The notes under the pieces: model-generated
The model's database searches: none
The model's input: only the letters and a program-made list of their open reading frames with translations
What the model was told of the DNA's origin: nothing
From: a virus
Lineage: Duplodnaviria > Caudoviricetes
Direction: 5' to 3' (one strand)
Virus record (IMG/VR): IMGVR_UViG_3300003320_000620
Location: 24,095-88,094 of that record
Length of the DNA: 64,000 bases
Shown: one piece after another, positions 1-64,000 of the stretch
How positions within the stretch are numbered: the stretch's first letter is position 1
Layout: every line of letters begins with the position of its first letter
Program-made: the position numbers and the translations under genes

Positions 1-54
1 GCTATAGACAGACATTTCAGGACGGACAAGACCTAATTAAATGGTCAGAAGCAT

Positions 55-520
55 TAGACAGAGCGGCCAATACTCTTGCAGAACACCTAGATGAGTTTGT
101 TGAATATACAGTTAGTAGATGAGCAGATTTGAAGCTATCCTCTAAGATCACCCCTAGAAGGAATTGATCCTAGGATAGCACCGATGTGCTGGTTTTGTTG
201 CTGAATATGGTAGATGAGGTGGCAAGAATCGGTGGATTTGGGAGGAAGGAATTTGGCCTCCCTCCGACTTCTTCTGTCTTAGTCTTTCATCCGACGTCAT
301 AAATACACGACGATAGACGAAGAAGACTTTAAAATTACTTAGATGAGCCTGTCTAATCGGCATCGGACACCCCCGACATAATAGCCGACACAACAGATTC
401 GGCGGTGGGCTCGTCGACGTCGCCGCCGAATCTGTTGTGGATGAGCCGATTAAGCTAGATGAGCCTGTCTAATCGCCGTCGGAGGCTAGACGAGCCAGAC
501 AGCAGATGAGGTAGATGAGC
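55..520 (+). repeat. Dispersed array of YAGAYGAG motifs including an exact 20-bp direct repeat
   Basis: TAGATGAG(C/G/T) at 88, 116, 211, 340, 456, 512; TAGACGAGC at 487; CAGATGAGG at 503; TAGATGAGCCTGTCTAATCG exact at 340-359 and 456-475. Confidence 0.8.
389..439. repeat. Perfect 17-bp inverted repeat with 17-nt spacer
   Basis: CACAACAGATTCGGCGG (389-405) / CCGCCGAATCTGTTGTG (423-439), between the two 20-bp direct repeats. Confidence 0.9.
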
Positions 521-590
521 TAGCAAGAGCCCGACGGACTGACGCCAGCAAAGCCATAAAACTAGCCAGGGACAGGCTAGGACTTTACAG

Positions 591-626
591 GGCAAAAATA
601 AACTGGTAGGCCATGCGGCCTACCAG
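591..626 (-). terminator. Intrinsic terminator for leftward transcription
   Basis: 10-bp stem CTGGTAGGCC/GGCCTACCAG (603-626), 4-nt loop, followed on the minus strand by TTTATTTTT. Confidence 0.7.
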
Positions 627-788
627 CCATTTTACGCCTTAACCGTCAATTTTGTACCAGTTGCCGTTTTCAGCGTTCAATTGGTACTTTTGGCCTTTGC
701 CCAGCCCTAAGCCAACGCCGTACTGCTTGTGACTATGCGGCGTCATAATGGCCCGTCAATGCGTTTCACTTGCCAACGTAACGGCCAA

Positions 789-812
789 CCAAGGCCTTAG
801 CTAAGGCCTTGG
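789..812. repeat. Perfect 24-bp palindrome
   Basis: CCAAGGCCTTAGCTAAGGCCTTGG is its own reverse complement; 33 nt past the stop of ORF 845-1522. Confidence 0.9.
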
Positions 813-844
813 CAAGCTCAACCAGTAGCTTTTTGAGCATGTGG

Positions 845-1522
845 CTACTGTTGCGGCTGGTCACTCAACGCCGCGTCAACGGCCTGCTCAACGCTATGGG
901 CAAGCTGTTGCTGAATGTCAGGGGTTGCCTGATCAGGCTCAGCCGCGGGCTTTTCAGCCTTTGGCTTGGGCTTACGCTTTGAAGCCGCCGCTTTGGGCTC
1001 AGGCGCGTCACTGGTAGCCTTTTCAGCTTTGGGCTTAGTAGTACCGCCCTTAGCCTTTTGCTTACCAGCGGGCTTTGTAGCGTCACTGTCAGCACCTGCT
1101 GTTAGCGTAGCCTGAAAGCCCTGCAAGGCACGTTCAAGCGCTTTCACGCCCTTTTGAGTGAACGTCAACCAAAACCGCCCACTGCCTTTAACCCTAGTGA
1201 AGTAGTGTAACCCCTCACCACGGTTATTGGCGCTTAACTCCCGGCTATGGTTATGAGCCGGGCCGCTGTTGAAAGCGGCTGAAAGCTCAGCAACGCTTGC
1301 CCCTTCAGGGCGTAATTGCATGGCCACAAAACCGGCTTCAGGCCCCGGCTTACGTAGCTTACCAAACGCCAAGGCCACAGTCAGCATTTCAGCCGTAGGG
1401 GCAGGCCCGGCATGCTTTACCGGCCACCCTTTCAACCAGGGCTGAAAACCGTCAACCAAAAATTGCACGGGTGTAACGGTTTTCAGTACGTCAACGTTGT
1501 TGATAGTGTTTTGAGTGGTCAT
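845..1522 (-). CDS. Early protein, possible winged-helix N-domain with Lys/Ala/Pro-rich tail
   Basis: 225-aa ORF with GAGGTG RBS; segment LRPEGASVAELSAAF resembles HTH proteins; basic low-complexity C-terminus. Confidence 0.65.
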   Translation of the reverse strand: MTTQNTINNVDVLKTVTPVQFLVDGFQPWLKGWPVKHAGPAPTAEMLTVALAFGKLRKPGPEAGFVAMQLRPEGASVAELSAAFNSGPAHNHSRELSANNRGEGLHYFTRVKGSGRFWLTFTQKGVKALERALQGFQATLTAGADSDATKPAGKQKAKGGTTKPKAEKATSDAPEPKAAASKRKPKPKAEKPAAEPDQATPDIQQQLAHSVEQAVDAALSDQPQQ

Positions 1523-1634
1523 AGTGTCACCTCAAGTTGTAGGGTGCCGCTAGTTGTCAACGTAGCCCTAGCCACGTTCAAAGGCACCCGGTTGTCAAAA
1601 AGCCCGGTTGCTGCGGCAACCGTGGTTTACGTAT

Positions 1635-1690
1635 GAACCATGATGATGCGCATTACAAGCCACCAAAAACAAAAAACACAAAAAACACGT
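1635..1690 (-). promoter_or_regulatory. Possible leftward early promoter with A/T-tract UP-like element
   Basis: Minus-strand TTGTAA (1653-1658) with three A5-6 tracts at 1665-1685 upstream; -10 box is weak. Confidence 0.3.
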
Positions 1691-1757
1691 TCACAGTTGC
1701 GTGATTGCTTTGTGATTTACGGGGGGACCTTTAAGGATTTGCCCCGACCCGCCTAGA

Positions 1758-1773
1758 TGTTTCACGTGAAACA
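1758..1773. promoter_or_regulatory. parS: parS centromere-like site (chromosomal ParB/Spo0J consensus)
   Basis: TGTTTCACGTGAAACA, an exact match to the widespread bacterial parS consensus; palindrome extends to 18 bp (1757-1774). Confidence 0.8.
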
Positions 1774-1797
1774 TGCTTGACAGAGCAGGACGATGTG

Positions 1798-1822
1798 AAG
1801 TACCGCCTTAGGCGGTACTTTT
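1798..1822 (+). terminator. Hairpin with T-tract, terminator-like
   Basis: AAGTACCGCC-TTA-GGCGGTACTT followed by TT. Confidence 0.5.
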
Positions 1823-2166
1823 GCACAGAGCCCAATGGAGCAGGAGGACGGCGGAGGGGAGGCCCCCAGCAAAAGAACAGGACGAGGGTGCATTCAGTTG
1901 GATTTTTCAAAAATGGTACCCCCTCCTCCCTCTAGACTCGCCTCATCCCTATACAATACGCGGCAAATTTTGACTTAACTATCTTTTTGGACAGGGCCAT
2001 AAGCTTCAAGCCGTAATCCTTCACCTCCAGCTCTAACCTGGTCTATTTCTGCTCTTAACGCGATAAGGGTTTCCAGCCATGGCGACCCACCACGGGTCGG
2101 GATCAGCGGCGATGGTCTCGCGGCGTTGCGAATTCTTGATCGCGCCGATGACGGTATATTCGCTGG

Positions 2167-2337
2167 TCATGGTGTAGTCTTTCGGGGCGCAAATAGAGGG
2201 GATGACTGTATTATCCGAAGAGTGACAATTTCAGTTCGTTCAAACAGGCAATCTCCGCACTTCACTTCAGGCTTTGTATCCGAATCGTAGGACGTGACTC
2301 GGTTGCACTTTGGGCATCGCAGATGATAGCGAGTCAT
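2167..2337 (-). CDS. Small zinc-ribbon protein (56 aa, below ORF-track cutoff)
   Basis: MTRYHLRCPKCNRVTSYDSDTKPEVKCGDCLF...: two CxxC pairs. Confidence 0.5.
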   Translation of the reverse strand: MTRYHLRCPKCNRVTSYDSDTKPEVKCGDCLFERTEIVTLRIIQSSPLFAPRKTTP

Positions 2338-2513
2338 GATGCAATCTCATCAATGCAGCGCGAGAGCAGCATCTTCTGGATTAAAGCCTACAAAGACCTT
2401 TGTGCCACTGCTTAATGTGCATTCTATGCCCTTCACTGTCTTTTTAGCCATTGATCTACCTCCTTGTTGATATGGATGTTAGGCCCTGGTTCTGGCCCAG
2501 GTATAGGTCTGGC

Positions 2514-2999
2514 CTAACTATCTTTTTCATCTGCTTCAATCAAGATTTTTGCTGCTGTCTTAACATCATCATCCCTGACAAGGGCTATTTTGGCAGTTTT
2601 GATGGCTGATCTCAGTCGTTTGATTTCAGTTTCTGGGTCTTCAGGTAAGTTTTTGAGCTCTTCGTCAGTGCCTATAAATCGGCAGTGTTTGGCCATACCT
2701 TGATCTATAAGGCTTTGGGGGTAGCCATCCCTTAGCAGGGTTTGTTCTAAAGCTTCATTTGGTTCTGGCTTATAGGGTTTTGGGAACCCATAGCGCCAGC
2801 CTGCTGGCGCTAGTACCTGTACCCAGGCATTCCTTGGTTTGGAACTTAGGAATTCATCTATTGCTTTTTTCCCTTCACTGAAGTCTTTGTATTCAATTTG
2901 TAAAATCCCTGTTAAATCCACTATCCTGCAGGGCAGCATAATACCGCCCCTTATTTCACATAGATGTGCTGGTCTTTCATGTGTATTACACCATTTCAT
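2514..2999 (-). CDS. Hypothetical phage protein
   Basis: 161-aa ORF co-directional with early cluster; contains GWRYGFPK motif seen in phage proteins. Confidence 0.6.
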   Translation of the reverse strand: MKWCNTHERPAHLCEIRGGIMLPCRIVDLTGILQIEYKDFSEGKKAIDEFLSSKPRNAWVQVLAPAGWRYGFPKPYKPEPNEALEQTLLRDGYPQSLIDQGMAKHCRFIGTDEELKNLPEDPETEIKRLRSAIKTAKIALVRDDDVKTAAKILIEADEKDS

Positions 3000-3164
3000 C
3001 GGTCCAGTTCCTCAGCTAGAAATTCTAGCTTCTTTATCCACTCATTGGCCTTCCCACTGAAATACACAGTGAAGATGTGTTCTGGATCTGGGTTATTTAG
3101 CTCCTTCTTTATTTCTTCCATTAGATCAAGCAGCACTTTCCTTATCTGGTGATCTTGCAACATG

Positions 3165-3494
3165 TCATCTACTCACAAAACAGCGGGATTTTTTATGCAG
3201 GCGACGTTGTGCCTGCTTGCTCGGTGGTTGCCTTTCGTTACGAAACTTTTTGTAGGCACGTTTGAGCAAGCGCTTACCTATCTGACCACGTGGGTCTGGC
3301 GGCGCTGATTTGTACCAGAAGTAAGGACTGGTTATCATGCGACCACGGTTGTTGTAGGTACAGGAACCAGCCCGGTGGTTTTCGTCACGTATTGTTTCTA
3401 CAATGAAGAGTTTGGCATAACGCTGCCATAGCGGATCTTCTTCGTCACGTAGGCGGTCGCATACCCGCCGTACCATTTGTGTCTCGGTAAGCAT
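3165..3494 (-). CDS. Hypothetical basic protein
   Basis: 109-aa ORF, GAGAG RBS, tightly packed. Confidence 0.55.
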   Translation of the reverse strand: MLTETQMVRRVCDRLRDEEDPLWQRYAKLFIVETIRDENHRAGSCTYNNRGRMITSPYFWYKSAPPDPRGQIGKRLLKRAYKKFRNERQPPSKQAQRRLHKKSRCFVSR

Positions 3495-3506
3495 TTCTGT
3501 TCTCTC

Positions 3507-3815
3507 CTATTTCAGCGTTACCTCACGCCCATTCAGGTGTTTGCTCAGGTGCTTTTCGTAACGCTTTTGCTCTAGCTCCATTTGATCTGCCATTGCTTCA
3601 GTATATTCTGCTTCTGTTATGAGTCCTTTCTTAATCAAGAGGGCCGCTAACCCGGCAGTATCGGACATGGCTGAGTTGACCCCTACCCTTAGATGCTTTG
3701 GCTCTGTGGCGCTGGGGCAGTAGTTCATGTCCATTGTTACGCCTGATTGCATGGCGTGAGCGGCCCGGTGATAGCGTTCTACTGCTTCTGCTATTCTTTT
3801 TTCATCGTCTGTCAT
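3507..3815 (-). CDS. Hypothetical phage protein
   Basis: 102-aa ORF with GGAG RBS; PKHLRVGVNSAM motif recurrent in phage hypotheticals. Confidence 0.65.
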   Translation of the reverse strand: MTDDEKRIAEAVERYHRAAHAMQSGVTMDMNYCPSATEPKHLRVGVNSAMSDTAGLAALLIKKGLITEAEYTEAMADQMELEQKRYEKHLSKHLNGREVTLK

Positions 3816-3832
3816 TAGCCTTTTCTCCCAAT

Positions 3833-3862
3833 AAAAAAGGTGGGCTATGATAGCCCACCTTT
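3833..3862 (-). terminator. Intrinsic terminator
   Basis: 12-bp stem AAAGGTGGGCTA/TAGCCCACCTTT, minus-strand T6 tract, downstream of ORF 3888. Confidence 0.75.
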
Positions 3863-3887
3863 AACAAGTTCGTTGCTAATCTTGCGA

Positions 3888-4244
3888 TTAGGCAGCTGGC
3901 GCCGGGGGCGGCGTCATCGCATCAAGTGCGTCGAGCTTATCAGCGATTACACCCGCATGGTTCTGGATATCATCTAGAAGTGCCTGGTCTTCCGGTGTGA
4001 TGGCACCGTTGCTGTTCTGTAGTGCGATGATCTTGTCGTTCAGGGTCTGAACGTCCTGCTGCAGGCCAGCCACAGCAGCGTCCTGACGATCAGTGAACGC
4101 TTTCATTTTGGCAGCAAAGTCAGAAATGGCAGACATCATCTTCTCCAGTTGGCGTTCTATTGCAGCGAATTGTCGCTTTGCGAAAACTTCAAATTCGCTG
4201 GGTCCGAAAAGCGACATGAGGGGGTCCTCCAGTACCGCCCTCAT
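3888..4244 (-). CDS. Small coiled-coil protein (true start possibly internal, ~4139)
   Basis: Heptad-like helix AVAGLQQDVQTLNDKIIALQ and PPPAPAA tail. Confidence 0.6.
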   Translation of the reverse strand: MRAVLEDPLMSLFGPSEFEVFAKRQFAAIERQLEKMMSAISDFAAKMKAFTDRQDAAVAGLQQDVQTLNDKIIALQNSNGAITPEDQALLDDIQNHAGVIADKLDALDAMTPPPAPAA

Positions 4245-4280
4245 ATAGCAACGAACTATGACTATTTGAAGAGGCGTGGC

Positions 4281-4761
4281 CTAAGCCTGCCCAGCTAACT
4301 GTTGCGCCAGCTGCTTGCATTCCTCCTTTACATACTCAAAGGTCCTGTATTTGGCATCTGCAAAGGCGTATGAGCGTATGCCCTCAAACCTAAAGAGTTT
4401 TGGGGCAACGTCGTCGCAGTGAGCGCAGTCAAACCCTAACCACCACACTTTGTCTGGTTCACCCTCTTCTACCACATGACAAAATACCGTGCTCTTTAGC
4501 AGGGGGGTGTATCTGACAAGGCCCAGCGAACGTAAGGCCGCCATGGCATTCTACGTCAACAGTGTCATACTCTTTACCGTGACATGGGCGGCCCTCCGGT
4601 ACCCCCACATAGCCACAGAGCGCCCCAACAGGGTTGCGCACTATCAGGCAAGGCAAACCAGTATCTTCATCTTGCCATTGCACCTTGTCTGGCTCATGGT
4701 CCCACACACCGCGTGGCCACTCAGATTTGTCAACGACATTTTCATAGACAATTGTCTTCAT
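4281..4761 (-). pseudogene. Phage hypothetical gene broken by a 1-nt frameshift (or sequencing indel)
   Basis: CGYVGVP..HGGLTF half (ORF 4459-4875) and WWLGFDCAH half (ORF 4281-4544) join as KEHGI-CHVVEEG if one base is removed from the A4 run at 4481-4484. Confidence 0.6.
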
Positions 4762-4875
4762 TTTTTCCTCACTCAACGCAGGTATATGCTCAAAGCCAGG
4801 GCGAGATAGGCAACCAGCAATCCAGAGTAGTGCCCTGTTGCCCACAGCCAAGCAGGTTGGCCTGTATCCTTCCAT

Positions 4876-5076
4876 TTAAGGTAGGTGTAGGCTGTACAGG
4901 CAATCAGTAGTCCGCTCCCTATCAGAAAGTAGGGCATTCCCATGTCTTTGCCTCCTGTTATGTTTTCGCTTTATTGCTTTACGAACGCCAGCACGCCATC
5001 TGCGCCAGCGCTTTGCCTTCCTACACAAAGCATCAAATTCACTTCCGCTTATTAAGCGGGTTCTATGGCCCATCAT
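4876..5076 (-). CDS. Small Arg/Lys-rich hypothetical protein
   Basis: 66 aa, overlaps stop of upstream gene. Confidence 0.5.
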   Translation of the reverse strand: MMGHRTRLISGSEFDALCRKAKRWRRWRAGVRKAIKRKHNRRQRHGNALLSDRERTTDCLYSLHLP

Positions 5077-5561
5077 TGTAACCTCGTTACTAAACCACGC
5101 TCCCTGTATTCAGTCAGCATGTGATCTGCTAAGTTGTTGGTCCAGTGGTTTTCAGTGCTGGCATGACCTTCTTTGCCCACAACCATTGCTGCGCAGATGG
5201 GGCATATTGGTTTATGCTCTACGTGTGCGTACATCCTCAACAGGTCCTCCGGGCCAACCATTTCCATCAGCGCAACAGTCATTTTGGTGAAGGATTCCAT
5301 AAGCGGATCAGTAAACGCTTCAGGCCCTTCATCTTGAATTTTTTTGGCCATGGCCTCGGCTTCGGCAGGCCCCTTACTGATTAAGTGGCCCATTCCTCTG
5401 TCTGAGATGGCAGCGTGCATCATTTCCCAGTGTTTGCTGCAGCAGGCAAAAGCAACCTGATCGCCGTTCTCAACGTCAACGCCATTGAATGTAGAATGAT
5501 AGTTAATCATAAACCCCTCCTGTTGTGGCGTGGCTTCTGATTTTTGAGTATACGGGTGCAC
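5073..5561 (-). CDS. Hypothetical protein with Cys motifs
   Basis: 162-aa ORF, CC..HW and CPIC motifs; GAGGGG RBS before internal ATG. Confidence 0.6.
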   Translation of the reverse strand: MHPYTQKSEATPQQEGFMINYHSTFNGVDVENGDQVAFACCSKHWEMMHAAISDRGMGHLISKGPAEAEAMAKKIQDEGPEAFTDPLMESFTKMTVALMEMVGPEDLLRMYAHVEHKPICPICAAMVVGKEGHASTENHWTNNLADHMLTEYRERGLVTRLQ

Positions 5562-5614
5562 GCCGCTTTAACCAGTATACCCAACCCCTGCTTTCTTGAA
5601 GCAGCAACGGGGAT

Positions 5615-5644
5615 TTGACAAAAAACTATAAGATGTTGTATCTA
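5615..5644 (+). promoter_or_regulatory. Putative sigma70-type promoter for the RfaH-like gene and late unit
   Basis: TTGACA at 5615-5620; imperfect -10 (GTATCT/TATCTA) 17-18 nt downstream, in the divergent intergenic gap. Confidence 0.45.
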
Positions 5645-5675
5645 CAGCAAGTTCCTTGCTGAACCAAGTGCCCCA

Positions 5676-6158
5676 ATGCCCTGGATCGTAGCCTTAACGA
5701 AGCCAAATCAGGAGCACATAGCCTGCGAAAATCTTTCGCGTCAGGGCTTCCAGTATTATTGGCCTCGTTTCAGTCAAAAAAGACCTAACAAAAAGGATGT
5801 TGTTTGCAGTCTGTTTCCTCGCTATCTTTTTGTTCTTATTTCACAAATTTGGTATCCATTAACAGGGACAAGGGGTATTTCAAAAGTGCTATTAGGAAAT
5901 GATGGACCCCTAATTCTACCGGGGTCAGAACTAGACAATTTGAGAAAGCGTGAAGGGGTGAATGGCCTCATTCAGCTTTCGCCACTCCCTCCTAAATTCC
6001 AGAACGGCGACAAGGTCAAGGCAACAGAAGGTGCTTTGGCTGGCCACCTGTTGATCTATGAGGGGATGACTGCTAAGGACCGTTGTCGTGTCCTAGCCCA
6101 GCTGCTGGGTGGGCACGTTCGCGTAGAACTGGACGAAAAGCTGCTGGTGGCAGCTTAA
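5676..6158 (+). CDS. NusG/RfaH-family transcription antiterminator
   Basis: NGN motifs W.VA.TKPNQE..A..NL.RQGF and LFPRYLFV, TRG; C-terminal KOW F..GD.V...EG.LAG. Confidence 0.9.
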   Translation: MPWIVALTKPNQEHIACENLSRQGFQYYWPRFSQKRPNKKDVVCSLFPRYLFVLISQIWYPLTGTRGISKVLLGNDGPLILPGSELDNLRKREGVNGLIQLSPLPPKFQNGDKVKATEGALAGHLLIYEGMTAKDRCRVLAQLLGGHVRVELDEKLLVAA

Positions 6159-6182
6159 TGGGTTTGTGATCCACAACAGTAG

Positions 6183-6217
6183 GCAGTCTAGGTAAATCCC
6201 TGGACTGCGGTAGCTTG
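6183..6217 (+). promoter_or_regulatory. JUMPStart/ops-like element
   Basis: TGCGGTAGCTTG (6206-6217) matches 9 of 10 defined positions of ops GGCGGTAGnnTG; preceded by stem GCAGTCTA/TGGACTGC; 11 nt before the first late start codon. Confidence 0.7.
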
Positions 6218-6228
6218 AGGGCTTTATT

Positions 6229-6456
6229 GTGAGTGAAGATGTTTTAGTACAGGGGGTTGTTAAGTGGTTCAACAAAGAAAAAGGCTATGGCTTTGTTACG
6301 CCTAATGGCAATGGATTTGACATCTTCATTCACGCTAAGCAACTCAGGCTGTCCGGGATAGACAGCCCTCTGGAAGAGGGGAATAAAGTCAGCTTTGTAA
6401 CCAGTAAAGGCCCAAAAGGGCCTTTTGCTACGAAAATCACAATCCTGAAAGGTTGA
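6229..6456 (+). CDS. Cold-shock domain protein
   Basis: GVVKWFN.EKGYGFVTP...DIFIHA (RNP1/RNP2) and GPKGPFA motifs. Confidence 0.95.
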   Translation: MSEDVLVQGVVKWFNKEKGYGFVTPNGNGFDIFIHAKQLRLSGIDSPLEEGNKVSFVTSKGPKGPFATKITILKG

Positions 6457-6460
6457 TCTA

Positions 6461-6631
6461 ATGGCTAAGAAGAGCTACTCGGCTAAGGCGGCTGCTGCAG
6501 GCAAAGACATTGGAAAGCCTGGGAAGAACTTTTCGAAAATTGCTGAAAGCGCTGGCAAGAAGTATGGCTCAGCCGAAGCTGGTAAGCGCGTAGCTGGTGC
6601 TGTGCTGGCCAAGCTCCGTAAGAAGGGCTAA
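6461..6631 (+). CDS. Small basic protein (56 aa, below ORF-track cutoff)
   Basis: MAKKSYSAKAAAAGKDIGKPGKNFSKIAESAGKKYGSAEAGKRVAGAVLAKLRKKG; fills the gap in the operon. Confidence 0.7.
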   Translation: MAKKSYSAKAAAAGKDIGKPGKNFSKIAESAGKKYGSAEAGKRVAGAVLAKLRKKG

Positions 6632-6634
6632 TTC

Positions 6635-6940
6635 ATGGCAACTTTGTACGTCACTGAGTTTTCTGCTGTCCTTAATATCCATGCTGTCGGTGGCGCTGCA
6701 GCTTTTCAGCCGCCAGTAGCCGAACAGACAGTTTCTATTGGCGGCGCTTCTACGGCTTCTTCTGCATTCAATAATGGCACACGCCTTGTTCGCCTGCACA
6801 CCGATGCAATCTGTTCTATTGAGTTTGGTACCAGCCCAACAGCAGATGCTACAAAAGCTCGAATGGCAGCAGGGCAGACAGAATACTTTGCAGTACCTGA
6901 GGGTAAGAGCTATAAAGTAGCTGTCATTACGAATACCTAA
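6635..6940 (+). CDS. Hypothetical, probably virion-associated protein
   Basis: 101-aa beta-rich ORF with VRLHTDAICSIEFG and TEYF motifs. Confidence 0.65.
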   Translation: MATLYVTEFSAVLNIHAVGGAAAFQPPVAEQTVSIGGASTASSAFNNGTRLVRLHTDAICSIEFGTSPTADATKARMAAGQTEYFAVPEGKSYKVAVITNT

Positions 6941-6948
6941 GAGGCAAA

Positions 6949-7560
6949 TTGGCCATGATGCTAACATCTACTACAGCTGCAGACGCAAGTGGTGCTTTTG
7001 CTATCCTTAAGATGCTTGGTGATGACAACGAATATAAAAAGAGATTCGATGAAATCACTGAGGCACTCAATCAGGCAAACAAAGCACAGGAAGATGCCAA
7101 AGCAGCGGCCGATGCGGCTCAACGTAAAATTGATCTAGCTGAGAAAGTAGCAATTGAGGCTCAGGCTAGGGCTGCAGAACTAGAAGTAAGGAAAACCAAT
7201 CTCGATGCAAAAGAAGCTTATCTGCTCTCCTATCTTGAGAGCTTAAAGCAAAAAGAATCTCAGATTAAGGCTGAGGCTGAAAAAGCATCAGCCGATGTAA
7301 AGAAAGCACTTCAGCAAGAAGCTGCAAAGATTTCAGACAAAGAAAAAGAGATACAGGCTAAGATTGCTGACTTTGAAAAGTACAAAGCTAATGAAACAAA
7401 ACGAATTGATTCTATCAACAACGATCTTCAGTCAAAGGTTCAAGCTTTGAATTTACAGGATGTTAATCAAAAAAAGCTATTAGCAGAAGCTATGGCGTTA
7501 AAGGCTGATTATGAAAAGAGGATTGCAGCTGTGCTGGCTGCTATCAATAAAGATAAATGA
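6949..7560 (+). CDS. Long coiled-coil protein
   Basis: 203 aa, K/E/A/Q-rich heptads. Confidence 0.7.
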   Translation: MAMMLTSTTAADASGAFAILKMLGDDNEYKKRFDEITEALNQANKAQEDAKAAADAAQRKIDLAEKVAIEAQARAAELEVRKTNLDAKEAYLLSYLESLKQKESQIKAEAEKASADVKKALQQEAAKISDKEKEIQAKIADFEKYKANETKRIDSINNDLQSKVQALNLQDVNQKKLLAEAMALKADYEKRIAAVLAAINKDK

Positions 7561-7829
7561 GCATTGTAGCCTCCATCATACTCTCAACTTACGTCCAAGC
7601 CGACGGCCGCCACTGGGTGCGTGAGCAGCATACCGACCAGATCGGGGTCAAATGGTTGCGGACCTATCTGGTGGGCGCGGCGGACGACCTTAATGCGGCA
7701 CTCGCAGCCTATGCCGTGCAGCTCGCGGCGGACATTACGGCGCAGGAGATTGCGACCAACATCGCGGCAGTGATGGCAACCGGATCACAGGCGACGATCA
7801 GTCTCGTCTACTCAACGGCAGGGCAATAG
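7557..7829 (+). CDS. Hypothetical protein preceding tail-fibre-like gene
   Basis: 90 aa; ATGA overlap with upstream stop. Confidence 0.6.
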   Translation: MSIVASIILSTYVQADGRHWVREQHTDQIGVKWLRTYLVGAADDLNAALAAYAVQLAADITAQEIATNIAAVMATGSQATISLVYSTAGQ

Positions 7830-9248
7830 ATGGCTAGCTATTACGTCCGATCAGGTGCTGCCGGTGCTGGCACGGGGGCTGATTGGGCCAATGCCTATAC
7901 GACGCTGACGGCGGCCGTATCGGGCAAGGCGGCTGGCGATATTTTCTACGTGTCGGAGGATCACAATGAATCGACTGCTGGTGTGGTGACAATTACGTCG
8001 CCGGGGTCACTTACTAGTTTCTGCTTTTTCTATTGTGTCGATCATAACGGAACTGTCCCGCCAGTATCTGCAGATTTAAGAACAACTGCTCAAGTATCAA
8101 CAACGGGCAACAACATCCTTTCGGTTAACGGAATCGGGTATTTTTACGGGATAATCTTTTCGTCCGGTAGCGGGGCTAACTCAGTAAATTTCGTAGTCAA
8201 CAATACGAATACATCTCAACAAATATATGATTCTTGCGCTTTGCGTCTTGGTGGAACTTCTGGCGGCCAATTGCAGTTGGGGCGAACCAATGCTCAGGTT
8301 ACATTGAATAATACAACGTATCAGGTATCTGCATCAGGGTCTACGATAGCAGTCGCTGGACCAACCGTATGGAGAAATACACCGTCTGCCATTACCGGAG
8401 CGACGTTACCAACGAATCTAATTTCAGGCGGGAATACGGACCTGAACCTCATTATGATTGGTGTTGATTTGAGCGCTTTGGGTTCCGGCAAAACGATCTA
8501 CGGTGCTGGATCAGTTAGCGGGTTCGCTAGACTTATCGATTGCAAATTAGGTGCCTCCGTGACAGTGGCGGGCACAATCTCAGGTCCTGGGCGATATGCA
8601 GATCTCGTAAGGTGTGACAGCGGGGCAACGAATTACCGAGATGAGAGGTATTGGCTCCAAGCAATTCAGACAGTTGAGACAACGATTGTTAGAACTGGCG
8701 GGGCCACTGACGGAACAACACCAATTAGCTGGAAAATCGTAACAACTACCAGTGCTAAATGGGTTGGTCCATTCGAATCCCAGCCCATCACCATCTGGAA
8801 CGACTCCACATCAGCCATCACCACGCTGACGTTCTACGGCACCACGACAGGCGGAGGTGTGCCGAACAACGATGACATCTGGGTAGAGGTGGAATACCTC
8901 GGATCGGCGTCAACGCCGCTGGGCTCATTTGTAACTACGACCAAGAGCAATAACCTAGCTCCATCTACTACGACAAATAATTCCTCTGACGGCTCTACGT
9001 GGGGTGGCGGCGGTGCTGGGAATGGGTTCAAGATTGTGGTGCCTTCGTTCACACCTAGAATGAAAGGGCCGCTCAACATTACAATCAAAGTAGCGAAGGT
9101 GAGCAGCACTTATTACATTGATCCGCGCCCTGCAATAAACGGCGTTACAGTTTCAAAGTCTGAAATTCTGGCCCCTGGTGTCTATGCCAACGAACTAAGC
9201 AGTGGCGGTCTTGTTCGTAACCCTAGTCTTGCTGGGGCTGCGCAATGA
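7830..9248 (+). CDS. Putative tail fibre/spike or virion appendage protein
   Basis: 472 aa, T/S/G-rich beta-type composition; YYVRSGA.G..TG.DW.NAY N-terminus and YYIDPR C-terminal motif. Confidence 0.55.
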   Translation: MASYYVRSGAAGAGTGADWANAYTTLTAAVSGKAAGDIFYVSEDHNESTAGVVTITSPGSLTSFCFFYCVDHNGTVPPVSADLRTTAQVSTTGNNILSVNGIGYFYGIIFSSGSGANSVNFVVNNTNTSQQIYDSCALRLGGTSGGQLQLGRTNAQVTLNNTTYQVSASGSTIAVAGPTVWRNTPSAITGATLPTNLISGGNTDLNLIMIGVDLSALGSGKTIYGAGSVSGFARLIDCKLGASVTVAGTISGPGRYADLVRCDSGATNYRDERYWLQAIQTVETTIVRTGGATDGTTPISWKIVTTTSAKWVGPFESQPITIWNDSTSAITTLTFYGTTTGGGVPNNDDIWVEVEYLGSASTPLGSFVTTTKSNNLAPSTTTNNSSDGSTWGGGGAGNGFKIVVPSFTPRMKGPLNITIKVAKVSSTYYIDPRPAINGVTVSKSEILAPGVYANELSSGGLVRNPSLAGAAQ

Positions 9249-9937
9249 AACTTAATGTTCCTCTTGGGGCTACATCTTATATAACTCAAATTTTTATTCA
9301 GGATTCTTCAAGCACGACTGGGGCTGGCCTAACTGGACTTGTGTTTAATTCTTCAGGTTTGACTGCCTATTATCACCGAGATACCGATACAACAGCTACT
9401 GCGATTACTCTTGTCACAATGACAGTTGGCACGTTTACGTCATCAGGATTTAAAGAGATCGATTCTACGAATATGCCAGGATGGTATCAATTCTGTCCGC
9501 CAAATGCGGCACTAGCTTCTGGGGCTAAGTCCTGTGCCTTCCATCTAAAAGGCGCAACCAACATGGCGCCATTACCGATTGAGGTGCAATTGGTAGCTTA
9601 TAACCCTGACGATGCAACATCCCTTGGTTTATCTCGTCTTGATACTGCTGTTTCTACACGCGCTGCCCCCGGCGATGCAATGGCCTTAACATCTTCTGAA
9701 AGGAATTCTACTGCAGATGCTTTTCTAAATCGAGATATGTCAGTAGGGGCCGATTCTGGTTCTTCAACCGTTCGAACGGTACGACAAGCTCTTCGTTTCC
9801 TTCGAAATAAGTGGACTATTGTTACATCTACATTAACTGTTTACAAAGAGGACGATAGCACAACGTCTTGGACTGCAACTGTTGGCACTGATCCATCTGC
9901 TGTACCAATAATCTCTAACGATCCAGCAGGTCCTTAA
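9245..9937 (+). CDS. Putative virion structural protein
   Basis: 230 aa T/S-rich, coupled to upstream gene. Confidence 0.55.
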   Translation: MKLNVPLGATSYITQIFIQDSSSTTGAGLTGLVFNSSGLTAYYHRDTDTTATAITLVTMTVGTFTSSGFKEIDSTNMPGWYQFCPPNAALASGAKSCAFHLKGATNMAPLPIEVQLVAYNPDDATSLGLSRLDTAVSTRAAPGDAMALTSSERNSTADAFLNRDMSVGADSGSSTVRTVRQALRFLRNKWTIVTSTLTVYKEDDSTTSWTATVGTDPSAVPIISNDPAGP

Positions 9938-9938
9938 A

Positions 9939-11192
9939 ATGTCTTTTATAGATCGCTGCATATTCACTCCGACAGCCGGGGGCCTGGGCGACTTTGTCGT
10001 TTCAGCTGCCGTGCAGGGCTATATGACGCCAGCACAGGCGAGTGCGGTGGATGGAAAGACCTATGGTTATGCCGCGCAATCGAGCGATCTAAGCCAGTGG
10101 GAGGTTGGCGTTGCTACTTATACCGCGTCCACTACAACGCTTGCACGAACGACCATTCTGTTTTCCAGTGCTGGCGGCGCCAAGGTTGATTTCAGCGCTG
10201 CACCACAAGTGCTCTTATCGGCGCTTGCTGAGCAGCTCATTCCCGCTGATATTTCATCTCCGAGCGACGGCCAAGTCCTGTGCTTTCGAGGCGCGGATTC
10301 TACTTGGACTAACGACGCCCGTATGATCGGCAAGAATGCTGCTGGAGGCTCCGGCAATCCAGGGCAGGACGTGACGGTCAGAAGCGGGAATGGTGATGGG
10401 GTCGGAGCTGGAGGACAAGTATCGCTGATCTCCGGTGATTGTTTCTATTCGGGCTACTATGGGGGCAAGCTGCTCATCAAAACCGGAGATGGGCATAATG
10501 GAGCTTATGCGGGCCGCATGTATATTCAAGGCGGTGCGCCTTACGGCTATGTGAACATCCGATCGGGCGACGGCAGCGCGGATTATGAAACCGCTGCGGA
10601 TTTGCGAATTTACTCCGGCAATGGTTACGGTGCCGAGGGTGCTGGCGGCTATGTGGTTCTTGCTGGCGGATATGGAAAAGGAACCTCCGCAGGAGGAACC
10701 GTTCGAGTTAAAGGCGGCAATGGCTCCTATGGACTTGGATCTTACACACAGATGGGCCCTGGGTTTTATAAAACGGGCGGAAGTTTGACGATGCGTGGTG
10801 GGGCGAGCGGGAATCCGGGCTCTGGTGGATCATTTAATTTATATGGCGGGAATGGTGCTGGTGGAGGGTATTTTGCAGGGGGCTTCGTGTTGAAGGGCGG
10901 AAGCGGCAACAATGGTGCTATTGGGGGCGACGTCTACATAAGGGGCGGAAGTGCCAGTTATGCAAATGGGGGCCACTCTAAACTGTCAACAGGGCCGAGC
11001 GCCGGATCGGGTCAAGCGGGGCACCTCTATCTTGATGTAGGCTCGGCTACTGGCGGTTCATCGCCCGCGAGCATCTACATCAACAAAGATGGAAATACAT
11101 CCAACATCATCGTTAAGAACCTGCCGATATCAAGCGCCGGACTCCCCTCTAATGCCTTGTGGAACAATTCAGGCGTCATCAATATAACGTGA
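9939..11192 (+). CDS. Tail fibre-like protein with glycine-rich repeats
   Basis: N-terminal QWEVGVATY..STTTLART fibre-base motif; repeated GG-x-V-x-(I/L)-x-(G/S)G units of ~16-18 aa. Confidence 0.65.
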   Translation: MSFIDRCIFTPTAGGLGDFVVSAAVQGYMTPAQASAVDGKTYGYAAQSSDLSQWEVGVATYTASTTTLARTTILFSSAGGAKVDFSAAPQVLLSALAEQLIPADISSPSDGQVLCFRGADSTWTNDARMIGKNAAGGSGNPGQDVTVRSGNGDGVGAGGQVSLISGDCFYSGYYGGKLLIKTGDGHNGAYAGRMYIQGGAPYGYVNIRSGDGSADYETAADLRIYSGNGYGAEGAGGYVVLAGGYGKGTSAGGTVRVKGGNGSYGLGSYTQMGPGFYKTGGSLTMRGGASGNPGSGGSFNLYGGNGAGGGYFAGGFVLKGGSGNNGAIGGDVYIRGGSASYANGGHSKLSTGPSAGSGQAGHLYLDVGSATGGSSPASIYINKDGNTSNIIVKNLPISSAGLPSNALWNNSGVINIT

Positions 11193-11199
11193 GGATCGC

Positions 11200-11484
11200 A
11201 TGCCAAAGACGGCGACGACGTCGTTTACCGAAATCAAGTTTAGCCGGGAAGAGATTCTGGAATGGATCCAGTCCCACATGTCGATATTGCAACCAACCGA
11301 TGCGGCGATTAATCACGGTTCCGGCCCCGGCTCTCCGGCAAAATTCATCGGGCTGACGTTTGGTGCGACCCGCGATCAGGTCGACGAGTATTTGCGCGAG
11401 GTCGTCCAGGGCCTTCCCCCGATTGGGCGTTACCAGTTCCGGCTTACAGAAGACGGCGGCGCCATGGTCAGGTGGCAGAATTGA
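11200..11484 (+). CDS. Hypothetical protein
   Basis: 94 aa, GAGG RBS. Confidence 0.5.
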   Translation: MPKTATTSFTEIKFSREEILEWIQSHMSILQPTDAAINHGSGPGSPAKFIGLTFGATRDQVDEYLREVVQGLPPIGRYQFRLTEDGGAMVRWQN

Positions 11485-12308
11485 TGCACTTCATTTCCGG
11501 GCTGCCGCGGTCCGGCTCCACGCTGCTTGCAGCCATTCTGCGGCAGAATCCGCGGTTTCATGCGGGCATGTCATCGCCGCTCTCTGGCGTCGTGATGAAA
11601 GTGCAGCAAGCCCTCTCGCGCGGGAATGAGGGGGCGGAGTTCATCAGTTCCGATCAGAAGCAGCGCATTCTCTCGGGTGTGTTTCGCAATTTCTACGAGG
11701 GCTTCACTGAGGAAGTCATCTTCGACACCAGCCGCGCATGGTGCTCCAAGCTGCCGTTAATCGCTTCCTTGTTACCGGACGCCAAGGTGATCTGCTGTGT
11801 GCGCGACGTATCGTGGATCATGGATTCGATCGAGCGGATATTGACCAAGAATCCGCTCGAGCTGTCGGGCATCTTCGGGTTCAATCCGGGGGGCACTGTT
11901 TTCTCTCGGGCTGACGGGCTGGCATCGGCGAACGGCATGGTCGGGTTTGCGCTCAATGCCGTGAAAGAGGCATTCTTCGGAAAACATGCTTCGCGTTTGA
12001 TGCTCGTTGAATATGAGGCGCTGGCGCGCGATCCGGCCGCGGTCGTCAGGCACATCTACGAGCATATCGGCGAGCCCGCATTCGACCACGATTTCACGAA
12101 CGTGAGCTATGAGGCAGACGACTTTGACGCGCTGCTCGGTACGCCAGGGCTGCACAAGGTCGAAGGGCCGGTTGTGTGGCGTGAGCGAGAGACCATTCTG
12201 CCTCCGGCGTTGTTCAATCGCTTCAGCAATGATGCCTTCTGGCGTGACCAGACGCTGAACGTGCGCAAGGTGCCTGTGGTTATGCACGTTCGGAAGGGCG
12301 CGGTTTAG
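11472..12308 (+). CDS. Sulfotransferase-family protein
   Basis: PAPS-binding motif ISGLPRSGSTLL, plus ICCVRD..W..DS.E and LVEYE.L. Confidence 0.85.
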   Translation: MAELMHFISGLPRSGSTLLAAILRQNPRFHAGMSSPLSGVVMKVQQALSRGNEGAEFISSDQKQRILSGVFRNFYEGFTEEVIFDTSRAWCSKLPLIASLLPDAKVICCVRDVSWIMDSIERILTKNPLELSGIFGFNPGGTVFSRADGLASANGMVGFALNAVKEAFFGKHASRLMLVEYEALARDPAAVVRHIYEHIGEPAFDHDFTNVSYEADDFDALLGTPGLHKVEGPVVWRERETILPPALFNRFSNDAFWRDQTLNVRKVPVVMHVRKGAV

Positions 12309-12503
12309 ATGCTTGGAAATTTTGCATTAATGCAAACACCATTGATGGGTTTCTCACCGAGCGGTGTTGTTCAGGGTGATTGCCGATCGATGTTTGCATT
12401 CTGGATGGGTGGTGCCTGCGCTCAGTCACCTGATGCCCTAAGTCGAATTCATTTTGTTGGATTTCATGGGATGGGTGGTGGTGGGTTAATGCATGGAGCT
12501 TAA
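12309..12503 (+). CDS. Hypothetical protein
   Basis: 64-aa ORF filling operon gap. Confidence 0.4.
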   Translation: MLGNFALMQTPLMGFSPSGVVQGDCRSMFAFWMGGACAQSPDALSRIHFVGFHGMGGGGLMHGA

Positions 12504-12506
12504 GAA

Positions 12507-12668
12507 ATGCCATCAAAAAGTGTAAAGCAAGCGAAAACGATGTCTGCTATTGCTCATGGTTGGAAACCTAAGGGCAACGCTGCTGACATTCCAGTCAAAG
12601 TGGCTAAGGAATTTCACAACGCCGACGCAGGCAAGAAATACGGTCATAAAAGAGGAAAGGGTAAGTAA
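12507..12668 (+). CDS. Small basic protein (53 aa, below ORF-track cutoff)
   Basis: MPSKSVKQAKTMSAIAHGWKPKGNAADIPVKVAKEFHNADAGKKYGHKRGKGK; GGAG RBS. Confidence 0.7.
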   Translation: MPSKSVKQAKTMSAIAHGWKPKGNAADIPVKVAKEFHNADAGKKYGHKRGKGK

Positions 12669-12965
12669 ATGGGCTACGGTAAGGAAAGTGTGAAAGCTTA
12701 CGTTGGTACCGAAAAGCGTGGCTCATCCCTAATTGGTGAGTGCGGCGAAGGCCACGACAAGCAGCCGCAAGGCCACCCGATTGGCACTGGCCAAAAAGGG
12801 CCTAATCTTCGTGGTTTGCCCCGCAGTGGTGACAGCCAGATCTTTGGCAAAGTGTCGCTGAAGACCCCCGACATCTTCCGCTCAGCAGGACATCACAAGG
12901 ATGGTAAACTGCGCATGTCTGGTCATTCTGGTGCTCACCGGGTTGGCGGTAAGAAGAAGTACTAA
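12669..12965 (+). CDS. Small basic Gly/His/Lys-rich protein
   Basis: Ends GKLRMSGHSGAHRVGGKKKY. Confidence 0.65.
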   Translation: MGYGKESVKAYVGTEKRGSSLIGECGEGHDKQPQGHPIGTGQKGPNLRGLPRSGDSQIFGKVSLKTPDIFRSAGHHKDGKLRMSGHSGAHRVGGKKKY

Positions 12966-13228
12966 TGGCCAAGAAAAAAGCCCTTTACAGCCAAACGCCA
13001 GCTGTGCCTGCAAAGAAAATAGCAGGCACAAATCCTGTTGGCTTAGTCCTGATTGGGCTTCATGGCCCCGGTATGGTTCCTGAGAAGGGCGGCATGACTA
13101 GGGGGCTGGTACCAAAGAACAAGTTCCACCAGCCTAAGCCACATGGTTTCAACCATAGTATAAGACAACGCAGTGGCCATCTACGATTGTCCGGTCATGA
13201 AGGGGCGCATAGGGTTGGCAAGAAATGA
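12965..13228 (+). CDS. Small basic Gly/His/Lys-rich protein
   Basis: Ends GHLRLSGHEGAHRVGKK, the same motif as the previous gene. Confidence 0.65.
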   Translation: MAKKKALYSQTPAVPAKKIAGTNPVGLVLIGLHGPGMVPEKGGMTRGLVPKNKFHQPKPHGFNHSIRQRSGHLRLSGHEGAHRVGKK

Positions 13229-13857
13229 AACTAAAGCTACCTCAAGCTTTTAGGTCCAAGCTTGCTGTAAACCCTAGGATGTATGTGAAGGGGAAGCACA
13301 AAGGCGGCTCCAATTTTGTACCAGGGAACCAACTTTCCACAATTGAAAACCTTTCAGCAGAGGCACATGCAGCCAAAATGTCCGCGATGTATCAAGGATG
13401 GAAAACTAGAGTGCAAAAATCCAAAGGCATAAAGGTACTCTCTGTGGAACAGAAGAAAAAGCGCGAGATGCGCAAACGTGTTAAGCTGCAGGAGACTGTT
13501 GCCCGCGAGGCACGTGAAATTCAGGATATGGCTAGGATGGCAGCTGAAGAGGCAATGCTCTGCCTTCAGGCCATTATGCTGAGCCCTGATACGCGGCCTA
13601 GTGACAAGATATCAGCCATCAACACGATCCTTGATCGGGCCTACGGCAAGGCTACTCAGACTAACGTCAACGCAAACGTAGACGCTAATGGCAAAGAAGC
13701 AGACATCAGCGCAGCTGAACTCCAGAGAAGAGTTGAGAAGGCTCTCAATAGAATTGAGACAATTGCAGGGGGAGATGGAGAAGCGCGAGCGAGCCAAGAC
13801 AGACCTCCTGACGTACGCGAGTACGATAGAGATCCCAACAGCTCCACAAAGCACTGA
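13225..13857 (+). CDS. terS: Terminase small subunit (putative)
   Basis: Directly upstream of and overlapping TerL; ILDRAYGKA.Q motif. Confidence 0.6.
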   Translation: MKLKLPQAFRSKLAVNPRMYVKGKHKGGSNFVPGNQLSTIENLSAEAHAAKMSAMYQGWKTRVQKSKGIKVLSVEQKKKREMRKRVKLQETVAREAREIQDMARMAAEEAMLCLQAIMLSPDTRPSDKISAINTILDRAYGKATQTNVNANVDANGKEADISAAELQRRVEKALNRIETIAGGDGEARASQDRPPDVREYDRDPNSSTKH

Positions 13858-15337
13858 TTCTGACGAGGAACGCGAAGAGTTTATTCCTCTAACCACGAAT
13901 TTTGGGGCACACCACTTGCTATGGCTCAATTGCTTGCAGCAGGTGGAAGACGGTAAGATAAAACGTCTTATGGGCTTCATGCCGCCAGGATCGGCCAAAT
14001 CAACCTATACGTCAGTTGTATTTCCAACACACTTTTTAGGCAGGTTCCGTAGAAGCCAAATAATTTTGGCTTGTTACGACAGTGACCTGCCTAGGAAGCT
14101 AGGCCGTCGAGCTAGGTCCATAATCACTCAACCAAAGTTTAAGCGTATCTTTGATTGCACAATTTCGCCAGAATCCGCAGCAGCAGACGAATGGGCATTG
14201 ACAAATGGTAGTGAGTGGATGGCAAAAGGCATCACTACCGGCATTTCAGGTAACCGCGCAGACGGCATAATTTGGGACGATCCAATAAAGAACCGTGAAG
14301 CTGCTGACTCCGAAGTCATCAGGGAAAAAACCTGGAGTGAGTATCAAGATGCTCTCCTTACCCGTAAAAAGCCACAGGCTTTTGAGGTGGGAATAACTAC
14401 AAGATGGCACGAAGATGACCTTGCAGGCCGAATTTTGCCCCTCAACTATGCTGGTGAATCTGGCTGGATAAAATGCCGTGACGGCAATGATTGGTACGTT
14501 GTCTGTTTGCCTGCAGAATGTGAACGTGAAGATGACATTTTAGGCCGAGAAATCGGCGAAATTCTTTGGCCAGAATGGTTTAGCAAAGATTTTTTTGCTA
14601 CTTTCAAGCGTCAAACTAGGACGTGGAACGCACTGTATCAGCAGCGCCCAGCACCAGAAACAGGCGATTTCTTTCAGGCTGACTGGCTTAAGCCCTATCA
14701 AAAGATGCCAGACAGGCGTACCCTTAACATTTATGGCGCTAGCGACTACGCGGTGACCCAAGATGAGGGTAACTATACCGTCCACATTGTTGTGGGCGTT
14801 GATCCTGCTCACCGTGTCTACCTCCTTGATCTTTGGCGCAGTCAAGCTAGCCCAGATAAGTGGATTGAAGCCTTTTGCGACATGGTGGCCTTCTGGCGGC
14901 CAATCGGCTGGGCTGAAGAAACAGGGCAAATCAAAGCCAGTATTGGGCCATTCCTTGAGAAACGGCTACGCGAACGTCAGCTTTACATCGCAAGGGCTAA
15001 ATTCCCAACAAAGGGCGACAAGGCAGTCAGGGCACAGTCTATAAGGGGTAGGATGGCTCAGGACGGCCTATACGTTCCAATTCACGCCCCATGGTTTCCT
15101 GACTTTAAACGTGAATTGATGACCTTTCCAGCAGCCCGCAACGACGACCAGGTTGACTGTTTGGGTTTGATAGGTCAAATTCTTGACAAGATGATCTCAG
15201 GAAGAGCCATAGACCCTGAATCTTTACGGCCGAAAGTATTTTCTACTAACCCAGAGGAGTGTACAGTTACCCTTTTGGACATGTTTGAGGCGAACGAACA
15301 GCGGGTTAACGTGCGTAGCAACTTAAGGATACATTAA
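13688..15337 (+). CDS. terL: Terminase large subunit
   Basis: Walker A MPPGSAKST, Walker B IIWDDP, TRWHEDDLAG, ALYQQRP, nuclease ASDYA and DDQVD motifs. Confidence 0.95.
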   Translation: MAKKQTSAQLNSREELRRLSIELRQLQGEMEKRERAKTDLLTYASTIEIPTAPQSTDSDEEREEFIPLTTNFGAHHLLWLNCLQQVEDGKIKRLMGFMPPGSAKSTYTSVVFPTHFLGRFRRSQIILACYDSDLPRKLGRRARSIITQPKFKRIFDCTISPESAAADEWALTNGSEWMAKGITTGISGNRADGIIWDDPIKNREAADSEVIREKTWSEYQDALLTRKKPQAFEVGITTRWHEDDLAGRILPLNYAGESGWIKCRDGNDWYVVCLPAECEREDDILGREIGEILWPEWFSKDFFATFKRQTRTWNALYQQRPAPETGDFFQADWLKPYQKMPDRRTLNIYGASDYAVTQDEGNYTVHIVVGVDPAHRVYLLDLWRSQASPDKWIEAFCDMVAFWRPIGWAEETGQIKASIGPFLEKRLRERQLYIARAKFPTKGDKAVRAQSIRGRMAQDGLYVPIHAPWFPDFKRELMTFPAARNDDQVDCLGLIGQILDKMISGRAIDPESLRPKVFSTNPEECTVTLLDMFEANEQRVNVRSNLRIH

Positions 15338-16156
15338 ATGCGTGTGTTAGTTACTGGCGGAACTGGAACTATTGGATCAGCCATTGTTAAGCATTTAATT
15401 TCAAAACAACACGAAGTAGTTATTCTAAGCCGTGATGAATATAAGCAGCATAGGCTTAGGCAAGAAATAGGTGATAGTACCAAATTTATACTGGGCGATA
15501 TCAGATCTTACGACACTCTATTAGACGCAATGGCTGGAGTAGATAAGTGCTTTCACGTAGCAGCCATGAAGCATGTTTCCCTTTGTGAAGAAAATCCCTA
15601 TGAAGCGGTCCAAACCAACGTGATTGGAACTAAAAACGTAATAAGGACAGCAAAAGAACGATTGGTGTCAAAGGTGTTGGCAATATCTACAGATAAGGCA
15701 GTCAACCCCATTTCAGTCCTTGGTGGAACCAAGTTTATTATGGAGAAATTGCTTAAGGCTGAAAAAAACGAACCACCATTCGTAACCAAATTTGCATCAA
15801 TCCGCTTTGGTAATATTTTTGATTCGCGTGGATCAGTTTTTGATGTTTGGAAACGCCAAGCGGCATTGGGTGAACCGATAACAATAACTGATTCTAGAGC
15901 TACAAGATATTTCATATCAATAGATAAGGCTGTGTTTGCTGCCTATAAAGCGATGCTTGCTTTTCAGGGTGGGGAAACCTTTATTGTTGATTGTGGTGAT
16001 CCAGTTAACATCTCTGGTTTGGCTCATAAGCTTTATCCTGAAGAAGGAAGGACATTTGTTTATTCTGGGTTAAAAGCAGGCGAGCGTCTTCATGAAGAAT
16101 TATTTTCTTCAAACGAAACACCAGAATTTGGCCCCGAAGGGTTGATGGTAGTCTAA
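15338..16156 (+). CDS. NDP-GlcNAc 4,6-dehydratase (PglF/PseB/CapD-like SDR)
   Basis: TGGTGTIG, SRDE.KQ, HVAAMKHV..CE.NP.EA..TN, STDKAVNP, RFGN..SRGSV, GERLHEEL. Confidence 0.9.
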   Translation: MRVLVTGGTGTIGSAIVKHLISKQHEVVILSRDEYKQHRLRQEIGDSTKFILGDIRSYDTLLDAMAGVDKCFHVAAMKHVSLCEENPYEAVQTNVIGTKNVIRTAKERLVSKVLAISTDKAVNPISVLGGTKFIMEKLLKAEKNEPPFVTKFASIRFGNIFDSRGSVFDVWKRQAALGEPITITDSRATRYFISIDKAVFAAYKAMLAFQGGETFIVDCGDPVNISGLAHKLYPEEGRTFVYSGLKAGERLHEELFSSNETPEFGPEGLMVV

Positions 16157-18884
16157 ATGGCCATTGAACTTGACGAGCTGGCAGGCCCAGACGGTGGTGA
16201 AGAGAGCAGGAAGCTAGCCAAGCACTGGATAGAACAGTTGTCCATGATTAAGGACAATGGCGACAATAAACGTTGGGTTAAACGTGGTGAGGATATTGAA
16301 AAGCGTTATAGGGACGAACGCAGTCGCAGTGACGAGCAAGGTCAGCGCCGCTACAACGCCCTATGGTCCAATGTTCAGATCCTTAAGCCCGCCTTGTTTG
16401 GCAAGGTGCCAATCCCAATTTGTGAGCGGCGTTTCAAAGACAAAGACCCGGTTGGCCGGGGCGCTGCTCAAATGCTTGAGCGTGCTCTAAGGAATGAGAT
16501 AGAAGTTTGTGGCTTTGGGGACTCACTAAGCAGGGCCGTTGATGACTATCTTCTTCCTGGTCGTGGTGTGGTTTGGGTACGCTATGAGCCTGAATTTTCA
16601 GAAAGTATTTCACTTCCTGTTGAGCAGGAAACTGATATTGACGCCAAAATAGGCCAAAGAGCCGTTGGCAAAAATGATGACGATGAAGATCATGATGACG
16701 GTCCTGCATCTGAGGAAGGAAAGCAAGAAGATTACAATGAAGAGGGTGAGGCTCATGAGCCACATGAACAAGCTAATGAAGAAAAGCTTCAAAGTACAGG
16801 CGATAGAATTATCAGGGAATCTACCCCTGTAGATTACATTCCCTGGAAAGACTTCATAACCTTTCCGGCTCAAGCGCGAACATGGCCTGAAGTTACCGCT
16901 ATTGGCAAGCGCGTTTACATGTCGCGCAGCCAAATGAAGAAACGGTTTGGAAAGAGGATCGGCAGTGCTATTCCCTTACAGCGTGACGACCGTGGTCCTA
17001 AAACCCAAAACGCAAGCGTTGTCGTATCATCAGACCAAGACAAAGGTATCATCTACGAAATATGGTCGATTGACCACATGGCGGTTTTTTGGGTGGCTGA
17101 GGGCTATGATTATCTTTGTGATCGCAAAGACGACCCACTAGAATTGGAAAACTTTTGGCCAGTTCCACGACCACTCTTCGCTAATTCCACCAACAACACT
17201 TTGATACCAGTCCCTGACTATATTCAGTATCAGGATCAGGCAATTCAGATTGATGAATTAACGCAACGCATTGCTATGCTGGCAAAGGCTTGTAAGGTTG
17301 CTGGTGTCTATAATGCCGCAGCCAAAGAAATTAAGCGCGTCTTTAACGAATCCTTAGAGAACGAACTCATACCAGTTGACGATTGGGCTGCTTTTGCTCA
17401 AGAGGGTCAAGGTGTGGCTGGAAATATCAGCCTAATGCCCATCAAGGATATTATGGGTGTTCTAAATGAGCTTATTACAGTTAGGAAGTTGGCTATTGAA
17501 GATATGGATCGTCTTACTGGTATCAACGATATTATGCGTGGCACTAGTGACGCGCGTGAAACTTTGGGTGGGGTGCGACTTAAACAAAATTCAACAGGCA
17601 CTAGAATTACTGCACGACAAAATGAAGTAGCTAGGTTTGCTAGAGACATAGTTCGTATTATGGCGGACATCATGTGTCGTCATTTCAGTCCTCAATCGCT
17701 AATTGAGGCCTCAGGTGCCCTTTACGAAGAAGGGCTTGGGCCTGAAGATATGCCTGATTTGACAGAATTGCAGCCGCCAGAACAGCAGCAAATGCCGCCA
17801 CAGGGACAGAAACCGCTTGGTCTTCTGTCATCACAGGCTCAGCCAAATGTTTCCTCAGCCCCAGCCGGTTCCTAATCAGGGGCCAATGCCCCCTCAAATG
17901 CCGCCGTCTGGCCCTCCACAGGGGATGCAGCCGCCAATGGGCGGGCAGCAGCCTCTAAATGGCCAGATTTTGCCACCTCAGCAGCAGATGCCGCCTGAGA
18001 TTATGGCAAAAATGAAGGCCTTTGAGCGGATTGGCAACGCTATAGAACTACTTAGAGATGAAAAACTTCGCGGATTTCGCGTAGATATTGAAGTAGATTC
18101 TACAATTTTCCCAGATGCGGCCCAAGAGAAGGCAGATAGGACAGAATTTATCACTGCTACAACCAAATTTCTTGAGACTGCAATGCAGATGGGCTCAGTA
18201 ATGCCCGAATCTATCCCACTTTTGGGCAAAATGCTGCAATTTGGCGTTAGGGGCTACCGTGTAGGCCGTGATCTTGAGGCTTCAATTGAAGAATTCACTG
18301 ATGAAGCCATAAGAGCAGCCAAAAAGAAGCAAGAAAACGCTGCAACTGCCCAGAATCCGGACATGATTAAGGCTCAGGCCGATGCAAAGAAGGCCGAAAG
18401 CCAATCTCAGGTTGCTCAGATCAAGGCACAGGCCGATATTGAGAAGATTAAGGCTGATCGTGAGAACCAGCAGCAAGAATCGGCTGCTGAAGTTGAACGA
18501 CAACGCCTAGAAAATGAGGGTGAGAAGCAAAACGCCCAAATGGAATATATGTCTAAACAAATTGACATACAAATGAAAATGATGGAGAAGCAACTTCTTG
18601 AAATGAAGATGCAGATGGAAATGTTTAAGGCTCAGCATCAGACCAGACAGGGTCAACAGGAGATTGAGCAGCAAGACCGTGCTATGGCGCATGACGAACA
18701 AATGCAGCAGCAGCAAGCTGTGCAGCAGGAACGTCAATCTCAGCGTGACGCTCAAATGCAGGACCGACAGATGGCTATGCAGGAGCGTGATGCTATGTTC
18801 CAGGAGCGTCAGGCAAACCAAAAGATGCAGCAACAGGCTATGAAGCCCGTCCATTCCCCTAAACCAAACCCCATACAGCAGTAG
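16157..18884 (+). CDS. Portal protein, split into ORFs 16157-17875 and 17817-18884 by an apparent +1 frameshift
   Basis: Position after TerL and before scaffold; Pro/Gln-rich linker continues across the frames near 17845; second ORF carries the FRVDIEVDSTI core and a Q-rich coiled-coil tail. Confidence 0.8.
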
Positions 18885-18889
18885 CGTTC

Positions 18890-19201
18890 ATGTCAACTTA
18901 TGTCTTACGCAACGGTCGGCTTGTAAACAAAGAGCGAGCTCCACCTTTAATTGAAAGATTTGGCGACGCCCCTTATGTTGTCAGCGATTGCATGCCAGAA
19001 ACAAGGCATATGGTGGATGGAAATTACTACACATCAAAAGCCAAGTTCCGTGAGGTAACTAGGGCAAATGGATGTGAAGAAGTAGGAACAGAAACAGCCT
19101 ATATGCTGAAGCCACGGCAGAAAGTAAAGCTAGATCGTGGCAAAAGACGCGAAGACATAAAGAAAGCTATCTACACTCTCAGAAATGGTAAGCGGAGATA
19201 A
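18890..19201 (+). CDS. Hypothetical protein between portal and scaffold
   Basis: 103 aa; YTSKAKFRE...G.EEVG motif. Confidence 0.65.
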   Translation: MSTYVLRNGRLVNKERAPPLIERFGDAPYVVSDCMPETRHMVDGNYYTSKAKFREVTRANGCEEVGTETAYMLKPRQKVKLDRGKRREDIKKAIYTLRNGKRR

Positions 19202-19203
19202 GT

Positions 19204-20412
19204 ATGTTGTTTGTGGACAAGTATAAGCCGTATTTCAGCCCCGACATGGAGGTTGGAGCTGAGCAAGATGTAGGGTTGCCAGAAGGCGCTATTGCTGAAA
19301 ATATTCAGGAACAAGGCATTCCAGAACCTGCTGATGGCCCTGGCAGTGGTCGTAGCAAGCTTCGTAAGCAGCTAGAAACCAGCGTTGCTGAAGTAAACAA
19401 GCGAACTCAAGAGAAGCCTGCGAAATATGTAAGCCGAGCACGTCAGGAGGGGACAGCTGCGCCGGAGGCTGAGGAAGAGCCAGAAGCCGAACAGGAAGGT
19501 CAGGAGCAGGAAGCGAAACCTGCTACAAACCCACCCGAGGCATGGGCAAAAGAGGCAAAAGCTGAATGGGCAAAAGTCCCTACAAATGCCCAAGCAGCCA
19601 TTCTCAAGCGTGAAGAGGATGTGGCTAAGGGCGTGCACGCCCTTCAGTCGTATTACAGGGATCTGGAAGAAGTACTGTCACCCCGCTACGAACTTTTTAA
19701 GCAGTACAACAAGACGCCTGCGCAGGCTGTAAATCAGCTGTTTGGCTGGTTCGATGCCTTAGGCGGCAACCCAGACCAAGCCTTCCCTGCGTTGATGAGG
19801 ACGTTTAACTACGACCCAAGGCGTTTGATCCCATTTATCAACCAGCTGGGTGGACAGCAGCAACAGCAGCAGCCCGAAGGTGAGCAAGAAGTACCGCCTG
19901 CCTACCTACAATACATCAACCAGCTGGAACAGCGCGTTGCTGGCCTGACCGATGCTGTCTCAAAGAAAATAGGCGGCCTCGAAAATATGTTTGCTCAGCA
20001 GAATCAGGCCAGGGTTCAGGAGACTCTAGATGTGTGGTCAGCCAATAAGCCACACTTTGAAAAAGTTCGTGTTATGATGGGCCATCTGCTGGAGTCTGGT
20101 CAGGTGCCACCACTGCCAAATGGCGCTGCTGATCTAGACAAGGCATATGATATGGCTTTGTGGGCGCTTCCTGAAGTCAGACAGCAAGTAATGGCTGACA
20201 TAGAGGCTAAGCGTGCAGCCGAACTGAAGGCTAAGCAGGATGCTGAGCGTAAAGCACAGAAAGAAGCTGCTGACAAAGCCCGCCGCGCCTCCGGTGGCCT
20301 TGGTCCTAGCGCCCCAGGCTCCCCAGTTAATCCAAACCAGTCACGCAGGCCACAGCGAAAGAGCGTTCGCGAATCCTTAGCTGATGCCATCGCAGAGGTG
20401 CGCGGCGAATAA
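19204..20412 (+). CDS. Capsid scaffolding protein (putative)
   Basis: Acidic/helical 402 aa upstream of the capsid gene; PPEAW.KEAK.EW and C-terminal SVRESLADA motifs. Confidence 0.7.
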   Translation: MLFVDKYKPYFSPDMEVGAEQDVGLPEGAIAENIQEQGIPEPADGPGSGRSKLRKQLETSVAEVNKRTQEKPAKYVSRARQEGTAAPEAEEEPEAEQEGQEQEAKPATNPPEAWAKEAKAEWAKVPTNAQAAILKREEDVAKGVHALQSYYRDLEEVLSPRYELFKQYNKTPAQAVNQLFGWFDALGGNPDQAFPALMRTFNYDPRRLIPFINQLGGQQQQQQPEGEQEVPPAYLQYINQLEQRVAGLTDAVSKKIGGLENMFAQQNQARVQETLDVWSANKPHFEKVRVMMGHLLESGQVPPLPNGAADLDKAYDMALWALPEVRQQVMADIEAKRAAELKAKQDAERKAQKEAADKARRASGGLGPSAPGSPVNPNQSRRPQRKSVRESLADAIAEVRGE

Positions 20413-20776
20413 ATGAATGTCTTCAGGACAGCCATAAAACTTAAATGCAAAAGGGAACTGGCTCTAATGCTTGGGGCCTACAAGCCTCATCTTCTAGAGC
20501 CGCGTTCCTATTGCATTCACGTTAAGACTGAGCTAGACAGAATTAAAGGAACACTGATCTGGCCCATAGTCAGTGATGGAACAGTTTCAGTTACGTCCAA
20601 AGGAATAAAGATAACCTCATAGCAGTTCGTGAGGACCCTCACAGGGGTAAAGGAACTGCAGCGTGGCAATGTCACTTACGACGTGTCAGTAGCTGTGGCC
20701 AGAACAAGTGTGCCAAGCGAACCACACAAAGGGTGGTGCTACTCCAAACCGGGCTAGGAAACCGAAAGGAGTAACC

Positions 20777-23700
20777 ATGGCTTTTCCTAACCTATCAGAA
20801 ATCGTTACGACTACGCTGCGAAATCGCACAGGCGAGCTCGCAGATAATATGAGCCGTAACAACGCTGCGTTGCTTAGGCTTACTAAACGTGGTAGAAGTT
20901 GTACCTAAGGTTGCCACGTAACCCAGTGAATTCGGTGAAGGCTGAGATGCTAATACCGAGCCAAGATGCAAACGTATAGTGATTACAGTCACTAAAGGGT
21001 TGCATAAGGTGTAGAGACTAGGTAGCCCCGAAAGGGTGTTACCCACGAGCGCTGGGTGTTAGTATGGATGAAGTTCCTGGTATCTATGTTATAGAGTGTG
21101 TGCCAACAGGTAGAGTTTATGTTGGATCTTCAGTAAAGCCACTGGCTAGAATCAAGTCTCACAAAAACTTGCTTAGCAAAGGTACCCATCGTAATGTTCA
21201 TCTCCAAAGGGCTTGGGGTTTGCATGGCTCTAATTCCTTTACTTTCACGGTGGTACAACAGTGTGTTGCTGAAGAGCGCTTCAAAGTAGAACAGGAATGG
21301 ATAACGAAGCTTCAAGCTACTGGTAAAAATGGGTTTAATATAGCGTTCCCTGTTGAACAAGTTCTGCCAAGTGAAAGGATGTCACAGGTAAGCCGTACTT
21401 CCTGGAAGGACAAGAAAACCAGAAAGAATAGGCATGCAGGCATACTTACAAAATGGCAAGACGATGCCTTTAGGGAAAGAAAGCTGCGCGATGGCCTAAA
21501 GGCTAGAGAAGCTTTAGCTAAAAAGCGGTTAGACCCAGAATGGCGTGCTCGGATTAGTGAAAAGACAAGTAAAACTATGAAGGAGCGTGCCAAGACTGAA
21601 GAAGGATTAAAAGCTTTGCGTGTTGCAAGTAAGATTGCTCATATGCGCAGAGAAAATGATCCTGAATTCAAAGCAAAATGTGAAGCAGGCTTGAAGTATT
21701 CGAGTACTAACAAAGAGATAGTCCGACCAGCAGCAAATAAAGAAGCTGCTGAAGTGATGGATAAAGAGCCGTCACGGTAACAACTAAGAACCTAAAGACG
21801 TTCTCAGGTGGGCGTACGATTGTTCAAGAGCTTGTAATGGGCTCATAGTATAGTAAGAGCTTACGGCTTCAGGATACTATGATATGCTGGTGAATTCGGA
21901 GAAAACCCAATGCCCGGCCGAAAGGTGCGGAAGGGCAACCCCGAGCCAAGCAGGCAGTTTTATGCTGCCGGGCGTGTGTAACGATCATGAACCAGCCCCG
22001 GAAGGGAAGATATGATCTGTTCTGCATGGGAACATGCAGAGGCTGACAGAAATGATCAGCCCGGCTGTAAGGACAGTCAGTAACAACTAGAAATTATGCG
22101 AACAATCAAACCTTCCAATGGTATTCAGGATATCAATCCTTGAATATCAGCCCGTCGCAGGTCTTCTCTGCGGCTGAGTACCCGATCCGTCAAGCAGCGG
22201 TGGCTGTCTCTATCTCTGGCCTAGAGGAACTCCAGAACAGTGGAGAGGAAGCCATAATCGACTTGCTGGAGAGTCGGATAATGAATGCGGAAGACACCTT
22301 CGATTTGAGGGCCGCTGCGTAGTTAAAAGGACGCAGATGGAATGCTGGTGAATTCGGTGGAAACCCAATGCCCGGTCTAGAGTTGATGCGGAAGGGTAAT
22401 ACCGAGCCAAGCAAGGAACTTACAAGTTCCTGGGCGTGTGTAACGAGCATGGACCAGCCCCGGAAGGGAAGATGTGCTCTGATCTGCATGGGAACATGCA
22501 GAGGTTGGCAGAAATGACCAACCCCTTAAGTTGAAACTTAAGAGTAACAAATTGTCATGAACGGTCTTTCGCAAGGGGTGTACGGCGACGGTACTGTGGC
22601 CAACTCAGTCGGCGGCCTCCAGTTGCTTGTTTCCAGCTCCCCGACCTCAGGTGTTGTTGGCGGCATTGACCGCTCGCAGTGGTCTTTCTGGCAGAACCAA
22701 TCTTGGTCAGCCAGCACGAACGGCAGCACTACCCTCAGCTCGGCTACCATCATCCAAATGATGGATGCTCTGTGGGTTCAGCTGATCCGCGGCCGTGATT
22801 CGCCTGATCTGATCATCGCAGACAACGTCTGCTACCGCTACTACCTGAATGCCCTCCAGGCCATTCAGCGCGTTACCCAGACTTCTTCGGCTCCTGATAT
22901 GGCTGAGGCTGGCTTCCAGAGCCTCAAGTATATTACGGCCGATGTGGTGCTGGATGGTGGCTTCCAGGGATTCAGCACTGATCCGCTGCCTTCCCAGGTT
23001 TCTACTAGCTCGTCTGCTGTTGGCGGTGCGCCAAGTTCGACGATGTATTTCCTTAACGAGTCGGTGACGATTCACTAACTCATGGGGCTGTTAATCAGTA
23101 AGCGGAGGGTATGATCGTTTCTTGAGAGCTTTACACTTCAAATAAAGCTCTTCTCGATAAGCAAGGATTAAATCTCGGTCCTTGCGGTTGCTACCATCAC
23201 CTCGACCTGGAAAGTTATAGGGGTGTTGGTCAATGTGGTCACGAAGGGCTAGAACTAAATCTACCTCTTCACGTTTTACGATCACATAGGGTTGTATGCG
23301 TCGAAGGAAAGGGGCAACGCCTTGGTTGTGAATGCCCCAACAAAACTGGATACGATTCTTAGGGTTTCGCAAGTCATGTCGGTTTTGGTTCAAATGACCG
23401 CCAAATTCATCATAAAGCATCTTTATGATGGGATAGTGTGTCATGCCAATTCCAACAGCGGGGTAATAGCCCACATGGCCTTTGCGAACCTTTTTGAAGA
23501 TTCGAGCAAAGCCTTCGCCGTCAAACAAGCCAGCAACGTAACGATCATCCAAGACTCAACTCCGTCAGGGGTTAACAGAATGGCAGCGAATTCGGAGAAA
23601 ACCCGATGCCCGGCTCTAAATGAGTGCGGAAGGGCGACCCCGAGCCAAGCAAGCAGAGACAAACTGCTGGGCGTGTGTAACGAACATGTGCTGTCCTCGG

Positions 23701-24461
23701 AAGAGAAGATATGTTCTGAACTCTACAGGAATGTAGAGAAGTTGGCAGAAATGACCAACTCGGCTAATGTACTTATCACTTATAAGTATGTCAAGTCGGT
23801 AACAGATTGCAATACGAAGTACATCCACTGGCGCCCTCATAGCCGCCGCAACATGGTCCCTCTTGATCCAGACCGCTTCTCGGTTAATAGTTGGCCGCAT
23901 GCAAAGGCGACTTTGCATTGAAAATTGGGTGAATTGCTGGAACACCCCACTGGGGCAATCAGCAGCCAAGCTGCTTAGGAATAAGCAGAAGGTTCAACGA
24001 CTAGGTAGAGTAATCCAGACCGGACGAAATACCCACGAGCGCCCAACACCTCTAGTAGGTGAAGATATAGTCTGAACTGTGCAGCAATGTGCAGAAGTGG
24101 CAAATAAAGAGTTGTCACGGTAACAAAAATGCAACCAAGACGCGATGGTAAGATTGATAGGATGGGCTGGGAATATGACCCTGAGCAATGCGTTAACTGA
24201 GAAGCGCCCTCAATATCTAAATTGAGGAAAACTGGGTGAAACGGAGAAAACCCTTATGGGGCAACTCCGTAGGAAGCTGGCAAGGGCATGGTTTGCCAGA
24301 ACCTCTAGAGACTAGGTCCTGAGTCCCAACAATAATGGACCCACGAGCGCCCGGCACCGAAAGGTGATGAAATAGTCCGATCTGTGTAGCAATACGCAGA
24401 AGTGCAGGATAAAGAGCTTGCACGGTAACAGAATGTTCTTCAGGGGATCTTAGTGTCGTAA
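20777..24461 (+). CDS. Major capsid protein, 7 exons, 343 aa after splicing
   Basis: Exons 20777-20893, 21789-21832, 22091-22299, 22555-23053, 23810-23884, 24132-24193, 24436-24461 sum to 1032 nt (344 codons), no internal stop; junctions read KRG|NLKTFSGGRTIVQEL|NYANN, EDTF|MNGLS, MYFL|NTKYIHW, FSV|NQDAM, SNAF|LQGILVS*. Confidence 0.93.
20894..21788 (+). mobile_element. Group I intron 1 (895 nt, has P7.1) with GIY-YIG ORF in L8
   Basis: P1 ACGTGGT/GCCACGT with U.G at the splice site; P3 ACCCAG/CTGGGT; P7 GACTA/TAGTC; P8 GTTAGTA/TACTAAC; P10 AGGTT/AACCT; terminal G. Confidence 0.92.
21064..21780 (+). CDS. Intron-encoded GIY-YIG homing endonuclease
   Basis: GIYVIEC...RVYVGSS, R..SH, HRN.HLQRAW..HG, EQEWI, GFN. 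Confidence 0.9.
   Translation: MDEVPGIYVIECVPTGRVYVGSSVKPLARIKSHKNLLSKGTHRNVHLQRAWGLHGSNSFTFTVVQQCVAEERFKVEQEWITKLQATGKNGFNIAFPVEQVLPSERMSQVSRTSWKDKKTRKNRHAGILTKWQDDAFRERKLRDGLKAREALAKKRLDPEWRARISEKTSKTMKERAKTEEGLKALRVASKIAHMRRENDPEFKAKCEAGLKYSSTNKEIVRPAANKEAAEVMDKEPSR
21833..22090 (+). mobile_element. Group I intron 2 (258 nt, ORF-less, no P7.1)
   Basis: P1 GAGCT/GGCTC; P3 GCTGGT/ACCAGC; P7 GATCAT/ATGATC; terminal G; restores frame. Confidence 0.9.
22300..22554 (+). mobile_element. Group I intron 3 (255 nt, ORF-less, no P7.1)
   Basis: P1 CCT|TC/GAGGG; P7 GAGCAT/GTGCTC (covaries with intron 2); core highly similar to intron 2; terminal G. Confidence 0.9.
23054..23809 (+). mobile_element. 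Group I intron 4 (756 nt) with antisense LAGLIDADG ORF
   Basis: Core GAATTCGGAGAAAACCC...CCGAGCCAAGC...GAAGATATGTTCTG like introns 2/3; stem CTGTTAA/TTAACAG encloses the ORF; exon ends in U, intron ends in G. Confidence 0.88.
23091..23552 (-). CDS. Single-motif LAGLIDADG homing endonuclease, antisense to its intron
   Basis: YVAGLFDGEG motif, GG.L, W.I.N, PFL..IQPY..VKRE; GGAG RBS 7 nt before the TTG start. Confidence 0.88.
   Translation of the reverse strand: MDDRYVAGLFDGEGFARIFKKVRKGHVGYYPAVGIGMTHYPIIKMLYDEFGGHLNQNRHDLRNPKNRIQFCWGIHNQGVAPFLRRIQPYVIVKREEVDLVLALRDHIDQHPYNFPGRGDGSNRKDRDLILAYREELYLKCKALKKRSYPPLTD
23885..24131 (+). mobile_element. Group I intron 5 (247 nt, ORF-less, has P7.1)
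   Basis: Textbook P AATTGCTGGAA, Q AATCAGCAG, R GTTCAACGACTA, S AAGATATAGTCT; P1 CGGT/GCCG; P10 GTTG/CAAC. Confidence 0.95.
24194..24435 (+). mobile_element. Group I intron 6 (242 nt, ORF-less, has P7.1)
   Basis: P1 GCGT/GCGC; P10 AGAA/TTCT; R CTAGAGACTA; S GAAATAGTCC; terminal G. Confidence 0.9.
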
Positions 24462-24477
24462 AGACACCAACAAATGT

Positions 24478-24534
24478 TTTTACTCCGTTAGTGAAGCCTA
24501 TTATGTATTGGGCCTAATCACTAACGGAGTAAAA
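24478..24534 (+). promoter_or_regulatory. 17-bp hairpin occluding the RBS of the downstream endonuclease
   Basis: TTTTACTCCGTTAGTGA (24478-94) / TCACTAACGGAGTAAAA (24518-34); GGAG lies in the stem, ATG at 24541. Confidence 0.8.
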
Positions 24535-24540
24535 CTTACA

Positions 24541-25626
24541 ATGGCTGGATCAGGCATTTATGCCATAGTTTGCATACCAACAAACCAGCGCTATGTTGGA
24601 TATGCTGTAAATTGGGAGAAACGAACGAAAAGTCACTTTTCAAAACTTGAGCGCGGTGTTCATAAAAACAAGAAACTTCAAGATGCTTGGTTTTTACATG
24701 GTGAAAATAATTTCAAGTTTGAGTTGTTGGAATTGTGCCCAATAAAGGATTTGGTGCATAGAGAGTATTGGTGGATTAAACATTTCAACTCCGTTGAAAA
24801 TGGTTTCAATAACTTACGATCTGGTTGCTTTTCTAATACTTCGCATGGAATGTCTGGCACGCCAACATTCAAATCTTGGGAATCAATGCTTCAGCGCTGC
24901 AATAATCCAAACTCACCAGATTATCCAAAATGGGGTGGTTGTGGTATTAAGGTTCATGAAAGCTGGTTTGAGTTTTCTAAATTTTATGCTGATATGGGTG
25001 AGAGACCGCCAGGAACCTCAATAGATAGGCATCCAAACAAGTTTGGAAATTATGAACCTGGGAATTGCCGTTGGGCAACTGGCTCAGAACAACAGAAAAA
25101 CAAAAGCAACACATTGTTTATAACGCATAATGGAATATGCAAACCCCTTGTTGAATGGGCTGACGAAAAGGGAATGCCTCGAGACCTTTTACGTAGGCGT
25201 TATCATGCAGGAATGCTTGGTGATGAACTTTTCGCTCCATCCTACAGCCGTTATAAAGGTGACGTTAACGGCGTTAAGAGAAAGAGGGTTGAGACTAGGC
25301 ATAACTTGCATAAATTTGAATATAAAGGAAAAATGCGTTCAATTACAGAAATAGCGGAGCTAGCAGGGATTAAGCGCTCGAGGTTGAAACAACGCTTGGT
25401 TAGAGACAAAATGAGCCTCGAGGTAGCGTTAAGTGAAAATGCTTTGCCTAGGGGGAAAGCCGGGCCTAGAAATGGTAGGGTTATGTTAACTGCCTTTGGC
25501 AAGACACAATCAATAAGTCGATGGGCTGAACAATACCACATGGCACTTTCAACCTTAAGGAATAGAATTTTTAGATCTGGCATGAAACTAGAGGATGCCT
25601 TAACACTGAACAAGTCCACATCGTGA
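24541..25626 (+). CDS. Free-standing homing endonuclease with GIY-YIG plus HNH-type domains and repeated helical DNA-binding modules
   Basis: GIYAIV...YVG...EYWWI...GFN; then W.SM.QRC.NP...GIKV...F.ADMGERP..SIDR...NY.PGNCRWAT; three x-G-x-x-x-(L/I)-x-(E/R)-(W/I)-A repeats. Confidence 0.85.
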   Translation: MAGSGIYAIVCIPTNQRYVGYAVNWEKRTKSHFSKLERGVHKNKKLQDAWFLHGENNFKFELLELCPIKDLVHREYWWIKHFNSVENGFNNLRSGCFSNTSHGMSGTPTFKSWESMLQRCNNPNSPDYPKWGGCGIKVHESWFEFSKFYADMGERPPGTSIDRHPNKFGNYEPGNCRWATGSEQQKNKSNTLFITHNGICKPLVEWADEKGMPRDLLRRRYHAGMLGDELFAPSYSRYKGDVNGVKRKRVETRHNLHKFEYKGKMRSITEIAELAGIKRSRLKQRLVRDKMSLEVALSENALPRGKAGPRNGRVMLTAFGKTQSISRWAEQYHMALSTLRNRIFRSGMKLEDALTLNKSTS

Positions 25627-25740
25627 CTTGACCACTTACATCTTTCTGCTAAATTCCACGTGCTCAAGCTTGGAAACCAATTCTTGCTGCGGCACCGTTG
25701 AACTGGCGTAAAAAATCGACATTCAATCAAAAGGTGCCAT

Positions 25741-26412
25741 ATGGCTCAGCCTGTCTTCTATCAAACCGTAAATAACGTGGGCGTAGACCCTACTGTCTAC
25801 TACGCCGTTTCGGCGTCTGTGACGCCTGAATACCCCGCACCACCGTTTCTTGTTGGTACCCGTGCCTTCGGAAGTGATGGTTCTGAGTTTGTCTTCGTTC
25901 AAGCTTCTACTACCATTAACCCTACTGACTTTGTAATGCTTAATATGGGTTCTACTGGTGGTGGTTCCTATCAGGCAAACTCCATAACCAATACGAACGT
26001 AGTAAGTTCTTTGGGGGTTGGACTTGCCTCTACCGGCCTTGTTCTGCGTCAATCAGTGACGTACATCCCTGCAGGTGCGTACTTTTGGGCGTGCACGAAA
26101 GGCCAATATCTGCCTGCTACTACCTCTGCTGGCTTGGCCAGCAACGCTGGTGGTGTTGCTCTCTATACGTCGGCCACTGCCGGTGTGCTAACTTCGGTCA
26201 CAACCAGCTCTTCTACAGCAGCTGCTCTTGCAGGCATCATCTGCATCAACTCACTGACGGTTAGCATTCCGTCATCTATTGTACCCGGTGCTGGTGCTAC
26301 AGCGTCCAATGGCTACACGGTTGGCCCAGTTGTCAACCTTAACAGCCCCCGAACCATAGTGCTGACGTCCTTGACGTTTGCTACTCTGTCCTTACCTGTG
26401 TTTTCGTTCTAA
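25741..26412 (+). CDS. Capsid decoration/minor head protein (putative)
   Basis: Follows the capsid locus; GTRAFGSDGSEFVFVQA and AYFW motifs; very S/T/A-rich. Confidence 0.65.
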   Translation: MAQPVFYQTVNNVGVDPTVYYAVSASVTPEYPAPPFLVGTRAFGSDGSEFVFVQASTTINPTDFVMLNMGSTGGGSYQANSITNTNVVSSLGVGLASTGLVLRQSVTYIPAGAYFWACTKGQYLPATTSAGLASNAGGVALYTSATAGVLTSVTTSSSTAAALAGIICINSLTVSIPSSIVPGAGATASNGYTVGPVVNLNSPRTIVLTSLTFATLSLPVFSF

Positions 26413-26421
26413 ACACGACGA

Positions 26422-26459
26422 AGGGAAGGGAGAAATCCCTTCCCTCTAACAAGAGGGAA
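26422..26459 (+). promoter_or_regulatory. Two mutually exclusive hairpins in the intergenic gap
   Basis: AGGGAAGGGA-GAAA-TCCCTTCCCT versus TTCCCTCT-AACA-AGAGGGAA. Confidence 0.5.
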
Positions 26460-26498
26460 AAATGGCTGCTGCTATCTGGATAAGGGGTGGTAATTGAA

Positions 26499-27431
26499 AT
26501 GGTTGCTGAAGTACCAAATCTTTATGCTGGTGAGTCGGCAAATCTTCCTCCAATAACCGTTTATGATGAAACTGGTGAAGATCCAGTTAAGCATCCAATA
26601 AAATTTAAGCTGAAAAGGCCAGATGGAGCTGATGGTGTTGAGAGGGATCAAACGCATGATGCTGCAAGTCACATGCGTTATGCAGCCACGCTCGGCTTAC
26701 CAGAACTAACCAAGCGTCAAGTTCCACGGTTAGGAAGGGCTGTAATTGTTGGAGGTGGCCCTTCCATAAAAGGTGAGATTGAAACAATACGATCTTTAGC
26801 TGCCGATAAGAACAATGCTGTTTTTGCAGTAAATTGGACGCACACGTGGTTGTTACAAAACGGCATAACGCCTAGGGGATGCGTCTTTTTTGAAATAGAC
26901 GCAGAGCCTGACACTGTTCTGGAATCGGCTCATCCAGATGTTACCTATTTCATCTGTTCCCACTGTCACGAAAAAACATTCGACATGCTTGCAGGAAAAA
27001 AGCGTGTCTTATGGCACTCACCACCAAATTCTGATCCTGAAAGGGTGGTCGCTGAGGAACTGTTTCAAAGTTCTGAGCATGTAGGTGGAGGGATCAGCAC
27101 CTTCACACGCACAATGTCCATTGCTCTGTACCTCGGGTACAGGCATTTTGACCTTTTTGGTTGTGACAGTAGCTTTCCTGAAGAAGAGGGAACTCATGTT
27201 GACGGCTACCAGACTGTTATGGATGCAAAAGTGGATGGGATGTTTGTTTACGCTAGGTCCCTCACCACTGGGCAGGTAAGACGTTTTAGAACTTTGGGGT
27301 ATCTAGCTCTTCAGGCAGAAGAGTTCAAAATCTATTGTGAGCAGAACCATCAACACTTTTCATTAAGAGTCTATGGGGATACCTTGCTTCGTTATATTCA
27401 CAAAGAAACTTACCCAGATCAATATGAGTGA
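26499..27431 (+). CDS. Maf/DUF115-family nonulosonate glycosyltransferase-like protein 1
   Basis: AVIVGGGPSI, AVNWTH.WL, S.C, GG.ST...A.YLGYR.F.LFGCDSSF. Confidence 0.75.
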   Translation: MVAEVPNLYAGESANLPPITVYDETGEDPVKHPIKFKLKRPDGADGVERDQTHDAASHMRYAATLGLPELTKRQVPRLGRAVIVGGGPSIKGEIETIRSLAADKNNAVFAVNWTHTWLLQNGITPRGCVFFEIDAEPDTVLESAHPDVTYFICSHCHEKTFDMLAGKKRVLWHSPPNSDPERVVAEELFQSSEHVGGGISTFTRTMSIALYLGYRHFDLFGCDSSFPEEEGTHVDGYQTVMDAKVDGMFVYARSLTTGQVRRFRTLGYLALQAEEFKIYCEQNHQHFSLRVYGDTLLRYIHKETYPDQYE

Positions 27432-28248
27432 AGTTCAGCCTGTAAGATTCTTTAAGATAAATGCAGCATCCAAATTACCAGACGATATATTTGACAATCT
27501 GGTTGCTGCATCAAAACTTCCAATTTTGCATCTTAGGCAATTTCCCGAACACTCAGGAAGGGCTGTAATTGTTGGCGGTGCCCCCAGCGTTGAAAAATAT
27601 TATCCACGCATTTGGCAGCTTATGGCCAACAAGAAGAAAAGCACGCTCTTCTCAATAAATTGCATGCACCGTTGGCTTGTTGAGCGTAATCTAAGGCCCA
27701 ATATCCATGTTGTCTTTGAAGAGGATATTGATCCTACTGTTGTGATAGGGAAGCCGTGCCATAAGACAGCTTACTACATAAGCTCACACTGTCCTCCAAA
27801 GCTTTTTGACTACTTCAAGGGGCACAAAACCGTACTTTGGCATTTCTATGCTGAGGAGCTTAAGTACCAGTCAGCCATAGCTGCCTTATTTCCAAGTGAG
27901 CCGATGATTGCTGGTGGCTACACCACGCTTTTTCGCGCCATAAACATAGCTATTGTGCTGGGCTACAGGAAATTTGATCTTTTTGGAGTTGATAGTTCCT
28001 TTGAAAATGATGATAATCAGCACATAGAGGGATACCCTACAAAGCCAAGCAACGTAGGTTTGGCTGATGTGTGGTGGGGCGAGCGTAAGTTTAGAACTAC
28101 TGGCGCGCTTGCGTTTCAGGCCGAGATGATTCGGCGCTTTTGTAAAGAAAACAGAGGTAAAATTCAATTCAGCGTATATGGCAGTGGATTGCTGCCGTAC
28201 ATGCTCGAAACTGAACCAAAGGAGGTTCAAAGTGAATCTAGCAAGTAA
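27424..28248 (+). CDS. Maf/DUF115-family nonulosonate glycosyltransferase-like protein 2
   Basis: AVIVGGAPSV, SINCMH.WL, SHCPP, GG.TT..RAI.IA..LGYRKF.LFGVDSSF. Confidence 0.75.
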   Translation: MSEVQPVRFFKINAASKLPDDIFDNLVAASKLPILHLRQFPEHSGRAVIVGGAPSVEKYYPRIWQLMANKKKSTLFSINCMHRWLVERNLRPNIHVVFEEDIDPTVVIGKPCHKTAYYISSHCPPKLFDYFKGHKTVLWHFYAEELKYQSAIAALFPSEPMIAGGYTTLFRAINIAIVLGYRKFDLFGVDSSFENDDNQHIEGYPTKPSNVGLADVWWGERKFRTTGALAFQAEMIRRFCKENRGKIQFSVYGSGLLPYMLETEPKEVQSESSK

Positions 28249-28627
28249 CCTTATGGGCTTCGGCATGCCGCCGTTGCTGGCTCAGGAAATTGGGACCGTA
28301 GGCTCCCTAACCATTACTGCAGCTGGCACTTCGTATACCGCATCTACCAAAATTGGTGCGAACCAGTATGTCGTAAGCTGCAGTAATGGTGACAGCACCA
28401 AATCTGTCGGCTTGCCGACAATTGGTGGTGACAGTGGCGCATCGCCTGCTGATGACTTTTGGATCAACAACGCAGGTACCGATTCTTTCGTTCTGCGTGC
28501 CTCAACTGGTGTTCTGCTCAGTGCAGGTGGCACTTCCGGTGACAGCAAGATTGTTATTGGCCCAGGCAGCACAATTCTTATGATGCCGGTGTCCTCTACA
28601 CTTTGGATGGGTTGCAAAGGCGGCTAA
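28232..28627 (+). CDS. Small S/T/G-rich virion-type protein
   Basis: GTG start with AGGAGG RBS; LMG.GMPPLLA..IG N-terminus, beta-rich. Confidence 0.6.
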   Translation: MNLASNLMGFGMPPLLAQEIGTVGSLTITAAGTSYTASTKIGANQYVVSCSNGDSTKSVGLPTIGGDSGASPADDFWINNAGTDSFVLRASTGVLLSAGGTSGDSKIVIGPGSTILMMPVSSTLWMGCKGG

Positions 28628-28645
28628 GAGCTTGCAGGCGGTGGG

Positions 28646-29536
28646 GTGTGCGTGCTTAAGTTCCTTCACTCCAGTCAAACAGCCCAGTGGCGATCTTACC
28701 TATTCAGATTGCCGCCTGGGCTGTTAGACATTCACTTCTACCCTGAAATGGTGATGCCCTATGAGAAGGCCGGAATGGGTCAGGGCATGCTCGCTGTCAT
28801 AGATCAGGGCAGAGATTTCTTAATTCAGCCTTTTTTGCAGCTAAATAATGGCGATGGAAACCTTCGCCATCCGTACAATTTTGGCGGACCTATAGCCACA
28901 GAAGAGTTTGAGCTTAAGAAAGTAAACGTAAATTCAATCTCTACTTTCAACCCATTTCTTTGGGTAAGACAACAACAGCTTGTCAAGCACAGAGCTGTAC
29001 ACATAAAGAACGTTGTTTGGATTGATCTAACAAAGCCCTTAGATTTAAGGCAGACAACAAGGCATTCAGTTGAAAAGGCTGAGGCGTCTGGAGTCACTGT
29101 AGAATTGGTTGAACCAACCAGCGAAAACATCGAGGTTTTCTCACGTCTTTACGTCGAACATATGCAAGCAGTGGATGCTGCAGAGCATTTTAGGTTTCCT
29201 AAGGTGTGGTTTGAGGCTTTTTTCAGCAGTCTAGGTAAGTCAATGTCATCTTTACTGTTTGCAAAGCATAAGGATGAAGTTGTAGGGGCCTGCATTCTGT
29301 TGCATGACGACAACACCTGTTACTACCACTTCGCTGTCAGCAAAAGAACCCCTGTAGGCATTGCCGCACGTATGGTTGTCAGTGCAGTTGGTTTTGCTAA
29401 GGAAAAAAATCACTGCAGGCGTTTGCATCTAGGCGGCGGGGTTGAACCAACAGACGGTCTCTACAGGTTCAAAGCTGGATTCTCTGACCTGAGGGCGCCT
29501 GTCTTCAGACATGAGTGCAAAAGAAATGTCAATTGA
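28646..29536 (+). CDS. FemAB-like GNAT acyltransferase
   Basis: R..R.S..KA...GV, YYHF, LHLGGG, GLYRFKAGF. Confidence 0.8.
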   Translation: MCVLKFLHSSQTAQWRSYLFRLPPGLLDIHFYPEMVMPYEKAGMGQGMLAVIDQGRDFLIQPFLQLNNGDGNLRHPYNFGGPIATEEFELKKVNVNSISTFNPFLWVRQQQLVKHRAVHIKNVVWIDLTKPLDLRQTTRHSVEKAEASGVTVELVEPTSENIEVFSRLYVEHMQAVDAAEHFRFPKVWFEAFFSSLGKSMSSLLFAKHKDEVVGACILLHDDNTCYYHFAVSKRTPVGIAARMVVSAVGFAKEKNHCRRLHLGGGVEPTDGLYRFKAGFSDLRAPVFRHECKRNVN

Positions 29537-30341
29537 AATCATCAGCGAAGCAGGTTTGAACCATCTAGGTAAATTGGATATTGCCAAACAGATGGTAGTG
29601 GCTGCTAAAGCAGCAGGCTCAGATATAGTAAAGTTCCAGACTTATTTAGCTAATAACATCTGCCATCCTGAAGATAGAAACTTCAAACTGCTTTGTGACC
29701 TCGCCCTATCAAGGGCAGAAACTATTCAATTGGCTAAATTCTGCGAAGGCACTGACATAGAATTTATGTCAACCCCAGGGGATGTAGATAGCCTTAAGTT
29801 TCTGACGCAGGAAGTTGGGGTAAAAAGGATAAAGATAGGTTCTGATGACCTGACGTTCACACCTTTGCTTGTGGCAGCATCTGACAGCGGCCTTCCAATA
29901 ATTCTCAGTACAGGAATGGCCAATATTGAAGAGATTGGGGGGGCGATTGCCGTTATTGGTGGGGTGGAGCTGACGCTTTTACACTGTGTCAGCCTCTACC
30001 CCTGCCATTATTCTTTGGCCAATCTCAATGCAATTGACACACTACGTCAATTTGAGCTTCCTGTTGGCTATTCAGACCATGTACCAGGGTTCTGGGCTTG
30101 TGTTGCCGCAGTTTCTAAAGGCGTCACAGTCATAGAGAAACATTTCAAGCTGCGAAATGTGATTGGTTGTGTTGACGAGGTAGTTTCAATAAACGAACTT
30201 GAGCTAATGAACATGATCAATCATATAAGAATGACCGAAGAAATGCTTGGAACTGGTAACAAAGAACCTTCTCCTGAGGAGGTCTTAAATATAAACAAGT
30301 TGCGTAAGCAGGCTGACGGGAAAAGAGGTATTCAGAAATGA
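29526..30341 (+). CDS. neuB: Nonulosonate synthase (NeuB/LegI family), no C-terminal SAF domain
   Basis: IISEAGLNHLG, VKFQTY, FMSTP.D, KIGS.D, ILSTGMA, LLHCVS.YP, GYSDH, IEKHF. Confidence 0.95.
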   Translation: MSIEIISEAGLNHLGKLDIAKQMVVAAKAAGSDIVKFQTYLANNICHPEDRNFKLLCDLALSRAETIQLAKFCEGTDIEFMSTPGDVDSLKFLTQEVGVKRIKIGSDDLTFTPLLVAASDSGLPIILSTGMANIEEIGGAIAVIGGVELTLLHCVSLYPCHYSLANLNAIDTLRQFELPVGYSDHVPGFWACVAAVSKGVTVIEKHFKLRNVIGCVDEVVSINELELMNMINHIRMTEEMLGTGNKEPSPEEVLNINKLRKQADGKRGIQK

Positions 30342-30970
30342 CGGTTATGGGTTTGATCCCTGCACGCTATGGGTCTCAAAGGATTCCACGCAAAAACATC
30401 GCTGACCTTGGCGGTATTCCGTTAATCCAGTGGACAATTAATGCTGCTAAAGCAAGTGGTATCTTTGATGTCTTAGCAATTAGCACTGACGACAGTGAAG
30501 TTGCTGAAATTGCGAAGCTAAACAACTGCCTGCTCATAGAACGGCCAAAGGAACTGGCTAGAGCTGAAACTGAGATGCTGCCAGTTGTCAAACATGCTAG
30601 AAAAGCTGTTCCTTTGGCTGAAGCAATAGTGCTTCTTCAGCCTACTTCGCCATTTAGAACAGCAGAAGATGTAAAGCTTTCCTACCAACAACTAAAAACC
30701 TATAAGGCAGATTCAATAGTGTCTGTTGTGTCTGCGCCTCAGGCTTTAGCCTTTGAGGTAGGCCACGCCCAAAGGCTCCGTGAAGCTAAGAACATTGTGG
30801 TGCCAAACGGCGCCCTCTACCTGATAACCACAGAACATCTGGATTCTGGCGGCGATTGGTATGATGGCTATGCCTATGCGTATGTAATGCCAAAGGAACG
30901 TTCAATTGATATTGACGTTCATTTCGATCTAGAAATGGCTAGATTGATGTTGGCACAGAGGGCTGCATGA
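30338..30970 (+). CDS. neuA: CMP-nonulosonate synthetase (NeuA/LegF family)
   Basis: IPAR.GS.RIPRKN, STD..E, RP.ELA, LLQPTSPFR, NGALY, SIDID...D. Confidence 0.95.
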   Translation: MTVMGLIPARYGSQRIPRKNIADLGGIPLIQWTINAAKASGIFDVLAISTDDSEVAEIAKLNNCLLIERPKELARAETEMLPVVKHARKAVPLAEAIVLLQPTSPFRTAEDVKLSYQQLKTYKADSIVSVVSAPQALAFEVGHAQRLREAKNIVVPNGALYLITTEHLDSGGDWYDGYAYAYVMPKERSIDIDVHFDLEMARLMLAQRAA

Positions 30971-31512
30971 GAGTTCTTGTAGCTTGTGAATTTAGTGGAA
31001 GAGTTAGAGATGCTTTTATAGCAAGAGGACATGAAGCCGTATCATGTGACTTACTACCTTCAGAATCTGAAGGCCCGCATTACCAGTGTGATGTAAGAGA
31101 CGTTTTAGATGAGAAATGGGATTTGATGATTTGTCATCCACCATGCACTTATTTGGCTGTTTCGGGAGCGAGGTGGTTTAAGTTTAGGCAAGATGAGCAA
31201 TGTCGGGCTCTGGACTTTGTGAAGTTGTTACTGACTGCAAAAGTTGAAAAAATTGCCCTAGAAAACCCAATATCAATTATCTCTACAAGGATAAGAAAGC
31301 CAGATCAAATAGTACATCCGTGGATGTTTGGGCATGGTGAAACTAAAGCGACTTGCCTTTGGTTGAAGAATTTACCCTTGTTAAGGCCGACAAAAGTAGT
31401 TTCCGGCAGAGAACAAAAAGTTCATAGGATGCCCCCAAGTAAAGAACGGTGGAAGGATCGTTCAAGAACGTATGCTGGAATAGCTGAAGCTATGAGCATT
31501 CAATGGGGATAG
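30967..31512 (+). CDS. Short DNA cytosine-methyltransferase-like protein
   Basis: VLVACE.SG.VR.AF, SCDL, HPPCT, ENP, QP..FGH.E.K.T.LWL, RS.T..GIA.AM. Confidence 0.7.
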   Translation: MRVLVACEFSGRVRDAFIARGHEAVSCDLLPSESEGPHYQCDVRDVLDEKWDLMICHPPCTYLAVSGARWFKFRQDEQCRALDFVKLLLTAKVEKIALENPISIISTRIRKPDQIVHPWMFGHGETKATCLWLKNLPLLRPTKVVSGREQKVHRMPPSKERWKDRSRTYAGIAEAMSIQWG

Positions 31513-31513
31513 C

Positions 31514-32650
31514 ATGAGCGTTGAGAGCGTAGTAAAGACAATAAGCAGTGTCACCTTGGGGCCGAAAGGCCACCATGATCCTTCTTTTGGCGAACTTGAA
31601 AGCGACTATGTTACCCGTTGTCTAAAGGCAAATGGACAGGGTGACTTTTGGCGCCTTAACCTAGAAAAGAAAATTGGTAATTATTGCCAAGTGCCTTTTG
31701 TTGTTCCAACAAATTCAGGAACAGCAGCCCTGCATGTTGGATTAGCAGCTGCAGGTGTAAAGCCTAACGAGGAAGTGCTTGTTCCAAGCCTTACTTTTGT
31801 TGGTACGGCAAACGCTGTTTGCTATGTGGGCGCTATTCCTCATTTTATTGACTGTCTGCTAGTTCTTAGCGGGTATACATTAAGGAAATACCTAGAAAAA
31901 AACACAAAGCCAACTGAGGATGGTAGAGGACGGTTGAATCCTACAACAAATAGGGTAATATCAGCGGTCATAGCTGTTGATCTTTTGGGTTTTCCAGCAG
32001 AATTAAACGAGCTTGAGGAAGTAGCTGAGGACTTTGGCCTTTGTTTGATTGAAGATGCAGCCCAAGCCTTCGGCTCATCTATTGGTGACCGCAAGTGCGG
32101 TAGCTTTGGGAAAGCTGCTATTTTAAGTTTCAATAGTAATAAGATTGTAACTGGACATGGTGGTGGTGCTCTACTGACCAAGGACGAATCTATAGCTGCT
32201 AGGGCCAGGGCCTTATCCAACACAGCACGAACTGACCACCCCTGGCGCATAGAACACGTAGAACTAGCCTTCAATTACAGAATGTCTTCATTAACTGCTG
32301 CTTTGATTTGTGCTCAAATTGACCGGATTGATTCTTTTCTTGAGGCAAAGAAAATTATACTGGAAAAGTATGTAAACGCCTTAGTACATGAGAACGACGT
32401 TTCAGTTCTACGGTATGCCAACTCAATCTATAAGCCGAACTACTGGCTAGCCACAATCCTATCAAATTCAAGAAGCGAGTTGCTCAACTCCTTGCATAAG
32501 AAAGGAATCAAGGCTAGGGCACTTTTCACGCCGCTGCACAGTCTCCCTGCTTTTGATGGTTTTCCTCATGAAGAGGATATGTGTGGTACCAAGTTTTGCT
32601 ATAAGAACTACGTGTGCTTACCTTCTGGTGTATCAATAGCATGGCAATAG
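31514..32650 (+). CDS. legC: PLP-dependent sugar aminotransferase (DegT/LegC family)
   Basis: NSGTAALH, PSLTFV.TANA, IEDAAQA.GS, SFN.NKI.T..GGG, FNYRM, NYWL. Confidence 0.88.
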   Translation: MSVESVVKTISSVTLGPKGHHDPSFGELESDYVTRCLKANGQGDFWRLNLEKKIGNYCQVPFVVPTNSGTAALHVGLAAAGVKPNEEVLVPSLTFVGTANAVCYVGAIPHFIDCLLVLSGYTLRKYLEKNTKPTEDGRGRLNPTTNRVISAVIAVDLLGFPAELNELEEVAEDFGLCLIEDAAQAFGSSIGDRKCGSFGKAAILSFNSNKIVTGHGGGALLTKDESIAARARALSNTARTDHPWRIEHVELAFNYRMSSLTAALICAQIDRIDSFLEAKKIILEKYVNALVHENDVSVLRYANSIYKPNYWLATILSNSRSELLNSLHKKGIKARALFTPLHSLPAFDGFPHEEDMCGTKFCYKNYVCLPSGVSIAWQ

Positions 32651-33672
32651 TGGTCGTTTCCGGCAGTAGAGCAGACAAAGGGCCTCTGTCACCTGTAGTA
32701 GCTGCTCTAAGGGCTCAGTGGTTGTTTCTAGAAACAGCTTACAATGCAGACGGGCATCAATGTGCTGTTTCGTGTAGTGTTGCTATGGCTCAAGCAGCCA
32801 ATGCTTTCGACAAGCTAAAGCCAGAACTAGTCATACTTCTTGGTGACAGGTATGAAATTCTGGCTGCAGCTACAGCTGCTCATCTAATGAACATCCCAAT
32901 AGCTCATTTGAGTGGTGGGGACGTTACTGAAGGCTCACAAGACGATTCTATGCGGCATGCAATTACGAAATTGTCGCATCTTCATTTTGCTACTTGCTAT
33001 CAAAGTGCGTCTAGAATCATAGCTATGGGGGAAGAACGCTGGCGTGTTTACGACGTAGGCTGCCCTGGCATTGACGGCCTGCTAAATACCGTTTTATTGG
33101 GTCGTGAAGCCACTCTACGTCAGCTTAATCTAGCTGAGCCTTACTACCTAGTGGCTTTTCAACCAGCCACCCTGCTGCCCGATCCAGCTGACGAGGCCAG
33201 GGCTTTAGTCAAAGCCCTGAAGTTCTTTCAAACTCCATGCATTTTTACTACCCTAAACACAGACATAGGCAGCCTTGATATTGAGGACCTTTTCAAGAGC
33301 TTTTGTAAGGAAGACGGCAAAAGCCAAATCTTGTCAATGTCTAGGCAGCTTTTCCTTTCAGCTATGAAACACAGTCATTTGATGATCGGGAATTCATCAT
33401 CTGGCCTGTACGAAGCACCAACTCTACAAAAAGCTTTTGTCAATGTTGGCGTTAGACAGCAGGGTAGAACCAAGGCTAGATCAGTAATTGACTGCCCTGC
33501 TGAGACAGCAGCTATCATCAAAGCTGTGCAACGAGCGTCGACTCTAGATTGTTCAAATGTTACGAACCCCTATGGTGATGGGAACACGGCAAAACGCATT
33601 GAGACAATCATTAAGGCATTACCCGTAGATAAACAGCGCTTGTTGCATAAGAAATTAAGCTACGTTGCATGA
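32641..33672 (+). CDS. neuC: Hydrolysing NDP-sugar 2-epimerase (NeuC/LegG family)
   Basis: GSRAD, LLGDRYE, HLSGGD.TEG..DD..RHAITKLSHLHF, IGNSSSG..EAP, RQ.GR, PYGDG. Confidence 0.93.
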   Translation: MAIVVVSGSRADKGPLSPVVAALRAQWLFLETAYNADGHQCAVSCSVAMAQAANAFDKLKPELVILLGDRYEILAAATAAHLMNIPIAHLSGGDVTEGSQDDSMRHAITKLSHLHFATCYQSASRIIAMGEERWRVYDVGCPGIDGLLNTVLLGREATLRQLNLAEPYYLVAFQPATLLPDPADEARALVKALKFFQTPCIFTTLNTDIGSLDIEDLFKSFCKEDGKSQILSMSRQLFLSAMKHSHLMIGNSSSGLYEAPTLQKAFVNVGVRQQGRTKARSVIDCPAETAAIIKAVQRASTLDCSNVTNPYGDGNTAKRIETIIKALPVDKQRLLHKKLSYVA

Positions 33673-34283
33673 ACATAATTTGGGATAAGGTTCATTCTGA
33701 ACGGGAATGGGGTATCTACCCAAACGAACATCTAGTCCGTTGGGCTTGTGGCAGGTTCAAGACAGGCGCTCAGCAAAAGGTACTAGATTTAGGTTGTGGT
33801 CAGGGGTCATCTACGTTGTTTTTGGCTAGAGAAGGTTTTGACGTCTCAGCCATAGATTTTAGCCATAACGCTGTTGCGAAATGTAACAAACGCTTAAGGG
33901 CAGAAAAGCTTAAAGCTCGTGTTTTTGTTGGCGAAATGATGCTGCTACCGTTTCAGAGCGGCTATTTCGACGGAGTTGTGGACGTTGTGTCTTCGGCTCA
34001 TAATACAAAGGCACACATAGAGCTTATCTACAAGGAAGCGGCTAGGGTACTGAAGGTAAACGGCACACTGTTCTTGATTACGCCAACCAACAGTTGCTCC
34101 AGGCGCCCTTTTATGGAATATGGTACGATCAGTTTCATGGAATCTGAGGAAATAAAGCATATCCTCGAAAAGAACTTTACGAATATAAAGATTCGCCATA
34201 CATCTTACGAAATTGATGATGGTTGCGAAGTCAGGAATTGGGTTGTAACTGCTGACCGCAAGGCGGCACAAGGAGAAGGTTAA
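33669..34283 (+). CDS. Class I SAM-dependent methyltransferase
   Basis: YP.E.LVR, VLDLGCGQG, AIDFS, FDGVVD. Confidence 0.85.
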   Translation: MNIIWDKVHSEREWGIYPNEHLVRWACGRFKTGAQQKVLDLGCGQGSSTLFLAREGFDVSAIDFSHNAVAKCNKRLRAEKLKARVFVGEMMLLPFQSGYFDGVVDVVSSAHNTKAHIELIYKEAARVLKVNGTLFLITPTNSCSRRPFMEYGTISFMESEEIKHILEKNFTNIKIRHTSYEIDDGCEVRNWVVTADRKAAQGEG

Positions 34284-35062
34284 TGGTTGACGAGTATGGC
34301 TTGGCCAATTCTGGCCAGATTCAGTGGCAGGGTGATTGGGGAGGCGTCGTTCAAGTCGAACGAAATAACAACATGGCCATTTTCTTCAATAAGGCTGTGC
34401 ATAACCCAGCCAAATCTGCAGAAAGTGGGCATCCTTTCTACGACAACGTAGTTTTTGTGCGCATCGCACCCCCTGGTGAACGCCTTAATATTGTAGAGCG
34501 GCCTGCCCGTGATGAAGACCGCCGACGTTTTGCCGTTCAATGGGCACAGTTTCAGCAAAATCAGGAACAGCTGCCAGAAGGCATGCCAATTGACCTGCTC
34601 TACCCAGAGCAGCCAGCTGTCGGCGCTACGTTAAGGGCACACGGCGTTTACACTGTAGAACAGTGCGCTGATCTATCAGTCAATGCCATAGAAACAATTG
34701 GCATGGGGGCTCAGCAGTACGTCAACGATGCCAAGCGCATGTTGGAAATGGCTAATGCCGGGGTCACGGCTGTTCAACATCGTAAAGCTCTGGAAGAGCG
34801 CGATCAAAAGATCAGATTGCTCGAAAATACTGTGGCACAATTGCAGCAGACAGTTGCACGCCTCGAAAGTCAGAACACTGCTGCCCCGAATATTCAACAG
34901 CTGGCACAGTTGCTCGCCAGTGTTCAGCAGCGCCCTGTGCATCTGCCAGAACAGGGTTTTGATGTGCAGACTACAACCATCAATGCCAATCACGCATCTG
35001 CGCTTGAAGCAGAGACCCGCAATCAGTCACAACGACAGCGCTCAAGAGCACGGGCTAGATAA
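34283..35062 (+). CDS. Phage head-region protein with coiled coil
   Basis: 259 aa; FV.I..PG...., RF...W..F and G..TVEQ.A.L motifs. Confidence 0.6.
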   Translation: MVDEYGLANSGQIQWQGDWGGVVQVERNNNMAIFFNKAVHNPAKSAESGHPFYDNVVFVRIAPPGERLNIVERPARDEDRRRFAVQWAQFQQNQEQLPEGMPIDLLYPEQPAVGATLRAHGVYTVEQCADLSVNAIETIGMGAQQYVNDAKRMLEMANAGVTAVQHRKALEERDQKIRLLENTVAQLQQTVARLESQNTAAPNIQQLAQLLASVQQRPVHLPEQGFDVQTTTINANHASALEAETRNQSQRQRSRARAR

Positions 35063-35253
35063 AAAGAATGGTATGGGCGATCGCTGTTATTTGCGTATCG
35101 TTATCATGTTCGCCCATACCTAAGATGGCTGGTTGGTTTTATTCTGAGCGTGATTGCGCAGAAGCTGCACACATGATTGCTCAATCATGGCAGCCAAAGA
35201 TTGGCTTATATGAGATAAAGTGCGTCCCTAGATCAGCAATCTAAGGGCAACGA

Positions 35254-36225
35254 ATGCCTAAAACCATTCTAAACATGGTTAATTCAGCCCAAGCCGAACT
35301 TGGGCTGGCTCAATCTACATCGCTGTTTACGGCAGGCTCTACGGACGTTACCGGCACTCAAATGCTGGCACTGGCCAACCGTGCGCTCGACGAAATCAGG
35401 CGCATGCACCGATGGACAGCCCTAGACTTTGAATACAACCTTGTTGTTAGCACACCTCTGATAACTACTGGGGACATGGTTGCTGGGTCTGCTGTAATTA
35501 CGAATATACCCAGTACCGCTACGCTCACAGCCAACAATTACATGGTGTCGGGGGATGGTATACCCGCACCAGCACGTCTCCTATCAGTAGACAGTGCTAC
35601 CCAAGTCACCATGACCATGGAGAATTCCAACACTACGAATTTGACCGGAACTTCAATAACTTTTGCCCGTGATACCTACCCAATCCCAGCTGATTTCGAC
35701 AACTATCATAATAGGACTATGTGGGACCGCACAAATAGGTGGGAACTGCTAGGCCCTGACAGCCCGCAAATAGACCAATGGCATAGATCAGGCATTGTAG
35801 CTACGGGGCCACGGCGCCACTTCAGGCAGATCGGCCCGTATTCTAGCAATTTCCGTATTTGGCCACCACCAGCTGAGATTGTAGCTCCCCTTCAGCTAGT
35901 CTTTGAATACAGCAGCATCTATGCTGTAGCCCTTAATGGAAGTTCAACCAATTTTGCTCAGTATTTTGCCAACGATGCCGACACTATATTGCTTGATGAA
36001 AATGCCCTGATCATGGGCATCAAGTGGATGTTTTGGGAAGTCAAAGGCTTTGGCAGCTACGTTACCTTGCAGAACCGCTGGATAGATTACGTTAACCGTC
36101 TAATTGCACGTGACGGTGCCAATGAAACCCTTAGAATGGTTCAGCGCAGAGATCCACTGCTCATTTCTCCTGCGAACACGCAAGATGGGTTTTTCCCTGG
36201 CCCAGTGGGACCAAATGAAAGCTAG
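35254..36225 (+). CDS. Head-tail adaptor-like protein (putative)
   Basis: Position before tail genes; WELLGP.SPQ.DQW and RIWP.P motifs. Confidence 0.6.
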   Translation: MPKTILNMVNSAQAELGLAQSTSLFTAGSTDVTGTQMLALANRALDEIRRMHRWTALDFEYNLVVSTPLITTGDMVAGSAVITNIPSTATLTANNYMVSGDGIPAPARLLSVDSATQVTMTMENSNTTNLTGTSITFARDTYPIPADFDNYHNRTMWDRTNRWELLGPDSPQIDQWHRSGIVATGPRRHFRQIGPYSSNFRIWPPPAEIVAPLQLVFEYSSIYAVALNGSSTNFAQYFANDADTILLDENALIMGIKWMFWEVKGFGSYVTLQNRWIDYVNRLIARDGANETLRMVQRRDPLLISPANTQDGFFPGPVGPNES

Positions 36226-36273
36226 TTGACAGGGGTTGTAAAACTGCTGTATAGCCTCCTTAACCAAGGAGGT
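36226..36273 (+). promoter_or_regulatory. Putative promoter plus RBS-occluding hairpin for the HNH gene
   Basis: TTGACA (36226) with TATAGC (36250), 18-nt spacer; CCTCCTT-AACC-AAGGAGG stem hides the SD. Confidence 0.6.
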
Positions 36274-36277
36274 TTCG

Positions 36278-36985
36278 ATGAGAGGGCGTAAGTACGATCC
36301 AGAGTTTATGGCTGTTCTAAAAGAACAGGCAGAGGTCGATCCTGATACCGGCAAACTGAGTTTTAAGAAATTGTATGCTTCATTAGCCGTAAACGTAGGC
36401 TGGAGGGATGGTGTTATTGTTATTCCATACAGCCACATTGTTTGGTTTCTTACACATGGGGAATGGCCAGAACCAGGAATGCATGTTGATCATATAAATG
36501 ACAATCCACTTGATAACAGATTGCTTAACTTAAGGATTGTTACTGAGGAGGAAAACCACAAAAAACGCAGAGGCAGAGCGGTAAACAGAAATTATGGATC
36601 AGGAAAATATGGTTTTGGCCTTTGCATACACCACGATAAGCGTGATGGTAGGTACTATGTTAATCGCCATTTGTCACGCGGGCATGGAAATGGTGAGTTA
36701 AAGACAATAAGAAAAGGATTGGGTGGTTTTGACACCTTAGAGGAAGCTGAAGACAGGGTTAATGACGCGATAGATCAAATAAAGGCCAATGGCTTGGATT
36801 TCATCCCAGTATACGAAAATATTGGTAAGAAAAGAGAAAGTTTGTTTCTTCAGTCTCAAGTAGAAAAGATGCGTGTTTTGCGTCGTGAAGGTAAAACTCT
36901 TGATGAGATCAAAAGAATTACTGGGTGTAATACTGTATACAAATTTGTCCGTGACATTGAGTCTGTTCGAGACAAGAAGAAATAA
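36278..36985 (+). CDS. Free-standing HNH homing endonuclease
   Basis: H.VW..THGEWP...VDHINDNPLDNR..NLR...EN; AP2-like LG.FDT.EEA segment. Confidence 0.88.
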   Translation: MRGRKYDPEFMAVLKEQAEVDPDTGKLSFKKLYASLAVNVGWRDGVIVIPYSHIVWFLTHGEWPEPGMHVDHINDNPLDNRLLNLRIVTEEENHKKRRGRAVNRNYGSGKYGFGLCIHHDKRDGRYYVNRHLSRGHGNGELKTIRKGLGGFDTLEEAEDRVNDAIDQIKANGLDFIPVYENIGKKRESLFLQSQVEKMRVLRREGKTLDEIKRITGCNTVYKFVRDIESVRDKKK

Positions 36986-38115
36986 TGGACGACACGTTCT
37001 TAACTGCTCAAACTCTAAAGAACAGCCCACCACTACCGCAATGGCCTGATCCAGCTATTGATCGCTTCATGGCCTCTTTGGGGCATAAGCCTGCTGTCCC
37101 AAACCCAGATTTAATCCCACCACCATCTCAACAACACGTAACAAACGCTAGAAGTGCTATAAATCAGGCTCTATTTGAACCTGGGATGGAATTAGGTGAA
37201 ACCCTAAAGCGAACAGCTGACAGTCAGGGTAGTCCTTCTGACTACGCAGACATAGTTTCAAACCTGACTGGTTTGGTGCCTGCCGGTGCTTCTAAAGCGC
37301 TTATTGCTGGTCCTCTGGCTTTGGGTGCTGACCTAAAAAAGCTTTCCTTGGCACAAAAGATGGCCAAGGCTGATGAAGCCCTAAGGAGTGGTGGAAATTT
37401 AAGCCCTATTGAACAGGGGGCTGCAAAAATCAAATCTGAGCGAGAAATCTATGATAATACTGGCTGGTATCGTGGCGTAGACGGTAAATGGCGGTTCGAG
37501 ATACCTGACAGAAACACTTTGTTTTTCAGGGAATCAAAACCTACAGGTGAGATACCGCTAAGTAAGAACTTTTATCACGCAGAATTGTTCAAAAACTACC
37601 CAGACATGAAGAATATGAATTTGCAATGGGGCGATGCAAACACTTTAGGCGGCAACTATTTTGGAATGCATCATCCAGATGAAAATTTAATTCAGCTGTT
37701 AGTTGGAAGATCCAGAGAGGACACGAAAAGTACATTGCTGCACGAATTGCAGCATGCAATTCAACAAAGAGAAGGTTTTGCTCCAGGCACAAACGTAGAG
37801 CATCTTGGCGAACTGACACGCAAACATCTTATAGACAGTGGCAAAATTCCAGATAGGTCAATGTTTCCAGACGACAAGTCATGGCATGAAGCTTTAGACA
37901 AAATAGAATCTGTGCCTTTTAATCTTTACAAACGCCATGCTGGGGAAGTTGAAAGCAGAACTGTTCAACACCGTTTTGCACACCCATACATAGATATTCC
38001 GCCCTATTATGGTGATTACCCCCGTCAGGAACAGATAATTCCCTATGAGTGGCTGCGTCATCAGCCGAAAGACGTTCAAGATTACGTCAGAAGCAACCTA
38101 GATCACTATAAATAA
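36985..38115 (+). CDS. LPD23-like domain protein with zincin HExxH motif
   Basis: TGWYRG.DGKWRFEI.D, H.ELFKNYP, LLHELQHAIQ.REGF..G, GEVE.R. Confidence 0.65.
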   Translation: MDDTFLTAQTLKNSPPLPQWPDPAIDRFMASLGHKPAVPNPDLIPPPSQQHVTNARSAINQALFEPGMELGETLKRTADSQGSPSDYADIVSNLTGLVPAGASKALIAGPLALGADLKKLSLAQKMAKADEALRSGGNLSPIEQGAAKIKSEREIYDNTGWYRGVDGKWRFEIPDRNTLFFRESKPTGEIPLSKNFYHAELFKNYPDMKNMNLQWGDANTLGGNYFGMHHPDENLIQLLVGRSREDTKSTLLHELQHAIQQREGFAPGTNVEHLGELTRKHLIDSGKIPDRSMFPDDKSWHEALDKIESVPFNLYKRHAGEVESRTVQHRFAHPYIDIPPYYGDYPRQEQIIPYEWLRHQPKDVQDYVRSNLDHYK

Positions 38116-38125
38116 TGTCAGGACC

Positions 38126-40294
38126 ATGCTGATGGATTTTCAAACGTTAGCAGATGCGCTGAAGCGCACACGCGAAGCCACTGACATAACTAACTTAGTC
38201 CCAAGAGCTGTTGGGCCGACTACTGGTAGTATACCTCAGGATATGATTGGTTCGCTGCCAGCAGCCTTAATGGGACTTGGTCCATCAGGACGTGCAGCCC
38301 CTGCTGCTGGTGGCCGAATGGGCTACAGGGATGTATTTACAGGCCGCTATGCCAACCCAGCAAACGATCCTGGTAGGCAGGCCTACCCTGCAGTCGCAGC
38401 CACTCAAATAGCAGGTGCTTTATCCCCAACTGGTGGCCCTCCCAGTATAGCCTCTGAGCCAATTCAAGGCTCACCAGAAATTAATAGAATGCCTCCAGCA
38501 GGCCAACCTGAAATGCCACTTTGGATGCAAAGTGGTATGCAGGAAACTCCTCAGGCACCTAATCCGTTTAATGTTGAGCCCCCACGTCCTGAAGACGCTT
38601 TGCGTGAGCTATACCGTTCAGGCATGAGTGCCGACACGGGCAAAGCAGCTTCTCCTGGTGCCTCTTCTGGTAAGGCTGCACGCCCTAAGCCAAAAAAGAA
38701 AATGGCGTATAAGGCGCCCGCTAAGCCAGAACCAGGGCCATTTGATTTCTTACACAAACTACTTCCGATGGAACAGGGTGGCGTTAACCCGACTGGCCAA
38801 CCCATGCTGGTAGGTGAGGACGGCCCTGAAGTAGTAGTTCCGAGCGGCCCAACAGCAGTCATACCAAACGAAAATTTGCCTAATCTCGCAATCAGGTCAG
38901 GGATGCAGCGTACGCCCCCCGAGCAGGTAGATGCTTTTCCAGCGCCACCACAATCCCGTGCTGATCAGGCTTACCAAACCAGCATTGACAGGTGGAAGAA
39001 CATATTCAACAATCCAGGACCTGCAATAAGCAATCTTGGTACAACAGGCCAGATCATTGGCACTGTTATGGAAAATGCAGATCCTGAAAGAAGGCTTCAA
39101 CGTGGATTGCTGCCGCTTAATGCGCCAAAAACGCCAAAAACAGTAAGCGAAGATGATACAATTCCAGCTTTAGCACAGCCTGCACAGGGCACCCAAGCTT
39201 TGGACCTTCAGGCGCTAATGAAACAGCGTGAATCGCTTAATACTCAACGCCAATCTCTTGATGCTCAACGTTCAACTGCTGTTGCTGACAGAGATATGCA
39301 ACTAAAGGGTGGCATAGACAAGAAAACCGGCAAGCCTATTCAGGCTGGACGTGGGCCAAACTACGACGCCAAAGAAGCTGAGGTGGCACGTCTGACTGGC
39401 GAAGTAGGCACTATTGATGGTCAGATAAAGAATCTTGACGAACTTATTAAAAATCAGACTAAGATTCAATCACCCGAATATCAGGATATGCTTTCTGAAG
39501 GGCGCAAAGCAGCTGCTGTTCGTGATCAAATGCTTACCGATAGGCGTCACACTTACGAAGAATTAGCTCCCAATTGGCTGAAAAATGCACAAGCCGTTTT
39601 GCCGTTTGCAACCGGAGCTACTGTTCAGGGTATTACTGCTTTGGTTCAAGCTTTGAAGAACAGGGTAGGCGCTAACCGATGGTGGAATGCTATAGAAGCT
39701 GCGAATGATGCCAAAACCTACACACCAACCCAAAGAAAAGGCTTTGCCAGAACTTCAGAGGGGTATGAAAAGGAATACCCTAGGCCAACAGTAGGGTCAG
39801 TGTTGGGTTCTTATGGTAAGAACGCAGCCCTTGGAGGGGTTGAGGGTTTTGCTTTGAGCAACTTGCCAGAAGCCTATAACTCATTTCTTCCTGCAGAAAA
39901 CCAAGAGCGGCTTGCTTATGAGGAATACCTAAAACGGCTTCCGCTTGATCATCCTGACCGCCCTCGCGTCGAGGCTATTATAAATAACTTACCACTTGAG
40001 AACCCAGCACGAAAATCAGCTATGCAGCATTTTTCATCTGGCGATTGGCTGACCAGGGGTCGTGTTGGTGCCCTAGAAGGCATGTCTGGTGCCCTTCTTG
40101 GGAAGACTATTGGCGACCTATTTGGGCCAACTTTTCCAAGGCCTGAGGCAGAATCACTTAGGGAAGGTTTGTCAGCATCGTTGCGTAAACCTAGGCAATC
40201 TAAGCCTAAGACAAACCCAGCACCTGCCCCGACGCCAGCATCAGCGCCGACGAAGCCTAAGCGTACGCGTAAAACTGCTACGACAACACCGTAA
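38126..40294 (+). CDS. Large internal virion/ejection-type protein
   Basis: 722 aa, P/Q/A-rich, LVGEDGPEVVVP motif, in the tail module. Confidence 0.55.
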   Translation: MLMDFQTLADALKRTREATDITNLVPRAVGPTTGSIPQDMIGSLPAALMGLGPSGRAAPAAGGRMGYRDVFTGRYANPANDPGRQAYPAVAATQIAGALSPTGGPPSIASEPIQGSPEINRMPPAGQPEMPLWMQSGMQETPQAPNPFNVEPPRPEDALRELYRSGMSADTGKAASPGASSGKAARPKPKKKMAYKAPAKPEPGPFDFLHKLLPMEQGGVNPTGQPMLVGEDGPEVVVPSGPTAVIPNENLPNLAIRSGMQRTPPEQVDAFPAPPQSRADQAYQTSIDRWKNIFNNPGPAISNLGTTGQIIGTVMENADPERRLQRGLLPLNAPKTPKTVSEDDTIPALAQPAQGTQALDLQALMKQRESLNTQRQSLDAQRSTAVADRDMQLKGGIDKKTGKPIQAGRGPNYDAKEAEVARLTGEVGTIDGQIKNLDELIKNQTKIQSPEYQDMLSEGRKAAAVRDQMLTDRRHTYEELAPNWLKNAQAVLPFATGATVQGITALVQALKNRVGANRWWNAIEAANDAKTYTPTQRKGFARTSEGYEKEYPRPTVGSVLGSYGKNAALGGVEGFALSNLPEAYNSFLPAENQERLAYEEYLKRLPLDHPDRPRVEAIINNLPLENPARKSAMQHFSSGDWLTRGRVGALEGMSGALLGKTIGDLFGPTFPRPEAESLREGLSASLRKPRQSKPKTNPAPAPTPASAPTKPKRTRKTATTTP

Positions 40295-41943
40295 TGAGAA
40301 AATCTCAAACAGTATCTAAGGTGCCTTTTTTGGCACCGGATGTCACGACCAAGGTCATCCCAGCCCCCACAGACGGCTGGGATGCAATCTCTCCTCTGGC
40401 TGAAATGGACCCAAAGCGTGCCCCAATTCTGGACAATTGGGTGCCACGTCCAGGTTATGTAGAACTTAGGGGTGGCTATCTGCCCTATTCGAGCACGCTT
40501 GGTACTTCCCCAGTAGAAACCTTAATGGTTTACCGCTCACCGACTGGTGAGCAGTTCTTTGCTGCGTCCTCAACTAAGATTTACAATGTAACATCTGGTA
40601 TTCAGCCTGGAACTGCTGTCGTTACAAGCCTAACAAATGCTAGATGGCAGTACATAAATTTTACGCCGGGCGGTGGAACTACTGTAATCCAACTGGTTAA
40701 TGGTGCAGATCAGCTTCAGCAGTACGACGGCACAAACTGGACGGTGCCAGCCATTACTGGCCTTCCAGGTGGAAGCAGTGCTGGCATCATAAACATCAAC
40801 GCTCAGAAGCGTCGGCTTTGGTACATAATGAAGAATTCATCTGTTGCTGCTTTTATGCCAACAGATGCAATTACAGGGCCAATAGCTGGCACCCTAGATT
40901 TAGGCGCTTTATGGTCAAAAGGTGGCTACCTCGTAGCCATGTCTGCGTGGACAATTGACGGTGGTTCTGGCCCGCAGGACTACGCCCTTTTTATCTCTTC
41001 TAGAGGTCAGGTAACCCTGTATCAGGGGACAGACCCAACAAACACAGGTTCCTGGGGCCTCGTAGGTACTTTTGACATTTCACCGCCTATCGGGCGCCGC
41101 TGCCTAACTCGCATAGGCTCTGATGTTGCCATCATAACCGAAGCCGGTTTGATCCCAATATCTCAAGCACTTCCTTTTGATCCTAGTGCTGACAGATCAG
41201 TAGCCATTACGGCTCGTATTCAGAACGCTATGGCTTCTGCAGCTTTGATGGGGTCAACAATCTTTGGATGGCAATTTATTTCTTACCCCAATCAGCAGTT
41301 GGGTATTCTAAACGTTCCGCTCGCTGAAAACAGCCAGTCTTATCAATTTGTCCTCAATGCTTTAACAGGGGCATGGTGCCGTTTTACAGGATGGAACGCT
41401 AACTGCTTTGAGATATACAATGACGACCTTTATTGGGGTGGTAATGCAGGGCAGATAAATCAAGGTTATGTTGGGGGTCAGGATTGGACCAGTTCTATTC
41501 AAGCCGACATGCAATGTGCTTATAATTGGTTGGACGATCCAGGCAAAACCAAACGAATGACAATGGTCCAACCCCTCATGACGCTTGGTGCATCACTGAC
41601 GCCTACCCTAGCCGTAGACGTAGACTTTGAATCCTCAAATGTCAGTGCTCCAATTACGTCCTTTAGCGGGAACGTGCTGTGGGATTCAGCAATTTGGGAT
41701 AGCTCAGTTTGGCCTGTTGATACCATAAATTACAAGATATGGCTGTCAGTAAATGCCCTTGGCCACGCCATGGCCATAAGAATGAAAGTTAACATTAACA
41801 CTCAAACGAACCAGTCTATAATTGGGGAATTTGATGTCGGGCTGTTTGACTTTGCTGTGTTCGATGGAACCTTCTCATCCAATTTGCCAGTTCTTAGGGT
41901 CAACGTTTTCAACTCAATAACAGAAAATGGAGGAGCAATCTGA
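40294..41943 (+). CDS. Tail hub/stabilisation protein (P22 gp10-like, putative)
   Basis: 549-aa beta-propeller-like protein; canonical position. Confidence 0.65.
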   Translation: MRKSQTVSKVPFLAPDVTTKVIPAPTDGWDAISPLAEMDPKRAPILDNWVPRPGYVELRGGYLPYSSTLGTSPVETLMVYRSPTGEQFFAASSTKIYNVTSGIQPGTAVVTSLTNARWQYINFTPGGGTTVIQLVNGADQLQQYDGTNWTVPAITGLPGGSSAGIININAQKRRLWYIMKNSSVAAFMPTDAITGPIAGTLDLGALWSKGGYLVAMSAWTIDGGSGPQDYALFISSRGQVTLYQGTDPTNTGSWGLVGTFDISPPIGRRCLTRIGSDVAIITEAGLIPISQALPFDPSADRSVAITARIQNAMASAALMGSTIFGWQFISYPNQQLGILNVPLAENSQSYQFVLNALTGAWCRFTGWNANCFEIYNDDLYWGGNAGQINQGYVGGQDWTSSIQADMQCAYNWLDDPGKTKRMTMVQPLMTLGASLTPTLAVDVDFESSNVSAPITSFSGNVLWDSAIWDSSVWPVDTINYKIWLSVNALGHAMAIRMKVNINTQTNQSIIGEFDVGLFDFAVFDGTFSSNLPVLRVNVFNSITENGGAI

Positions 41944-42389
41944 TGAGCACAGGTCTTCTCATTGGGCATGATGAAGCTATTTGGCAGTGGTTGTCATCAA
42001 AAGACAACCAAGTATTTGAGAGGTTTTATAGGTGCTTAGGAATCATAAAGAATGATGTGTTATCTGGGGCTATTCTGTTCAATGGCTGGCATGGGGCCAA
42101 TGTAGAACTGAGCTATTACGGCGAAAAAACCATGACCTTAGGCATAGTAAGGAGTATATGCACCTACGCCATTACAGAATTTGACGTTGCACGTCTTACG
42201 TGCGTGACCAGCAAGCGCAATAAGCGCCTTATGAAGTCTTTGCAAAAGCTTGGATTTAGGTTAGAAGGGATGCAGCGTTGCTATTATGGCAAAAAAGATT
42301 GCAATAGAAATACTGGTGTTCGCTTTGTTCTGTTTAGGGAGGGCGTTGAGCGGTTAGCTTACGGACGTCGTAAAGTAGAGGCGGCCTAA
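41943..42389 (+). CDS. GNAT-like protein of the podovirus tail module
   Basis: N....K.L.KLGF..EG..R motif. Confidence 0.6.
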   Translation: MSTGLLIGHDEAIWQWLSSKDNQVFERFYRCLGIIKNDVLSGAILFNGWHGANVELSYYGEKTMTLGIVRSICTYAITEFDVARLTCVTSKRNKRLMKSLQKLGFRLEGMQRCYYGKKDCNRNTGVRFVLFREGVERLAYGRRKVEAA

Positions 42390-42583
42390 TGTTTGGAATG
42401 ATCCCTCAAACTGCTCAAAGCCCCACAATGAACGATCAGTTCGGGGCTAATCTTCCAGGAATTCAGGGTTCAAGAACCATAGGCCCTGGCACCACAGGCC
42501 TTTCCCAGAGCCCACTGTTGCAACAGCAACAAAATCAAATGTTGATCAAGCTTCTCCAGCAGAAGGGAACGCCCAATGGGTGA
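42389..42583 (+). CDS. Small Q-rich protein
   Basis: 64 aa, overlaps neighbouring start/stop codons. Confidence 0.45.
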   Translation: MFGMIPQTAQSPTMNDQFGANLPGIQGSRTIGPGTTGLSQSPLLQQQQNQMLIKLLQQKGTPNG

Positions 42584-43622
42584 CGCCCCTGATCCCAGTC
42601 AAATCCAACAGCAAACCATATCTACCGCCAATGCGCTTGGTGGGAAGCAGACACAGGCTAACATAGGTGCCCAACGGGGCTCTATGGTTAACCAGTCTAA
42701 CCCTTATGGGAACCTTACCTGGTCTCAGATTGGTACTGGCCCTAACGGCGTACCGATTTATGGCGCAAATGTGGACCCGAGCGCAGCAGCTGCGCCGACC
42801 TGGGCGAACATGTTCGCTGGTCAAGCCCTTGCTGGCGGTCAAGCCAATGCTCTTCTTGGCAATGCCGACTATGGCAACAATGATCCAACCAGTACAATCG
42901 GCAATATGACTTCTGGGCTGACCGGCAGCCTTCTGAGTAACGAGCTAAACTACCTAAACCCATTTTTTAGCACTGAGCGCAGTCAGCTAGACACACAGCT
43001 TAGGAATCAGGGCCTGCTGCCAGGGCAGCCAGCTTACGACAATGCTATGCGAGGCATGGATACCAACCATGGCCTCACAGTTTCTCAGGCAATTGGCCAG
43101 TTCGAGCCACAGGCTTTCAGTCAGGCAAGTTCCCTTTATACAATGCCCCTTACAATGGGGCAGCAATTGGCCCAGTGGGGTATGCCTACAGACCCAACCA
43201 AGTCGCTTGTGCAGGCACCGCAATTGCAGCCTGCAGACTACATTGGGGCAGGTGCTGTCGGTGCAAAAACAGCTTCAGATGCCTACAACGCGCAGATGCA
43301 GCAGTACTCTGGGCTGCTTAGTGGCGTGTCCAACCTCGGCGGTGCAGGGATCTCTGCCTATGGCATGATGAACGCTGCCCCACTGATTTCTTTCTCTGAT
43401 GAAAGAGTTAAAGAAAACAAAGAGGAAGTTGGGTCTCTTTACGACGGCACGCCAGTCTACACCTACAATTATCTGGGAGACAAAGAGCCAAGAATGGGTG
43501 TTATGGCTCAGGATGTTGAGAAACGTAGGCCTGATGCTGTTGGGGAATTTGGCGGCATTAAAACTGTCGACTACAACAAAGCGACAGCCAGATCACGGGC
43601 TATGAAAGCCCTTTTGGGGTAA
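42576..43622 (+). CDS. Ejection-type protein with C-terminal peptidase-S74/chaperone-like domain
   Basis: SDERVKEN...G..VY.YNY...MGVMAQDVE...PDAV...VDY. Confidence 0.65.
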   Translation: MGDAPDPSQIQQQTISTANALGGKQTQANIGAQRGSMVNQSNPYGNLTWSQIGTGPNGVPIYGANVDPSAAAAPTWANMFAGQALAGGQANALLGNADYGNNDPTSTIGNMTSGLTGSLLSNELNYLNPFFSTERSQLDTQLRNQGLLPGQPAYDNAMRGMDTNHGLTVSQAIGQFEPQAFSQASSLYTMPLTMGQQLAQWGMPTDPTKSLVQAPQLQPADYIGAGAVGAKTASDAYNAQMQQYSGLLSGVSNLGGAGISAYGMMNAAPLISFSDERVKENKEEVGSLYDGTPVYTYNYLGDKEPRMGVMAQDVEKRRPDAVGEFGGIKTVDYNKATARSRAMKALLG

Positions 43623-43624
43623 AA

Positions 43625-44224
43625 ATGGACGACAACACTTTTGGGTTGGCTGAACCAAACAGGGCTGCTCAGACAATAGCGCCAACATATCTTTATCCTG
43701 ACGCTGTGAAGCAGCGACGGCAGATGGCTGAAGCCCTGATGTATGGGTCTGGCCAACAGCAACATCCAACACACTGGACCCAAGCTTTGGGGAATCTTGC
43801 TAACAGGTATGTTGGCAATGCCATGTGGAATCAGGCTAATAATATTCAAAGAAGCAATGATCTTGGCGATAGTAGCACCTTTAAGCAGGGCATGGATAAG
43901 CCGCTTTTTATGCAAAGCGCAGCACAGCCAACCCCACCTCCTACTGCGCCTTTCAGTGGAACCCCGTCAGCACCTCCGATGCTGCATCCTCCAGCACCCC
44001 TTTCTCCTCCAGTGCCTTTCAGTGGGAGCCCGTCAGCTCCACCAATGTCACGCCCCCCAGTTCCTCCTTCGCCCTCAGCGCCACAAGCGCCGCCGAATAT
44101 GACGGCTGGCAACCCAGTACCATTCCCTAGAATTGGCGGCATGCCTCAACCTTCGCCTTTTATGCCTCAATTAAATCAGACGACACCAGAACCGCAGCAA
44201 TGGCCGCCTGGGCTCTTTAGCTAA
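43625..44224 (+). CDS. Pro-rich ejection-type protein
   Basis: N-terminus similar to the next gene; Pro-rich repeats. Confidence 0.55.
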   Translation: MDDNTFGLAEPNRAAQTIAPTYLYPDAVKQRRQMAEALMYGSGQQQHPTHWTQALGNLANRYVGNAMWNQANNIQRSNDLGDSSTFKQGMDKPLFMQSAAQPTPPPTAPFSGTPSAPPMLHPPAPLSPPVPFSGSPSAPPMSRPPVPPSPSAPQAPPNMTAGNPVPFPRIGGMPQPSPFMPQLNQTTPEPQQWPPGLFS

Positions 44225-44234
44225 TGAGCTAATT

Positions 44235-46499
44235 ATGGACGTAGAAAATTTACCCGTAGGCCCAATCCCTCAAGGCTATGCTACGCCTGAGCAGGCAGCG
44301 CATTCACGTAGACTTGCACAGCTCCTGATGATGGGTTCTGGTCAGGAAAAGAAACCTACGCATCCGCTACAAGCCATTGCTAATCTAACCAATGCCGCAC
44401 TGGGAAATGCGCAGCTTAATGCGACTAACGAGGTTGCCAGGGCTTCTGCCCTGCGTGATGCTTCCCAATTTGAAGTAGGTATGCATGCCCTTGGTGGCGA
44501 TCCGCAAAAATCTGGGGGGCCAGCATCCATTAGAAACAATAATCCAGGGGCTCAGTGGCCAGGGCCAGTAGCATCTCAGTTTGGATCAGTGGGTGCTGAA
44601 GACCTTAAAGGTGGGAATAAGATAGCTGCTTTTGACAGCCCTGTTAAAGGAGGGGCTGCACACTTTGCACTCTTGGCTCAGAAGTACAATGGTATGCCGC
44701 TAGCAGCAGCCATCAATAAGTGGTCTGGTGGTAATTCTTCTGCCCCTTATGCTCAATTTGTTGCTGGCAGAACTGGCCTAGACCCACGGACGCCAATAAC
44801 CCACGAATTGTTGCAAAGCCCAAAGGGAATTCAGCTGGCAAAGGCTATGGCTGATTGGGAAGCTGGTGGGCGTTACCCTATGACTGATCAGCAGTGGAAT
44901 GAAGCCCATAGGCTGGCTTTCGGTGGAGAACAAAATCAAGCTTTAAGTTTTGCTGACGAAGGCGGTGGCCTTTTGGCTGCTGCCAAGGGTGGTGTTGGGG
45001 CGACACCACCCGTTCCTGGTGGGCCAGTAACTCGAGCGCCATTGGAAGCTGGTGGTGAAAATATGCTGCCTTCGAGTGTTGTGCCTCACCGTATCCCAAT
45101 GTCTGGGAATGCGCTGATCAATACTTTAGCCAGTGGTTATCTTGACCCTGCCGTTAAGCAAACCGCCCTTCAACTCTATCTTGAACAAGGCCAGCCGATG
45201 CAAATGGCTGTCCCTGGTGGTACGCTTTCAATTGGAGCAGATGGACGTCAGGTCTTTATTCCTGAAGTTAAGACTGGGCCTCTTGAATCTGAGGGCACTA
45301 AGACCACTCAAGGCTACACCATCCAATGGGACCCCAAAACTAATACCCTGAAACGGGTCATTATGCCGTCGGTAATGGGTGGACAGGCAGGGCCTAGGGC
45401 TGAAGCCCCACAGCCTGCTGAACCTACGACAGCGATGGCCTACGCACCAGAAGAGGACGAAAAAGTTGGCGCTGGTGGTCAGACGCCATTAGGCACACCT
45501 CCGCCTTCAATGATGGCTCAGCTTCCAACTAGCCAGCAGCCTTTAGCTAGTTCGCCAGGGGCTTTAAGCCCTAGCCTGGCTCCAGTAGCGCCGCAACTAC
45601 CAACTGGACAGCAGCCTCTAGCTTCAGAAGGCTTAGATACGATTGGGCAAACGCCTTTAGGTATCCCAGCGCCTTCTTCAGCGCCTCAATCCAGCGTCAT
45701 TTCTCCTGATTTGGTGGAAATGAGGGATTTTGGGTTAGAAACCAATCGTAGGAAGGAGCAGCAACAGCAAGATTTGAAGCAGTTATACTCAAATCTTGAG
45801 AAATCAAATGATGTTGGCATTAGGGCGCAAGCTTCCCTGCCAAATCTTAAATTAGCACGTCAAATGATTGAAGATAAAAACCTCTATCAGGGGATCTTTG
45901 CCCAACCCCACCTTGATTGGAACCGAATCAAGGCGTTGGCGGGAAGCAAAGAAGGTACGCAGGCTGCGATGGTATCGCAAGCATTTGACAAGATCACTTC
46001 CGGTCAGATTGTCAATGATTTGAAGGTCCAGTTGGGTGGTTTGGGTCAGATACGTGTTAAAGAAATGGAGCTTGTGGAGCGTGCCGCTGCAAGCCGTTAT
46101 AACACGAAAGAAGCTAATCGAGCCGTTCTAAACATCATGATCAAGGCAAATGAGCAGGCTGCTGCCCTTTCAGAGCTTACAGCCAATTATTTGTCGGGCT
46201 ACCGGCTCAATGCTAGGGGCGAGCCAATGTTGAGTCGTGATGGTGATCCAATTATTGACGAAAATGCAAAATTCACAACGTCAGGCCTTCAGAAGGCTAA
46301 GCTTGCTTATCTTAAGGCGCACCCACTTCTGACTGAGAAGGAAATTGAGAGTTATCCTAAGCTTTTTGACGAAGACGCTAAGTATCAACCGCTTGAGAAC
46401 CAGAGATCTACAAGGCGTCAGCCTGCACAGAAAGCGGCAGCACCGTGGCAGGGTGGTTCAGGCCCCCTTCCGCAGGGTTGGACGTTGGAGCCTAAGTAA
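44235..46499 (+). CDS. Internal virion protein with lysozyme-like RNNNPG module
   Basis: SIRNNNPG, F.SP..G..A, I.KW, T..QL..AM..WE. Confidence 0.6.
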   Translation: MDVENLPVGPIPQGYATPEQAAHSRRLAQLLMMGSGQEKKPTHPLQAIANLTNAALGNAQLNATNEVARASALRDASQFEVGMHALGGDPQKSGGPASIRNNNPGAQWPGPVASQFGSVGAEDLKGGNKIAAFDSPVKGGAAHFALLAQKYNGMPLAAAINKWSGGNSSAPYAQFVAGRTGLDPRTPITHELLQSPKGIQLAKAMADWEAGGRYPMTDQQWNEAHRLAFGGEQNQALSFADEGGGLLAAAKGGVGATPPVPGGPVTRAPLEAGGENMLPSSVVPHRIPMSGNALINTLASGYLDPAVKQTALQLYLEQGQPMQMAVPGGTLSIGADGRQVFIPEVKTGPLESEGTKTTQGYTIQWDPKTNTLKRVIMPSVMGGQAGPRAEAPQPAEPTTAMAYAPEEDEKVGAGGQTPLGTPPPSMMAQLPTSQQPLASSPGALSPSLAPVAPQLPTGQQPLASEGLDTIGQTPLGIPAPSSAPQSSVISPDLVEMRDFGLETNRRKEQQQQDLKQLYSNLEKSNDVGIRAQASLPNLKLARQMIEDKNLYQGIFAQPHLDWNRIKALAGSKEGTQAAMVSQAFDKITSGQIVNDLKVQLGGLGQIRVKEMELVERAAASRYNTKEANRAVLNIMIKANEQAAALSELTANYLSGYRLNARGEPMLSRDGDPIIDENAKFTTSGLQKAKLAYLKAHPLLTEKEIESYPKLFDEDAKYQPLENQRSTRRQPAQKAAAPWQGGSGPLPQGWTLEPK

Positions 46500-48277
46500 T
46501 GGCTGGCACCCCCGATCCCACTCAGCAACCCTCTTATGAGGAGGGGCAGAGAGCCTTTGGGCCAAACGGTGAGATGGCCGTTTACACCAATGGTAAGTGG
46601 GAAATCAGGAATAGAACTGCTGAGGACATCAAGAGAATTGCTGTTCCTTCAGCAGTACGTGGCACTGCTGGGCTAGTATCTACCCCTCACAGCATTCATG
46701 ACATAGGGACTGGTGTTGCAGATTGGCTGCTCAGCAAAACCCTAGATAAGATTCTTCCACAAGAAATTGTGGATCGTGCTAAAGAAGCACGTGAAAGTGG
46801 GGGTGGTGACTATAAACCTATCATAAAAAGCCCGCTAGAACTTTGGCCCAGCCAAGAAGATGTCATGGGCAAAGTTCGTGATGTGACCGGCAGGGAATTT
46901 AATGAGCAGGCGGAAACCCCGATAGGCTCATTAGCTCAAACAGCCATAGAACTAGCCCCATCTGCTGCTGCAGGTCCTGGTAAGCTAGCACAAAAAGGTC
47001 TCTCTTACCTTGGTTCAGTTGGTGCCTCTGAAGGCGCTGGCCAACTAGCGGCCAACTACGGGCCAGAATATGAAGAAGGAAAGCCAAATTACGAAGGCTG
47101 GGCTCGATTGCTGGGCGCAACAGCAGGGCAATACATACCAGCTATTCTTAGGCGTGGTAGAACACCGTTTCCAGTAACTGATCCACGTCAAGCGGCCAAA
47201 AACAAAGCTCTTGATGCCGCTGGCATAGATCAGCGCTTTGGTCAAAGCGTCGGCCCCCCTGGCAATTTCTGGGATAGGTTAGAGCGTGACAATATTTGGC
47301 ATGCCCGTGGTGGCTTATCACCAGAAGGTCAGCAACAGCAATTCGGTCAATTTGCTCATAAGCAGGCAGATATCAGGGGGCCGGAAGCTGCTCAAGGCGT
47401 GACTTCGCCTACTGAAGTTGCTCAGTCCATGAATAGAACAGGTGGCAGGATTGAGGCTGGCTATAACGCATCTACCCCCACGCCAGATGCTCAATTTAGG
47501 GCCGAACTTAACGCCATTATGGGCAAAGCCCCAACAGGCACACAGAAAGCCCTAAGTAATCGTTTAGCGCCTTTTGTTATGGGGGCTACCCCGAAGGGTG
47601 TTGACGTACGAAAGACGATGAATGAGCTTCAGCGTCAGGCTGATATCGCTGCTGGAAGGAATGATACTCAAACAGCAGCAGCTTTCCGTGGCGCCGGTTC
47701 CGCCCTAAGGGGTGCTGTTGACCGTTCGTTAGTTGGCACCCCTTATGCTGATCTTCCTCGTCTAAGGCAGACGTACACCAATCAGGTTGTGCTGAATAAC
47801 GCCTATCAAGGTGCGACGCCGGGTGCTGTTTTTGCCCCGACACCTAAAGCTGTCTATGACAAGCTAGGCACTGTAAAGAACCCGAAGGCCCAACAAACAG
47901 CGCTTGGCAAAATAGCCGATATTGCTGGTCAACGTGGTGTGGGTGGGCAATATCTTAAGCCTTCTGATGTCTATCAGAGGTTCCTTCATAGTGCTCCATG
48001 GGGTGCCGCTGGCACCATCTTGGGCGGTGGTGGTTCTTACCTGACAACTAACGATTCTGACAAGTCAGGATACCCAATTTTGGGTGCCATTGGTGGCGGC
48101 ATCATCGGTGCTCTTGCGAGAAGCAACCCAATAATGGGCAAACTCCTGCTTAACAGGCACACTCAAAAGTACCTTAAGAACCAGAAATACATGCCTAGTC
48201 CTCTTACGACCCCAAATCATCGGGCAGCTGCTTTGATTGCGGCGGGCTTCCCTAGGCAACCGGAACCGGAGCAATAA
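46499..48277 (+). CDS. Internal virion/ejection protein
   Basis: 592 aa, A/G-rich, last gene before tail fibre. Confidence 0.55.
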   Translation: MAGTPDPTQQPSYEEGQRAFGPNGEMAVYTNGKWEIRNRTAEDIKRIAVPSAVRGTAGLVSTPHSIHDIGTGVADWLLSKTLDKILPQEIVDRAKEARESGGGDYKPIIKSPLELWPSQEDVMGKVRDVTGREFNEQAETPIGSLAQTAIELAPSAAAGPGKLAQKGLSYLGSVGASEGAGQLAANYGPEYEEGKPNYEGWARLLGATAGQYIPAILRRGRTPFPVTDPRQAAKNKALDAAGIDQRFGQSVGPPGNFWDRLERDNIWHARGGLSPEGQQQQFGQFAHKQADIRGPEAAQGVTSPTEVAQSMNRTGGRIEAGYNASTPTPDAQFRAELNAIMGKAPTGTQKALSNRLAPFVMGATPKGVDVRKTMNELQRQADIAAGRNDTQTAAAFRGAGSALRGAVDRSLVGTPYADLPRLRQTYTNQVVLNNAYQGATPGAVFAPTPKAVYDKLGTVKNPKAQQTALGKIADIAGQRGVGGQYLKPSDVYQRFLHSAPWGAAGTILGGGGSYLTTNDSDKSGYPILGAIGGGIIGALARSNPIMGKLLLNRHTQKYLKNQKYMPSPLTTPNHRAAALIAAGFPRQPEPEQ

Positions 48278-49420
48278 ATGCCAAGAAATGGCTCAGGAAC
48301 GTATTCGCTTCCGGTACCGCCGTTTACGCCCGGTACAACTATACTATCTGCTGACGTAAACTCTGACTTTTCAGACATGGCTACTGCCATGACTGGTTCT
48401 ATTGCAGCGGATGGTCAAACTCCCATTACTGGACAGCTTAAAGGGGCTCAAGGCGTCTCGCCAACTTATTCTATAAGCGGCGACTTAAACACTGGTTTTG
48501 GCAGTTCTTCTGCAGACACCGCCTATATTCAATGCGGCGGAACTAACGTTGTTGCATACAGTACGACAGGCGTAACTGTAACCGGTACTCTTACCGTAAG
48601 CAGTACCCTTACAGCTTCTGGAAACGTGACTGTTGCCGGTACTCTTGGGGTAACTGGGAATTTTGCTGTAAATACAAACAAATTCAACGTTACTGCTTCT
48701 TCTGGCAACACTACGATTGCTGGTACGCTTCAGATAACTGGTGCTTTGTCTGGCGTCACAACGCTGGCCATGAATGGCGCGATCTCTGGCTTGACGGCGC
48801 CGACGGTGCAGCAGTTCACGAGCGGCAGCGGCACTTATACGTTGCCCGCCAACTGCAAGCGCGTTCGCGTGCGCATGGTTGGCGGCGGCGGCGGGGGGGC
48901 TGCGCGGGTTACGAATGCTGGCGGCAACGGTGGCACCACGTCGTTCGAGAGTTGGACCGCTGTGGGAGGATCCGGCGCCCCGACTACGACGGCCGGTGGA
49001 AATGGCGGTACTGGAGGCGCGAACGGGACTGGTACTTTAATCGTACGCTGCACAGGCGCTAAGGGCGGTCAGGGCAGCGACGTTTCAAGCTCAAATTCAA
49101 CTGAGTATGCCGGAGGAAATGGGGCTAGTTCGCCTTTCGGAGGGGCCGGCCCTGGCGGACAGGGTGGTGGAGGCGCGGGTGCTGGCCAAGCCGCTGCAGC
49201 AAATACAGGAAGCGGAGGTGGGGGCGCAGGAGGTAGCGGCAATCTCTCTGCTGGGGGCGGCGGTGCTGGCGAGTACGTTGAGTTTTGGATGACCGCTGCG
49301 CAGATTGGCGCAGGCGTGAGCTACGCGGTTGGTGCGGCGGGCACAGCCGGTGCAGCTGGTACAGTGGCTGGTGGGGCCGGCGCTGCAGGCACCATCGTCG
49401 TCGAGGAATTCTATGCCTAA
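48278..49420 (+). CDS. Tail fibre/spike with Gly-rich domain
   Basis: MPRNGSGTYSLP...TI.S..VN.DFSD...S.A.DGQTP anchor; TSGSGTYT.P...VRMVGGGGGG Gly-rich module. Confidence 0.75.
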   Translation: MPRNGSGTYSLPVPPFTPGTTILSADVNSDFSDMATAMTGSIAADGQTPITGQLKGAQGVSPTYSISGDLNTGFGSSSADTAYIQCGGTNVVAYSTTGVTVTGTLTVSSTLTASGNVTVAGTLGVTGNFAVNTNKFNVTASSGNTTIAGTLQITGALSGVTTLAMNGAISGLTAPTVQQFTSGSGTYTLPANCKRVRVRMVGGGGGGAARVTNAGGNGGTTSFESWTAVGGSGAPTTTAGGNGGTGGANGTGTLIVRCTGAKGGQGSDVSSSNSTEYAGGNGASSPFGGAGPGGQGGGGAGAGQAAAANTGSGGGGAGGSGNLSAGGGGAGEYVEFWMTAAQIGAGVSYAVGAAGTAGAAGTVAGGAGAAGTIVVEEFYA

Positions 49421-49431
49421 AGGAACTTAAA

Positions 49432-50076
49432 ATGGCCTTTGATACCTCTACAGGAATCTACTCGGCCCCAACAGGTTCAGAGTCTGCTGCTTCTGGCCTA
49501 GTTATTTCATCTGCTACCTGGAACTCAATTCATACAGATTTTGCCACTGCCTTTGGACAACTGGGACAATCTAATATTGGCGGTCTTTGTGTTCTTTCTG
49601 CAAATTACACGCTTTCTGACGTAAACACAGCACAGAAAGCCTTTAACGCAACTACGAATGGTGCACTAACGGTATCTGCTTCTACCACCTATGCATTTGA
49701 AGCCGTCTATTATATAACGAACACAGGCACCACCTCACACACTTGGTCTACGCTGTTTGGTGGGACTGCTACCTTTACCTCGATAGCTTACACAGCAGAT
49801 GCCTACACAGCGACCGGCAACACACTTACTGCCTTGAGTTCTATCTATGCTACTTCGGCTGCTGCAGTTGCAGTAACTGCAGCTTCTACAAGTGCTACAG
49901 AAAACGTAGTTATCAAATTGAAGGGATTTATGAGGATAAATGGAGCTGGCACCATAATACCTCAAGTAAAACTTAGTGCAGCGACTACTGGTACTGAAAC
50001 GATGCTAGCCAATTCCTATTTTAGGTGCTGGCCTGTTGGGTCGAATACTGTCACAACCGTTGGTGCGTGGAGCTAA
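49432..50076 (+). CDS. Second tail-associated protein with similar N-terminal anchor
   Basis: MAFDTSTGIYSAP...VISSATWNS..TDFA..F; T/A/S-rich. Confidence 0.6.
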   Translation: MAFDTSTGIYSAPTGSESAASGLVISSATWNSIHTDFATAFGQLGQSNIGGLCVLSANYTLSDVNTAQKAFNATTNGALTVSASTTYAFEAVYYITNTGTTSHTWSTLFGGTATFTSIAYTADAYTATGNTLTALSSIYATSAAAVAVTAASTSATENVVIKLKGFMRINGAGTIIPQVKLSAATTGTETMLANSYFRCWPVGSNTVTTVGAWS

Positions 50077-50078
50077 AA

Positions 50079-50471
50079 ATGAAAGTGCTAACAGCGTTGT
50101 TGATTTTCTTAGCAGTTGCGCAGGCCAAGCAAAACGAAGCTTGGGAGGCCAATCCTCCTGAAGTTCGTCAATGGTACAGAAACCTTATGCAGCCTGACAA
50201 CCCATATCAATCGTGCTGTGGCGAAGCAGATGCTTATTGGGCAGACAGCTTCGAGGTAACAAAAGACGGCCTTTATATTGCCATTGTGACCGACCCACGT
50301 GACATACAAGGAAGGCCTACTGTCACTATGGGAACTAAGGTTGTTGTTCCCAACCATAAACTTAAGTATGACGATGGGAACCCGACTGGTCATGGTGTCA
50401 TATTCATGCGCTATGACCCAGAGAACGACTCATACTACGTGCTCTGCTATGTCGTTCCAGGTGGGGTCTAA
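50079..50471 (+). CDS. Secreted Cys-containing hypothetical protein
   Basis: Signal-peptide-like start; SCCGEAD, NPTGH.V.F, LCYVVPG. Confidence 0.6.
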   Translation: MKVLTALLIFLAVAQAKQNEAWEANPPEVRQWYRNLMQPDNPYQSCCGEADAYWADSFEVTKDGLYIAIVTDPRDIQGRPTVTMGTKVVVPNHKLKYDDGNPTGHGVIFMRYDPENDSYYVLCYVVPGGV

Positions 50472-50485
50472 CTTAGGGGACTAAA

Positions 50486-51385
50486 ATGTCATCTTGGCGT
50501 ACTGCCAAATGCCTGAACACGCTGCTGGAACAGGTTAACGCGGCCTACCCAGGCCGCGACAAAAGCTCTGATGGCACAATTGGCGACAATGTTCATGCCA
50601 CACGGCATTCTGAGCACAATCCTGACGAAAATGGTGTAGTGCGTGCAATGGACATAACCAATGACCCAGCCCATGGCCTAAATTCAAGGACACTGGCTGA
50701 AGCGCTTATCAATAGCCGAGATAATCGCATTCTGTATGTAATCTCAAATGCTCAGATTTGCAGCAGCGTTATCTCACCTTGGGTTTGGCGTGCTTATCAC
50801 GGCGAGAATGATCACCGCCACCACATGCACCTTTCTGTGGTGGAAGACCCAAAACTGTACGATGATACCCGGAAATGGGACATTGGACCAAAAATACCTA
50901 CGCCAATAGTAGCAGGCACCCAGACCGGTAAGGGATCCTGGTATTCTCAGTATAAGGGCAGGTACACGTGGGTAGATACTGGCGACGCCCCCGGCTCTGC
51001 CGCCCTTGGCTGTCCTGACGATGCTCAAGGCATCGCTCTTTATTCCAATGAAACCTTGGGCCACTGGTTTGAAGTAACAGCACCTAATGGAGTTACGTCC
51101 ATAGAGCAACAGACGGATATTGGGCCTCACCCAAGGACTGGGCGTAAGATCGACATTTCATCTGCTGCAGCTGAGCGCTTTGGCTACTCACCAAAGAACT
51201 TTCCTACAGATGGAACCTTTAAGTGGTCACCAACAGAAGTACCAAAGGAAGTTGCTGGTTTGAGTGCAAAAGAACAGGCAGCGAAATATCGTGATCTTCG
51301 TAAGATCACCCCGACTCCCCCACCGGCACCGTCAGGTGGCCTTTGGGCATCAGTAAAGAGCCTCTTCGGCAAAATCTTCGGCTAA
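50486..51385 (+). CDS. Endolysin, two-domain (putative)
   Basis: DGTIGD..H..R.S.HNPD...RAMD and H.HH.H.S (Zn-peptidase-like); C-terminal TDIGP....R.IDIS..AA (RlpA/DPBB-like); next to holin and spanins. Confidence 0.65.
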   Translation: MSSWRTAKCLNTLLEQVNAAYPGRDKSSDGTIGDNVHATRHSEHNPDENGVVRAMDITNDPAHGLNSRTLAEALINSRDNRILYVISNAQICSSVISPWVWRAYHGENDHRHHMHLSVVEDPKLYDDTRKWDIGPKIPTPIVAGTQTGKGSWYSQYKGRYTWVDTGDAPGSAALGCPDDAQGIALYSNETLGHWFEVTAPNGVTSIEQQTDIGPHPRTGRKIDISSAAAERFGYSPKNFPTDGTFKWSPTEVPKEVAGLSAKEQAAKYRDLRKITPTPPPAPSGGLWASVKSLFGKIFG

Positions 51386-51399
51386 GAAGGAACAGAAAA

Positions 51400-51624
51400 A
51401 TGTGGGACGTCTTCATCAAGCTAATCGATGCTAACACCCTTGGTGGGTGGGTTCGTTCGCTGGCAGCTACGATATTAGGCATGCTGGCTGCTGGTGGTTG
51501 GGGCGCGTTTCTAACTCCAGACACCCAAACTCTGCTGGCTGGCGTTGCCTCAACTGTTGCAGTTGGCATTTGGTCTGCCATTGCCAAGGCAGTCACTCCA
51601 ACCCCAACTCTGCCTAAGACCTAA
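51400..51624 (+). CDS. Holin (putative)
   Basis: 74 aa with two hydrophobic helices; GGWVRS.A and .VGIWS motifs. Confidence 0.7.
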   Translation: MWDVFIKLIDANTLGGWVRSLAATILGMLAAGGWGAFLTPDTQTLLAGVASTVAVGIWSAIAKAVTPTPTLPKT

Positions 51625-51863
51625 TGGGTTGGATCAGCATAATTCTTGCGCTTCTGCAGCTGGCCAATAAGCTTTTTGATATTGGCCAGCAACAGAAGTG
51701 GATTGGTGAGGGTGAGGAGCAAGCTGCAATGAAAGCGGCGGCTGAGATCTTAAGAAAGAGTCAGTATGCAAAAAAAGCATTGGAAGAGTTTGCTGGCGAG
51801 CCTGACGCCGATCTTGATGACTTCCTGCACAACCTTGAACCCAGAGATCCCAACAGCAAGTGA
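51624..51863 (+). CDS. i-spanin (Rz-like)
   Basis: N-terminal TM segment, helical periplasmic part. Confidence 0.65.
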   Translation: MGWISIILALLQLANKLFDIGQQQKWIGEGEEQAAMKAAAEILRKSQYAKKALEEFAGEPDADLDDFLHNLEPRDPNSK

Positions 51864-52008
51864 TAGCTTTTGCTCTACCTATCAGCGCATAATTCAGGCT
51901 AGGGGCGAGGGCACAATTCAAGCTAGTAGATCGGTAAAAGCCAGAATAGCTGCAAACGAAAAAACCTACGTTTGCATGTGCTTGCCCGAGAAACCAAAAT
52001 TCTGCTGA
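51766..52008 (+). CDS. o-spanin (Rz1-like lipoprotein), overlapping the i-spanin
   Basis: Signal peptide with lipobox-like LMTSC; DSFC..Y...I; shifted-frame overlap. Confidence 0.75.
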   Translation: MQKKHWKSLLASLTPILMTSCTTLNPEIPTASDSFCSTYQRIIQARGEGTIQASRSVKARIAANEKTYVCMCLPEKPKFC

Positions 52009-52331
52009 TGGGACATAAATTGGACTCTGGAATAGTCGCTCTTGTCGTATTTGGCCTTGTTCAAGCTGGTTCGCTCTTGTGGGCTCTGGCGACATTGAAA
52101 GGTGATGCACGAGTGGTAAACGCACAGTTGAGCGCCATGCAAAGGGAAATAGAAGCCCAAGGCCGTGTTTTGGAACGTCAGTCCAAAATGATGGAAGAAA
52201 TTTCTGACCAGAGACGTGAGGTTGCGCTCATTCAGGAACGCCAACTTCTTCAGGGTCGCAGAATAGATGGCATCGAAAGAAGGCTGAATACCTTGACTGA
52301 TAAACCAGATGAAGACCAACAAACCCCTTGA
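52008..52331 (+). CDS. Membrane-anchored coiled-coil protein
   Basis: One TM helix then heptads; last late gene. Confidence 0.6.
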   Translation: MGHKLDSGIVALVVFGLVQAGSLLWALATLKGDARVVNAQLSAMQREIEAQGRVLERQSKMMEEISDQRREVALIQERQLLQGRRIDGIERRLNTLTDKPDEDQQTP

Positions 52332-52356
52332 CACTAGCAGCTTCAATTAGTACTCT
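52328..52356 (+). promoter_or_regulatory. Sigma70-type promoter
   Basis: TTGACA-N17-TACTCT. Confidence 0.65.
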
Positions 52357-52361
52357 TAAAT

Positions 52362-52455
52362 TAGACATGTGAGACTCCTGTCCACTCGTCTTTGATGCTG
52401 TGTTTTCTCCTCCCTTCAAACTTAGCCCCTACTTCGGTAGGGGCTATTTTTATTT
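52362..52455 (+). ncRNA. Candidate ~90-nt sRNA with anti-Shine-Dalgarno motifs
   Basis: Lies between the promoter and the terminator; contains CTCCTG and CTCCTCCC (52407-52414). Confidence 0.4.
52423..52455 (+). terminator. Intrinsic terminator at the convergence of late and replication units
   Basis: TAGCCCCTAC-TTCG-GTAGGGGCTA followed by TTTTTATTT. Confidence 0.9.
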
Positions 52456-54174
52456 CCTAATACTTGATCCATTATGGTCCCTCACCATGGTTATAGTACC
52501 TGCGAATCCACCAAATTCTATGCTGTGGTGGTCAACCAAGAATATGGTCTTTTGACTGGTAGCTGCACGTTCTGCCAACAATTCAGTTAAATCCAATATG
52601 CCTTCCTGGCTCATATGAGCTGACGGTTCATCAAAAGCTTCAAATCTGCTGTTCAACCCAGCACCTTGCATTATCAGGTTGGCTAGACCCAGGTCGCCAG
52701 CCAGACGTAGCCGTTGTGTCTCACCACCACACCAAGCTTCGTACTTGACTGGGCTTTTATGCTCAGGGGTATAGACAAGGACTGTGAAGCCTTTTGTCAC
52801 ACCACCAGATTTGTTCTCACGTTCTACGTCAAACTCAACACGCCAACCACTAAGGCCTAGGCCTGCTAGGTTATTGTTCACTTCTAACTCTAGCTGAAGA
52901 AGTGTTTCCTCAATAATAAACAGCCTTATTCGTTTGAAGCCGCTTATCCAATAGCTTATAGCAACTCGCTTCTTTTCTAATTCCTCAACTTCTAGTTTGA
53001 TTTCAGCAATGTCTGCTTCTGTGTTTTGACAATCTCTTTGGCAGTTTTCAATCATTCCTAGATATGGATTAGTTTTCTTCTCAAGCTCTTTTGTTTGGCT
53101 TGTTAAATATTCCATATCCTTTTTGAACCCAAGAATCCTGTTTTCCAGGAGGCGCACTTCACGCGCAAAATCATCCCTGTTTTGGGTTATGGCCTTTTGA
53201 TCCTTTTCAATGACAGCTGCTTTTTTAGCCTCTGCTTCAGCCTCGGCCAACTCACCTTTTAACCGCGCCTGCTCGGCCTTTAGGTGGCTTTGTGGCACGC
53301 TTTGAAAGCATGTGGGGCATTGTGCCCCTACGTCATTTAGCTTGGCTATAGCCACCCGCAGCGTTGTTATTTTGTGGCTAGCCACAGCTTTATCAGGCTT
53401 CGGCAACGCCGCTAACCGCTGCTCGGCCCCTAAATAGGCCTGCTTAGCTGTCTTAAGGAGCTTTTCTTCCTTTGTCAGCGACACCTTTAAGGCGTCAGCC
53501 TTAGCTTTCAGCTCTTCAAATTCATCTTTCTGCTTTTCATTAAAAGCTTCTGCTTCATCCAGCAGCCTTTTGCCTTCTGCTTTCAGCGATTCAAGCCTGC
53601 CCTGACATTTGGCAAGTAACCGCTCCTTAACGGCCTTTTTGTCATCAAGTTCTTTTGCTTCTTCAGCTGCTTGACGGCTTTTATCTAGCCAAAAATCAAG
53701 TTCCATTATTTCGCTGAAGAGCGAAAGCTTGTTTGCTGGTGAAAGGTCAAAAAAGGAATCGCCGAATTGGGGCAGCATAACGGCATATAGGAATGCCTCT
53801 GACCCTAGCCTTACAGCCTTATTTATGGCATTTTGATCTACTACGGCGCCGTTCAAAACAAGATTGTTTGGGTTCTGTTGCCGTTCAATAATGTGAGTGG
53901 TGTTGCCAACAGTAAGCGACACCACAACAGAACAACCCTTAGCCCCCCAGGTTACTACGTCATTCCCTTTAAGATTCCTGCTTGTCTTACCGTAAATTGC
54001 CCAATAGGCTGCTTCAAGTAAGCTAGATTTACCTACGCCATTGCGGCCTAAACCAGGATTTTTCTTATTCAGGCCTGTAATGCAATACAGGCCGGGTTCA
54101 GTGGGGAACTCAAAAAAGTGTTCCCCACTGAATGACCTGAAATTCTTCAGCGTTATGGAATTAAGCTGGAACAA
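52450..54174 (-). CDS. sbcC: SbcC/Rad50 (T4 gp46-like) ATPase
   Basis: Walker A NGVGKSS, coiled coil with CPTC zinc hook, signature CGGETQR, Walker B FDEP, DH. Confidence 0.92.
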   Translation of the reverse strand: MFQLNSITLKNFRSFSGEHFFEFPTEPGLYCITGLNKKNPGLGRNGVGKSSLLEAAYWAIYGKTSRNLKGNDVVTWGAKGCSVVVSLTVGNTTHIIERQQNPNNLVLNGAVVDQNAINKAVRLGSEAFLYAVMLPQFGDSFFDLSPANKLSLFSEIMELDFWLDKSRQAAEEAKELDDKKAVKERLLAKCQGRLESLKAEGKRLLDEAEAFNEKQKDEFEELKAKADALKVSLTKEEKLLKTAKQAYLGAEQRLAALPKPDKAVASHKITTLRVAIAKLNDVGAQCPTCFQSVPQSHLKAEQARLKGELAEAEAEAKKAAVIEKDQKAITQNRDDFAREVRLLENRILGFKKDMEYLTSQTKELEKKTNPYLGMIENCQRDCQNTEADIAEIKLEVEELEKKRVAISYWISGFKRIRLFIIEETLLQLELEVNNNLAGLGLSGWRVEFDVERENKSGGVTKGFTVLVYTPEHKSPVKYEAWCGGETQRLRLAGDLGLANLIMQGAGLNSRFEAFDEPSAHMSQEGILDLTELLAERAATSQKTIFLVDHHSIEFGGFAGTITMVRDHNGSSIRK

Positions 54175-54179
54175 CAGAC

Positions 54180-55184
54180 CTAGCTCCCTTCAAGCAGCCC
54201 TTTTCCGGCTTGTTTTATATCTGATGATACGTTTTCTGACAGGCAAAACTCAGCGAAAACGTCATCCTTTGTTTTGGCCTGCTTTTCCTTGGCGGCTGAT
54301 TTGGCAGAAGCAGCCACTTCAACATCTGGCCCGAACAGTTCAAGCCCAAGCTCTTTGCACCTTTCTACCACCCGCTGCTTATGCTTTGGCCAGTCAGTCA
54401 TTTCTTCGCGTGCCAGCCTTATCGTAACTTTGACTTGATCCCCAGTCCTAAGTTTAGGGCCAAGCCTAATTTCCTCAGCAGCATTTATGGTCAAACGCAT
54501 TTTTCGTGGGCAGGGAAAAAACAGATCCTGTTCCTGATCCTTTGAAACTAGCAGTACTCTTGGATCAAAGGCATCACCGAACCTTGTGTGGTAGGGAGCC
54601 CCGATGTAAGTCACAGGGCCGCATTGCTGCGGCTTATGGACGTCACCGGCATAGCACCTAAAGGGCTTCAGTTCCTCAATGGGTGACGCGCTAAACCCGT
54701 TTAATGGTCTATTGGTTTCGGCTATGGCGCCAGCTATGGTCTGATGCAGCATCAGGGCTTCCAACCCCTTTGGCATCCTGCTGCAGGCCTGTTCAAATTC
54801 CTGCTGTGTTCTGCAGTGAGGGATCAGCCCTATTGAACCACAGATTTCAGGTTCAACAATAAAGTTGATTCCATCAATGCAGTTTAAGAACTTGAAGAAT
54901 GGGTTATTTGGGTCCCTTCCATCATGGTTCCCTCGGAGTATAAGAACTGGCGGCCTCAATAGCGTCAGTTCGTCAATGATTCTGTTTACCAGGGTTGAGG
55001 AATGGTTGTCCTTGTCTTGGGTTAGATCACCTAAAATGAAGGTGAATTCTGGATCAAACTTTGCCTGCTGCTTAGCCATCCATTTGAAAATACCAAAGCG
55101 GTGACCGTCTTTTGGGCGGTCACTCAAATGAAGGTCGGATGCTATGAGCCACTTACGCATTTCCTGCTGGTTTTCCGAGAGCAC
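54180..55184 (-). CDS. sbcD: SbcD/Mre11 (T4 gp47-like) nuclease
   Basis: SDLHL, GDL, GNHD, LHQ, GDVHKPQ metallophosphoesterase motifs. Confidence 0.9.
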   Translation of the reverse strand: MLSENQQEMRKWLIASDLHLSDRPKDGHRFGIFKWMAKQQAKFDPEFTFILGDLTQDKDNHSSTLVNRIIDELTLLRPPVLILRGNHDGRDPNNPFFKFLNCIDGINFIVEPEICGSIGLIPHCRTQQEFEQACSRMPKGLEALMLHQTIAGAIAETNRPLNGFSASPIEELKPFRCYAGDVHKPQQCGPVTYIGAPYHTRFGDAFDPRVLLVSKDQEQDLFFPCPRKMRLTINAAEEIRLGPKLRTGDQVKVTIRLAREEMTDWPKHKQRVVERCKELGLELFGPDVEVAASAKSAAKEKQAKTKDDVFAEFCLSENVSSDIKQAGKGLLEGS

Positions 55185-55374
55185 AATCTTTGAGAACTTT
55201 ATTGTAGCAATCGTAGCATACAGTCATAAACTTGCTCTCATCCTCTTGAAATGCTTTAACATCTTCTGGAAAATTGGTTTTTAGTTCCTCCATTGCCTTT
55301 TTATCTGCAACTTCTTTATTAACCATCCACACTCTCTCACAAATGGCACATTTAACCTTTTTCCTCACTGGCAT
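55153..55374 (-). CDS. Small CxxC protein
   Basis: CAIC and CYDC pairs. Confidence 0.55.
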   Translation of the reverse strand: MPVRKKVKCAICERVWMVNKEVADKKAMEELKTNFPEDVKAFQEDESKFMTVCYDCYNKVLKDCALGKPAGNA

Positions 55375-55888
55375 TGGTACCTCCTACCCTTGTTGCCCAC
55401 TTTAAGAAATCAGCAAACGATGAAATGTACATATTTAACCTCGGGGCGCAAACTATGGTTTTAAGCTTCATACCTAGCTCTTCTGCGCCTTCCCTAGAAA
55501 GTAGGACTACAGCTGGTAGTTGATTCTGTTTGGCGATCAGCAAAGGTAGCTTCTTATACTGAGAAGCTTGCTCCTTCGCCTTGGACCAAAACTTTACAAG
55601 ATTGCCTTTTTCAGTCAGCAATCCTGTGAAATTCAGGTCTTTGTAGTTTTTGCACTCAATAAGGAATTTGTCTGTGAAGGCGTGACCTAGTGGGTTAATG
55701 GCGCAAATGTCCCCTGCCTGGGTGGCAAGCCGCTTGCCCTTGGCGAAGGCTACAGTTGAGCGGCCTCCAGACATAGAACTGCGCCAGTAGACGTCTTCGT
55801 GCTGACCATAAGACGTCCATAGGGACAGGCGGACGCAAACGTCACGTTCAAACGCTGAACCCTTGCTTTTGCCTCCGCCTTTACGCAT
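55352..55888 (-). CDS. Holliday junction resolvase-like PD-(D/E)xK nuclease
   Basis: K.KGS.FER, GDI, IECK, PLLI.KQN. Confidence 0.8.
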   Translation of the reverse strand: MRKGGGKSKGSAFERDVCVRLSLWTSYGQHEDVYWRSSMSGGRSTVAFAKGKRLATQAGDICAINPLGHAFTDKFLIECKNYKDLNFTGLLTEKGNLVKFWSKAKEQASQYKKLPLLIAKQNQLPAVVLLSREGAEELGMKLKTIVCAPRLNMYISSFADFLKWATRVGGTNASEEKG

Positions 55889-56936
55889 TAGGCCCCTTTG
55901 GGTACTTAGTACGTTTTGGTATAAAACTGGTTTCTATCTCAGCCCATACAGATTGAACAATTGGGGTTAGATCATGCTTCAGCTTCAGGTAATCCTGAGT
56001 TTCCATAGATTCAACCTCTTTTAAGAACTTCTCATAAGGTTTTCCAGGAAAAAGGTGTTCAACTTCATTCAATTTATCTACCTCTTTTAACCATTCAAGT
56101 GAGGCCGAAACATCATCTACCCCAAAACCAAACAGGAAGTTGAAAGTAGCTTCACGCAAGGGCAGGCCCACCTTGTTCTTCTTTACCTTTGCTATAACCT
56201 GTATTCCAATCGGACGCTTTACCCCTTTAATGGTCTTAGTCAGCTGTGCCCTATGGGCCAACCACAAAACGTGTGTAGCGTAGAAATCTAGGGCTCTACC
56301 GCCGCTACGCTTGTGCTTATCCCCAAACACAACCCCGATATTGTCCCTTACCTGACTAATCACAATCAGTAGGACCTGACTGCGTTCCAGCTTACGGGTA
56401 AGCTTGCGGAACATGGTGCTTAGATTCTTGGCCTTTTGGGTGCCGTAAGTACCTTTTTCTAGATCACGGCTCATTTCAGCTTCATCTGAAAGAGCATCCA
56501 AGCTGTCAAGCACATAAATGCCTGGGCGCTTCTTTTCGGTTTGTTCTTCAATGAATTTCTCAAGGTCACGTGCAAAGTCTTCCACTGTAGTCAGTGGCTC
56601 ATCTTCATTACCAAAATCTACTAGATCTACAGGCAGGCCCATTGCCTCGGCATAGCCTTTGTCGTAGGCAGCTTCAGTTTCTGCGTACTTTGCTTTCCCA
56701 TTAGGGAATTGCAGCAGGAAGTTGATTATGGCCTCTGTGGCTAATGCTGTTTTCGCCGTGCTTTTGTCACCGACAATGTTGACTACACGGCCAAGCACAT
56801 AGCCACCGCCCAAATCACAATCTAATTTGGCACATCCGCTTGATGTGAATTTAAGGCCTTCTTTAGAGCTGACAAAGTAATTGTCAGGCTGATCTGAGGC
56901 TTTAACTCTTTCACGCTTTGACATCTTTAATTCCAA
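55881..56936 (-). CDS. recA: RecA/UvsX-like recombinase
   Basis: SSG...LD..LGGG, P-loop GDKSTAKT, E.A.D..YA, DSL.AL, SQVR, SGGRAL.FYA. Confidence 0.9.
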   Translation of the reverse strand: MELKMSKRERVKASDQPDNYFVSSKEGLKFTSSGCAKLDCDLGGGYVLGRVVNIVGDKSTAKTALATEAIINFLLQFPNGKAKYAETEAAYDKGYAEAMGLPVDLVDFGNEDEPLTTVEDFARDLEKFIEEQTEKKRPGIYVLDSLDALSDEAEMSRDLEKGTYGTQKAKNLSTMFRKLTRKLERSQVLLIVISQVRDNIGVVFGDKHKRSGGRALDFYATHVLWLAHRAQLTKTIKGVKRPIGIQVIAKVKKNKVGLPLREATFNFLFGFGVDDVSASLEWLKEVDKLNEVEHLFPGKPYEKFLKEVESMETQDYLKLKHDLTPIVQSVWAEIETSFIPKRTKYPKGPNA

Positions 56937-57177
56937 TTACCTTTTCTGCCAACTCCTCCAACGAGATATCATACGCTTTGGCCAGCAAAGCTACACTGGA
57001 GAATGATGGGTTCCTAGTTTGGTTGTTCTCAATCTTATTGATAGCCCCGTGGCTAATACCTGTCATCTTTTCTACTTTCGCAAGTGTAAGTTTTTTATCA
57101 AATCTTGCTCGCCTTAAAACTTCACACAGGACAAAGCTGCGATTTGGCTGCTTACTTAAGTTCTGATGACCGGCCAT
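56911..57177 (-). CDS. XRE-family HTH regulator
   Basis: LTLAKVEKMTGISHGAINKIENNQTRNPS. Confidence 0.85.
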   Translation of the reverse strand: MAGHQNLSKQPNRSFVLCEVLRRARFDKKLTLAKVEKMTGISHGAINKIENNQTRNPSFSSVALLAKAYDISLEELAEKVIGIKDVKA

Positions 57178-57643
57178 TTTCTAGGATTGCTTTGACAGCG
57201 CCAGCGGGTTGATCCTGATACTTACCTTCATACGGTATCTCAGTCGGCTGATCTAGCAACTCAAAAATGACCTGAGCAATTGGCGTTCCACATAGGATCA
57301 CTATTGCTGAATCCGTGTTATTTGAAAGCTCTAATGTCAGGTACCCACGCCATCCAGGCTCAATAACAGTGTTTTGAACAGCCAAGCCTTGTCTGGCCCA
57401 AGTAGATTTGTCGGTGACGCGGCCTAACACGTCATTTGGCATGTCAAACCTTTCAACGGCTGAAGCAAGTCGGAAGCCGTGTGGGGGTAAGTGTATTGTT
57501 TGGGCTATGCTTATGTCGTAGCCAGCTGATGATAATCCATAACTATATCCATTGTATCTGCCTCTTTCCGAAAATGGGATGATCATGCCTTTTCTGGCTC
57601 TAATGCTTTGAGCGCTTAGGATCATTTCTTTTCTAAAGTCCAT
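57152..57643 (-). CDS. dcd: dCTP deaminase/dUTPase-family protein
   Basis: SYGLSSAGYD, KSTWARQG, IEPGWRG.LTLELSN, PIAQ..F, YEGKYQ.Q. Confidence 0.9.
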   Translation of the reverse strand: MDFRKEMILSAQSIRARKGMIIPFSERGRYNGYSYGLSSAGYDISIAQTIHLPPHGFRLASAVERFDMPNDVLGRVTDKSTWARQGLAVQNTVIEPGWRGYLTLELSNNTDSAIVILCGTPIAQVIFELLDQPTEIPYEGKYQDQPAGAVKAILENGRSSELK

Positions 57644-57730
57644 CTCTCATATGGAATTTCGTCGTCGAGAATTTCACTGAGCGGGCGCCGATCCAGTCTA
57701 ATTGGGTCAATCTGCGCCCGCTTTATTAAT

Positions 57731-58687
57731 TCACTCCTCCTCGTCAGCTGGCTTTTTTTTATTCGCCAAAGCAGCCCTAGCTTTGGCTAGGCGGTCCTTA
57801 ATGCTTGACCCCTTTGGTGGTTCTGGCTCAGCCTCTTCTTCCTGTTCTTCAGAGGAAGGCTTAGCCTTTCTAGGCTTTTCATCCTCCTCAAAAGGGGGCT
57901 CTTCATCCTCAACTTTAGCCCGTTGCCGCACAGGCTTTTCATCTTCGTCATCATTGCGGCTGCGGCGTTTTGGCTTCTCATCCTCATCGTCATTTTTGGA
58001 TCGTGTCTTGCCATTGAAGACTTCAGCTATGTGGTCGTAGCTGTAGTAATTCAAGCACTCAGGAAGCGGGTGTTCTGAAATGTATTCCAACCACTCAGCC
58101 TGAATTGACGAATCTTCGTGAATCGGACCCTGGTTGAGGAGTTTAATTTTTTCACCAGGGTAGTCCGTGTTGAGTCCAGAGCCTTCACGATAGAACCGTA
58201 CATCAAAGCCCTCTTTAGGGTCATCAATGTACATGATTTCGCCAGTGTCGTCGTCAAACGACGCACCTGCAATGCCCTTATCCAGGGTTACTGGGCATGA
58301 CAAGATCTGAGGGCCAATCTCTTCATCAAGACGATCAATGATCCATGAAATGACCCGCTTCCTAGGCTTCAGTGCCTTCGCGAGGTCTTCATCGCCACTA
58401 CGCTCAGCCAACAGCTTTGCTTCGTGCAGCGGATCCCTTTCATTCTTCATTTTTTTGAGGGATAGGTAGGCCTGATTGTCGGCCCCGATGCCATAGTTGA
58501 CATGTATGTCAAATCCATAGTGGCTGGGATTTTCCCAAGTTGGGGGCAGCACCCTGATCAGGTTTTTGCCCTCCTTAATTTTGTAGAGTTTGTATTGAGG
58601 CTTGAAGATTGAGTCGAAATCACCAGAACTTTGGTTTGCACGCTCCCTTAGATTATCTTTGGTGCGGCGCTGATACTTGAAGGCCAT
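57731..58687 (-). CDS. Single-stranded DNA-binding protein (gp32-like, putative)
   Basis: RVLPP, D.DP..G.D.....G.GL.T.Y, highly acidic C-terminus; start at MAFKYQ. Confidence 0.7.
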   Translation of the reverse strand: MAFKYQRRTKDNLRERANQSSGDFDSIFKPQYKLYKIKEGKNLIRVLPPTWENPSHYGFDIHVNYGIGADNQAYLSLKKMKNERDPLHEAKLLAERSGDEDLAKALKPRKRVISWIIDRLDEEIGPQILSCPVTLDKGIAGASFDDDTGEIMYIDDPKEGFDVRFYREGSGLNTDYPGEKIKLLNQGPIHEDSSIQAEWLEYISEHPLPECLNYYSYDHIAEVFNGKTRSKNDDEDEKPKRRSRNDDEDEKPVRQRAKVEDEEPPFEEDEKPRKAKPSSEEQEEEAEPEPPKGSSIKDRLAKARAALANKKKPADEEE

Positions 58688-58697
58688 TAAACTCCTC

Positions 58698-59123
58698 CTA
58701 CCACTTCTTTCCGTGAGCTTCTTTGCGTGCTTTTGGTGTATGATCTTCCCTGACTGAATTGAAAACACGCTTTTCAACAAAAGCGCCGTCCAGGTCTAGA
58801 TCATAAGCACCGGCGTAATCAAAAATCCTTATCAAGGCATCAACAAGCTCTACCTCAATTGATTTGCGGTGAGGTAGGTGCTCATCTACAAGGTTTTTGC
58901 GTTCGCCTTCCATTCCTTCAGCGATCTCTGATACTATAAGCATCAGAAGTTCGCCTTTATTTCGTTCAAGCTTCTTGCCAGTTTCAGGGTCAAACCACCA
59001 TTTGTGATTGTCTATGTGACACTGGCGGGCCAAATCATTAAGAACTCCCAACTCCATCACCTCTGATCTTTCTGCCTTCAGCCAACATCGCTCGGCGCCT
59101 TTTATATACGGCGTTGTCTTCAT
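58698..59123 (-). CDS. MazG-like NTP pyrophosphohydrolase
   Basis: LMLIVSEIAEGME..RK, EVELVDALIRIFD. Confidence 0.75.
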   Translation of the reverse strand: MKTTPYIKGAERCWLKAERSEVMELGVLNDLARQCHIDNHKWWFDPETGKKLERNKGELLMLIVSEIAEGMEGERKNLVDEHLPHRKSIEVELVDALIRIFDYAGAYDLDLDGAFVEKRVFNSVREDHTPKARKEAHGKKW

Positions 59124-59532
59124 GTTGACCTATACGGACAGAAGAATCTTCAAAGTAATTTGCGATGTATAGTTGGCATAAATCCCTAAGCATATAACCA
59201 CGCTGATGGAATGCTTCTTTAAGAGCGTTCAAACCCTCACATTCAGCCTTAGCCTTCAAATAAGCTTCATTGATTTTGCATCTGTCAGGGTCGGCTGTGA
59301 TCAAGCTCTTAATCTGCGATTCAGTATACTTGGTTTTTGCTTCTTCAAATTCTTCCCTAAACTGAAGGTCAAGCTTTGCTTCAGCTTGAGACAATTCCTC
59401 TTTCCAGGCATCACGTTTCGCAGTAGCTGATATCGCAGCTTCAGCTACGTTGAAAAACAGTGTAGCCTGATTAGACACCTCATCGTCTAATGCTTTTTTG
59501 TCTATTGACAGGTATTTTTTGAGTTCTTCCAT
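59038..59532 (-). CDS. UvsY-like recombination mediator (putative)
   Basis: Helical 164 aa; L.ID...LD.E, TE..IK..I, EAF.QR; context of RecA/SSB/SbcCD. Confidence 0.5.
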   Translation of the reverse strand: MEELKKYLSIDKKALDDEVSNQATLFFNVAEAAISATAKRDAWKEELSQAEAKLDLQFREEFEEAKTKYTESQIKSLITADPDRCKINEAYLKAKAECEGLNALKEAFHQRGYMLRDLCQLYIANYFEDSSVRIGQHEDNAVYKRRRAMLAEGRKIRGDGVGSS

Positions 59533-60479
59533 TACCGATCTAGCCCCAAAGCTAGCCCAATTGAGTTGAGAAGGGGTGCAAACTTTTCGGAGCTATTATA
59601 CGGTTTGTCAAAGGCTGCCATAATGGTCAGAATAGCAATGGCCCGCTTTTCATCCTTGGTATTTAGCAGGACTACAGCTAGATAATTAACGATGTTAAGG
59701 CGTATGGATTCTGCATCTAAACCTTCAATCTTTTTGATCAACCTTATGGCTTCTGCCCAAGTACGCCCGTTTGGCCTCAACAGGAATTTTGCCAGATCCC
59801 TGGCTTCTGCTGACTGCACACCGCTTTGGATCAGAATTTGCGCTTCTTTTACGGTTTTGACGTGTGCGCAGGCCTCCAGATATACCAGAGCTTGGCGTGG
59901 GCTGCCCCCAGCGGCACCAGCGATCAGTTCAAACACTTCAGGCGGCGGTGAAAGGCCTTCTGCATCAGCTATTTCACAAAGCAGCACTAAAAGGTCATCT
60001 TCACTGACTGGCTTCAGCTCGTACCGTAGGCAGCGCGTTTGAATGGTCTTTGGCACCTTATCAGGTGCTGTCGTACAAAAACACCAATAGACATGACTTG
60101 GCGGTTCTTCTATTGGCTTTAGGAGCACTTCCCAAGCCGCCATAGACAGCCTTTGGGCTTCATCCATTATGATGACTTTTATGGGTGAATTGCCAATGGC
60201 CCTGAAATTGCAGTAGGCCACCAGTTCCCTGGCATCGTCTGCGCCAGAATTGATGGCTGCAGCTACCTCCCTGATATTCATTGAAGTGGTATTTCCACCA
60301 CAAAAAGCATTAGCCAATATGCGGGCAAGCGTGGTCTTCCCAGTACCAGAGGGGCCTGTAAACAGGAATGATTTAGCTCTATTGTCTTTGACAACTTGCT
60401 TAAGGCTAGCAACAACTGGGTCCTGACCAAGGACTTGGTCAAAAGTCCTTGGCCGGTATTTTTCGTAGAGAGCAGTCAT
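59532..60479 (-). CDS. dnaX: Clamp-loader/DNA Pol III gamma-tau-like AAA+ ATPase
   Basis: LYEKYRP.TF..V.GQ, GPSGTGKTT, IMDEA, LLK..EEPP, TI.TRC, GSPR.AL. Confidence 0.9.
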   Translation of the reverse strand: MTALYEKYRPRTFDQVLGQDPVVASLKQVVKDNRAKSFLFTGPSGTGKTTLARILANAFCGGNTTSMNIREVAAAINSGADDARELVAYCNFRAIGNSPIKVIIMDEAQRLSMAAWEVLLKPIEEPPSHVYWCFCTTAPDKVPKTIQTRCLRYELKPVSEDDLLVLLCEIADAEGLSPPPEVFELIAGAAGGSPRQALVYLEACAHVKTVKEAQILIQSGVQSAEARDLAKFLLRPNGRTWAEAIRLIKKIEGLDAESIRLNIVNYLAVVLLNTKDEKRAIAILTIMAAFDKPYNSSEKFAPLLNSIGLALGLDR

Positions 60480-61111
60480 GCTGCGTGTCTATTTGCAATC
60501 CTTAGGAATTCGTCTTCGTCGAATTCCAGCATAAGCTTCTGCGCCAGCAGGCAGTCACCAAGAGGTACGTTTCGTGAATCGGGATGAGCGCATAGCCTAT
60601 GCGTTACTCGACTGCAATCATCCAACACGTCAACGTTAGCTACAAGGTGTCCAGCGTCACGGATCCTGTACTTTTGCTGTGTTTTGCCTCCTTTCACCAC
60701 AAAAAACTTTTGTTCTTTGAAGCTTTTCTTCTGTTTTGGCGACAGATTTGCCTCCAAAAGCTCCAACGCCCTTTTCTGTTCAGGCGTTGGTAGACGCGGT
60801 TCAGGCTGAGATTGCCTGATTTGATCAGCTGCTCTTATTTCAGCGTCAGCTTGTGCTGACGCCTGTGTCATCTGCATTGCCATCTGCATCATCTGCTGTT
60901 GTTGAAACAACAATCTTTGCTGCTCCAGCGAGGCATAGCAATTTGTAGTGCTCGTTGAGTTTGTTGCGCTTGCTATTGGGTTAAGCCAATAGATGCCTTC
61001 TGCTGTTGAGGAACTTGTATAGGTTGTGAAACCTCCACCCCCTGCTCCTCCAGTAACAAAAGCGGAGGTTAAACCTCCGCTTTCGCTTACAAACCATCCA
61101 CCAAGAGGCAT
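60476..61111 (-). CDS. Hypothetical protein
   Basis: C-terminal LC.HP, VP.GD.LLAQKL.LE.DE..FL..AN motif. Confidence 0.65.
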   Translation of the reverse strand: MPLGGWFVSESGGLTSAFVTGGAGGGGFTTYTSSSTAEGIYWLNPIASATNSTSTTNCYASLEQQRLLFQQQQMMQMAMQMTQASAQADAEIRAADQIRQSQPEPRLPTPEQKRALELLEANLSPKQKKSFKEQKFFVVKGGKTQQKYRIRDAGHLVANVDVLDDCSRVTHRLCAHPDSRNVPLGDCLLAQKLMLEFDEDEFLRIANRHAA

Positions 61112-61112
61112 G

Positions 61113-61349
61113 TCAGCCCCCTTGCAGTTGGGGTACCATGATCATCTTCTCAGCGGTGGGGTCGAACGTATTCAACCGTTCGCCTTTTTGGTCCGCTCCT
61201 TCAACCCGGAAGGCCCTATAGCCTTTGCTGGTGAGTTCGTTGAAGGTGGTTCGCGCAATTTCGATTTCAGTTTCGTTGTTACGGTCCCATTTGATGGAGG
61301 TGTGGCCAGTTTTGTCCATCACATCCATGGTTCCAATTGTACCATGCAT
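61113..61349 (-). CDS. Small protein ending in Gly-Gly
   Basis: 78 aa ending FDPTAEKMIMVPQLQGG; GAGGAG RBS. Confidence 0.7.
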   Translation of the reverse strand: MHGTIGTMDVMDKTGHTSIKWDRNNETEIEIARTTFNELTSKGYRAFRVEGADQKGERLNTFDPTAEKMIMVPQLQGG

Positions 61350-61400
61350 CAGTTCTTTCTCCTCGTGTTATAGGTTTCCACCATGGAAACCTGAACTCTT

Positions 61401-64000
61401 TTATTTGTTAGGAAACTTGTATTCTTTGTGAGACCAAAGTTTGCACATGAATTCCATTTCAGCCCAGTTGTAGCCAACTGAGACCTCAATTGAGAGAGGG
61501 ACATTGATCCAGTCGTAGTCAAAGGTCAGCATAGCCTTTGAAATGATACGCAGCGAATCACTCAGGGTTTCATCATTGTCTGGGATAAAGAAGCTTAGAT
61601 CATCGTGAATGTTTAGAACGGGGTGCAAATACCATTTCCCGGTATTCTTAGCTATCACAGACAGTTTGTTCATGGCGTTGCATACCAATTCGGCAGCAGT
61701 ACCCTGAATCGGCATATTCACAGCCTGATTCTTGGTTAGAGGGTAGTGGTGGCGCCTGCCGCACATGGTTTCGACATAGCCAATATCGTAATATTGCTTC
61801 ATAGTCTTCTTTTGCCATGAGGCCATCCCTGAAAACGTATCCCAAAATTCATCCATCAAATCATCAACAATGTGCTGTTCTACGTCATAACCAGTAGCAT
61901 TATGCAAATATCCACGCACTGACCCGTTAGAAGCACCAAAAAAGGCCGGGAACACAAGTTTGTTCTTGATTAAGCTTCGGAAGCCTTTCATTACCCCTTT
62001 GTCTTCAAGATTAGCGGTACCACCAATCAGGGCGGGGCACTTCATTGCCGTTTTCTTTGCCCATTCTGCATGGGTATCATAATCCTCCCACAGAGCCTTA
62101 ACCAGATAACCATCCCTAGAGCAAATGGCCCCTGTGCACGCTTCCAACTGGCCATAATCTATGGCTAAAAGTAGGTGCCCAGGTGGTGGTACGATTTGAG
62201 CCCTTAACCAAGCATCCGCCCTCCGAGGGTAGTTCTGCATGTTCGGCGAATCCGAACTAGTGCGACCTGTTTCGGTGAAGGTAGTGTTCAGGTTGGCATG
62301 CAACCTGCCATCTGGATAAATTAAACTACCTTTGCCCAGTTCCAGATCGTCAACATAGGTTGACTTCATCTTTGAGCGGTTGCGCAGCTTCACAATCAAT
62401 TTCGCTAGCGGATGATCTATTTTATCTAGAATATTCTTATCTACTGAAAGCCTGTCATTGCCACTCTTGTCTTTTACCTTGACCTCTGGCCGTTTCAGGT
62501 AATCCTTGAAAAGGGCTAGAACATCTGGCTGAGATGCGGGATTAAAGCCTTTACGGTCAGCAATGAACTTTTTAACTGTTGGATCACTGACTACTTCAAA
62601 GCGTGATTTGACTACCTCAAATCTAAGCTTCTTTTGTGCTGCTTTGCAGGCTTTTTGATCTACTGGAACACCAAAACTCTGCATCAAGGCCACAGTGGGC
62701 TGACGCGGTACTGAATCTAAATAAGCATCAAGCAGCCCGCTGTCTTCAAGAAGCTTGTGTTGGTGGTGAAACAGCCTGAGCGTGTACTTCGTATCAACGG
62801 CGTTGTAGATCAGGACCTCGTTTATGTCAGATTTTGACATATCCTTTTTGTTTAACTTAAACTCAGATTTGAAAGCAATGCCGAAGTACTGCTTAATCAG
62901 GAAGTCCAACGCCTGATAGCGGGAAGCATGAGCTTCGTCATCAAAGCGGTTGCCCTTCCGTTCGTCAATAAAGTGAGCCTGCATCTGAGTGCATTGCCAC
63001 ACTTCGTGGTTGACTACGTTCTCACCAAATTCCTTAATAAACCAGCACAATTCGAAGGGAGTGTTGTGAGCTACTTTGATGGTGTCGTCGGTAAGTAACT
63101 CCTGCAATGAGGACAGAATGGTTGCTAGGTCAGCAGCCCTCCATCGCGCTTGAGGGTGCCTGACAGCAAATGAGAAATTTGTGTTCTCAAAGCTGATGGC
63201 AACAGAAAGCAGCAGCCCGTCTGCTGCCCATGGGGCCAAACCTTTGGTTTCAACATCTACGGCTTTGATTGGCGCCTTCTTTGCTTCGTTCAAAAGCTTA
63301 AGGAGCTTGCCGAGCTCATTAGGATCATTAAAACACTGAACATTTGATCTAATGTCTGATTCGTCATCAATAACAGGGGGCGGCATTGAGCTAGCAAACT
63401 CAAAGGCACGCTTAACATCCATACGAAAGCAGTGCCCAAACATAGAGTTTAGCGGCTTACGCTTATCCCTAGCTGTTCTGAGTATGAACGAGGGGTGGTA
63501 AGTAGACAAAAACCAGCAGCTGTGGTTGCCGATTTTAACTGCTGATAGCCTTCCACGCATACCAGATAGATCACTGGTGCCCATAATGGCTTGCAAAGGA
63601 ACTGCTCCCAAACCAAGGATCAGCTTTGGTTTGGCCTTTTCAATGTGATCTATTTTCCGAGGCCTGCAGCACTCAATTTCTTGAGGTGTAGGGGTTCTGT
63701 TCTCAGGGGGCCGACAATTCACTACGTTGTCAAACGAACAAACTACACCTTCCGGTATGCATTCACGAATCAACCTACCTGAAGGCCCTGTTAAAGGTCT
63801 TCCGGTACGTTGATCCTCATCAGCCCCAGGGGCCTCAGATAGGATATAAACATCTGCCCCAGCAGCTAAGGTAGGGGCCATCTTAGGTGTACAAATGTCA
63901 GCTTTGTCTAGTGGGCAGGCACGGCAACCAAGCCGCCACAATAGGCTTTTGTTTTGCCCCGCTATAGGGCTAGGGTGGTCACTGGTAAGCTTACCAGTGA
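61401..64000 (-). CDS. polA: Family A DNA polymerase with N-terminal family-4 UDG-like domain (5' end beyond window)
   Basis: CRAC, EAPG.DED..G.P..GPSG, NVV.CRP, YHPS (UDG4); DVETKG exo motif, TGR.SS..PN.QN, DYGQLE, N.PIQG, IHDD; frame stays open to 64000. Confidence 0.93.
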   Translation of the reverse strand, partial: TGKLTSDHPSPIAGQNKSLLWRLGCRACPLDKADICTPKMAPTLAAGADVYILSEAPGADEDQRTGRPLTGPSGRLIRECIPEGVVCSFDNVVNCRPPENRTPTPQEIECCRPRKIDHIEKAKPKLILGLGAVPLQAIMGTSDLSGMRGRLSAVKIGNHSCWFLSTYHPSFILRTARDKRKPLNSMFGHCFRMDVKRAFEFASSMPPPVIDDESDIRSNVQCFNDPNELGKLLKLLNEAKKAPIKAVDVETKGLAPWAADGLLLSVAISFENTNFSFAVRHPQARWRAADLATILSSLQELLTDDTIKVAHNTPFELCWFIKEFGENVVNHEVWQCTQMQAHFIDERKGNRFDDEAHASRYQALDFLIKQYFGIAFKSEFKLNKKDMSKSDINEVLIYNAVDTKYTLRLFHHQHKLLEDSGLLDAYLDSVPRQPTVALMQSFGVPVDQKACKAAQKKLRFEVVKSRFEVVSDPTVKKFIADRKGFNPASQPDVLALFKDYLKRPEVKVKDKSGNDRLSVDKNILDKIDHPLAKLIVKLRNRSKMKSTYVDDLELGKGSLIYPDGRLHANLNTTFTETGRTSSDSPNMQNYPRRADAWLRAQIVPPPGHLLLAIDYGQLEACTGAICSRDGYLVKALWEDYDTHAEWAKKTAMKCPALIGGTANLEDKGVMKGFRSLIKNKLVFPAFFGASNGSVRGYLHNATGYDVEQHIVDDLMDEFWDTFSGMASWQKKTMKQYYDIGYVETMCGRRHHYPLTKNQAVNMPIQGTAAELVCNAMNKLSVIAKNTGKWYLHPVLNIHDDLSFFIPDNDETLSDSLRIISKAMLTFDYDWINVPLSIEVSVGYNWAEMEFMCKLWSHKEYKFPNK

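What the first reader, a model, noticed from the sequence alone, without database searches (positions are those of the whole stretch)
583..1724. 1.14-kb block nearly free of TCC/TCG/TCT and GGA/CGA/AGA
Reading 583-1724 base by base, TC is always followed by A and GA always preceded by T, with one exception (TCC at 1239-1241). Uniform composition would give about 107 such trinucleotides (6/64 x 1142). The rule holds through coding and non-coding DNA and forces codon choice in ORF 845-1522. Both flanks (1-582 and 1725-1900) are instead rich in AGA/CGA/GGA. This is strong DNA-level selection on both strands. Possible causes: a first-entering segment purged of restriction or defence target motifs, a zone kept free of a context-specific base modification, or exclusion of a protein that binds the flanks.
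Basis: partly seen in the sequence, partly recalled or inferred. Interest (0 to 1): 0.8.

Follow-up and report, generated by a model that had tools for sequence, protein, structure and literature searches.

The report
Phage early gene purged of VGA/TCB
One complete early gene unit of an uncultured 88-kb soil phage, and of at least ten diverged relatives, has been cleared by natural selection of six three-letter DNA words on both strands, which implies that something reading only three bases attacks or marks DNA while this gene must stay usable.

Summary
Window 583-1724 holds 1 VGA/TCB word (V = A, C or G; B = C, G or T). About 80 are expected. No other stretch of the 88-kb phage genome comes close.

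The homologous stretch in ten further loci from other metagenomes obeys the same rule. Their proteins are below 50% to 73% identical and their DNA 62-77%. Pooled, 13,471 bp hold 1 site against 958 expected.

Synonymous recoding predicts 41±5 sites per gene. The rule also shapes the protein: residues that cannot end in T never precede Asp or Glu.

The block is exactly one transcription unit. It runs from about 100 nt upstream of the likely start to the intrinsic terminator. It encodes a winged-helix protein with a lysine-rich tail, plus variable small cargo genes. Its borders are packed with TCB on the sense strand only. A second, weaker zone 5 kb away avoids mainly sense-strand VGA.

Best reading (0.45): a 3-nt-specific, strand-specific DNA-damaging or DNA-marking activity acts early in infection, and this cassette must stay transcribable. 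The agent is not identified. No methyltransferase or DpdA was found, and genome ends are unknown.

This scan's earlier, unchecked notes report TCG/CGA-, GAC/GTC- and GAG/CTC-free early blocks in other phages.

The parts
583..1724 (.). Motif-free block: no VGA/TCB on either strand except TCC at 1239-1241. It equals one leftward transcription unit with its upstream promoter DNA.
   Evidence: The homologous blocks of 0.88-1.74 kb in 10 other loci hold no site at all.
845..1522 (-). ORF of 225 aa. Residues ~10-140 form a conserved winged-helix-like domain with an invariant 'GPAHNHS' recognition-helix motif. Residues ~145-225 form a disordered Lys/Ala/Pro-rich tail.
   Evidence: No Pfam or PHROG family. 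18 close and 89 profile homologues. AlphaFold pLDDT 84-92 over the domain. Only weak, generic wHTH fold matches: MarR, F-93, ScpB, Sso10a, TFE-alpha, Z <= 5.3.
1239..1241 (+). The single exception. TCC on the + strand is GGA across the codons CGG|GAG (Arg-Glu) on the sense strand.
   Evidence: five of the six relatives compared have Arg-Ala (CGN GCN) at this position (the motif used for the lookup was not found in L010), so this is a lineage-specific Ala->Glu change.
1523..1724 (-). Promoter and 5' leader. It holds a T-rich UP-like element GTTTTTTGTGTTT (1674-1686), a -35-like box, two further TTGACA boxes (~1545-1550 and ~1584-1589), an attenuator-like hairpin (1606-1623) and the Shine-Dalgarno sequence TGAGGTGA, which obeys the rule.
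   Evidence: The element is conserved in L004, L005, L006, L010, L011 and L013. The promoter assignment is by consensus only (inference).
602..629 (-). Intrinsic terminator of the unit (12-bp stem, then a T-run).
   Evidence: In relatives the block ends within ~40 nt of the terminator's T-run, read from the flank print-out. L006 has one AGA just before its hairpin.
89..520 (+). Part of a co-oriented array of (T)AGATGAG(C) repeats (CTCATCT on the gene strand) directly downstream of the terminator. The array continues about 660 bp to the left of the window.
   Evidence: 11 of the 21 plus-strand copies in the genome lie at genome 23435-24607. An equivalent array is present in all relatives.
1725..1935 (.). 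Upstream border. It is C-rich and TCB-dense on the gene strand (17 TCB, 0 VGA in the first 200 bp). It holds parS (1758-1773), a hairpin with a T-run on the + strand (1800-1822) and the conserved box GGGGGTACCATTTT (1910-1930, gene strand).

Best explanation
The block is a self-contained, host-type early expression cassette. It consists of upstream promoter DNA, a leader, the gene for a winged-helix protein with a lysine-rich tail, and an intrinsic terminator. It sits in the centre of the early control region of a deep clade of uncultured ~90-kb phages.

Shown: purifying selection keeps both strands of exactly this unit free of VGA/TCB. It dictates synonymous codons, the Shine-Dalgarno sequence and even which residues may precede Asp or Glu.

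Inferred: VGA/TCB is the target of a DNA-acting activity with 3-nt specificity that is present at the start of infection. Candidates are a frequent nickase or ssDNA endonuclease, or a base-modifying enzyme whose lesion blocks RNA polymerase. The cassette is the piece of phage DNA that must remain intact and transcribable while that activity is on.

Inferred: a site-free promoter-to-terminator fragment would be the only DNA longer than ~220 bp to survive such an activity. The second zone has TCB nearly absent from the template strand but tolerated on the other strand. That suggests the event is strand-specific and harms transcription mainly on the template strand.

Inferred: the identical rule is fixed in all clade members from many samples. 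So the agent is probably conserved: either encoded by the phage lineage (host-DNA shut-off in the manner of T5 A1, T4 EndoII/EndoIV or chlorovirus nickases) or a widespread host system.

The identity of the agent, and the role of the encoded protein (protector, antidote or specificity factor), are not shown.
For: (1) Depletion: 1 site against ~80 expected in the window. Pooled over 11 loci: 1 against 958 in 13,471 bp.
(2) Ongoing selection: the genes are only 62-77% identical at DNA level. The synonymous-recoding null gives 41+/-5 sites per gene against 0-1 observed. Unavoidable sites at protein level are 0 in 7 of 7 block proteins, against 6.4 per 225 aa in 16 control proteins. K, E, Q, M and W never precede D or E (0 of 80, against 18%).
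(3) Non-coding DNA obeys too, including ~100 nt upstream of the likely start that varies between relatives. That points to DNA, not RNA or translation.
(4) The edges match the promoter and the terminator in all loci.
(5) Strand asymmetry: in zone 2, sense VGA is 6 observed against 103 expected, and sense TCB is 23 against 66. In the flanks, sense TCB is 150 against VGA 38 upstream, and 328 against 82 downstream.
(6) The same rule holds in distant family members.
(7) Precedents. In T5, restriction counts only for sites within the first-exposed FST DNA (PMC10644984). How FST DNA escapes the phage's own A1 nuclease is an open question (bioRxiv 10.64898/2026.04.02.716235). Enzymes with 3-nt specificity exist: T4 EndoIV at TCA and Nt.CviPII at CCD (from my own knowledge, not checked here).
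(8) The neighbourhood is early or anti-defence: a Gad2-family gene in relative L016.
Against: No nuclease, nickase or DNA-modifying enzyme with this specificity was identified in the phage.

The rest of the phage genome carries ~6000 sites. A lethal nuclease would therefore need a further protection or timing mechanism that is not visible here.

Nothing shows when the cassette is expressed.

The strand asymmetry rests on zone 2 and the flanks, and the flanks may be TC-rich for other reasons (repeat array, Rho-type insulation).

A host agent would be expected to vary between hosts, yet a phage-encoded agent was not found either.
Confidence: 0.45

Rival explanations
1. Protein-free window. A DNA-binding protein that recognises a short GA/TC-containing word coats or silences DNA. 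It may be the cassette's own winged-helix/Lys-rich product, or the very basic zone-2 protein. Its own transcription unit is kept free of sites so that it is never silenced. The site-dense borders act as nucleation sites or barriers.
For: The unit always encodes the same wHTH protein with a basic tail. Zone 2 encodes a very basic conserved protein. The borders carry conserved repeat arrays and are 2-fold site-enriched. The phage has an RfaH/NusG-like factor at the head of its 46-kb late operon that could drive RNA polymerase through bound DNA.
Against: wHTH domains normally read 4-6 bp, not a degenerate 3-mer. A bound duplex site would not obviously give the 17-fold against 3-fold strand asymmetry of zone 2. 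All other phage genes carry ~70 sites per kb and would also be coated. There are no binding data.
Confidence: 0.2
2. First-entering (T5 FST-like) DNA. The block lies next to a physical genome end and enters the cell alone. It must survive host or phage nucleases until its product allows the rest of the genome in. The downstream repeat array acts like an injection stop signal.
For: The T5 precedent has a site-free FST, a conserved untranslated repeat region and host-protein sites (PMC10644984; bioRxiv 10.1101/866236). Here there is a conserved repeat array on one side, and host-type parS plus a conserved G/C-run-ACCATTTT box on the other. The nearest terminases (53%) are from Brucella phages, whose records annotate an HNH endonuclease within the matched terminase region, an arrangement reported for cos phages (abstract of PMC3592412). 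Two contigs from two samples end at the block's upstream edge.
Against: No end was mapped. The 88-kb contig and eight other contigs run through both borders. No contig ends at the conserved box. The block is only 1.1-1.7 kb. Genes on the same strand lie directly upstream. Only contig-level read data exist.
Confidence: 0.15
3. Modification-free zone. Virion DNA carries a bulky base modification in the VGA/TCB context. The cassette lacks the context so that host RNA polymerase can read it immediately after entry, or so that a regulator can bind unmodified DNA.
For: A template-strand adduct would explain the asymmetry. A DndB/DGQHR-like ParB-fold protein is encoded among the early genes, and that family accompanies the Dnd and Dpd DNA-modification systems. 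The phage polymerase carries a UDG-family domain.
Against: No DNA methyltransferase or TGT/DpdA was found in a six-frame search, with working positive controls. No base-biosynthesis genes were seen. GGC is 2-fold enriched, unlike the GA+GGC context recalled for 7-deazaguanine phages (that context is from memory). All other early genes carry the motif at normal density and would also be unreadable.
Confidence: 0.1
4. RNA-level selection. An endoribonuclease (toxin or phage RNase) cuts at VGA (and UCB), and the mRNA must escape it.
For: In zone 2 the sense strand, which equals the mRNA, avoids VGA far more than TCB. ACA-less or GCU-less mRNAs are known for MazF/MqsR systems (from my own knowledge).
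Against: The block avoids both words on both strands. It includes ~100 nt upstream of the likely transcription start, and sites stay absent for up to ~40 nt past the terminator. Two unrelated RNA motifs that happen to be reverse complements of each other would be needed.
Confidence: 0.04
5. No selection: foreign DNA with odd composition, hypermutation, or chance.
For: The block is more G+C-rich (53%) than the genome (48%).
Against: Eleven diverged loci all have zero or one site, against 958 expected. The edges are sharp. The synonymous and protein-level nulls are rejected. TGA/TCA are not depleted. There is no excess of TTB or VAA, as C->T hypermutation would leave.
Confidence: 0.01

Closest known systems
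First-step-transfer (FST, pre-early) DNA of T5/BF23-like phages
   Same: A short early segment whose freedom from nuclease target sites decides the outcome of infection (PMC10644984). It is expressed by host RNA polymerase. It is bounded by a conserved untranslated repeat region with host-protein binding sites (bioRxiv 10.1101/866236). It must coexist with massive DNA degradation, by unknown means (bioRxiv 10.64898/2026.04.02.716235).
   Different: In T5 the avoided sites are ordinary 4-8-bp restriction sites, and their absence is partial and strain-dependent. Here six of the 64 trinucleotides are removed completely. The zone is 1.1-1.7 kb and equals one transcription unit. Its position relative to genome ends is unknown. 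No match to Pfam or PHROG families that would point to an A1, A2 or Dmp homologue was seen (not searched directly).
Classical restriction-site avoidance in phage genomes
   Same: Selection removes short DNA words from a phage genome. This clade also shows genome-wide avoidance of GCCGGC, GGGCCC, ACCGGT, CCCGGG and TGANTCA.
   Different: That avoidance is genome-wide and concerns palindromes of 4-6 bp. The VGA/TCB rule is local, non-palindromic, degenerate and only 3 nt long. It is far stronger, reaching into the protein sequence.
Viral host-DNA-degrading enzymes with 3-nt specificity (T4 endonuclease IV at TCA on ssDNA; chlorovirus nickase Nt.CviPII at CCD). Recalled from the literature, not tested here.
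   Same: They show that virus-encoded nucleases can read a (degenerate) trinucleotide on one strand. That is the kind of agent the pattern implies.
   Different: Those viruses protect their whole genome by base substitution or methylation. Here no such protection is visible and only one cassette is site-free. No homologue of these enzymes was found.
Toxin-resistant transcripts (ACA-less or GCU-less mRNAs versus MazF/MqsR)
   Same: A gene is cleared of a 3-nt word so that it remains expressed while a sequence-specific nuclease is active.
   Different: Those cases act on RNA and on one strand. Here both DNA strands and non-transcribed promoter DNA are cleared.

Membership tests
T5-type first-step-transfer region | Lies at the leading physical end of the virion DNA (within a terminal repeat) | not testable with these tools
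   Only contig-level read data exist. The contig ends lie inside genes. No contig ends at the conserved upstream box.
T5-type first-step-transfer region | Bounded by a conserved untranslated repeat region | tested here: met
   An array of >=10 CTCATCT(A/G) repeats plus other conserved boxes lies directly after the terminator in all relatives. Its function is unknown.
T5-type first-step-transfer region | Encodes A1/A2/Dmp-type pre-early proteins | tested here: inconclusive
   The block protein and its neighbours hit no Pfam, PHROG or PADLOC family. No direct comparison with A1 or A2 sequences was made.
Classical restriction-site avoidance | The avoided words are 4-8-bp, mostly palindromic recognition sites | tested here: not met
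   The block-specific avoided set is VGA/TCB. Palindrome O/E is 0.66 in the blocks against 0.79 in the rest of the genome, so that avoidance is genome-wide.
Sequence-specific 7-deazaguanine (Dpd) DNA modification | Phage encodes a DpdA/TGT-family transglycosylase | tested here: not met
   PF01702 found nothing at E<=0.1 in a six-frame search of the genome, while the control genomes were positive. Very diverged DpdA forms could be missed. A DndB/DpdB-like ParB-fold ORF is present.
DNA methyltransferase-based protection | Phage encodes an N6/N4 or C5 DNA methyltransferase | tested here: not met
   PF01555, PF00145 and PF02086 found nothing in the genome.
DarT2-type ssDNA ADP-ribosylation target avoidance | Avoidance of the TNTC motif | tested here: not met
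   166 TNTC sites, all as TNTCA, are tolerated in 13.5 kb of blocks. The motif is taken from PMC11543638.
Winged-helix DNA-binding proteins (MarR/ArsR/ScpB-like fold) | Three-helix bundle plus beta-hairpin wing with significant structural similarity | tested here: inconclusive
   The model is confident over residues 10-140. The matches are all wHTH proteins but weak: Foldseek E >= 0.19 and VIA Z <= 5.3.

The most novel reading that the evidence does not exclude
This phage clade uses, or is confronted with, an undescribed DNA-targeting enzyme that reads only T-C-(not A) on one strand and nicks or adducts DNA every ~14 bp. The promoter-to-terminator cassette is a 'digestion-proof' mini-gene that stays expressed while all other DNA in the cell is being attacked. 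Its winged-helix/Lys-rich product then protects or licenses the rest of the phage genome. Together with the TCG/CGA-, GAC/GTC- and GAG/CTC-free early blocks noted by this scan in unrelated phages, this would define a general and so far unrecognised infection strategy. It would also define a family of 3-bp-specific enzymes whose specificity can be read off phage genomes.
Probability: 0.25. Interest if true: 0.9.

Novelty: new variant of a known kind. Interest (0 to 1): 0.8.

Why it matters
Clearing six trinucleotides completely from one transcription unit, across a deep phage clade, is among the strongest local DNA-level constraints that sequence can show. Its cost includes forbidden amino-acid neighbours. 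It is indirect but strong evidence for an activity with 3-nt specificity acting on DNA at the very start of infection.

That bears on an open question in phage biology: how early phage DNA survives while host DNA is destroyed or defences fire. For T5 this is still unexplained.

That makes the question testable: map breaks or adducts at TCB, recode the cassette, and correlate forbidden words with gene content across phage clades to find the enzyme. A strand-specific enzyme reading TCB would also be of practical interest as a frequent nickase or DNA-marking tool.

Tried and rejected
- DNA similarity of window 1-2400, and tblastn of the block protein, against 50,697 phage records: no match.
- The search for related loci with the protein, then with its alignment, in IMG/VR (two scans) and with the alignment in one genome per prokaryote species: no relatives. 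No host or prophage form was found.
- Pfam, PHROGs and PADLOC on the block protein, the zone-2 protein, the small cargo ORFs and neighbouring early ORFs: nothing informative.
- Rfam on four loci: no family.
- Sequencing runs: three runs of one root-metagenome study hold the stretch, all kept as contigs. There is therefore no depth profile, no molecule ends and no modification signal. No RNA holder is listed.
- Half-parS word GTTTCAC upstream of the zone-2 gene: not enriched genome-wide. Dropped.
- Absence of GANTC from the blocks (0 against ~7.6 naive expectation): explained by genome-wide scarcity of TGANTCA (6 against 48.6), so not block-specific.
- Extra palindrome avoidance in the block: it is genome-wide.
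- cos-site idea for the conserved [G/C-run](G/T)ACCATTTT box: no contig ends there. Left as a note.
- C->T hypermutation footprint: no excess of TTB or VAA, and the block is G+C-richer than its surroundings.
- DarT2 (TNTC) and CAjan/9g-type (GA+GGC) contexts do not fit.
- DarT1 motif: the literature gives no consensus (PMC11543638, PMC11125620).
- Literature search for the genome ends of Brucella phages: nothing usable.
Full report
THE OBSERVATION

Window 583-1724 contains one TCC (1239-1241). It has no TCG, TCT, GGA, CGA or AGA, but 40 TCA and 20 TGA. The bounding sites are GGA at 580 and GGA at 1725.

The window is the last 64 kb of an 88,094-bp virus record estimated 97% complete. Across that genome the density of the six words is 0.070 per base. 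The two longest site-free gaps (659 and 486 bp) are the two halves of this block. The next longest are 221 and 137 bp.

Genome-wide the words are not depleted in any comparable way. By a Markov expectation AGA is 1.01, CGA 0.88, GGA 0.85 and TGA 1.18.

An independent Logan contig from the source sample, a root metagenome, spans window 1-3445 with one mismatch at even depth. The block is therefore not a chimera.

CONSERVATION

The ORF at 845-1522 (minus strand, 225 aa) has 18 homologues at 51-73% identity in public metagenomes. A profile search found 89 more distant ones.

I fetched DNA for the homologous locus from ten further places. Every one carries a sharply bounded block with no VGA/TCB at all:
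- 1304, 1512 and 1342 bp (L004, L005, L006)
- 1219, 1736 and at least 1234 bp (L008, L010, L011)
- 966 and at least 1197 bp (L013, L015)
- 877 and 970 bp (L016, L018)

One very distant member (L017) is relaxed, with four sites in ~850 bp. Pooled, 13,471 bp contain 1 site where 958 are expected.

The genes are only 62-77% identical at the DNA level. Random synonymous recoding with this phage's codon usage gives 41±5 sites per gene, with a minimum of 24 in 500 trials. All seven block proteins can be encoded with zero unavoidable sites, whereas 16 ordinary proteins of the phage have on average 6.4 unavoidable sites per 225 residues.

In four homologues, 79 of 80 Asp/Glu codons follow a T-ending codon (43% in controls). 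Lys, Glu, Gln, Met and Trp, which cannot end in T, never precede Asp or Glu (0 of 80 against 18%).

The one exception in the window is a lineage-specific Ala→Glu change (GCG→GAG after CGG). Violations do arise, and are evidently removed. This is continuing purifying selection, not chance, composition or hypermutation. There is also no excess of TTB or VAA, and the block is G+C-richer than its surroundings.

WHAT THE BLOCK IS

In gene orientation the block starts 30-45 nt before a conserved T-rich element (GTTTTTTGTGTTT). A -35-like box follows, so the block starts about 100 nt upstream of the likely transcription start. It includes a 200-260-nt leader with conserved structure-like boxes. It ends within about 40 nt of a strong intrinsic terminator in every locus. 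Even the Shine-Dalgarno sequence is written as TGAGGTGA.

The block is therefore one promoter-to-terminator unit. The promoter assignment rests on consensus only.

The protein has a confidently modelled N-terminal domain (pLDDT 84-92) and a disordered Lys/Ala/Pro-rich tail. Its fold matches are weak but are uniformly winged-helix DNA binders.

In relatives the unit carries one or two additional small genes of unknown function that obey the same rule. They include a conserved ~90-aa family.

The unit lies in the early control region. That region sits between a rightward group of small regulator-like genes, a leftward group of small genes, and the NusG/RfaH-like head of a 46-kb late operon. The synteny is kept in distant relatives.

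THE BORDERS AND A SECOND ZONE

Both borders are about two-fold enriched in the forbidden words, but on one strand only. Within 300 bp upstream the sense strand has 150 TCB against 38 VGA. Within 600 bp downstream it has 328 against 82. Ordinary genes have 43 VGA and 27 TCB per kb of sense strand.

The downstream border is an array of ten or more co-oriented CTCATCT(A/G) repeats with further conserved boxes. The upstream border holds a C-rich tract, a hairpin and a conserved [G/C-run](G/T)ACCATTTT box. In four loci it also holds a perfect host-type parS.

About 5 kb downstream lies a second unit (L003 about 2700-3860). It is at the head of the long leftward early/replication operon and encodes a conserved, very basic ~130-aa protein. 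It is partly cleared in three genomes. Sense-strand VGA is 6 observed against 103 expected, while sense-strand TCB is 23 against 66.

So TCB on the template strand is the most strongly avoided configuration. That avoidance extends beyond the fully cleared block.

MECHANISM

Symmetry on both strands, and the inclusion of non-transcribed promoter DNA, place the constraint on DNA. It does not act on RNA or translation.

Coincidence with a transcription unit says that what is protected is the ability to transcribe this unit. The strand asymmetry favours an event on one strand, a nick or a bulky adduct on the TCB-containing strand. Such an event blocks RNA polymerase when it lies on the template strand.

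A frequent strand-specific nickase or ssDNA endonuclease, or a base-modifying enzyme, fits best. With sites every ~14 bp elsewhere, the cassette would be the only long intact expression unit.

The same rule holds throughout a deep clade sampled from many metagenomes. That argues for a conserved agent. It could be phage-encoded, by analogy with host-DNA destruction by T5 A1, whose sparing of FST DNA is unexplained (bioRxiv 10.64898/2026.04.02.716235). T4 EndoII/IV and chlorovirus nickases are further analogies, recalled and not tested here. Or it could be a widespread host system.

I could not identify the agent. There is no DNA methyltransferase or DpdA and no recognisable nuclease beyond homing enzymes and SbcCD.

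The only DNA-modification-associated lead is a DndB/DGQHR-like ParB-fold ORF among the early genes. Next to it in the operon is an IetA-like AAA ATPase.

How the other ~6000 sites of the phage genome are tolerated is unexplained. That is the main weakness of the nuclease version. The rivals are protein exclusion, first-entering DNA and a modification-free zone. None is excluded, and each is weighed separately in this report.

COMPARISON WITH WHAT IS KNOWN

The nearest documented case is the T5/BF23 first-step-transfer DNA. There, restriction systems act only if their sites lie in that segment (PMC10644984), and the segment is followed by a conserved repeat region with host-protein sites (bioRxiv 10.1101/866236).

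This case differs in several ways. The word is three bases long and degenerate, and the clearing is total. The unit is a single 1.1-1.7-kb cassette. An end position is not shown.

Classical restriction-site avoidance also exists in this clade (GCCGGC, GGGCCC, ACCGGT, CCCGGG, TGANTCA). It is genome-wide, and distinct from the block rule.

DarT2-type (TNTC) and GA+GGC deazaguanine contexts do not fit.

Earlier, unchecked notes of this scan describe TCG/CGA-, GAC/GTC- and GAG/CTC-free early blocks in three unrelated phages.

VERDICT

The feature is real and extreme, and it is evolutionarily maintained. Its anatomy is now defined, and its cause is narrowed to a DNA-level, probably strand-specific, 3-nt-reading activity. 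The agent is unidentified.

I rate it a new variant of a known kind (motif-free early phage DNA). Interest is high because it makes an unknown enzyme activity directly testable.

Noticed in passing
window 1758-1773; also L005 6128, L006 820, L010 683: A perfect host-type parS (TGTTTCACGTGAAACA) lies 30-85 bp upstream of the block in four of the loci. It is absent in L004, L008 and the distant relatives, so it is not part of the core rule.
   Followed up: partly
window 89-520 and ~660 bp further left (genome 23435-24607); L004 11160-11700, L005 7770-8200, L006 2310-2850, L008 2360-2950: A co-oriented array of >=10 (T)AGATGAG(C) repeats with other conserved boxes (CGTCTTCTTCGTC, TAATGCTCTACCTACATCT, TATCTAACACATAGTCCC). 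It resembles an iteron array: a candidate origin, centromere, pac site or injection-stop region.
   Followed up: partly
L003 2700-3860 (genome ~18.7-19.9 kb, outside the window); L004 15690-16500; L005 9700-10500: A second, partly cleared G+C-rich zone at the head of the leftward early/replication operon. It encodes a conserved, very basic 128-137-aa protein of no known family, followed by ~300 nt of conserved non-coding sequence.
   Followed up: partly
window 1910-1930 (gene strand); nine loci: A conserved box [G- or C-run](G/T)ACCATTTT lies 150-330 bp upstream of the block and abuts it in L015. It could be a cos-like site, a terminator or a protein site. No contig ends there.
   Followed up: partly
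L007 10287-11375 (-), genome coordinates the same: A 362-aa early ORF with a ParB fold, closest to DndB/DGQHR, GmrSD_N and AIPR clusters (feature score 0.96-0.98, TM 0.66-0.69). Such proteins accompany DNA-modification systems.
   Followed up: partly
L007 12895-14628 (-): A 577-aa AAA ATPase with a match to IetA of the Ietacism (IetAS) defence models (E 6e-16). An AAA-family gene of 537 aa lies at the end of L004.
   Followed up: no
L016 10527-11180 (-): A relative carries a Gad2-family (anti-Gabija) gene about 4.4 kb from its block, consistent with an anti-defence neighbourhood.
   Followed up: no
L004 5774-7375 (-): A relative encodes a Ro60/TROVE protein with a vWA domain near the early region. 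A phage-borne Ro60 suggests a Y-RNA-like partner that was not looked for.
   Followed up: no
window 61401-63941 (-): The family A DNA polymerase carries an N-terminal UDG-family domain and a 3'-5' exonuclease domain. The nearest cultured relatives are only 32% identical.
   Followed up: no
whole genome and relatives: Genome-wide avoidance of TGANTCA (6 observed against ~49 naive expectation), and of GCCGGC, GGGCCC, ACCGGT and CCCGGG. This is ordinary restriction-type avoidance. GANTC scarcity would fit a CcrM-bearing (alphaproteobacterial) host.
   Followed up: partly
L007 3-737 and 972-3449 (-): Intein (Hint and LAGLIDADG) insertions in large early genes at the contig's left end. The contig ends fall inside genes, so they are assembly breaks, not physical ends.
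   Followed up: no
window 4281-4544 and 4459-4875 (-): Two overlapping ORFs both match phrog_2164 (unknown function), in its C- and N-terminal halves. This may be one gene with a frameshift, or a programmed shift.
   Followed up: no
L011 and L012 position 1: Contigs from two runs end within 35 nt inside the block's upstream edge. This may reflect assembly breaks in the repeat-rich border.
   Followed up: no

Follow-up and report, generated by a model that had tools for sequence, protein, structure and literature searches.

In bacteria, Maf proteins are O-glycosyltransferases that place nonulosonates on flagellin, as described for Maf-1 and Maf-2 of Shewanella (10.1101/2023.12.03.569772) and for the Maf of Clostridium botulinum (PMC11339370), and the same two studies address the roles of the accessory domains, including the flagellin specificity of the C-terminal region. 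These enzymes, like those of Magnetospirillum magneticum (PDB 5MU5) and Campylobacter (Maf/PseD/PseE), have a central PF01973 domain, are linked to CMP-nonulosonate genes, act in the cytoplasm, occur as several paralogs and are associated with methyltransferases, and in all of this the phage proteins described below appear to resemble them. A second parallel is the sps system of Bacillus subtilis, a six-enzyme, UDP-linked pathway to legionaminic acid that begins with the Polysacc_synt_2 dehydratase SpsM and functions in assembly of the spore crust (PMC7439481). Among phages, Che8 and other mycobacteriophages use enzymes of their own to glycosylate their capsid and tail proteins, as summarised in PMC12619734. 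By comparison, the phage considered here would bring a complete route to a nine-carbon acidic sugar together with transferases of the Maf type. The mycobacteriophage system of Freeman et al. 2023 reportedly relies on glycosyltransferases of ordinary GT families, takes its nucleotide sugars from the host, and is said to modify the C-termini of subunits. Giant viruses (the chloroviruses, and Mimivirus with its fibrils) also decorate their particles by means of their own sugar-nucleotide biosynthesis and transferases; they differ in infecting eukaryotes, and a literature search found no nonulosonate or Maf chemistry in them. Nor did the searchable literature yield a published account of a phage head coated through nonulosonate and Maf enzymes. 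What is new here is a pair of Maf genes flanked by genes for two predicted virion surface proteins, one with a cement fold (g25741) and the other of spike type (g28232). The best reading, one that I consider rather probable from the sequences and in the absence of any detected glycan, is that the virion, mainly its capsid, is coated with sugar by the phage's own nonulosonate system.

The window, meaning the whole stretch of DNA that was analysed, is 64,000 nt long and comes from the 88-kb genome of an uncultured phage (IMGVR_UViG_3300003320_000620:24095-88094), a genome that is 97% complete. A first-pass annotation had named nine genes for synthesis and transfer of a sugar, and profile searches found all nine at the coordinates given below, all on the plus strand. 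Their assignment to a late structural unit also holds, with TerL, portal, a split major capsid protein (MCP) gene and cement upstream and an SU10-type head-tail adaptor downstream, as does the claim that they share strand and coupling with their neighbours, which overlap by 1-4 bases or are separated by gaps of 0-18 bases; late expression itself is inferred. The same annotation had the enzyme genes alternating with structural genes. This is true of the dehydratase gene, which abuts TerL (end 15337) and portal (start 16157) with zero-base gaps, but not of the other eight, which form one block, broken only by a small structural gene (28232-28627) and an unrelated DNA-methyltransferase-like insert (30967-31512). 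The features are as follows.

13688..15337, plus strand: large terminase TerL, the start of the head module (phrog_38, 4e-92; Terminase_6N)
15338..16156, plus strand: predicted UDP-GlcNAc 4,6-dehydratase, step 1 of the pathway, Polysacc_synt_2 (PseB/PglF/CapE/SpsM) family, 272 aa (PF02719, 265 bits)
16157..18884, plus strand: portal protein, in two overlapping ORFs, 16157-17875 and 17817-18884 (phrog_12082)
19204..20412, plus strand: probable scaffolding protein, inferred only from position and E/Q/A-rich composition
20777..24461, plus strand: MCP gene in at least six pieces, split by introns and homing-endonuclease genes
25741..26412, plus strand: g25741, predicted capsid cement/decoration protein, 223 aa (fold of AF2 model)
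26421..26446, no strand assigned: GC-rich hairpin of 11 bp, just past the stop of the cement gene
26499..27431, plus strand: Maf1, predicted short Maf-type nonulosonate transferase, 310 aa (PF01973, 59.9 bits)
27373..28248, plus strand: Maf2, predicted second Maf-type transferase, divergent, 291 aa (PF01973, 50.3 bits)
28232..28627, plus strand: g28232, small spike/fibre-type beta-sandwich with N-terminal helices, 131 aa (AF2 model)
28646..29536, plus strand: GNAT-fold acyltransferase, Acetyltransf_6, candidate 4-N-acyltransferase (PF13480, 5.8e-7, a weak match)
29511..30341, plus strand: predicted nonulosonate synthase, NeuB/LegI type, 276 aa, without the C-terminal SAF domain (PF03102, 210 bits)
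30338..30970, plus strand: predicted CMP-nonulosonate synthetase (CTP_transf_3, 82 bits)
30967..31512, plus strand: DNA-methyltransferase-like insert (phrog_757, 3e-67)
31514..32650, plus strand: predicted LegC-type PLP aminotransferase (TIGR04181 LegC, 335 bits; DegT family, 229 bits)
32614..33672, plus strand: predicted hydrolysing UDP-sugar 2-epimerase, NeuC/LegG type (TIGR03568, 303 bits, above the cut-off of 236)
33669..34283, plus strand: predicted SAM-dependent methyltransferase (Methyltransf_25, 6e-19)
34283..35062, plus strand: conserved gene without assigned function at the end of the block (phrog_20268; it follows the methyltransferase gene in relative L002 as well)
35254..36225, plus strand: SU10-type head-to-tail adaptor, the downstream border of the cassette (PF24175, 3e-7; phrog_6013)

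The structural genes are partly fragmented. The two portal ORFs match phrog_12082 at 1.5e-133 (N part) and 8e-34 (C part) and are a single ORF in relative L002, whose uninterrupted MCP (343 aa) aligns to six separate segments of the window. Within the MCP region lie a match to phrog_9953 (22557-23078) and, by Rfam, a group I intron (23875-24094); GIY-YIG genes are present at 21064-21780 and 24508-25626. The product of 19204-20412 had no HMM match in the profile searches. The hairpin may possibly be an attenuator or an mRNA stabiliser, an inference only. The DNA-methyltransferase-like insert is not found at the corresponding junction in relatives L002 and L005 and is probably not part of the glycosylation system.

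Each of the six steps that lead from UDP-GlcNAc to a CMP-5,7-diamino-nonulosonate has a candidate enzyme, in agreement with the annotation's claim that the pathway is fully covered. Its assignment of the pathway to the legionaminic rather than the pseudaminic type is likewise supported by profile scores. For the aminotransferase the LegC model is the best match, although below its cut-off of 420, with PseC at 187 bits; for the synthase NeuB (TIGR03569, model positions 3-287 of 329) scores 251 bits and PseI 164, again short of the equivalog cut-off; the NeuC-type epimerase exceeds its curated cut-off; and no PseG was found in the genome. The best equivalog of the CMP-synthetase is PseF, at 111 bits and below cut-off. 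Because most of the enzymes fall below NCBIfam equivalog cut-offs and several are shortened, their activities and product remain unproven, and the exact sugar and its stereochemistry are inferred.

The dehydratase best matches in the PDB Pen (6bwc, 2e-55), PseB (2gn4, 7e-52) and PglF (5bju, 2e-42). It retains the STDK catalytic motif, with Leu in the Tyr/Met position, scores 221 against a PseB equivalog cut-off of 408, and is short by about 55 aa at the C-terminus. Its 13 closest homologs have the same Leu and a similar size (266-276 aa), the short form is kept among homologs at 51-58% identity, and contigs of 96,399 and 96,850 bp carry it together with homologs of Maf1 and the spike-like protein. 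The acyltransferase assignment is weak: 28646..29536 matched nothing in NCBIfam, PDB or PHROG searches, but it is kept in relatives L002, L005 and L014. A second small GNAT at 41943-42389 is a further candidate, and no hexapeptide-type 4-N-acetyltransferase (LegH/PglD, left-handed beta-helix) was seen among the genes scanned. The methyltransferase at the end of the series probably acts on either the sugar or its acceptor as a tailoring enzyme. The sps pathway has the same aminotransferase, acetyltransferase, synthase and CMP-transferase steps, a dehydratase gene that is likewise apart from the cluster, late expression, and a proteinaceous shell as the recipient of a sugar that makes it hydrophilic and negatively charged. 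In contrast, it is cellular, its enzymes are longer than those of the phage, and its transferase is unknown and not of Maf type; the Met of SpsM is also replaced by Leu in the phage dehydratase.

The gene on the 5' side of the Maf pair encodes a protein whose AF2 model (pLDDT 74, pTM 0.73) resembles cement and decoration chains of FCWL1 (VIA Z 11.3), T1 (10.8), Pam3 (10.7) and XM1 (9.9), with an rmsd of about 3 A over about 129 aa, as against Z below 4 for unrelated structures. Including TW1, the known cement proteins share this fold with g25741 over a range of Z 7.6-11.3, and their genes also follow that for the MCP, but they are only about 150-166 aa in length, whereas g25741 has extra segments and lies directly upstream of a Maf transferase gene. 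By its model, then, g25741 has the fold of a cement or decoration protein; its presence on the particle is inferred. Of the 72 family members, 10 match phrog_29386, 'virion structural protein', and two match PF09956 (Phage_cement_2) weakly. The cement gene follows the MCP gene here and in L002 and L016, and in every relative that spans the junction it is immediately 5' of the Maf1 ortholog. I regard g25741 as the best candidate for the acceptor of Maf1, both its role as acceptor and the pairing being inferred. Ser/Thr content has no discriminating value in this regard, because distant members of the family are rich in these residues as well (20.9% vs 24.6%).

The survey of related phages proposed with the first annotation bears out the arrangement of cement, Maf and spike genes in metagenomic relatives. 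The order MCP, cement (one or two copies), Maf1, Maf2-type (zero to three), spike (zero to two), sugar genes and adaptor is found in L002, L005, L007, L014 and shorter loci. Maf1 homologs number 143, with 52-72% identity among the 120 listed and several on contigs of 77-97 kb; the orthologs make up one clade with 100/100 support and are single-copy at each locus. Maf2 belongs to a separate clade, with zero to three copies per relative, and the spike gene invariably comes after the last Maf2-type gene. Maf2-type genes are present only where there is a spike gene, in four of four informative loci, and L002 has neither, a co-occurrence that rests on only five informative loci, which are related to one another.

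The spike-like protein g28232 (131 homologs, up to three paralogs per contig) is a candidate second acceptor, inferred to be paired with the Maf2-type enzyme. Its model (pLDDT 89) has as its top Foldseek hit the capsid spike of Pa223 (9ny6_C, 3.4e-4), yet the highest Z scores in the VIA-wide comparison belong to domains of tailspikes and baseplates (12.7, 10.7 and 9.9). The virion might thus be glycosylated at some site other than the capsid shell: on tail fibres, on the adaptor, or on g28232 itself if that protein resides on the tail. Downstream are fibre-like virion proteins rich in Ser/Thr and Gly, such as 48278-49420 with 23% S+T, and mycobacteriophages are described, in the summary given in PMC12619734, as glycosylating the tail tube in addition to the capsid. 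I give a non-shell acceptor only a small chance, since the sole match to g28232 over its full length is the capsid spike (Z 9.8), its gene lies among head genes upstream of the head-tail adaptor, and Maf1 goes with the cement gene at each of the loci, even at that of L002, where a g28232 homolog is absent.

The Maf proteins themselves are the only two products of the entire 88-kb genome with a PF01973 domain (Maf/DUF115, MAF_flag10; now named MptE-like in Pfam), and the profile check confirmed both, each above the gathering cut-off of 34.6 bits. Whereas bacterial Mafs are about 600-670 aa, the phage proteins are 291-310 aa, and their alignment to 5mu5 is confined to its central domain (residues 274-422 of the 666). 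The three-domain architecture, with an N-terminal Rossmann-like and a C-terminal helical/TPR acceptor-binding part, is missing, and the phage Mafs therefore lack the region that in bacteria confers specificity for flagellin. They also differ in that their genes lie in a head module beside those for capsid surface proteins, with no flagellin gene found in the phage, and they presumably act on a protein of the virion.

These features bear on a different destination for the sugar, the surface of the host (flagellin, pilin, S-layer or LPS/capsule), for which the head module would be merely a convenient late slot and the modification would block superinfection or keep progeny from adhering to cell debris. 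Phages do alter host receptors, every characterised Maf in the literature acts on flagellins, and the cassette is similar in composition to a horizontally acquired bacterial sugar cluster. I nonetheless judge a host target improbable. Besides the missing acceptor-binding part, no GlfM-like partner was noted, and within the block of sugar genes there is no flippase, polymerase, ligase or other hydrophobic membrane protein of the sort that LPS and capsule routes require. The strict pairing across relatives of Maf1 with cement and of Maf2-type genes with spike would not be expected of a host-directed enzyme. Finally, neither an integrase nor a resolvase was found in the 97%-complete genome, which argues against long-term conversion. 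On these grounds the annotation's preference for decoration of the virion over lysogenic conversion stands.

It is very improbable that the PF01973 proteins are instead MptE-like kinases or enzymes acting on DNA or small molecules, with the nonulosonate serving another purpose: the family does include archaeal pterin kinases, as its current name implies, the Maf1 profile does touch archaeal MptE (8sd5, E 0.06), and a DNA-methyltransferase-like gene lies within the block, but the best PDB match of that profile is the flagellin transferase Maf (5mu5, 9.5e-6), the Mafs are directly linked to the CMP-nonulosonate pathway, that insert is the one missing from L002 and L005, and I know of no nonulosonate modification of DNA. 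The margin over MptE is modest and the NCBIfam match to PseD weak (4e-4). The Mafs are encoded together with NeuB, CMP-synthetase, LegC and NeuC, whose genes are within 5 kb, and the same linkage is seen in L002 and L005. Maf1 and Maf2 are thus best described as putative nonulosonate protein O-glycosyltransferases, their transfer of sugar to Ser/Thr being inferred without activity data.

Virion glycosylation remains the best reading because of the conserved order, the ties of Maf1 to cement and of Maf2 to spike, and the absence from the searched genome of an integrase, a flagellin gene or membrane-bound glycan machinery. With a complete predicted set of enzymes for an activated sugar, and Mafs placed between cement and spike-like genes, the phage most likely coats its own head. 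Adjacency is no proof of an enzyme-substrate relationship, being partly expected by default because phage head genes are all clustered. Under this reading, six soluble, trimmed enzymes would late in infection convert host UDP-GlcNAc, by way of 4,6-dehydratase, LegC-type aminotransferase, GNAT acyltransferase, NeuC-type 2-epimerase, NeuB-type synthase and CMP-synthetase, to a CMP-activated nonulosonate, presumably a legionaminic-type 5,7-diacylamido-3,5,7,9-tetradeoxy-nonulosonate, which the methyltransferase may modify. In the cytoplasm, either ahead of head assembly or in the course of it, the two short Mafs would attach this sugar by O-linkage to Ser/Thr residues of proteins on the capsid surface. 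The likeliest acceptors would be the products of the genes that flank them, the conserved Maf1 serving the cement protein and the variable Maf2-type paralogs serving the capsid-spike-like protein. The sugar would cover the capsid with an acidic and hydrophilic layer, which could alter how the particle adheres, how stable it is or how it is recognised, though any such benefit is inferred.

A more speculative extension, which I put forward tentatively and think may well be wrong, is that the coat is modular, with one transferase for each capsid protein (Maf1 for cement, each Maf2-type paralog for one paralog of the small spike) and with methyltransferase fusions and extra glycosyltransferases diversifying the glycan from one related phage to another. 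Recognition of the acceptor by such minimal Mafs would have to reside in the catalytic domain or in the acceptor's fold. If so, evolution has given phages a sialic-acid-like surface chemistry for their particles that is programmable, needs no outside pathway and is widespread among uncultured Uroviricota. The breadth of such genes speaks for the main reading as well. Many viral Maf clusters with fusions to methyltransferase or GT2 domains are present in the Atlas, and in L007 a methyltransferase and a Maf form a single ORF of 494 aa. At the same spot L005 has additional glycan enzymes: a DUF5672 protein, an NAD-epimerase and a fusion of CmcI-type methyltransferase with GT9.

The gene identities in and around the sugar block were assigned by Pfam, NCBIfam and PHROG scans, which bore out every gene that the first-pass annotation had named. 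The window represents bases 24095-88094 of an IMG/VR phage record of 88,094 bp, judged to be 97% complete, and between roughly 6 and 51 kb its genes lie on the + strand. Those relevant here are:

13688-15337, +, TerL, directly before the dehydratase with no spacer
15338-16156, +, dehydratase (Polysacc_synt_2), 272 aa, abutting TerL and portal with no spacer
from 16157, +, portal, directly after the dehydratase
25741-26412, +, g25741, candidate capsid cement (decoration) protein
26499-27431, +, Maf1 (PF01973), first gene of the block after the capsid genes
27373-28248, +, Maf2 (PF01973)
28232-28627, +, g28232, small spike-type open reading frame, after Maf2
28646-29536, +, GNAT-fold protein (PF13480)
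29511-30341, +, NeuB (Pfam/NCBIfam)
30338-30970, +, CMP-transferase (Pfam/NCBIfam)
30967-31512, +, DNA-methyltransferase-like insert, 181 aa (phrog_757, 3e-67; no Pfam match)
31514-32650, +, LegC-like aminotransferase (NCBIfam)
32614-33672, +, NeuC (NCBIfam)
33669-34283, +, SAM methyltransferase (Pfam)
35254-36225, +, SU10-type head-to-tail adaptor, preceded by a conserved unknown gene and followed by tail and fibre genes

The sugar genes had been described as alternating with structural genes. This is true of the dehydratase gene, set between TerL and portal; the rest form a single cassette that extends from the capsid-surface genes to the adaptor. Junctions within the block either overlap, by 1-59 bases, or leave 0-18 bases between genes, and since promoter-like and terminator-like sites are in no excess over shuffled sequence, there is no evidence that the cassette is a separate transcription unit. 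The insert at 30967-31512 is missing from the CMP-synthetase/LegC junction of two related loci, L002 and L005.

Family-level scores favor a route of the legionaminic rather than the pseudaminic type. The aminotransferase scores 335 bits against the LegC model versus 187 against PseC, the synthase 251 bits against NeuB/LegI versus 164 against PseI, and the hydrolysing 2-epimerase 303 bits against the NeuC model, over the curated cut-off of 236. The genome has no PseG, the defining hydrolase of the pseudaminic route, and a strict pseudaminic-acid reading was rejected on this ground and on the lower scores of PseC and PseI relative to their Leg/Neu counterparts. The nearest PDB matches of the dehydratase are Pen, PseB, CapE and PglF (2e-55 to 2e-42). 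It keeps the S-T-D-K catalytic motif, with Leu in place of the Tyr of PseB or the Met of PglF, CapE and SpsM, a substitution common to all 13 of its closest homologs. Sequence does not distinguish retaining from inverting chemistry at C5. The acyltransferase is the weakest-supported step of the putative pathway; its candidate, the GNAT-fold protein at 28646-29536 (PF13480, 5.8e-7), has no closer match in NCBIfam, PDB or PHROGs. A second, small GNAT gene lies among the tail genes at 41943-42389 (Acetyltransf_3; phrog_4470, acyl-CoA N-acyltransferase), and its product could be the N-acetyltransferase for the sugar or might instead act on a virion protein by acetylating it.

Several of the enzymes are trimmed, among them the dehydratase, by about 55 C-terminal residues, and NeuB, by the lack of a SAF domain. 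This is not decay, because the short forms are kept in relatives. All 13 of the nearest dehydratase homologs have the short form, and two of them reside on contigs of 96,399 and 96,850 bp, sizes that recur among the homologs of Maf1 and g28232, although equal contig size is only a proxy for co-occurrence of the three genes.

To my knowledge, Mafs are the sole enzyme class known to place nine-carbon acidic sugars directly onto the Ser/Thr residues of proteins. Maf1 and Maf2 both exceed the PF01973 gathering score, in keeping with their earlier designation, and the genome has no third gene of this family. The nearest solved structure is 5mu5, the flagellin transferase Maf of M. magneticum, which a profile built from 20 Maf1 orthologs matches at 9.5e-6, compared with 0.06 for archaeal MptE. 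The alignment is confined to the central domain of 5mu5 (residues 274-422 of 666). Bacterial Mafs derive their recognition of flagellin from flanking domains or from a separate GlfM protein (PMC11339370; 10.1101/2023.12.03.569772). The phage Mafs are without these flanking parts, which fits an acceptor other than flagellin. They do not meet the three-domain architecture that is a defining feature of the bacterial family, and I would call them minimal Maf-like transferases rather than strict Maf members. Within the Maf1 family alignment, C153, H155, C156, H233 and H301 (Maf1 numbering) are invariant, and these Cys and His residues suggest that phage Maf1 proteins bind a metal.

Directly upstream of Maf1 is g25741 (223 aa), whose own sequence has no match in Pfam or PHROG. 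Searching 1.84 billion representatives with a family profile yielded 268 relatives, and 10 of the 72 family members aligned match phrog_29386, annotated as a virion structural protein. The AlphaFold2 model (pLDDT 74, pTM 0.73) matches the cement or decoration chains of capsids determined by cryo-EM: FCWL1 (Z 11.3), T1 (10.8), Pam3 (10.7), XM1 (9.9), E217/Pa193 (8.6), HFTV1 (8.4) and TW1 (7.6), with an rmsd of about 3 Å over about 129 residues; unrelated entries have Z < 4. The profile has no sequence match in PDB. Richness in Ser/Thr was dropped as evidence for an acceptor, since the entire cement family is rich in these residues and the property does not discriminate. An 11-bp GC-rich hairpin, perfectly paired and closed by a GAAA loop, occupies 26421-26446, 9 bases past the cement stop codon and 50 before Maf1; its + strand lacks a run of T. 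One possible role is to set the ratio of an abundant structural protein to the enzymes.

Directly downstream of Maf2 is g28232 (131 aa), modeled (pLDDT 89) as two N-terminal helices and a beta-sandwich, a domain also present in tailspike and baseplate proteins (Z 12.7, 10.7, 9.9). Only one structure matches the model over its full length, a capsid spike from Pseudomonas phage Pa223 (Z 9.8), which is also the top match by Foldseek (3.4e-4). Given the cement fold of g25741 and the spike-type fold of g28232, a virion surface protein is encoded on each side of the Maf pair. A 137-aa open reading frame after Maf1 in L002 was considered as a diverged spike homolog and ruled out (hhalign probability 0.1).

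Maf1 has 143 homologs, of which the 120 listed are 52-72% identical to it, several of them on contigs of 77-97 kb. The Maf profile found 17 loci, 16 of them from metagenomes and one from IMG/VR; single-protein searches of IMG/VR with Maf1, portal and LegC found no related loci. Gene order was determined by tblastn of the window's proteins against 17 fetched loci. The synteny sought in related phages is present, the order between the MCP and adaptor genes being kept: MCP, cement (1-2 copies), Maf1, Maf2-type (0-3), g28232 family (0-2), GNAT, NeuB, CMP-synthetase, LegC, NeuC, methyltransferase, unknown gene, adaptor. A maximum-likelihood tree divides the Mafs into two clades. The Maf1 clade (100/100 support) has one member per locus, each directly after the cement gene, and the last Maf2-type member at each locus is directly before the g28232 paralogs. 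L002 has only Maf1 and no g28232 homolog, and both Maf2-type and g28232 genes are present in all four other loci informative for both, a sample that is small and phylogenetically non-independent.

The chemistry of the cassette, as inferred from its genes, varies between relatives. In locus L007 a SAM methyltransferase and a Maf2-type domain are joined in a single 494-aa reading frame (5605-7086), and the ESM Atlas holds many virus-only Maf-like clusters, frequently with a methyltransferase or GT2 domain attached. The methyltransferase fusions argue that methylation and nonulosonate transfer are functionally linked. In L005 the interval between cement and Maf1 (2270-5815) contains DUF5672, an NAD-dependent epimerase/dehydratase and a 605-aa fusion of a CmcI-type O-methyltransferase with GT9. 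In the same locus the gene for the thymidylate synthase ThyX lies amid the sugar cluster (11227-11868), which also contains, at 13496-14710, a homolog of the window's protein at 36985-38115, which carries LPD23 and DUF6782/SprT-like metallopeptidase motifs, modules of large polyvalent proteins.

I judge it somewhat probable that the system glycosylates the virion, with acceptors on the capsid surface, on evidence drawn from sequence alone, no glycan having been detected. The decoration of the particle proposed in the first-pass annotation is supported to that extent and sharpened by the virion surface genes on either side of the Mafs. That Maf1 specifically serves the cement protein and Maf2 the spike is no more than a tentative suggestion, and a doubtful one; that Maf and surface-protein genes are neighbors in a head module is in part what one would expect anyway. 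The sugar might instead be directed at a target in the host. Against this, the genome encodes neither a recombinase of the tyrosine or serine type nor a flagellin, the block's proteins are all soluble, with no membrane protein among them, and the Maf profile found no Maf1 relative in 185,579 prokaryote genomes, which leaves neither a host clue nor a prophage copy.

Virion glycosylation by this phage would join two known kinds of system, the coating of virions with sugar and the chemistry of Mafs. I know of no demonstration of phage-encoded sugar-coating of virions outside some mycobacteriophages, where the sugars are ordinary. The outcome is alike there (summarised in PMC12619734), but the enzymes and sugar of the present phage differ. 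The glycosylation of flagellin with nonulosonates by Maf is alike in its working. The sps system of Bacillus subtilis is alike in the logic of its pathway and in the coating of a protein shell: a six-enzyme, UDP-linked CMP-Leg pathway is opened by a Polysacc_synt_2 dehydratase, whose gene is away from the other sps genes, and the sugar coats the spore crust (PMC7439481). No description of a phage nonulosonate or phage Maf system was found in the literature; two seeming hits came from reference lists alone. GenBank phages gave no match to Maf1, Maf2 or the cement protein and only 3 weak matches to NeuB, megablast with the whole region gave none, and no PHROGs family corresponds to Maf1, Maf2, spike, GNAT, NeuB or CMP-synthetase. 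Considered with the ESM Atlas neighbors, this suggests a theme widespread in uncultured phages and absent from cultured ones.

The phage clade carries candidate enzymes for every step of a miniaturised route to a nine-carbon acidic sugar, along with Maf-class enzymes. If the interpretation as virion glycosylation is true, then Maf chemistry reaches past flagella to viral capsids, and minimal Mafs of about 300 aa, with natural non-flagellin acceptors next door, become available for studies of acceptor recognition and for glyco-engineering. A surface property of environmental phages (charge, hydrophilicity, masking) would also come to light, one that could influence their adsorption to particles, their survival and their recognition.

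Selfish elements are unusually numerous in the structural module. The major capsid gene (20777-24461) is split into six segments or more; the intact 343-aa MCP of L002 maps to 20777-~20893, 21789-21833, 22092-22301, 22557-23057, 23811-23888 and 24127-24201. One group I intron was identified within the split gene by Rfam (23875-24094), GIY-YIG endonuclease genes are at 21064-21780 and 24508-25626, and an HNH endonuclease gene (36278-36985) directly follows that of the head-tail adaptor. The portal sequence falls into two overlapping open reading frames, each in its own frame, with the break at 17817-17875 within a Pro/Gln/Gly-rich linker. An indel from sequencing, a programmed frameshift and a genuinely split gene could each account for this; in L002 a single 712-aa frame runs through the same linker.

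Follow-up and report, generated by a model that had tools for sequence, protein, structure and literature searches.

Organization of the capsid locus

The window analysed here is a stretch of 64,000 nucleotides (positions 24,095 to 88,094 of IMG/VR record IMGVR_UViG_3300003320_000620) from the ~88 kb genome of an uncultured soil/root tailed phage (CheckV completeness 97%). The gene order is terminase, portal, a 402-aa protein and then the major capsid gene, which lies in seven pieces separated by six group I introns (Table 1). This organization had been noticed in an earlier examination of the letters alone (the sequence-only reading) and is confirmed here, with all exon and intron coordinates and lengths found to be exact. 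Introns account for 2653 of the 3685 nt of the gene. Every exon 5′ of an intron is closed by T, and all six introns are closed by G. Joining the seven exons reproduced the proposed stop-free frame (1032 nt, 343 aa, 0 internal stops). Given that an in-frame stop lies 15-37 nt inside each intron, unspliced RNA would yield truncated peptides only. In genomes of this kind, standard gene callers return capsid fragments only. An AGGAG is located 8 nt 5′ of the exon 1 ATG.

Table 1 Features of the capsid locus (positions in the window; sites refer to the capsid coding sequence)
Feature	Position	Strand	Description	Guide sequence
Capsid exon 1	20777..20893	+	117 nt, aa 1-39; PHROG 9953 positions 4-42	
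Intron 1	20894..21788	+	895 nt, lineage A, site 117; RF00028 19.8 bits (partial)	20908-20919 (AGGTT-G-CCACGT); P1 7 bp, P10 5 bp
GIY-YIG homing endonuclease ORF	21064..21780	+	238 aa, intron 1 P8 loop; PF01541, PHROG 314	
Capsid exon 2	21789..21832	+	44 nt; joined frame, homologue alignment	
Intron 2	21833..22090	+	258 nt, lineage B, site 161; RF00028 32.1 bits, alignment A1, guide triplet	21840-21844 (GGCTC), pairs with exon GAGCT
Capsid exon 3	22091..22299	+	209 nt; joined frame, homologue alignment	
Intron 3	22300..22554	+	255 nt, lineage B, site 370; RF00028 19.4 bits, alignment A1	22309-22311 (GGG), pairs with exon CCT
Capsid exon 4	22555..23053	+	499 nt; PHROG 9953 (E 1.2e-40); variable middle of the protein	
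Intron 4	23054..23809	+	756 nt, lineage B, site 869; RF00028 20.2 bits	23085-23087 (GGG), pairs with exon CCT
LAGLIDADG-like endonuclease ORF	23091..23552	-	153 aa, intron 4 P2 loop; motif AGLFDGEG, PHROG 5046	
Capsid exon 5	23810..23884	+	75 nt; joined frame, homologue alignment	
Intron 5	23885..24131	+	247 nt, lineage A, site 944; RF00028 96.2 bits, alignment A2	23890-23897 (GTTG-G-CCG); P1 4 bp with exon, P10 4 bp
Capsid exon 6	24132..24193	+	62 nt; joined frame, homologue alignment	
Intron 6	24194..24435	+	242 nt, lineage A, site 1006; RF00028 48.5 bits, alignment A2	24199-24207 (GAGAA-G-CGC); P1 4 bp, P10 5 bp
Capsid exon 7	24436..24461	+	26 nt including TAA stop; joined frame, homologue alignment	
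Free-standing GIY-YIG endonuclease gene	24508..25626	+	372 aa, just 3′ of the capsid stop; PF01541 41 bits, PHROG 3377, 374	

The spliced protein was collinear over its full length with the intronless capsids of Bradyrhizobium phage ppBjS10J-1, Myxococcus phage Mx8 and Stenotrophomonas phage BUCT555, and conserved residues continued unbroken across every exon junction. More than 30 IMG/VR relatives carry residues 1-343 in a single uninterrupted frame (84-89% identity), and spliced nucleotide alignment against the intronless allele L007 (4629-5660) recovered the same exon/intron boundaries. Only the intron 4 boundary was ambiguous: a repeated TAAC permits a 4-nt shift that leaves the protein unchanged, and the position given earlier and in Table 1 is favoured by the U/G rule and by the same-site intron of L014. 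A collinear 343-aa frame assembled from seven pieces cannot be attributed to chance.

Identification of the product as the major capsid protein was borne out by matches of exon 1 (E 2.3e-8) and exon 4 to PHROG 9953 ("major head protein"), by the capsid protein annotation of homologues, by a profile match to PDB chain 6j3q_A ("major capsid protein", E 1.5e-5) and by the gene order. An AF2 model of the capsid protein of L007 was unusable (pLDDT 33). The interrupted gene is the sole capsid gene in the genome, and its spliced frame is under strong purifying selection. In comparison with L007 (89% protein and 75% nucleotide identity), pN was 0.105 and pS 0.735, for a dN/dS of ~0.04 with saturated synonymous sites; dN was ~0.055 in the N- and C-terminal regions encoded by the small exons. 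In the same genome, the portal gene occupies two reading frames, in contrast to the single ORF of relatives; the genome may be defective in part, or the assembly may contain errors.

Group I intron identity and fold

The Rfam model Intron_gpI (RF00028) matched all six introns, always on the + strand and inside the predicted intron. The curated gathering score (50 bits), however, was exceeded by intron 5 alone, and five of the six fell short. The introns belong to two related lineages, A (introns 1, 5 and 6) and B (introns 2, 3 and 4, which are 77-84% alike). Both follow the helix order P3, P4, P5, P6, P7, P3′, P8, P7′, P9 with a P3/P7 pseudoknot.

Structures were evaluated on alignments of nine lineage-B introns (A1) and 17 lineage-A introns (A2). 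Paired cells made up 95.8% of A1 (30-38% when slid) and 95.2% of A2 (34-40% when slid), and compensatory changes were present in 37/59 and 42/54 pairs, respectively, numbers reached by 0/500 shuffles in either case. Threaded on the lineage structures, intron 1 formed 46/54 pairs (ORF removed) and intron 4 formed 55/59. Against the lineage profiles (nhmmer), intron 1 matched lineage A at E 1.6e-15, and introns 3 and 4 matched lineage B at 240 and 161 bits; the score of intron 3 is expected by construction, because it belongs to A1. The P7 pseudoknot strand covaries in lineage B as G-C in intron 3 (GAGCA/TGCTC), U-A in intron 2 (GATCA/TGATC) and A-U in intron 4 (GAACA/TGTTC), and in lineage A as GACUA/UAGUC to GCACA/UGUGC. 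The cores described in the sequence-only reading were therefore recovered in both lineages, as P3-P9 folds with heavy covariation. Subgroup IA, the phage type, is reportedly defined by one or more extra hairpins (P7.1/P7.2) between P7 and P3′. Lineage A has a single covarying hairpin there (A2 columns 181-185 with 206-210), and alignment A1 contained no hairpin between P7 and P3′ for lineage B. Judged by fold and covariation, all six inserts are genuine group I introns.

Splice sites and guide sequences

A guide sequence could be assigned to every intron, each with a U.G pair in P1, in agreement with the claim that an exon-end U lies opposite a guide G and that each intron ends in G. With their own flanks, P1 and P10 together averaged 7.2 bp, versus 4.6 bp with decoy flanks, and the intron 1 score was equalled by 0 decoy flanks. 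The P10 pairings described in the sequence-only reading were convincing for introns 1, 5 and 6 (4-5 bp) and weak for introns 2-4 (1-3 bp).

In lineage B, the guide triplet lies directly 5′ of P2 and base-pairs with the three nucleotides that close the exon. This pairing was found in 9/9 aligned introns as well as in intron 4, and the triplet varies with the site (GCU/GGC, CCU/GGG, CAU/GUG). P1 exon pairing in introns 3 and 4 is limited to 3 bp; these introns may splice inefficiently or depend on a protein cofactor. Since their guide triplets are identical, cross-reaction between them (exon skipping) is conceivable.

Endonuclease genes

Both intronic endonuclease ORFs sit in peripheral loops. 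In intron 1, P8 (TGTTAGTA / TACTAACA) encloses an ORF that matches PHROG 314 (homing endonuclease) and PF01541 (39.4 bits, with 41 bits for the free-standing ORF; cut-off 22.6). This frame continues through P8′, P7′ and P9 and stops 8 nt short of the 3′ splice site. Its relatives occur within capsid introns at other sites (L027, L026, L020), and L028 has a homologous intron without the ORF at the same site. In intron 4, P2 (CTGTTAA / TTAACAG) encloses an antisense ORF that matched PHROG 5046 (E 1.5e-19), had an Atlas feature score of 0.95 to clusters with LAGLIDADG_1 and gave no match to Pfam. Its homologue in L021 matched LAGLIDADG_1 (PF00961) at 19.3 bits (E 0.002), under the cut-off of 23.1. 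The AF2 model of the intron 4 ORF was unusable (pLDDT 38). The free-standing GIY-YIG gene is optional in relatives, being full length in L028 only, fragmentary at ~13 other loci and absent from others, for example L058. Endonuclease activity is predicted for these products.

Distribution of introns among relatives

Capsid introns were present in 13/53 relatives (1-9 each, at ~28 capsid sites), and intronless relatives also occur. The U...G rule placed all of these introns uniquely (approximately 50). RF00028 returned 21 matches in six relatives, and the 11 above the cut-off (51-73 bits) came from both lineages. The intron 3 site also holds a homologue in L026, the intron 4 site is occupied in L014, and the intron 6 site is occupied in L014, L020, L021 and L028. 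The alleles of L014, L018 and L020 are 87-90% identical yet differ in their intron sets, and L025 carries a core-less 51-nt intron derivative. Coding stretch 382-865 was intron-free in all relatives (P<0.0002), and exon 4 carried no intron in any relative. Searching the 88 kb genome with the lineage profiles gave no match outside the capsid gene, and RF00028 gave none outside the capsid region in five whole related records.

Assembly support

Logan contigs from one root-metagenome run matched the locus at 100% identity and bridged several exon-intron borders. With at least 31 bases on each side, these were exon 1/intron 1, exon 3/intron 3, intron 4/exon 5, exon 5/intron 5, intron 5/exon 6 and exon 6/intron 6; at the intron 2/exon 3 and exon 4/intron 4 borders, the contigs held only ~20-30 exon-side bases, and none of the remaining borders was bridged among the Logan matches listed. 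One piece of 912 nt extends from intron 4 across exons 5 and 6, with intron 5 between them, into intron 6. DNA depth was ~4x.

Proposed mechanism and alternative explanations

We consider it highly probable (roughly 0.9) that a single major capsid gene is interrupted by six canonical group I introns that are removed by splicing. The late transcript would be made as a single precursor in which each intron folds a P3-P9 core and positions the end of the exon preceding it against its internal guide sequence, forming P1 with the U.G wobble at the cut. Two guanosine-dependent transesterifications would then remove each intron, and the seven exons would yield a 1032-nt mRNA for the 343-aa capsid protein. 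The anatomy of the gene, its collinearity with homologues, the covarying RNA structure, the selection on the spliced frame and the presence/absence polymorphism are observed; splicing, its efficiency and the self-splicing capacity of the introns are inferred. A search of JGI metagenome contigs for a spliced form found none. The introns would be mobile DNA, two with homing endonuclease genes and a third such gene just downstream. They may have spread between co-infecting relatives through endonuclease-triggered repair, with one lineage colonising many sites of the same gene by way of new guide triplets.

Alternatively, the phage could be defective and its capsid gene a pseudogene in decay, inactivated by mobile elements (the inserts) that stay in the RNA. 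The split portal frame, the low coverage (~4x) and a search for the capsid locus among RNA runs, in which no run matched, would fit such a history. However, none of the seven exons is broken or out of register, with the low dN/dS and saturated synonymous sites described above, in a genome with no other capsid gene. The introns have retained compensatory base pairing, and 12 other independently sampled phages share this architecture, likewise with spliced frames free of stops; we regard decay as very improbable. Slightly less credible still is an assembly artefact, in which intron-like repeats of several genomes would have been merged into a single contig. This is a metagenomic contig of low depth, and the similarity among introns 2-4 could mislead an assembler, but the introns are too divergent for collapse. 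A chimera is unlikely because independent, identical Logan contigs bridge several borders (the 912-nt piece included) and because four of the six sites are common to relatives from other samples.

A more serious alternative, although still an unlikely one, is that some inserts, introns 3 and 4 above all, have lost self-splicing and require a phage or host protein or a neighbouring ribozyme, in which case capsid production would be factor-dependent rather than autocatalytic. The 3-bp P1 and weak P10 of these two introns and their RF00028 scores of 19-20 bits are consistent with this, as are the core-less derivative in L025 and the report that four Bastillevirinae introns are spliced in infected cells only (PMC11878797). 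The core helices of introns 3 and 4 are nevertheless complete and covarying, and the short P1 is a lineage trait rather than decay, because it is found in all lineage-B members at nine sites.

Comparison with known systems

The six-intron capsid gene is an extreme, denser case of a known habit, and its mechanism is not new. The novelty put forward in the sequence-only reading was overstated, given that multiple group I introns per capsid gene have already been published (PMC7886860, PMC6247863). PMC11878797 agrees that genes of cultured phages contain no more than three introns, which sit chiefly in DNA-metabolism genes. A close parallel in a tailed phage, likewise known from metagenomic sequence, is the major capsid gene of a crAss-like Zeta phage (cMAG OLRF01000054; Yutin et al. 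2021), which is in five fragments (PMC7886860). That gene has four inserts, versus six introns and seven exons in this phage and as many as nine introns in its relatives. The Zeta phages belong to another capsid family and to the gut rather than root/soil, and introns abound across their genomes (up to 14 introns, 3 inteins), whereas introns were found here in the capsid gene only. The capsid gene of Faustovirus E12 is likewise an intron hot spot: its exons are very short, and two of its five group I introns contain GIY-YIG endonuclease ORFs (PMC6247863). The gene extends over 17 kb and includes 12 introns, of which seven do not belong to group I, and its splicing was shown by RNA-seq; unlike the phage studied here, this amoebal giant virus has a double-jelly-roll capsid protein.

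Multiple self-splicing group I introns within a single phage gene are also described for Staphylococcus phage Twort orf142 (Landthaler & Shub 1999, cited in PMC11878797) and for Bastillevirinae polymerase and terminase genes (PMC11878797). In these cases the maximum is three introns per gene (six here), splicing has been proven experimentally, and exon skipping between neighbouring introns is documented. The Bastillevirinae targets are DNA-metabolism and terminase genes (PMC11878797), in contrast to the capsid gene here. Mycobacteriophage LittleE has one capsid intron rather than six; it shows the same exon-end U and intron-end G, its splicing was demonstrated by RT-PCR, and its LAGLIDADG-like ORF is on the opposite strand, as in intron 4 (PMC3706429). 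In the Jug jumbo phages, essential genes are likewise mass-colonised by small group I introns and endonucleases (PMC12880540), but the introns are spread over many genes (mean 18.5 per genome, terL in 2-3 pieces) of 360-402 kb genomes, rather than over a single gene in ~88 kb.

Significance

For a coding sequence of 1032 nt, six introns, with exons down to 26-75 nt, exceed the reports for single phage genes in the literature searched, in which the maxima are three introns (cultured phages) and four inserts (the crAss-like capsid gene); relatives of this phage reach nine. An intron endonuclease of PhiPA3 acts as a weapon between co-infecting phages (PMC11620839). A speculative and rather unlikely extension is that the capsid gene of this clade is a dedicated battleground, in which two lineages repeatedly re-target to new conserved sites (at least 28) through guide triplets that follow the site, and introns and endonucleases act as weapons or immunity markers between co-infecting relatives. 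If so, intron load would be favoured by selection rather than merely tolerated, capsid supply would hinge on six to nine ordered splicing events, and core-less mini-derivatives such as the 51-nt element of L025 would be excised in trans by a neighbouring ribozyme.

With intronless alleles, alleles carrying 1-9 introns at ~28 sites and an apparently intron-free remainder of the genome, this clade is a natural test system. Its two ribozyme lineages with site-tracking guides are suited to studying how group I introns reach new sites, how many ribozymes in a row fold and splice accurately in the late transcript with the heaviest expression, and whether intron and endonuclease load matters in competition between phages.

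Reconstruction of the capsid gene

The capsid locus and the features around it are listed in the table. Of the capsid gene, the ORF list over 20.7-24.5 kb contained fragments only, as had been noticed from the sequence alone; the list's other entries there were two endonuclease ORFs. Removal of six inserts of the lengths proposed in that sequence-only reading joined seven exons into 1032 nt encoding 343 aa without an internal stop, with T at the end of every exon before an intron and G at the end of every intron. The spliced protein was aligned to the intronless capsid proteins of Bradyrhizobium phage ppBjS10J-1, Mx8 and BUCT555 and was collinear with each over its full length, with blocks of conservation unbroken at all of the junctions. 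Scanning IMG/VR yielded 53 related loci, and in more than 30 of these residues 1-343 aligned in one unbroken frame at 84-89% identity.

The exons were 75% identical in nucleotides and 89% in protein to the intronless capsid allele of the related phage locus L007 (pN 0.105, pS 0.735, dN/dS ~0.04), and the small-exon regions were constrained as much as the remainder. No second capsid gene was found in the genome by tblastn. Given this collinear, constrained frame and the lack of a second copy, we conclude that the phage still uses the capsid gene, for which all six inserts would have to be excised. In-frame stops occurred early in the introns, at a median of 22.5 nt; for the two remaining frames the value was 35 nt, a comparison that is descriptive only. 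No RNA run was found to contain this stretch, the matching contigs being DNA from one root-metagenome study. Two exact-pattern scans of JGI metagenome contigs, one for the exon 5/6 and 6/7 junctions together and one for the exon 3/4 junction, returned no spliced form; splicing of the capsid transcript, with its autonomy and efficiency, is what we infer from the DNA.

Features of the capsid locus and of related phage loci (positions within the window unless a locus is named)
Feature	Coordinates	Details
Nucleotide-sugar epimerase/dehydratase-like gene	15338-16156	PHROG 540; between terminase and portal genes
Portal gene, first frame	16157-17875	PHROG 12082, profile positions 10-473
Portal gene, second frame	17817-18884	PHROG 12082, profile positions 502-714
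Capsid gene	20777-24461 (+)	Seven exons, six introns
Intron 1	20894-21788	Lineage A; GIY-YIG ORF
Intron 4	23054-23809	Lineage B
Intron 4 ORF	23091-23552	153 aa; LAGLIDADG-like; antisense to capsid gene; in P2 loop
Exon 5	23810-23884	75 nt; flanked by two phase-2 junctions
Free-standing endonuclease gene	24508-25626	Directly after capsid stop codon; 372 aa; N-terminal GIY-YIG domain
Intronless capsid allele	L007:4629-5660	
Sense-strand homologue of intron 4 ORF	L021:5559-5984	In intron at site 866; 32% identical
51-nt insert	L025:3571-3621	Capsid site 78

Identity and neighborhood of the capsid gene

Matches to PHROG 9953 "major head protein" were obtained with exon 1, at positions 4-42 of the profile, and with exon 4, at positions 129-276; a profile of intronless relatives matched 6j3q_A, a solved chain named "major capsid protein" (E 1.5e-5). 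Pfam contains no family for the capsid protein, the sole match being a sub-threshold SU10_MCP hit in a distant relative, and searching the PDB with single sequences was uninformative both for the capsid protein and for the ORF of intron 4. The structure predicted for an intronless relative's capsid protein from a 17-row alignment had a pLDDT of 33, too low for use. Upstream lay the large terminase, a sugar-nucleotide enzyme, the portal and a 402-aa protein.

The portal gene was split over two overlapping frames (window 16157-18884), the frame change being located in a Q/P-rich linker; both parts lie in a single frame in L007, L011, L016 and L028. It may be a genuine frameshift or, the depth being ~4x, an error in the sequence.

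Group I identity of the inserts

When the Rfam covariance model RF00028 was run, it matched all six inserts on the plus strand within their predicted boundaries, but only one exceeded the 50-bit cut-off (96.2, 48.5, 32.1, 20.2, 19.8 and 19.4 bits). By similarity the introns fell into two lineages, A (introns 1, 5 and 6) and B (introns 2, 3 and 4, alike at 77-84%). Each was aligned together with relatives from other phages, giving 17 introns for lineage A and nine introns from eight different sites for lineage B.

The lineage B alignment folded into P2, P3, P4, P5, P6, P8, P9 and P9.1, with P7 as the pseudoknot strand. In this fold 95.8% of cells were paired, against 30-38% with partners slid, and compensatory changes were found in 37 of 59 pairs, a number reached by none of 500 shuffles. 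For lineage A the corresponding values were 95.2% against 34-40%, with compensatory changes in 42 of 54 pairs, and an additional covarying hairpin lay between P7 and P3'. IA-type introns carry P7.1/P7.2 at that position. The guanosine-binding helix P7 covaried in both lineages. With their ORFs removed, intron 1 formed 46 of the 54 lineage A pairs and intron 4 formed 55 of the 59 lineage B pairs. The group I cores that had been noted from the sequence alone are borne out by the helix set and covariation in both lineages, and together with the RF00028 matches this comparative evidence identifies the six inserts as group I introns.

Other kinds of insert were also considered. Inteins were excluded because the inserts carry in-frame stops and match an RNA model; of group II introns or translational bypass, the sequence gives no hint.

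Splice-site pairing

Guide sequences were located for all six introns. In introns 1, 5 and 6, P1 (the guide with the 5' exon end) measured 4-7 bp and P10 (with the 3' exon start) 4-5 bp; in introns 2, 3 and 4, P1 measured 5, 3 and 3 bp, respectively. The P10 pairings described from the sequence are clear in introns 1, 5 and 6 and weak in introns 2-4. Averaged over 51 introns, pairing was 7.2 bp with the intron's own flanks against 4.6 bp with decoy flanks. In lineage B, the triplet directly 5' of P2 paired with the last three exon bases in all nine aligned introns and in intron 4, and it varied by insertion site (GCU/GGC, CCU/GGG, CAU/GUG). Because this triplet pairs and changes with the site, P1 is supported by direct comparative evidence.

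The guide GGG is common to introns 3 and 4, so mis-pairing between adjacent splice sites is conceivable. Skipping of exon 5 would be in frame and remove 25 aa.

Endonuclease genes

The GIY-YIG ORF of intron 1 (Pfam, 39.4 bits) starts in the P8 stem, runs through the 3' core and ends 8 nt before the splice site. The predicted structure of the intron 4 ORF had a pLDDT of 38, too low for use. The free-standing GIY-YIG gene is optional among relatives, being full length in L028 only, of 53; its second region matched PHROG families 3377 and 374, labelled HNH endonuclease.

Introns in related phages

The capsid gene was interrupted in 13 of the 53 relatives, with nine introns in L014, at least nine in L025, six in L018, five or six in L027, five in L021, and four each in L020 and L028 (counts are approximate for L021, L023 and L041). 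For nearly all of these introns, requiring U before the intron and G as its last base left just one placement, and in silico splicing gave stop-free 343-aa proteins. Rfam returned 21 matches in six interrupted relatives, 11 of them above the cut-off.

About 28 intron sites were used in the capsid gene, at least nine of them by lineage B alone. Four of the six window sites were occupied in relatives (117, 370/869, 944 and 1006), and intron sets differed between alleles 87-90% identical. Nucleotides 382-865 contained no intron site (P<0.0002), and the DNA at intron sites was slightly more conserved (P 0.024). The lineage profiles had no match in the 88 kb outside the capsid gene, and RF00028 matches in five whole related records (63-95 kb) all lay within the capsid region.

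The 51-nt insert in L025 begins with an in-frame TAA, is preceded by U and ends in G. It retains a P1, in which exon ACATGTCT pairs with GGACATGT, as well as a P10 of 3 bp, but lacks a catalytic core; 39 nt further downstream there is a complete intron. The insert resembles an intron derivative that has lost its core and would need a ribozyme in trans.

Source DNA and host

The window covers bases 24,095-88,094 of an IMG/VR virus record (88,094 bp), which was rated 97% complete by CheckV. The window's DNA is present in a root metagenome at a depth of ~4x, and several exon-intron borders were confirmed by independent contigs. Among GenBank phages, megablast gave no match to the capsid locus. 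Relatives in genome collections occur in MAGs of many phyla, probably as mis-binned phage contigs, and so point to no one host. The contig L060 (DASTCT010000326.1; 92,176 bp), deposited under a Candidatus Angelobacter MAG, matched the profile of intronless relatives (A3) at 93% identity over residues 59-343 only. The N-terminal part of its capsid gene is probably also interrupted, and the contig as a whole resembles a phage genome that binning has placed in a bacterial MAG.

Comparison with known systems

Single capsid introns are known from LittleE and Tuc2009 (PMC3706429), and the reported maximum in cultured phages is three introns per gene (PMC11878797). One capsid gene of the crAss-like Zeta group lies in five fragments (PMC7886860), that of Faustovirus carries five group I introns (PMC6247863), and Jug phages have a mean of 18.5 introns per genome (PMC12880540). 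The six-intron capsid gene is real, and it is denser in introns than any case in the literature searched. The mechanism predicted from sequence comparison is the canonical one of group I introns associated with homing endonucleases, and for this reason the system belongs to an already known kind.
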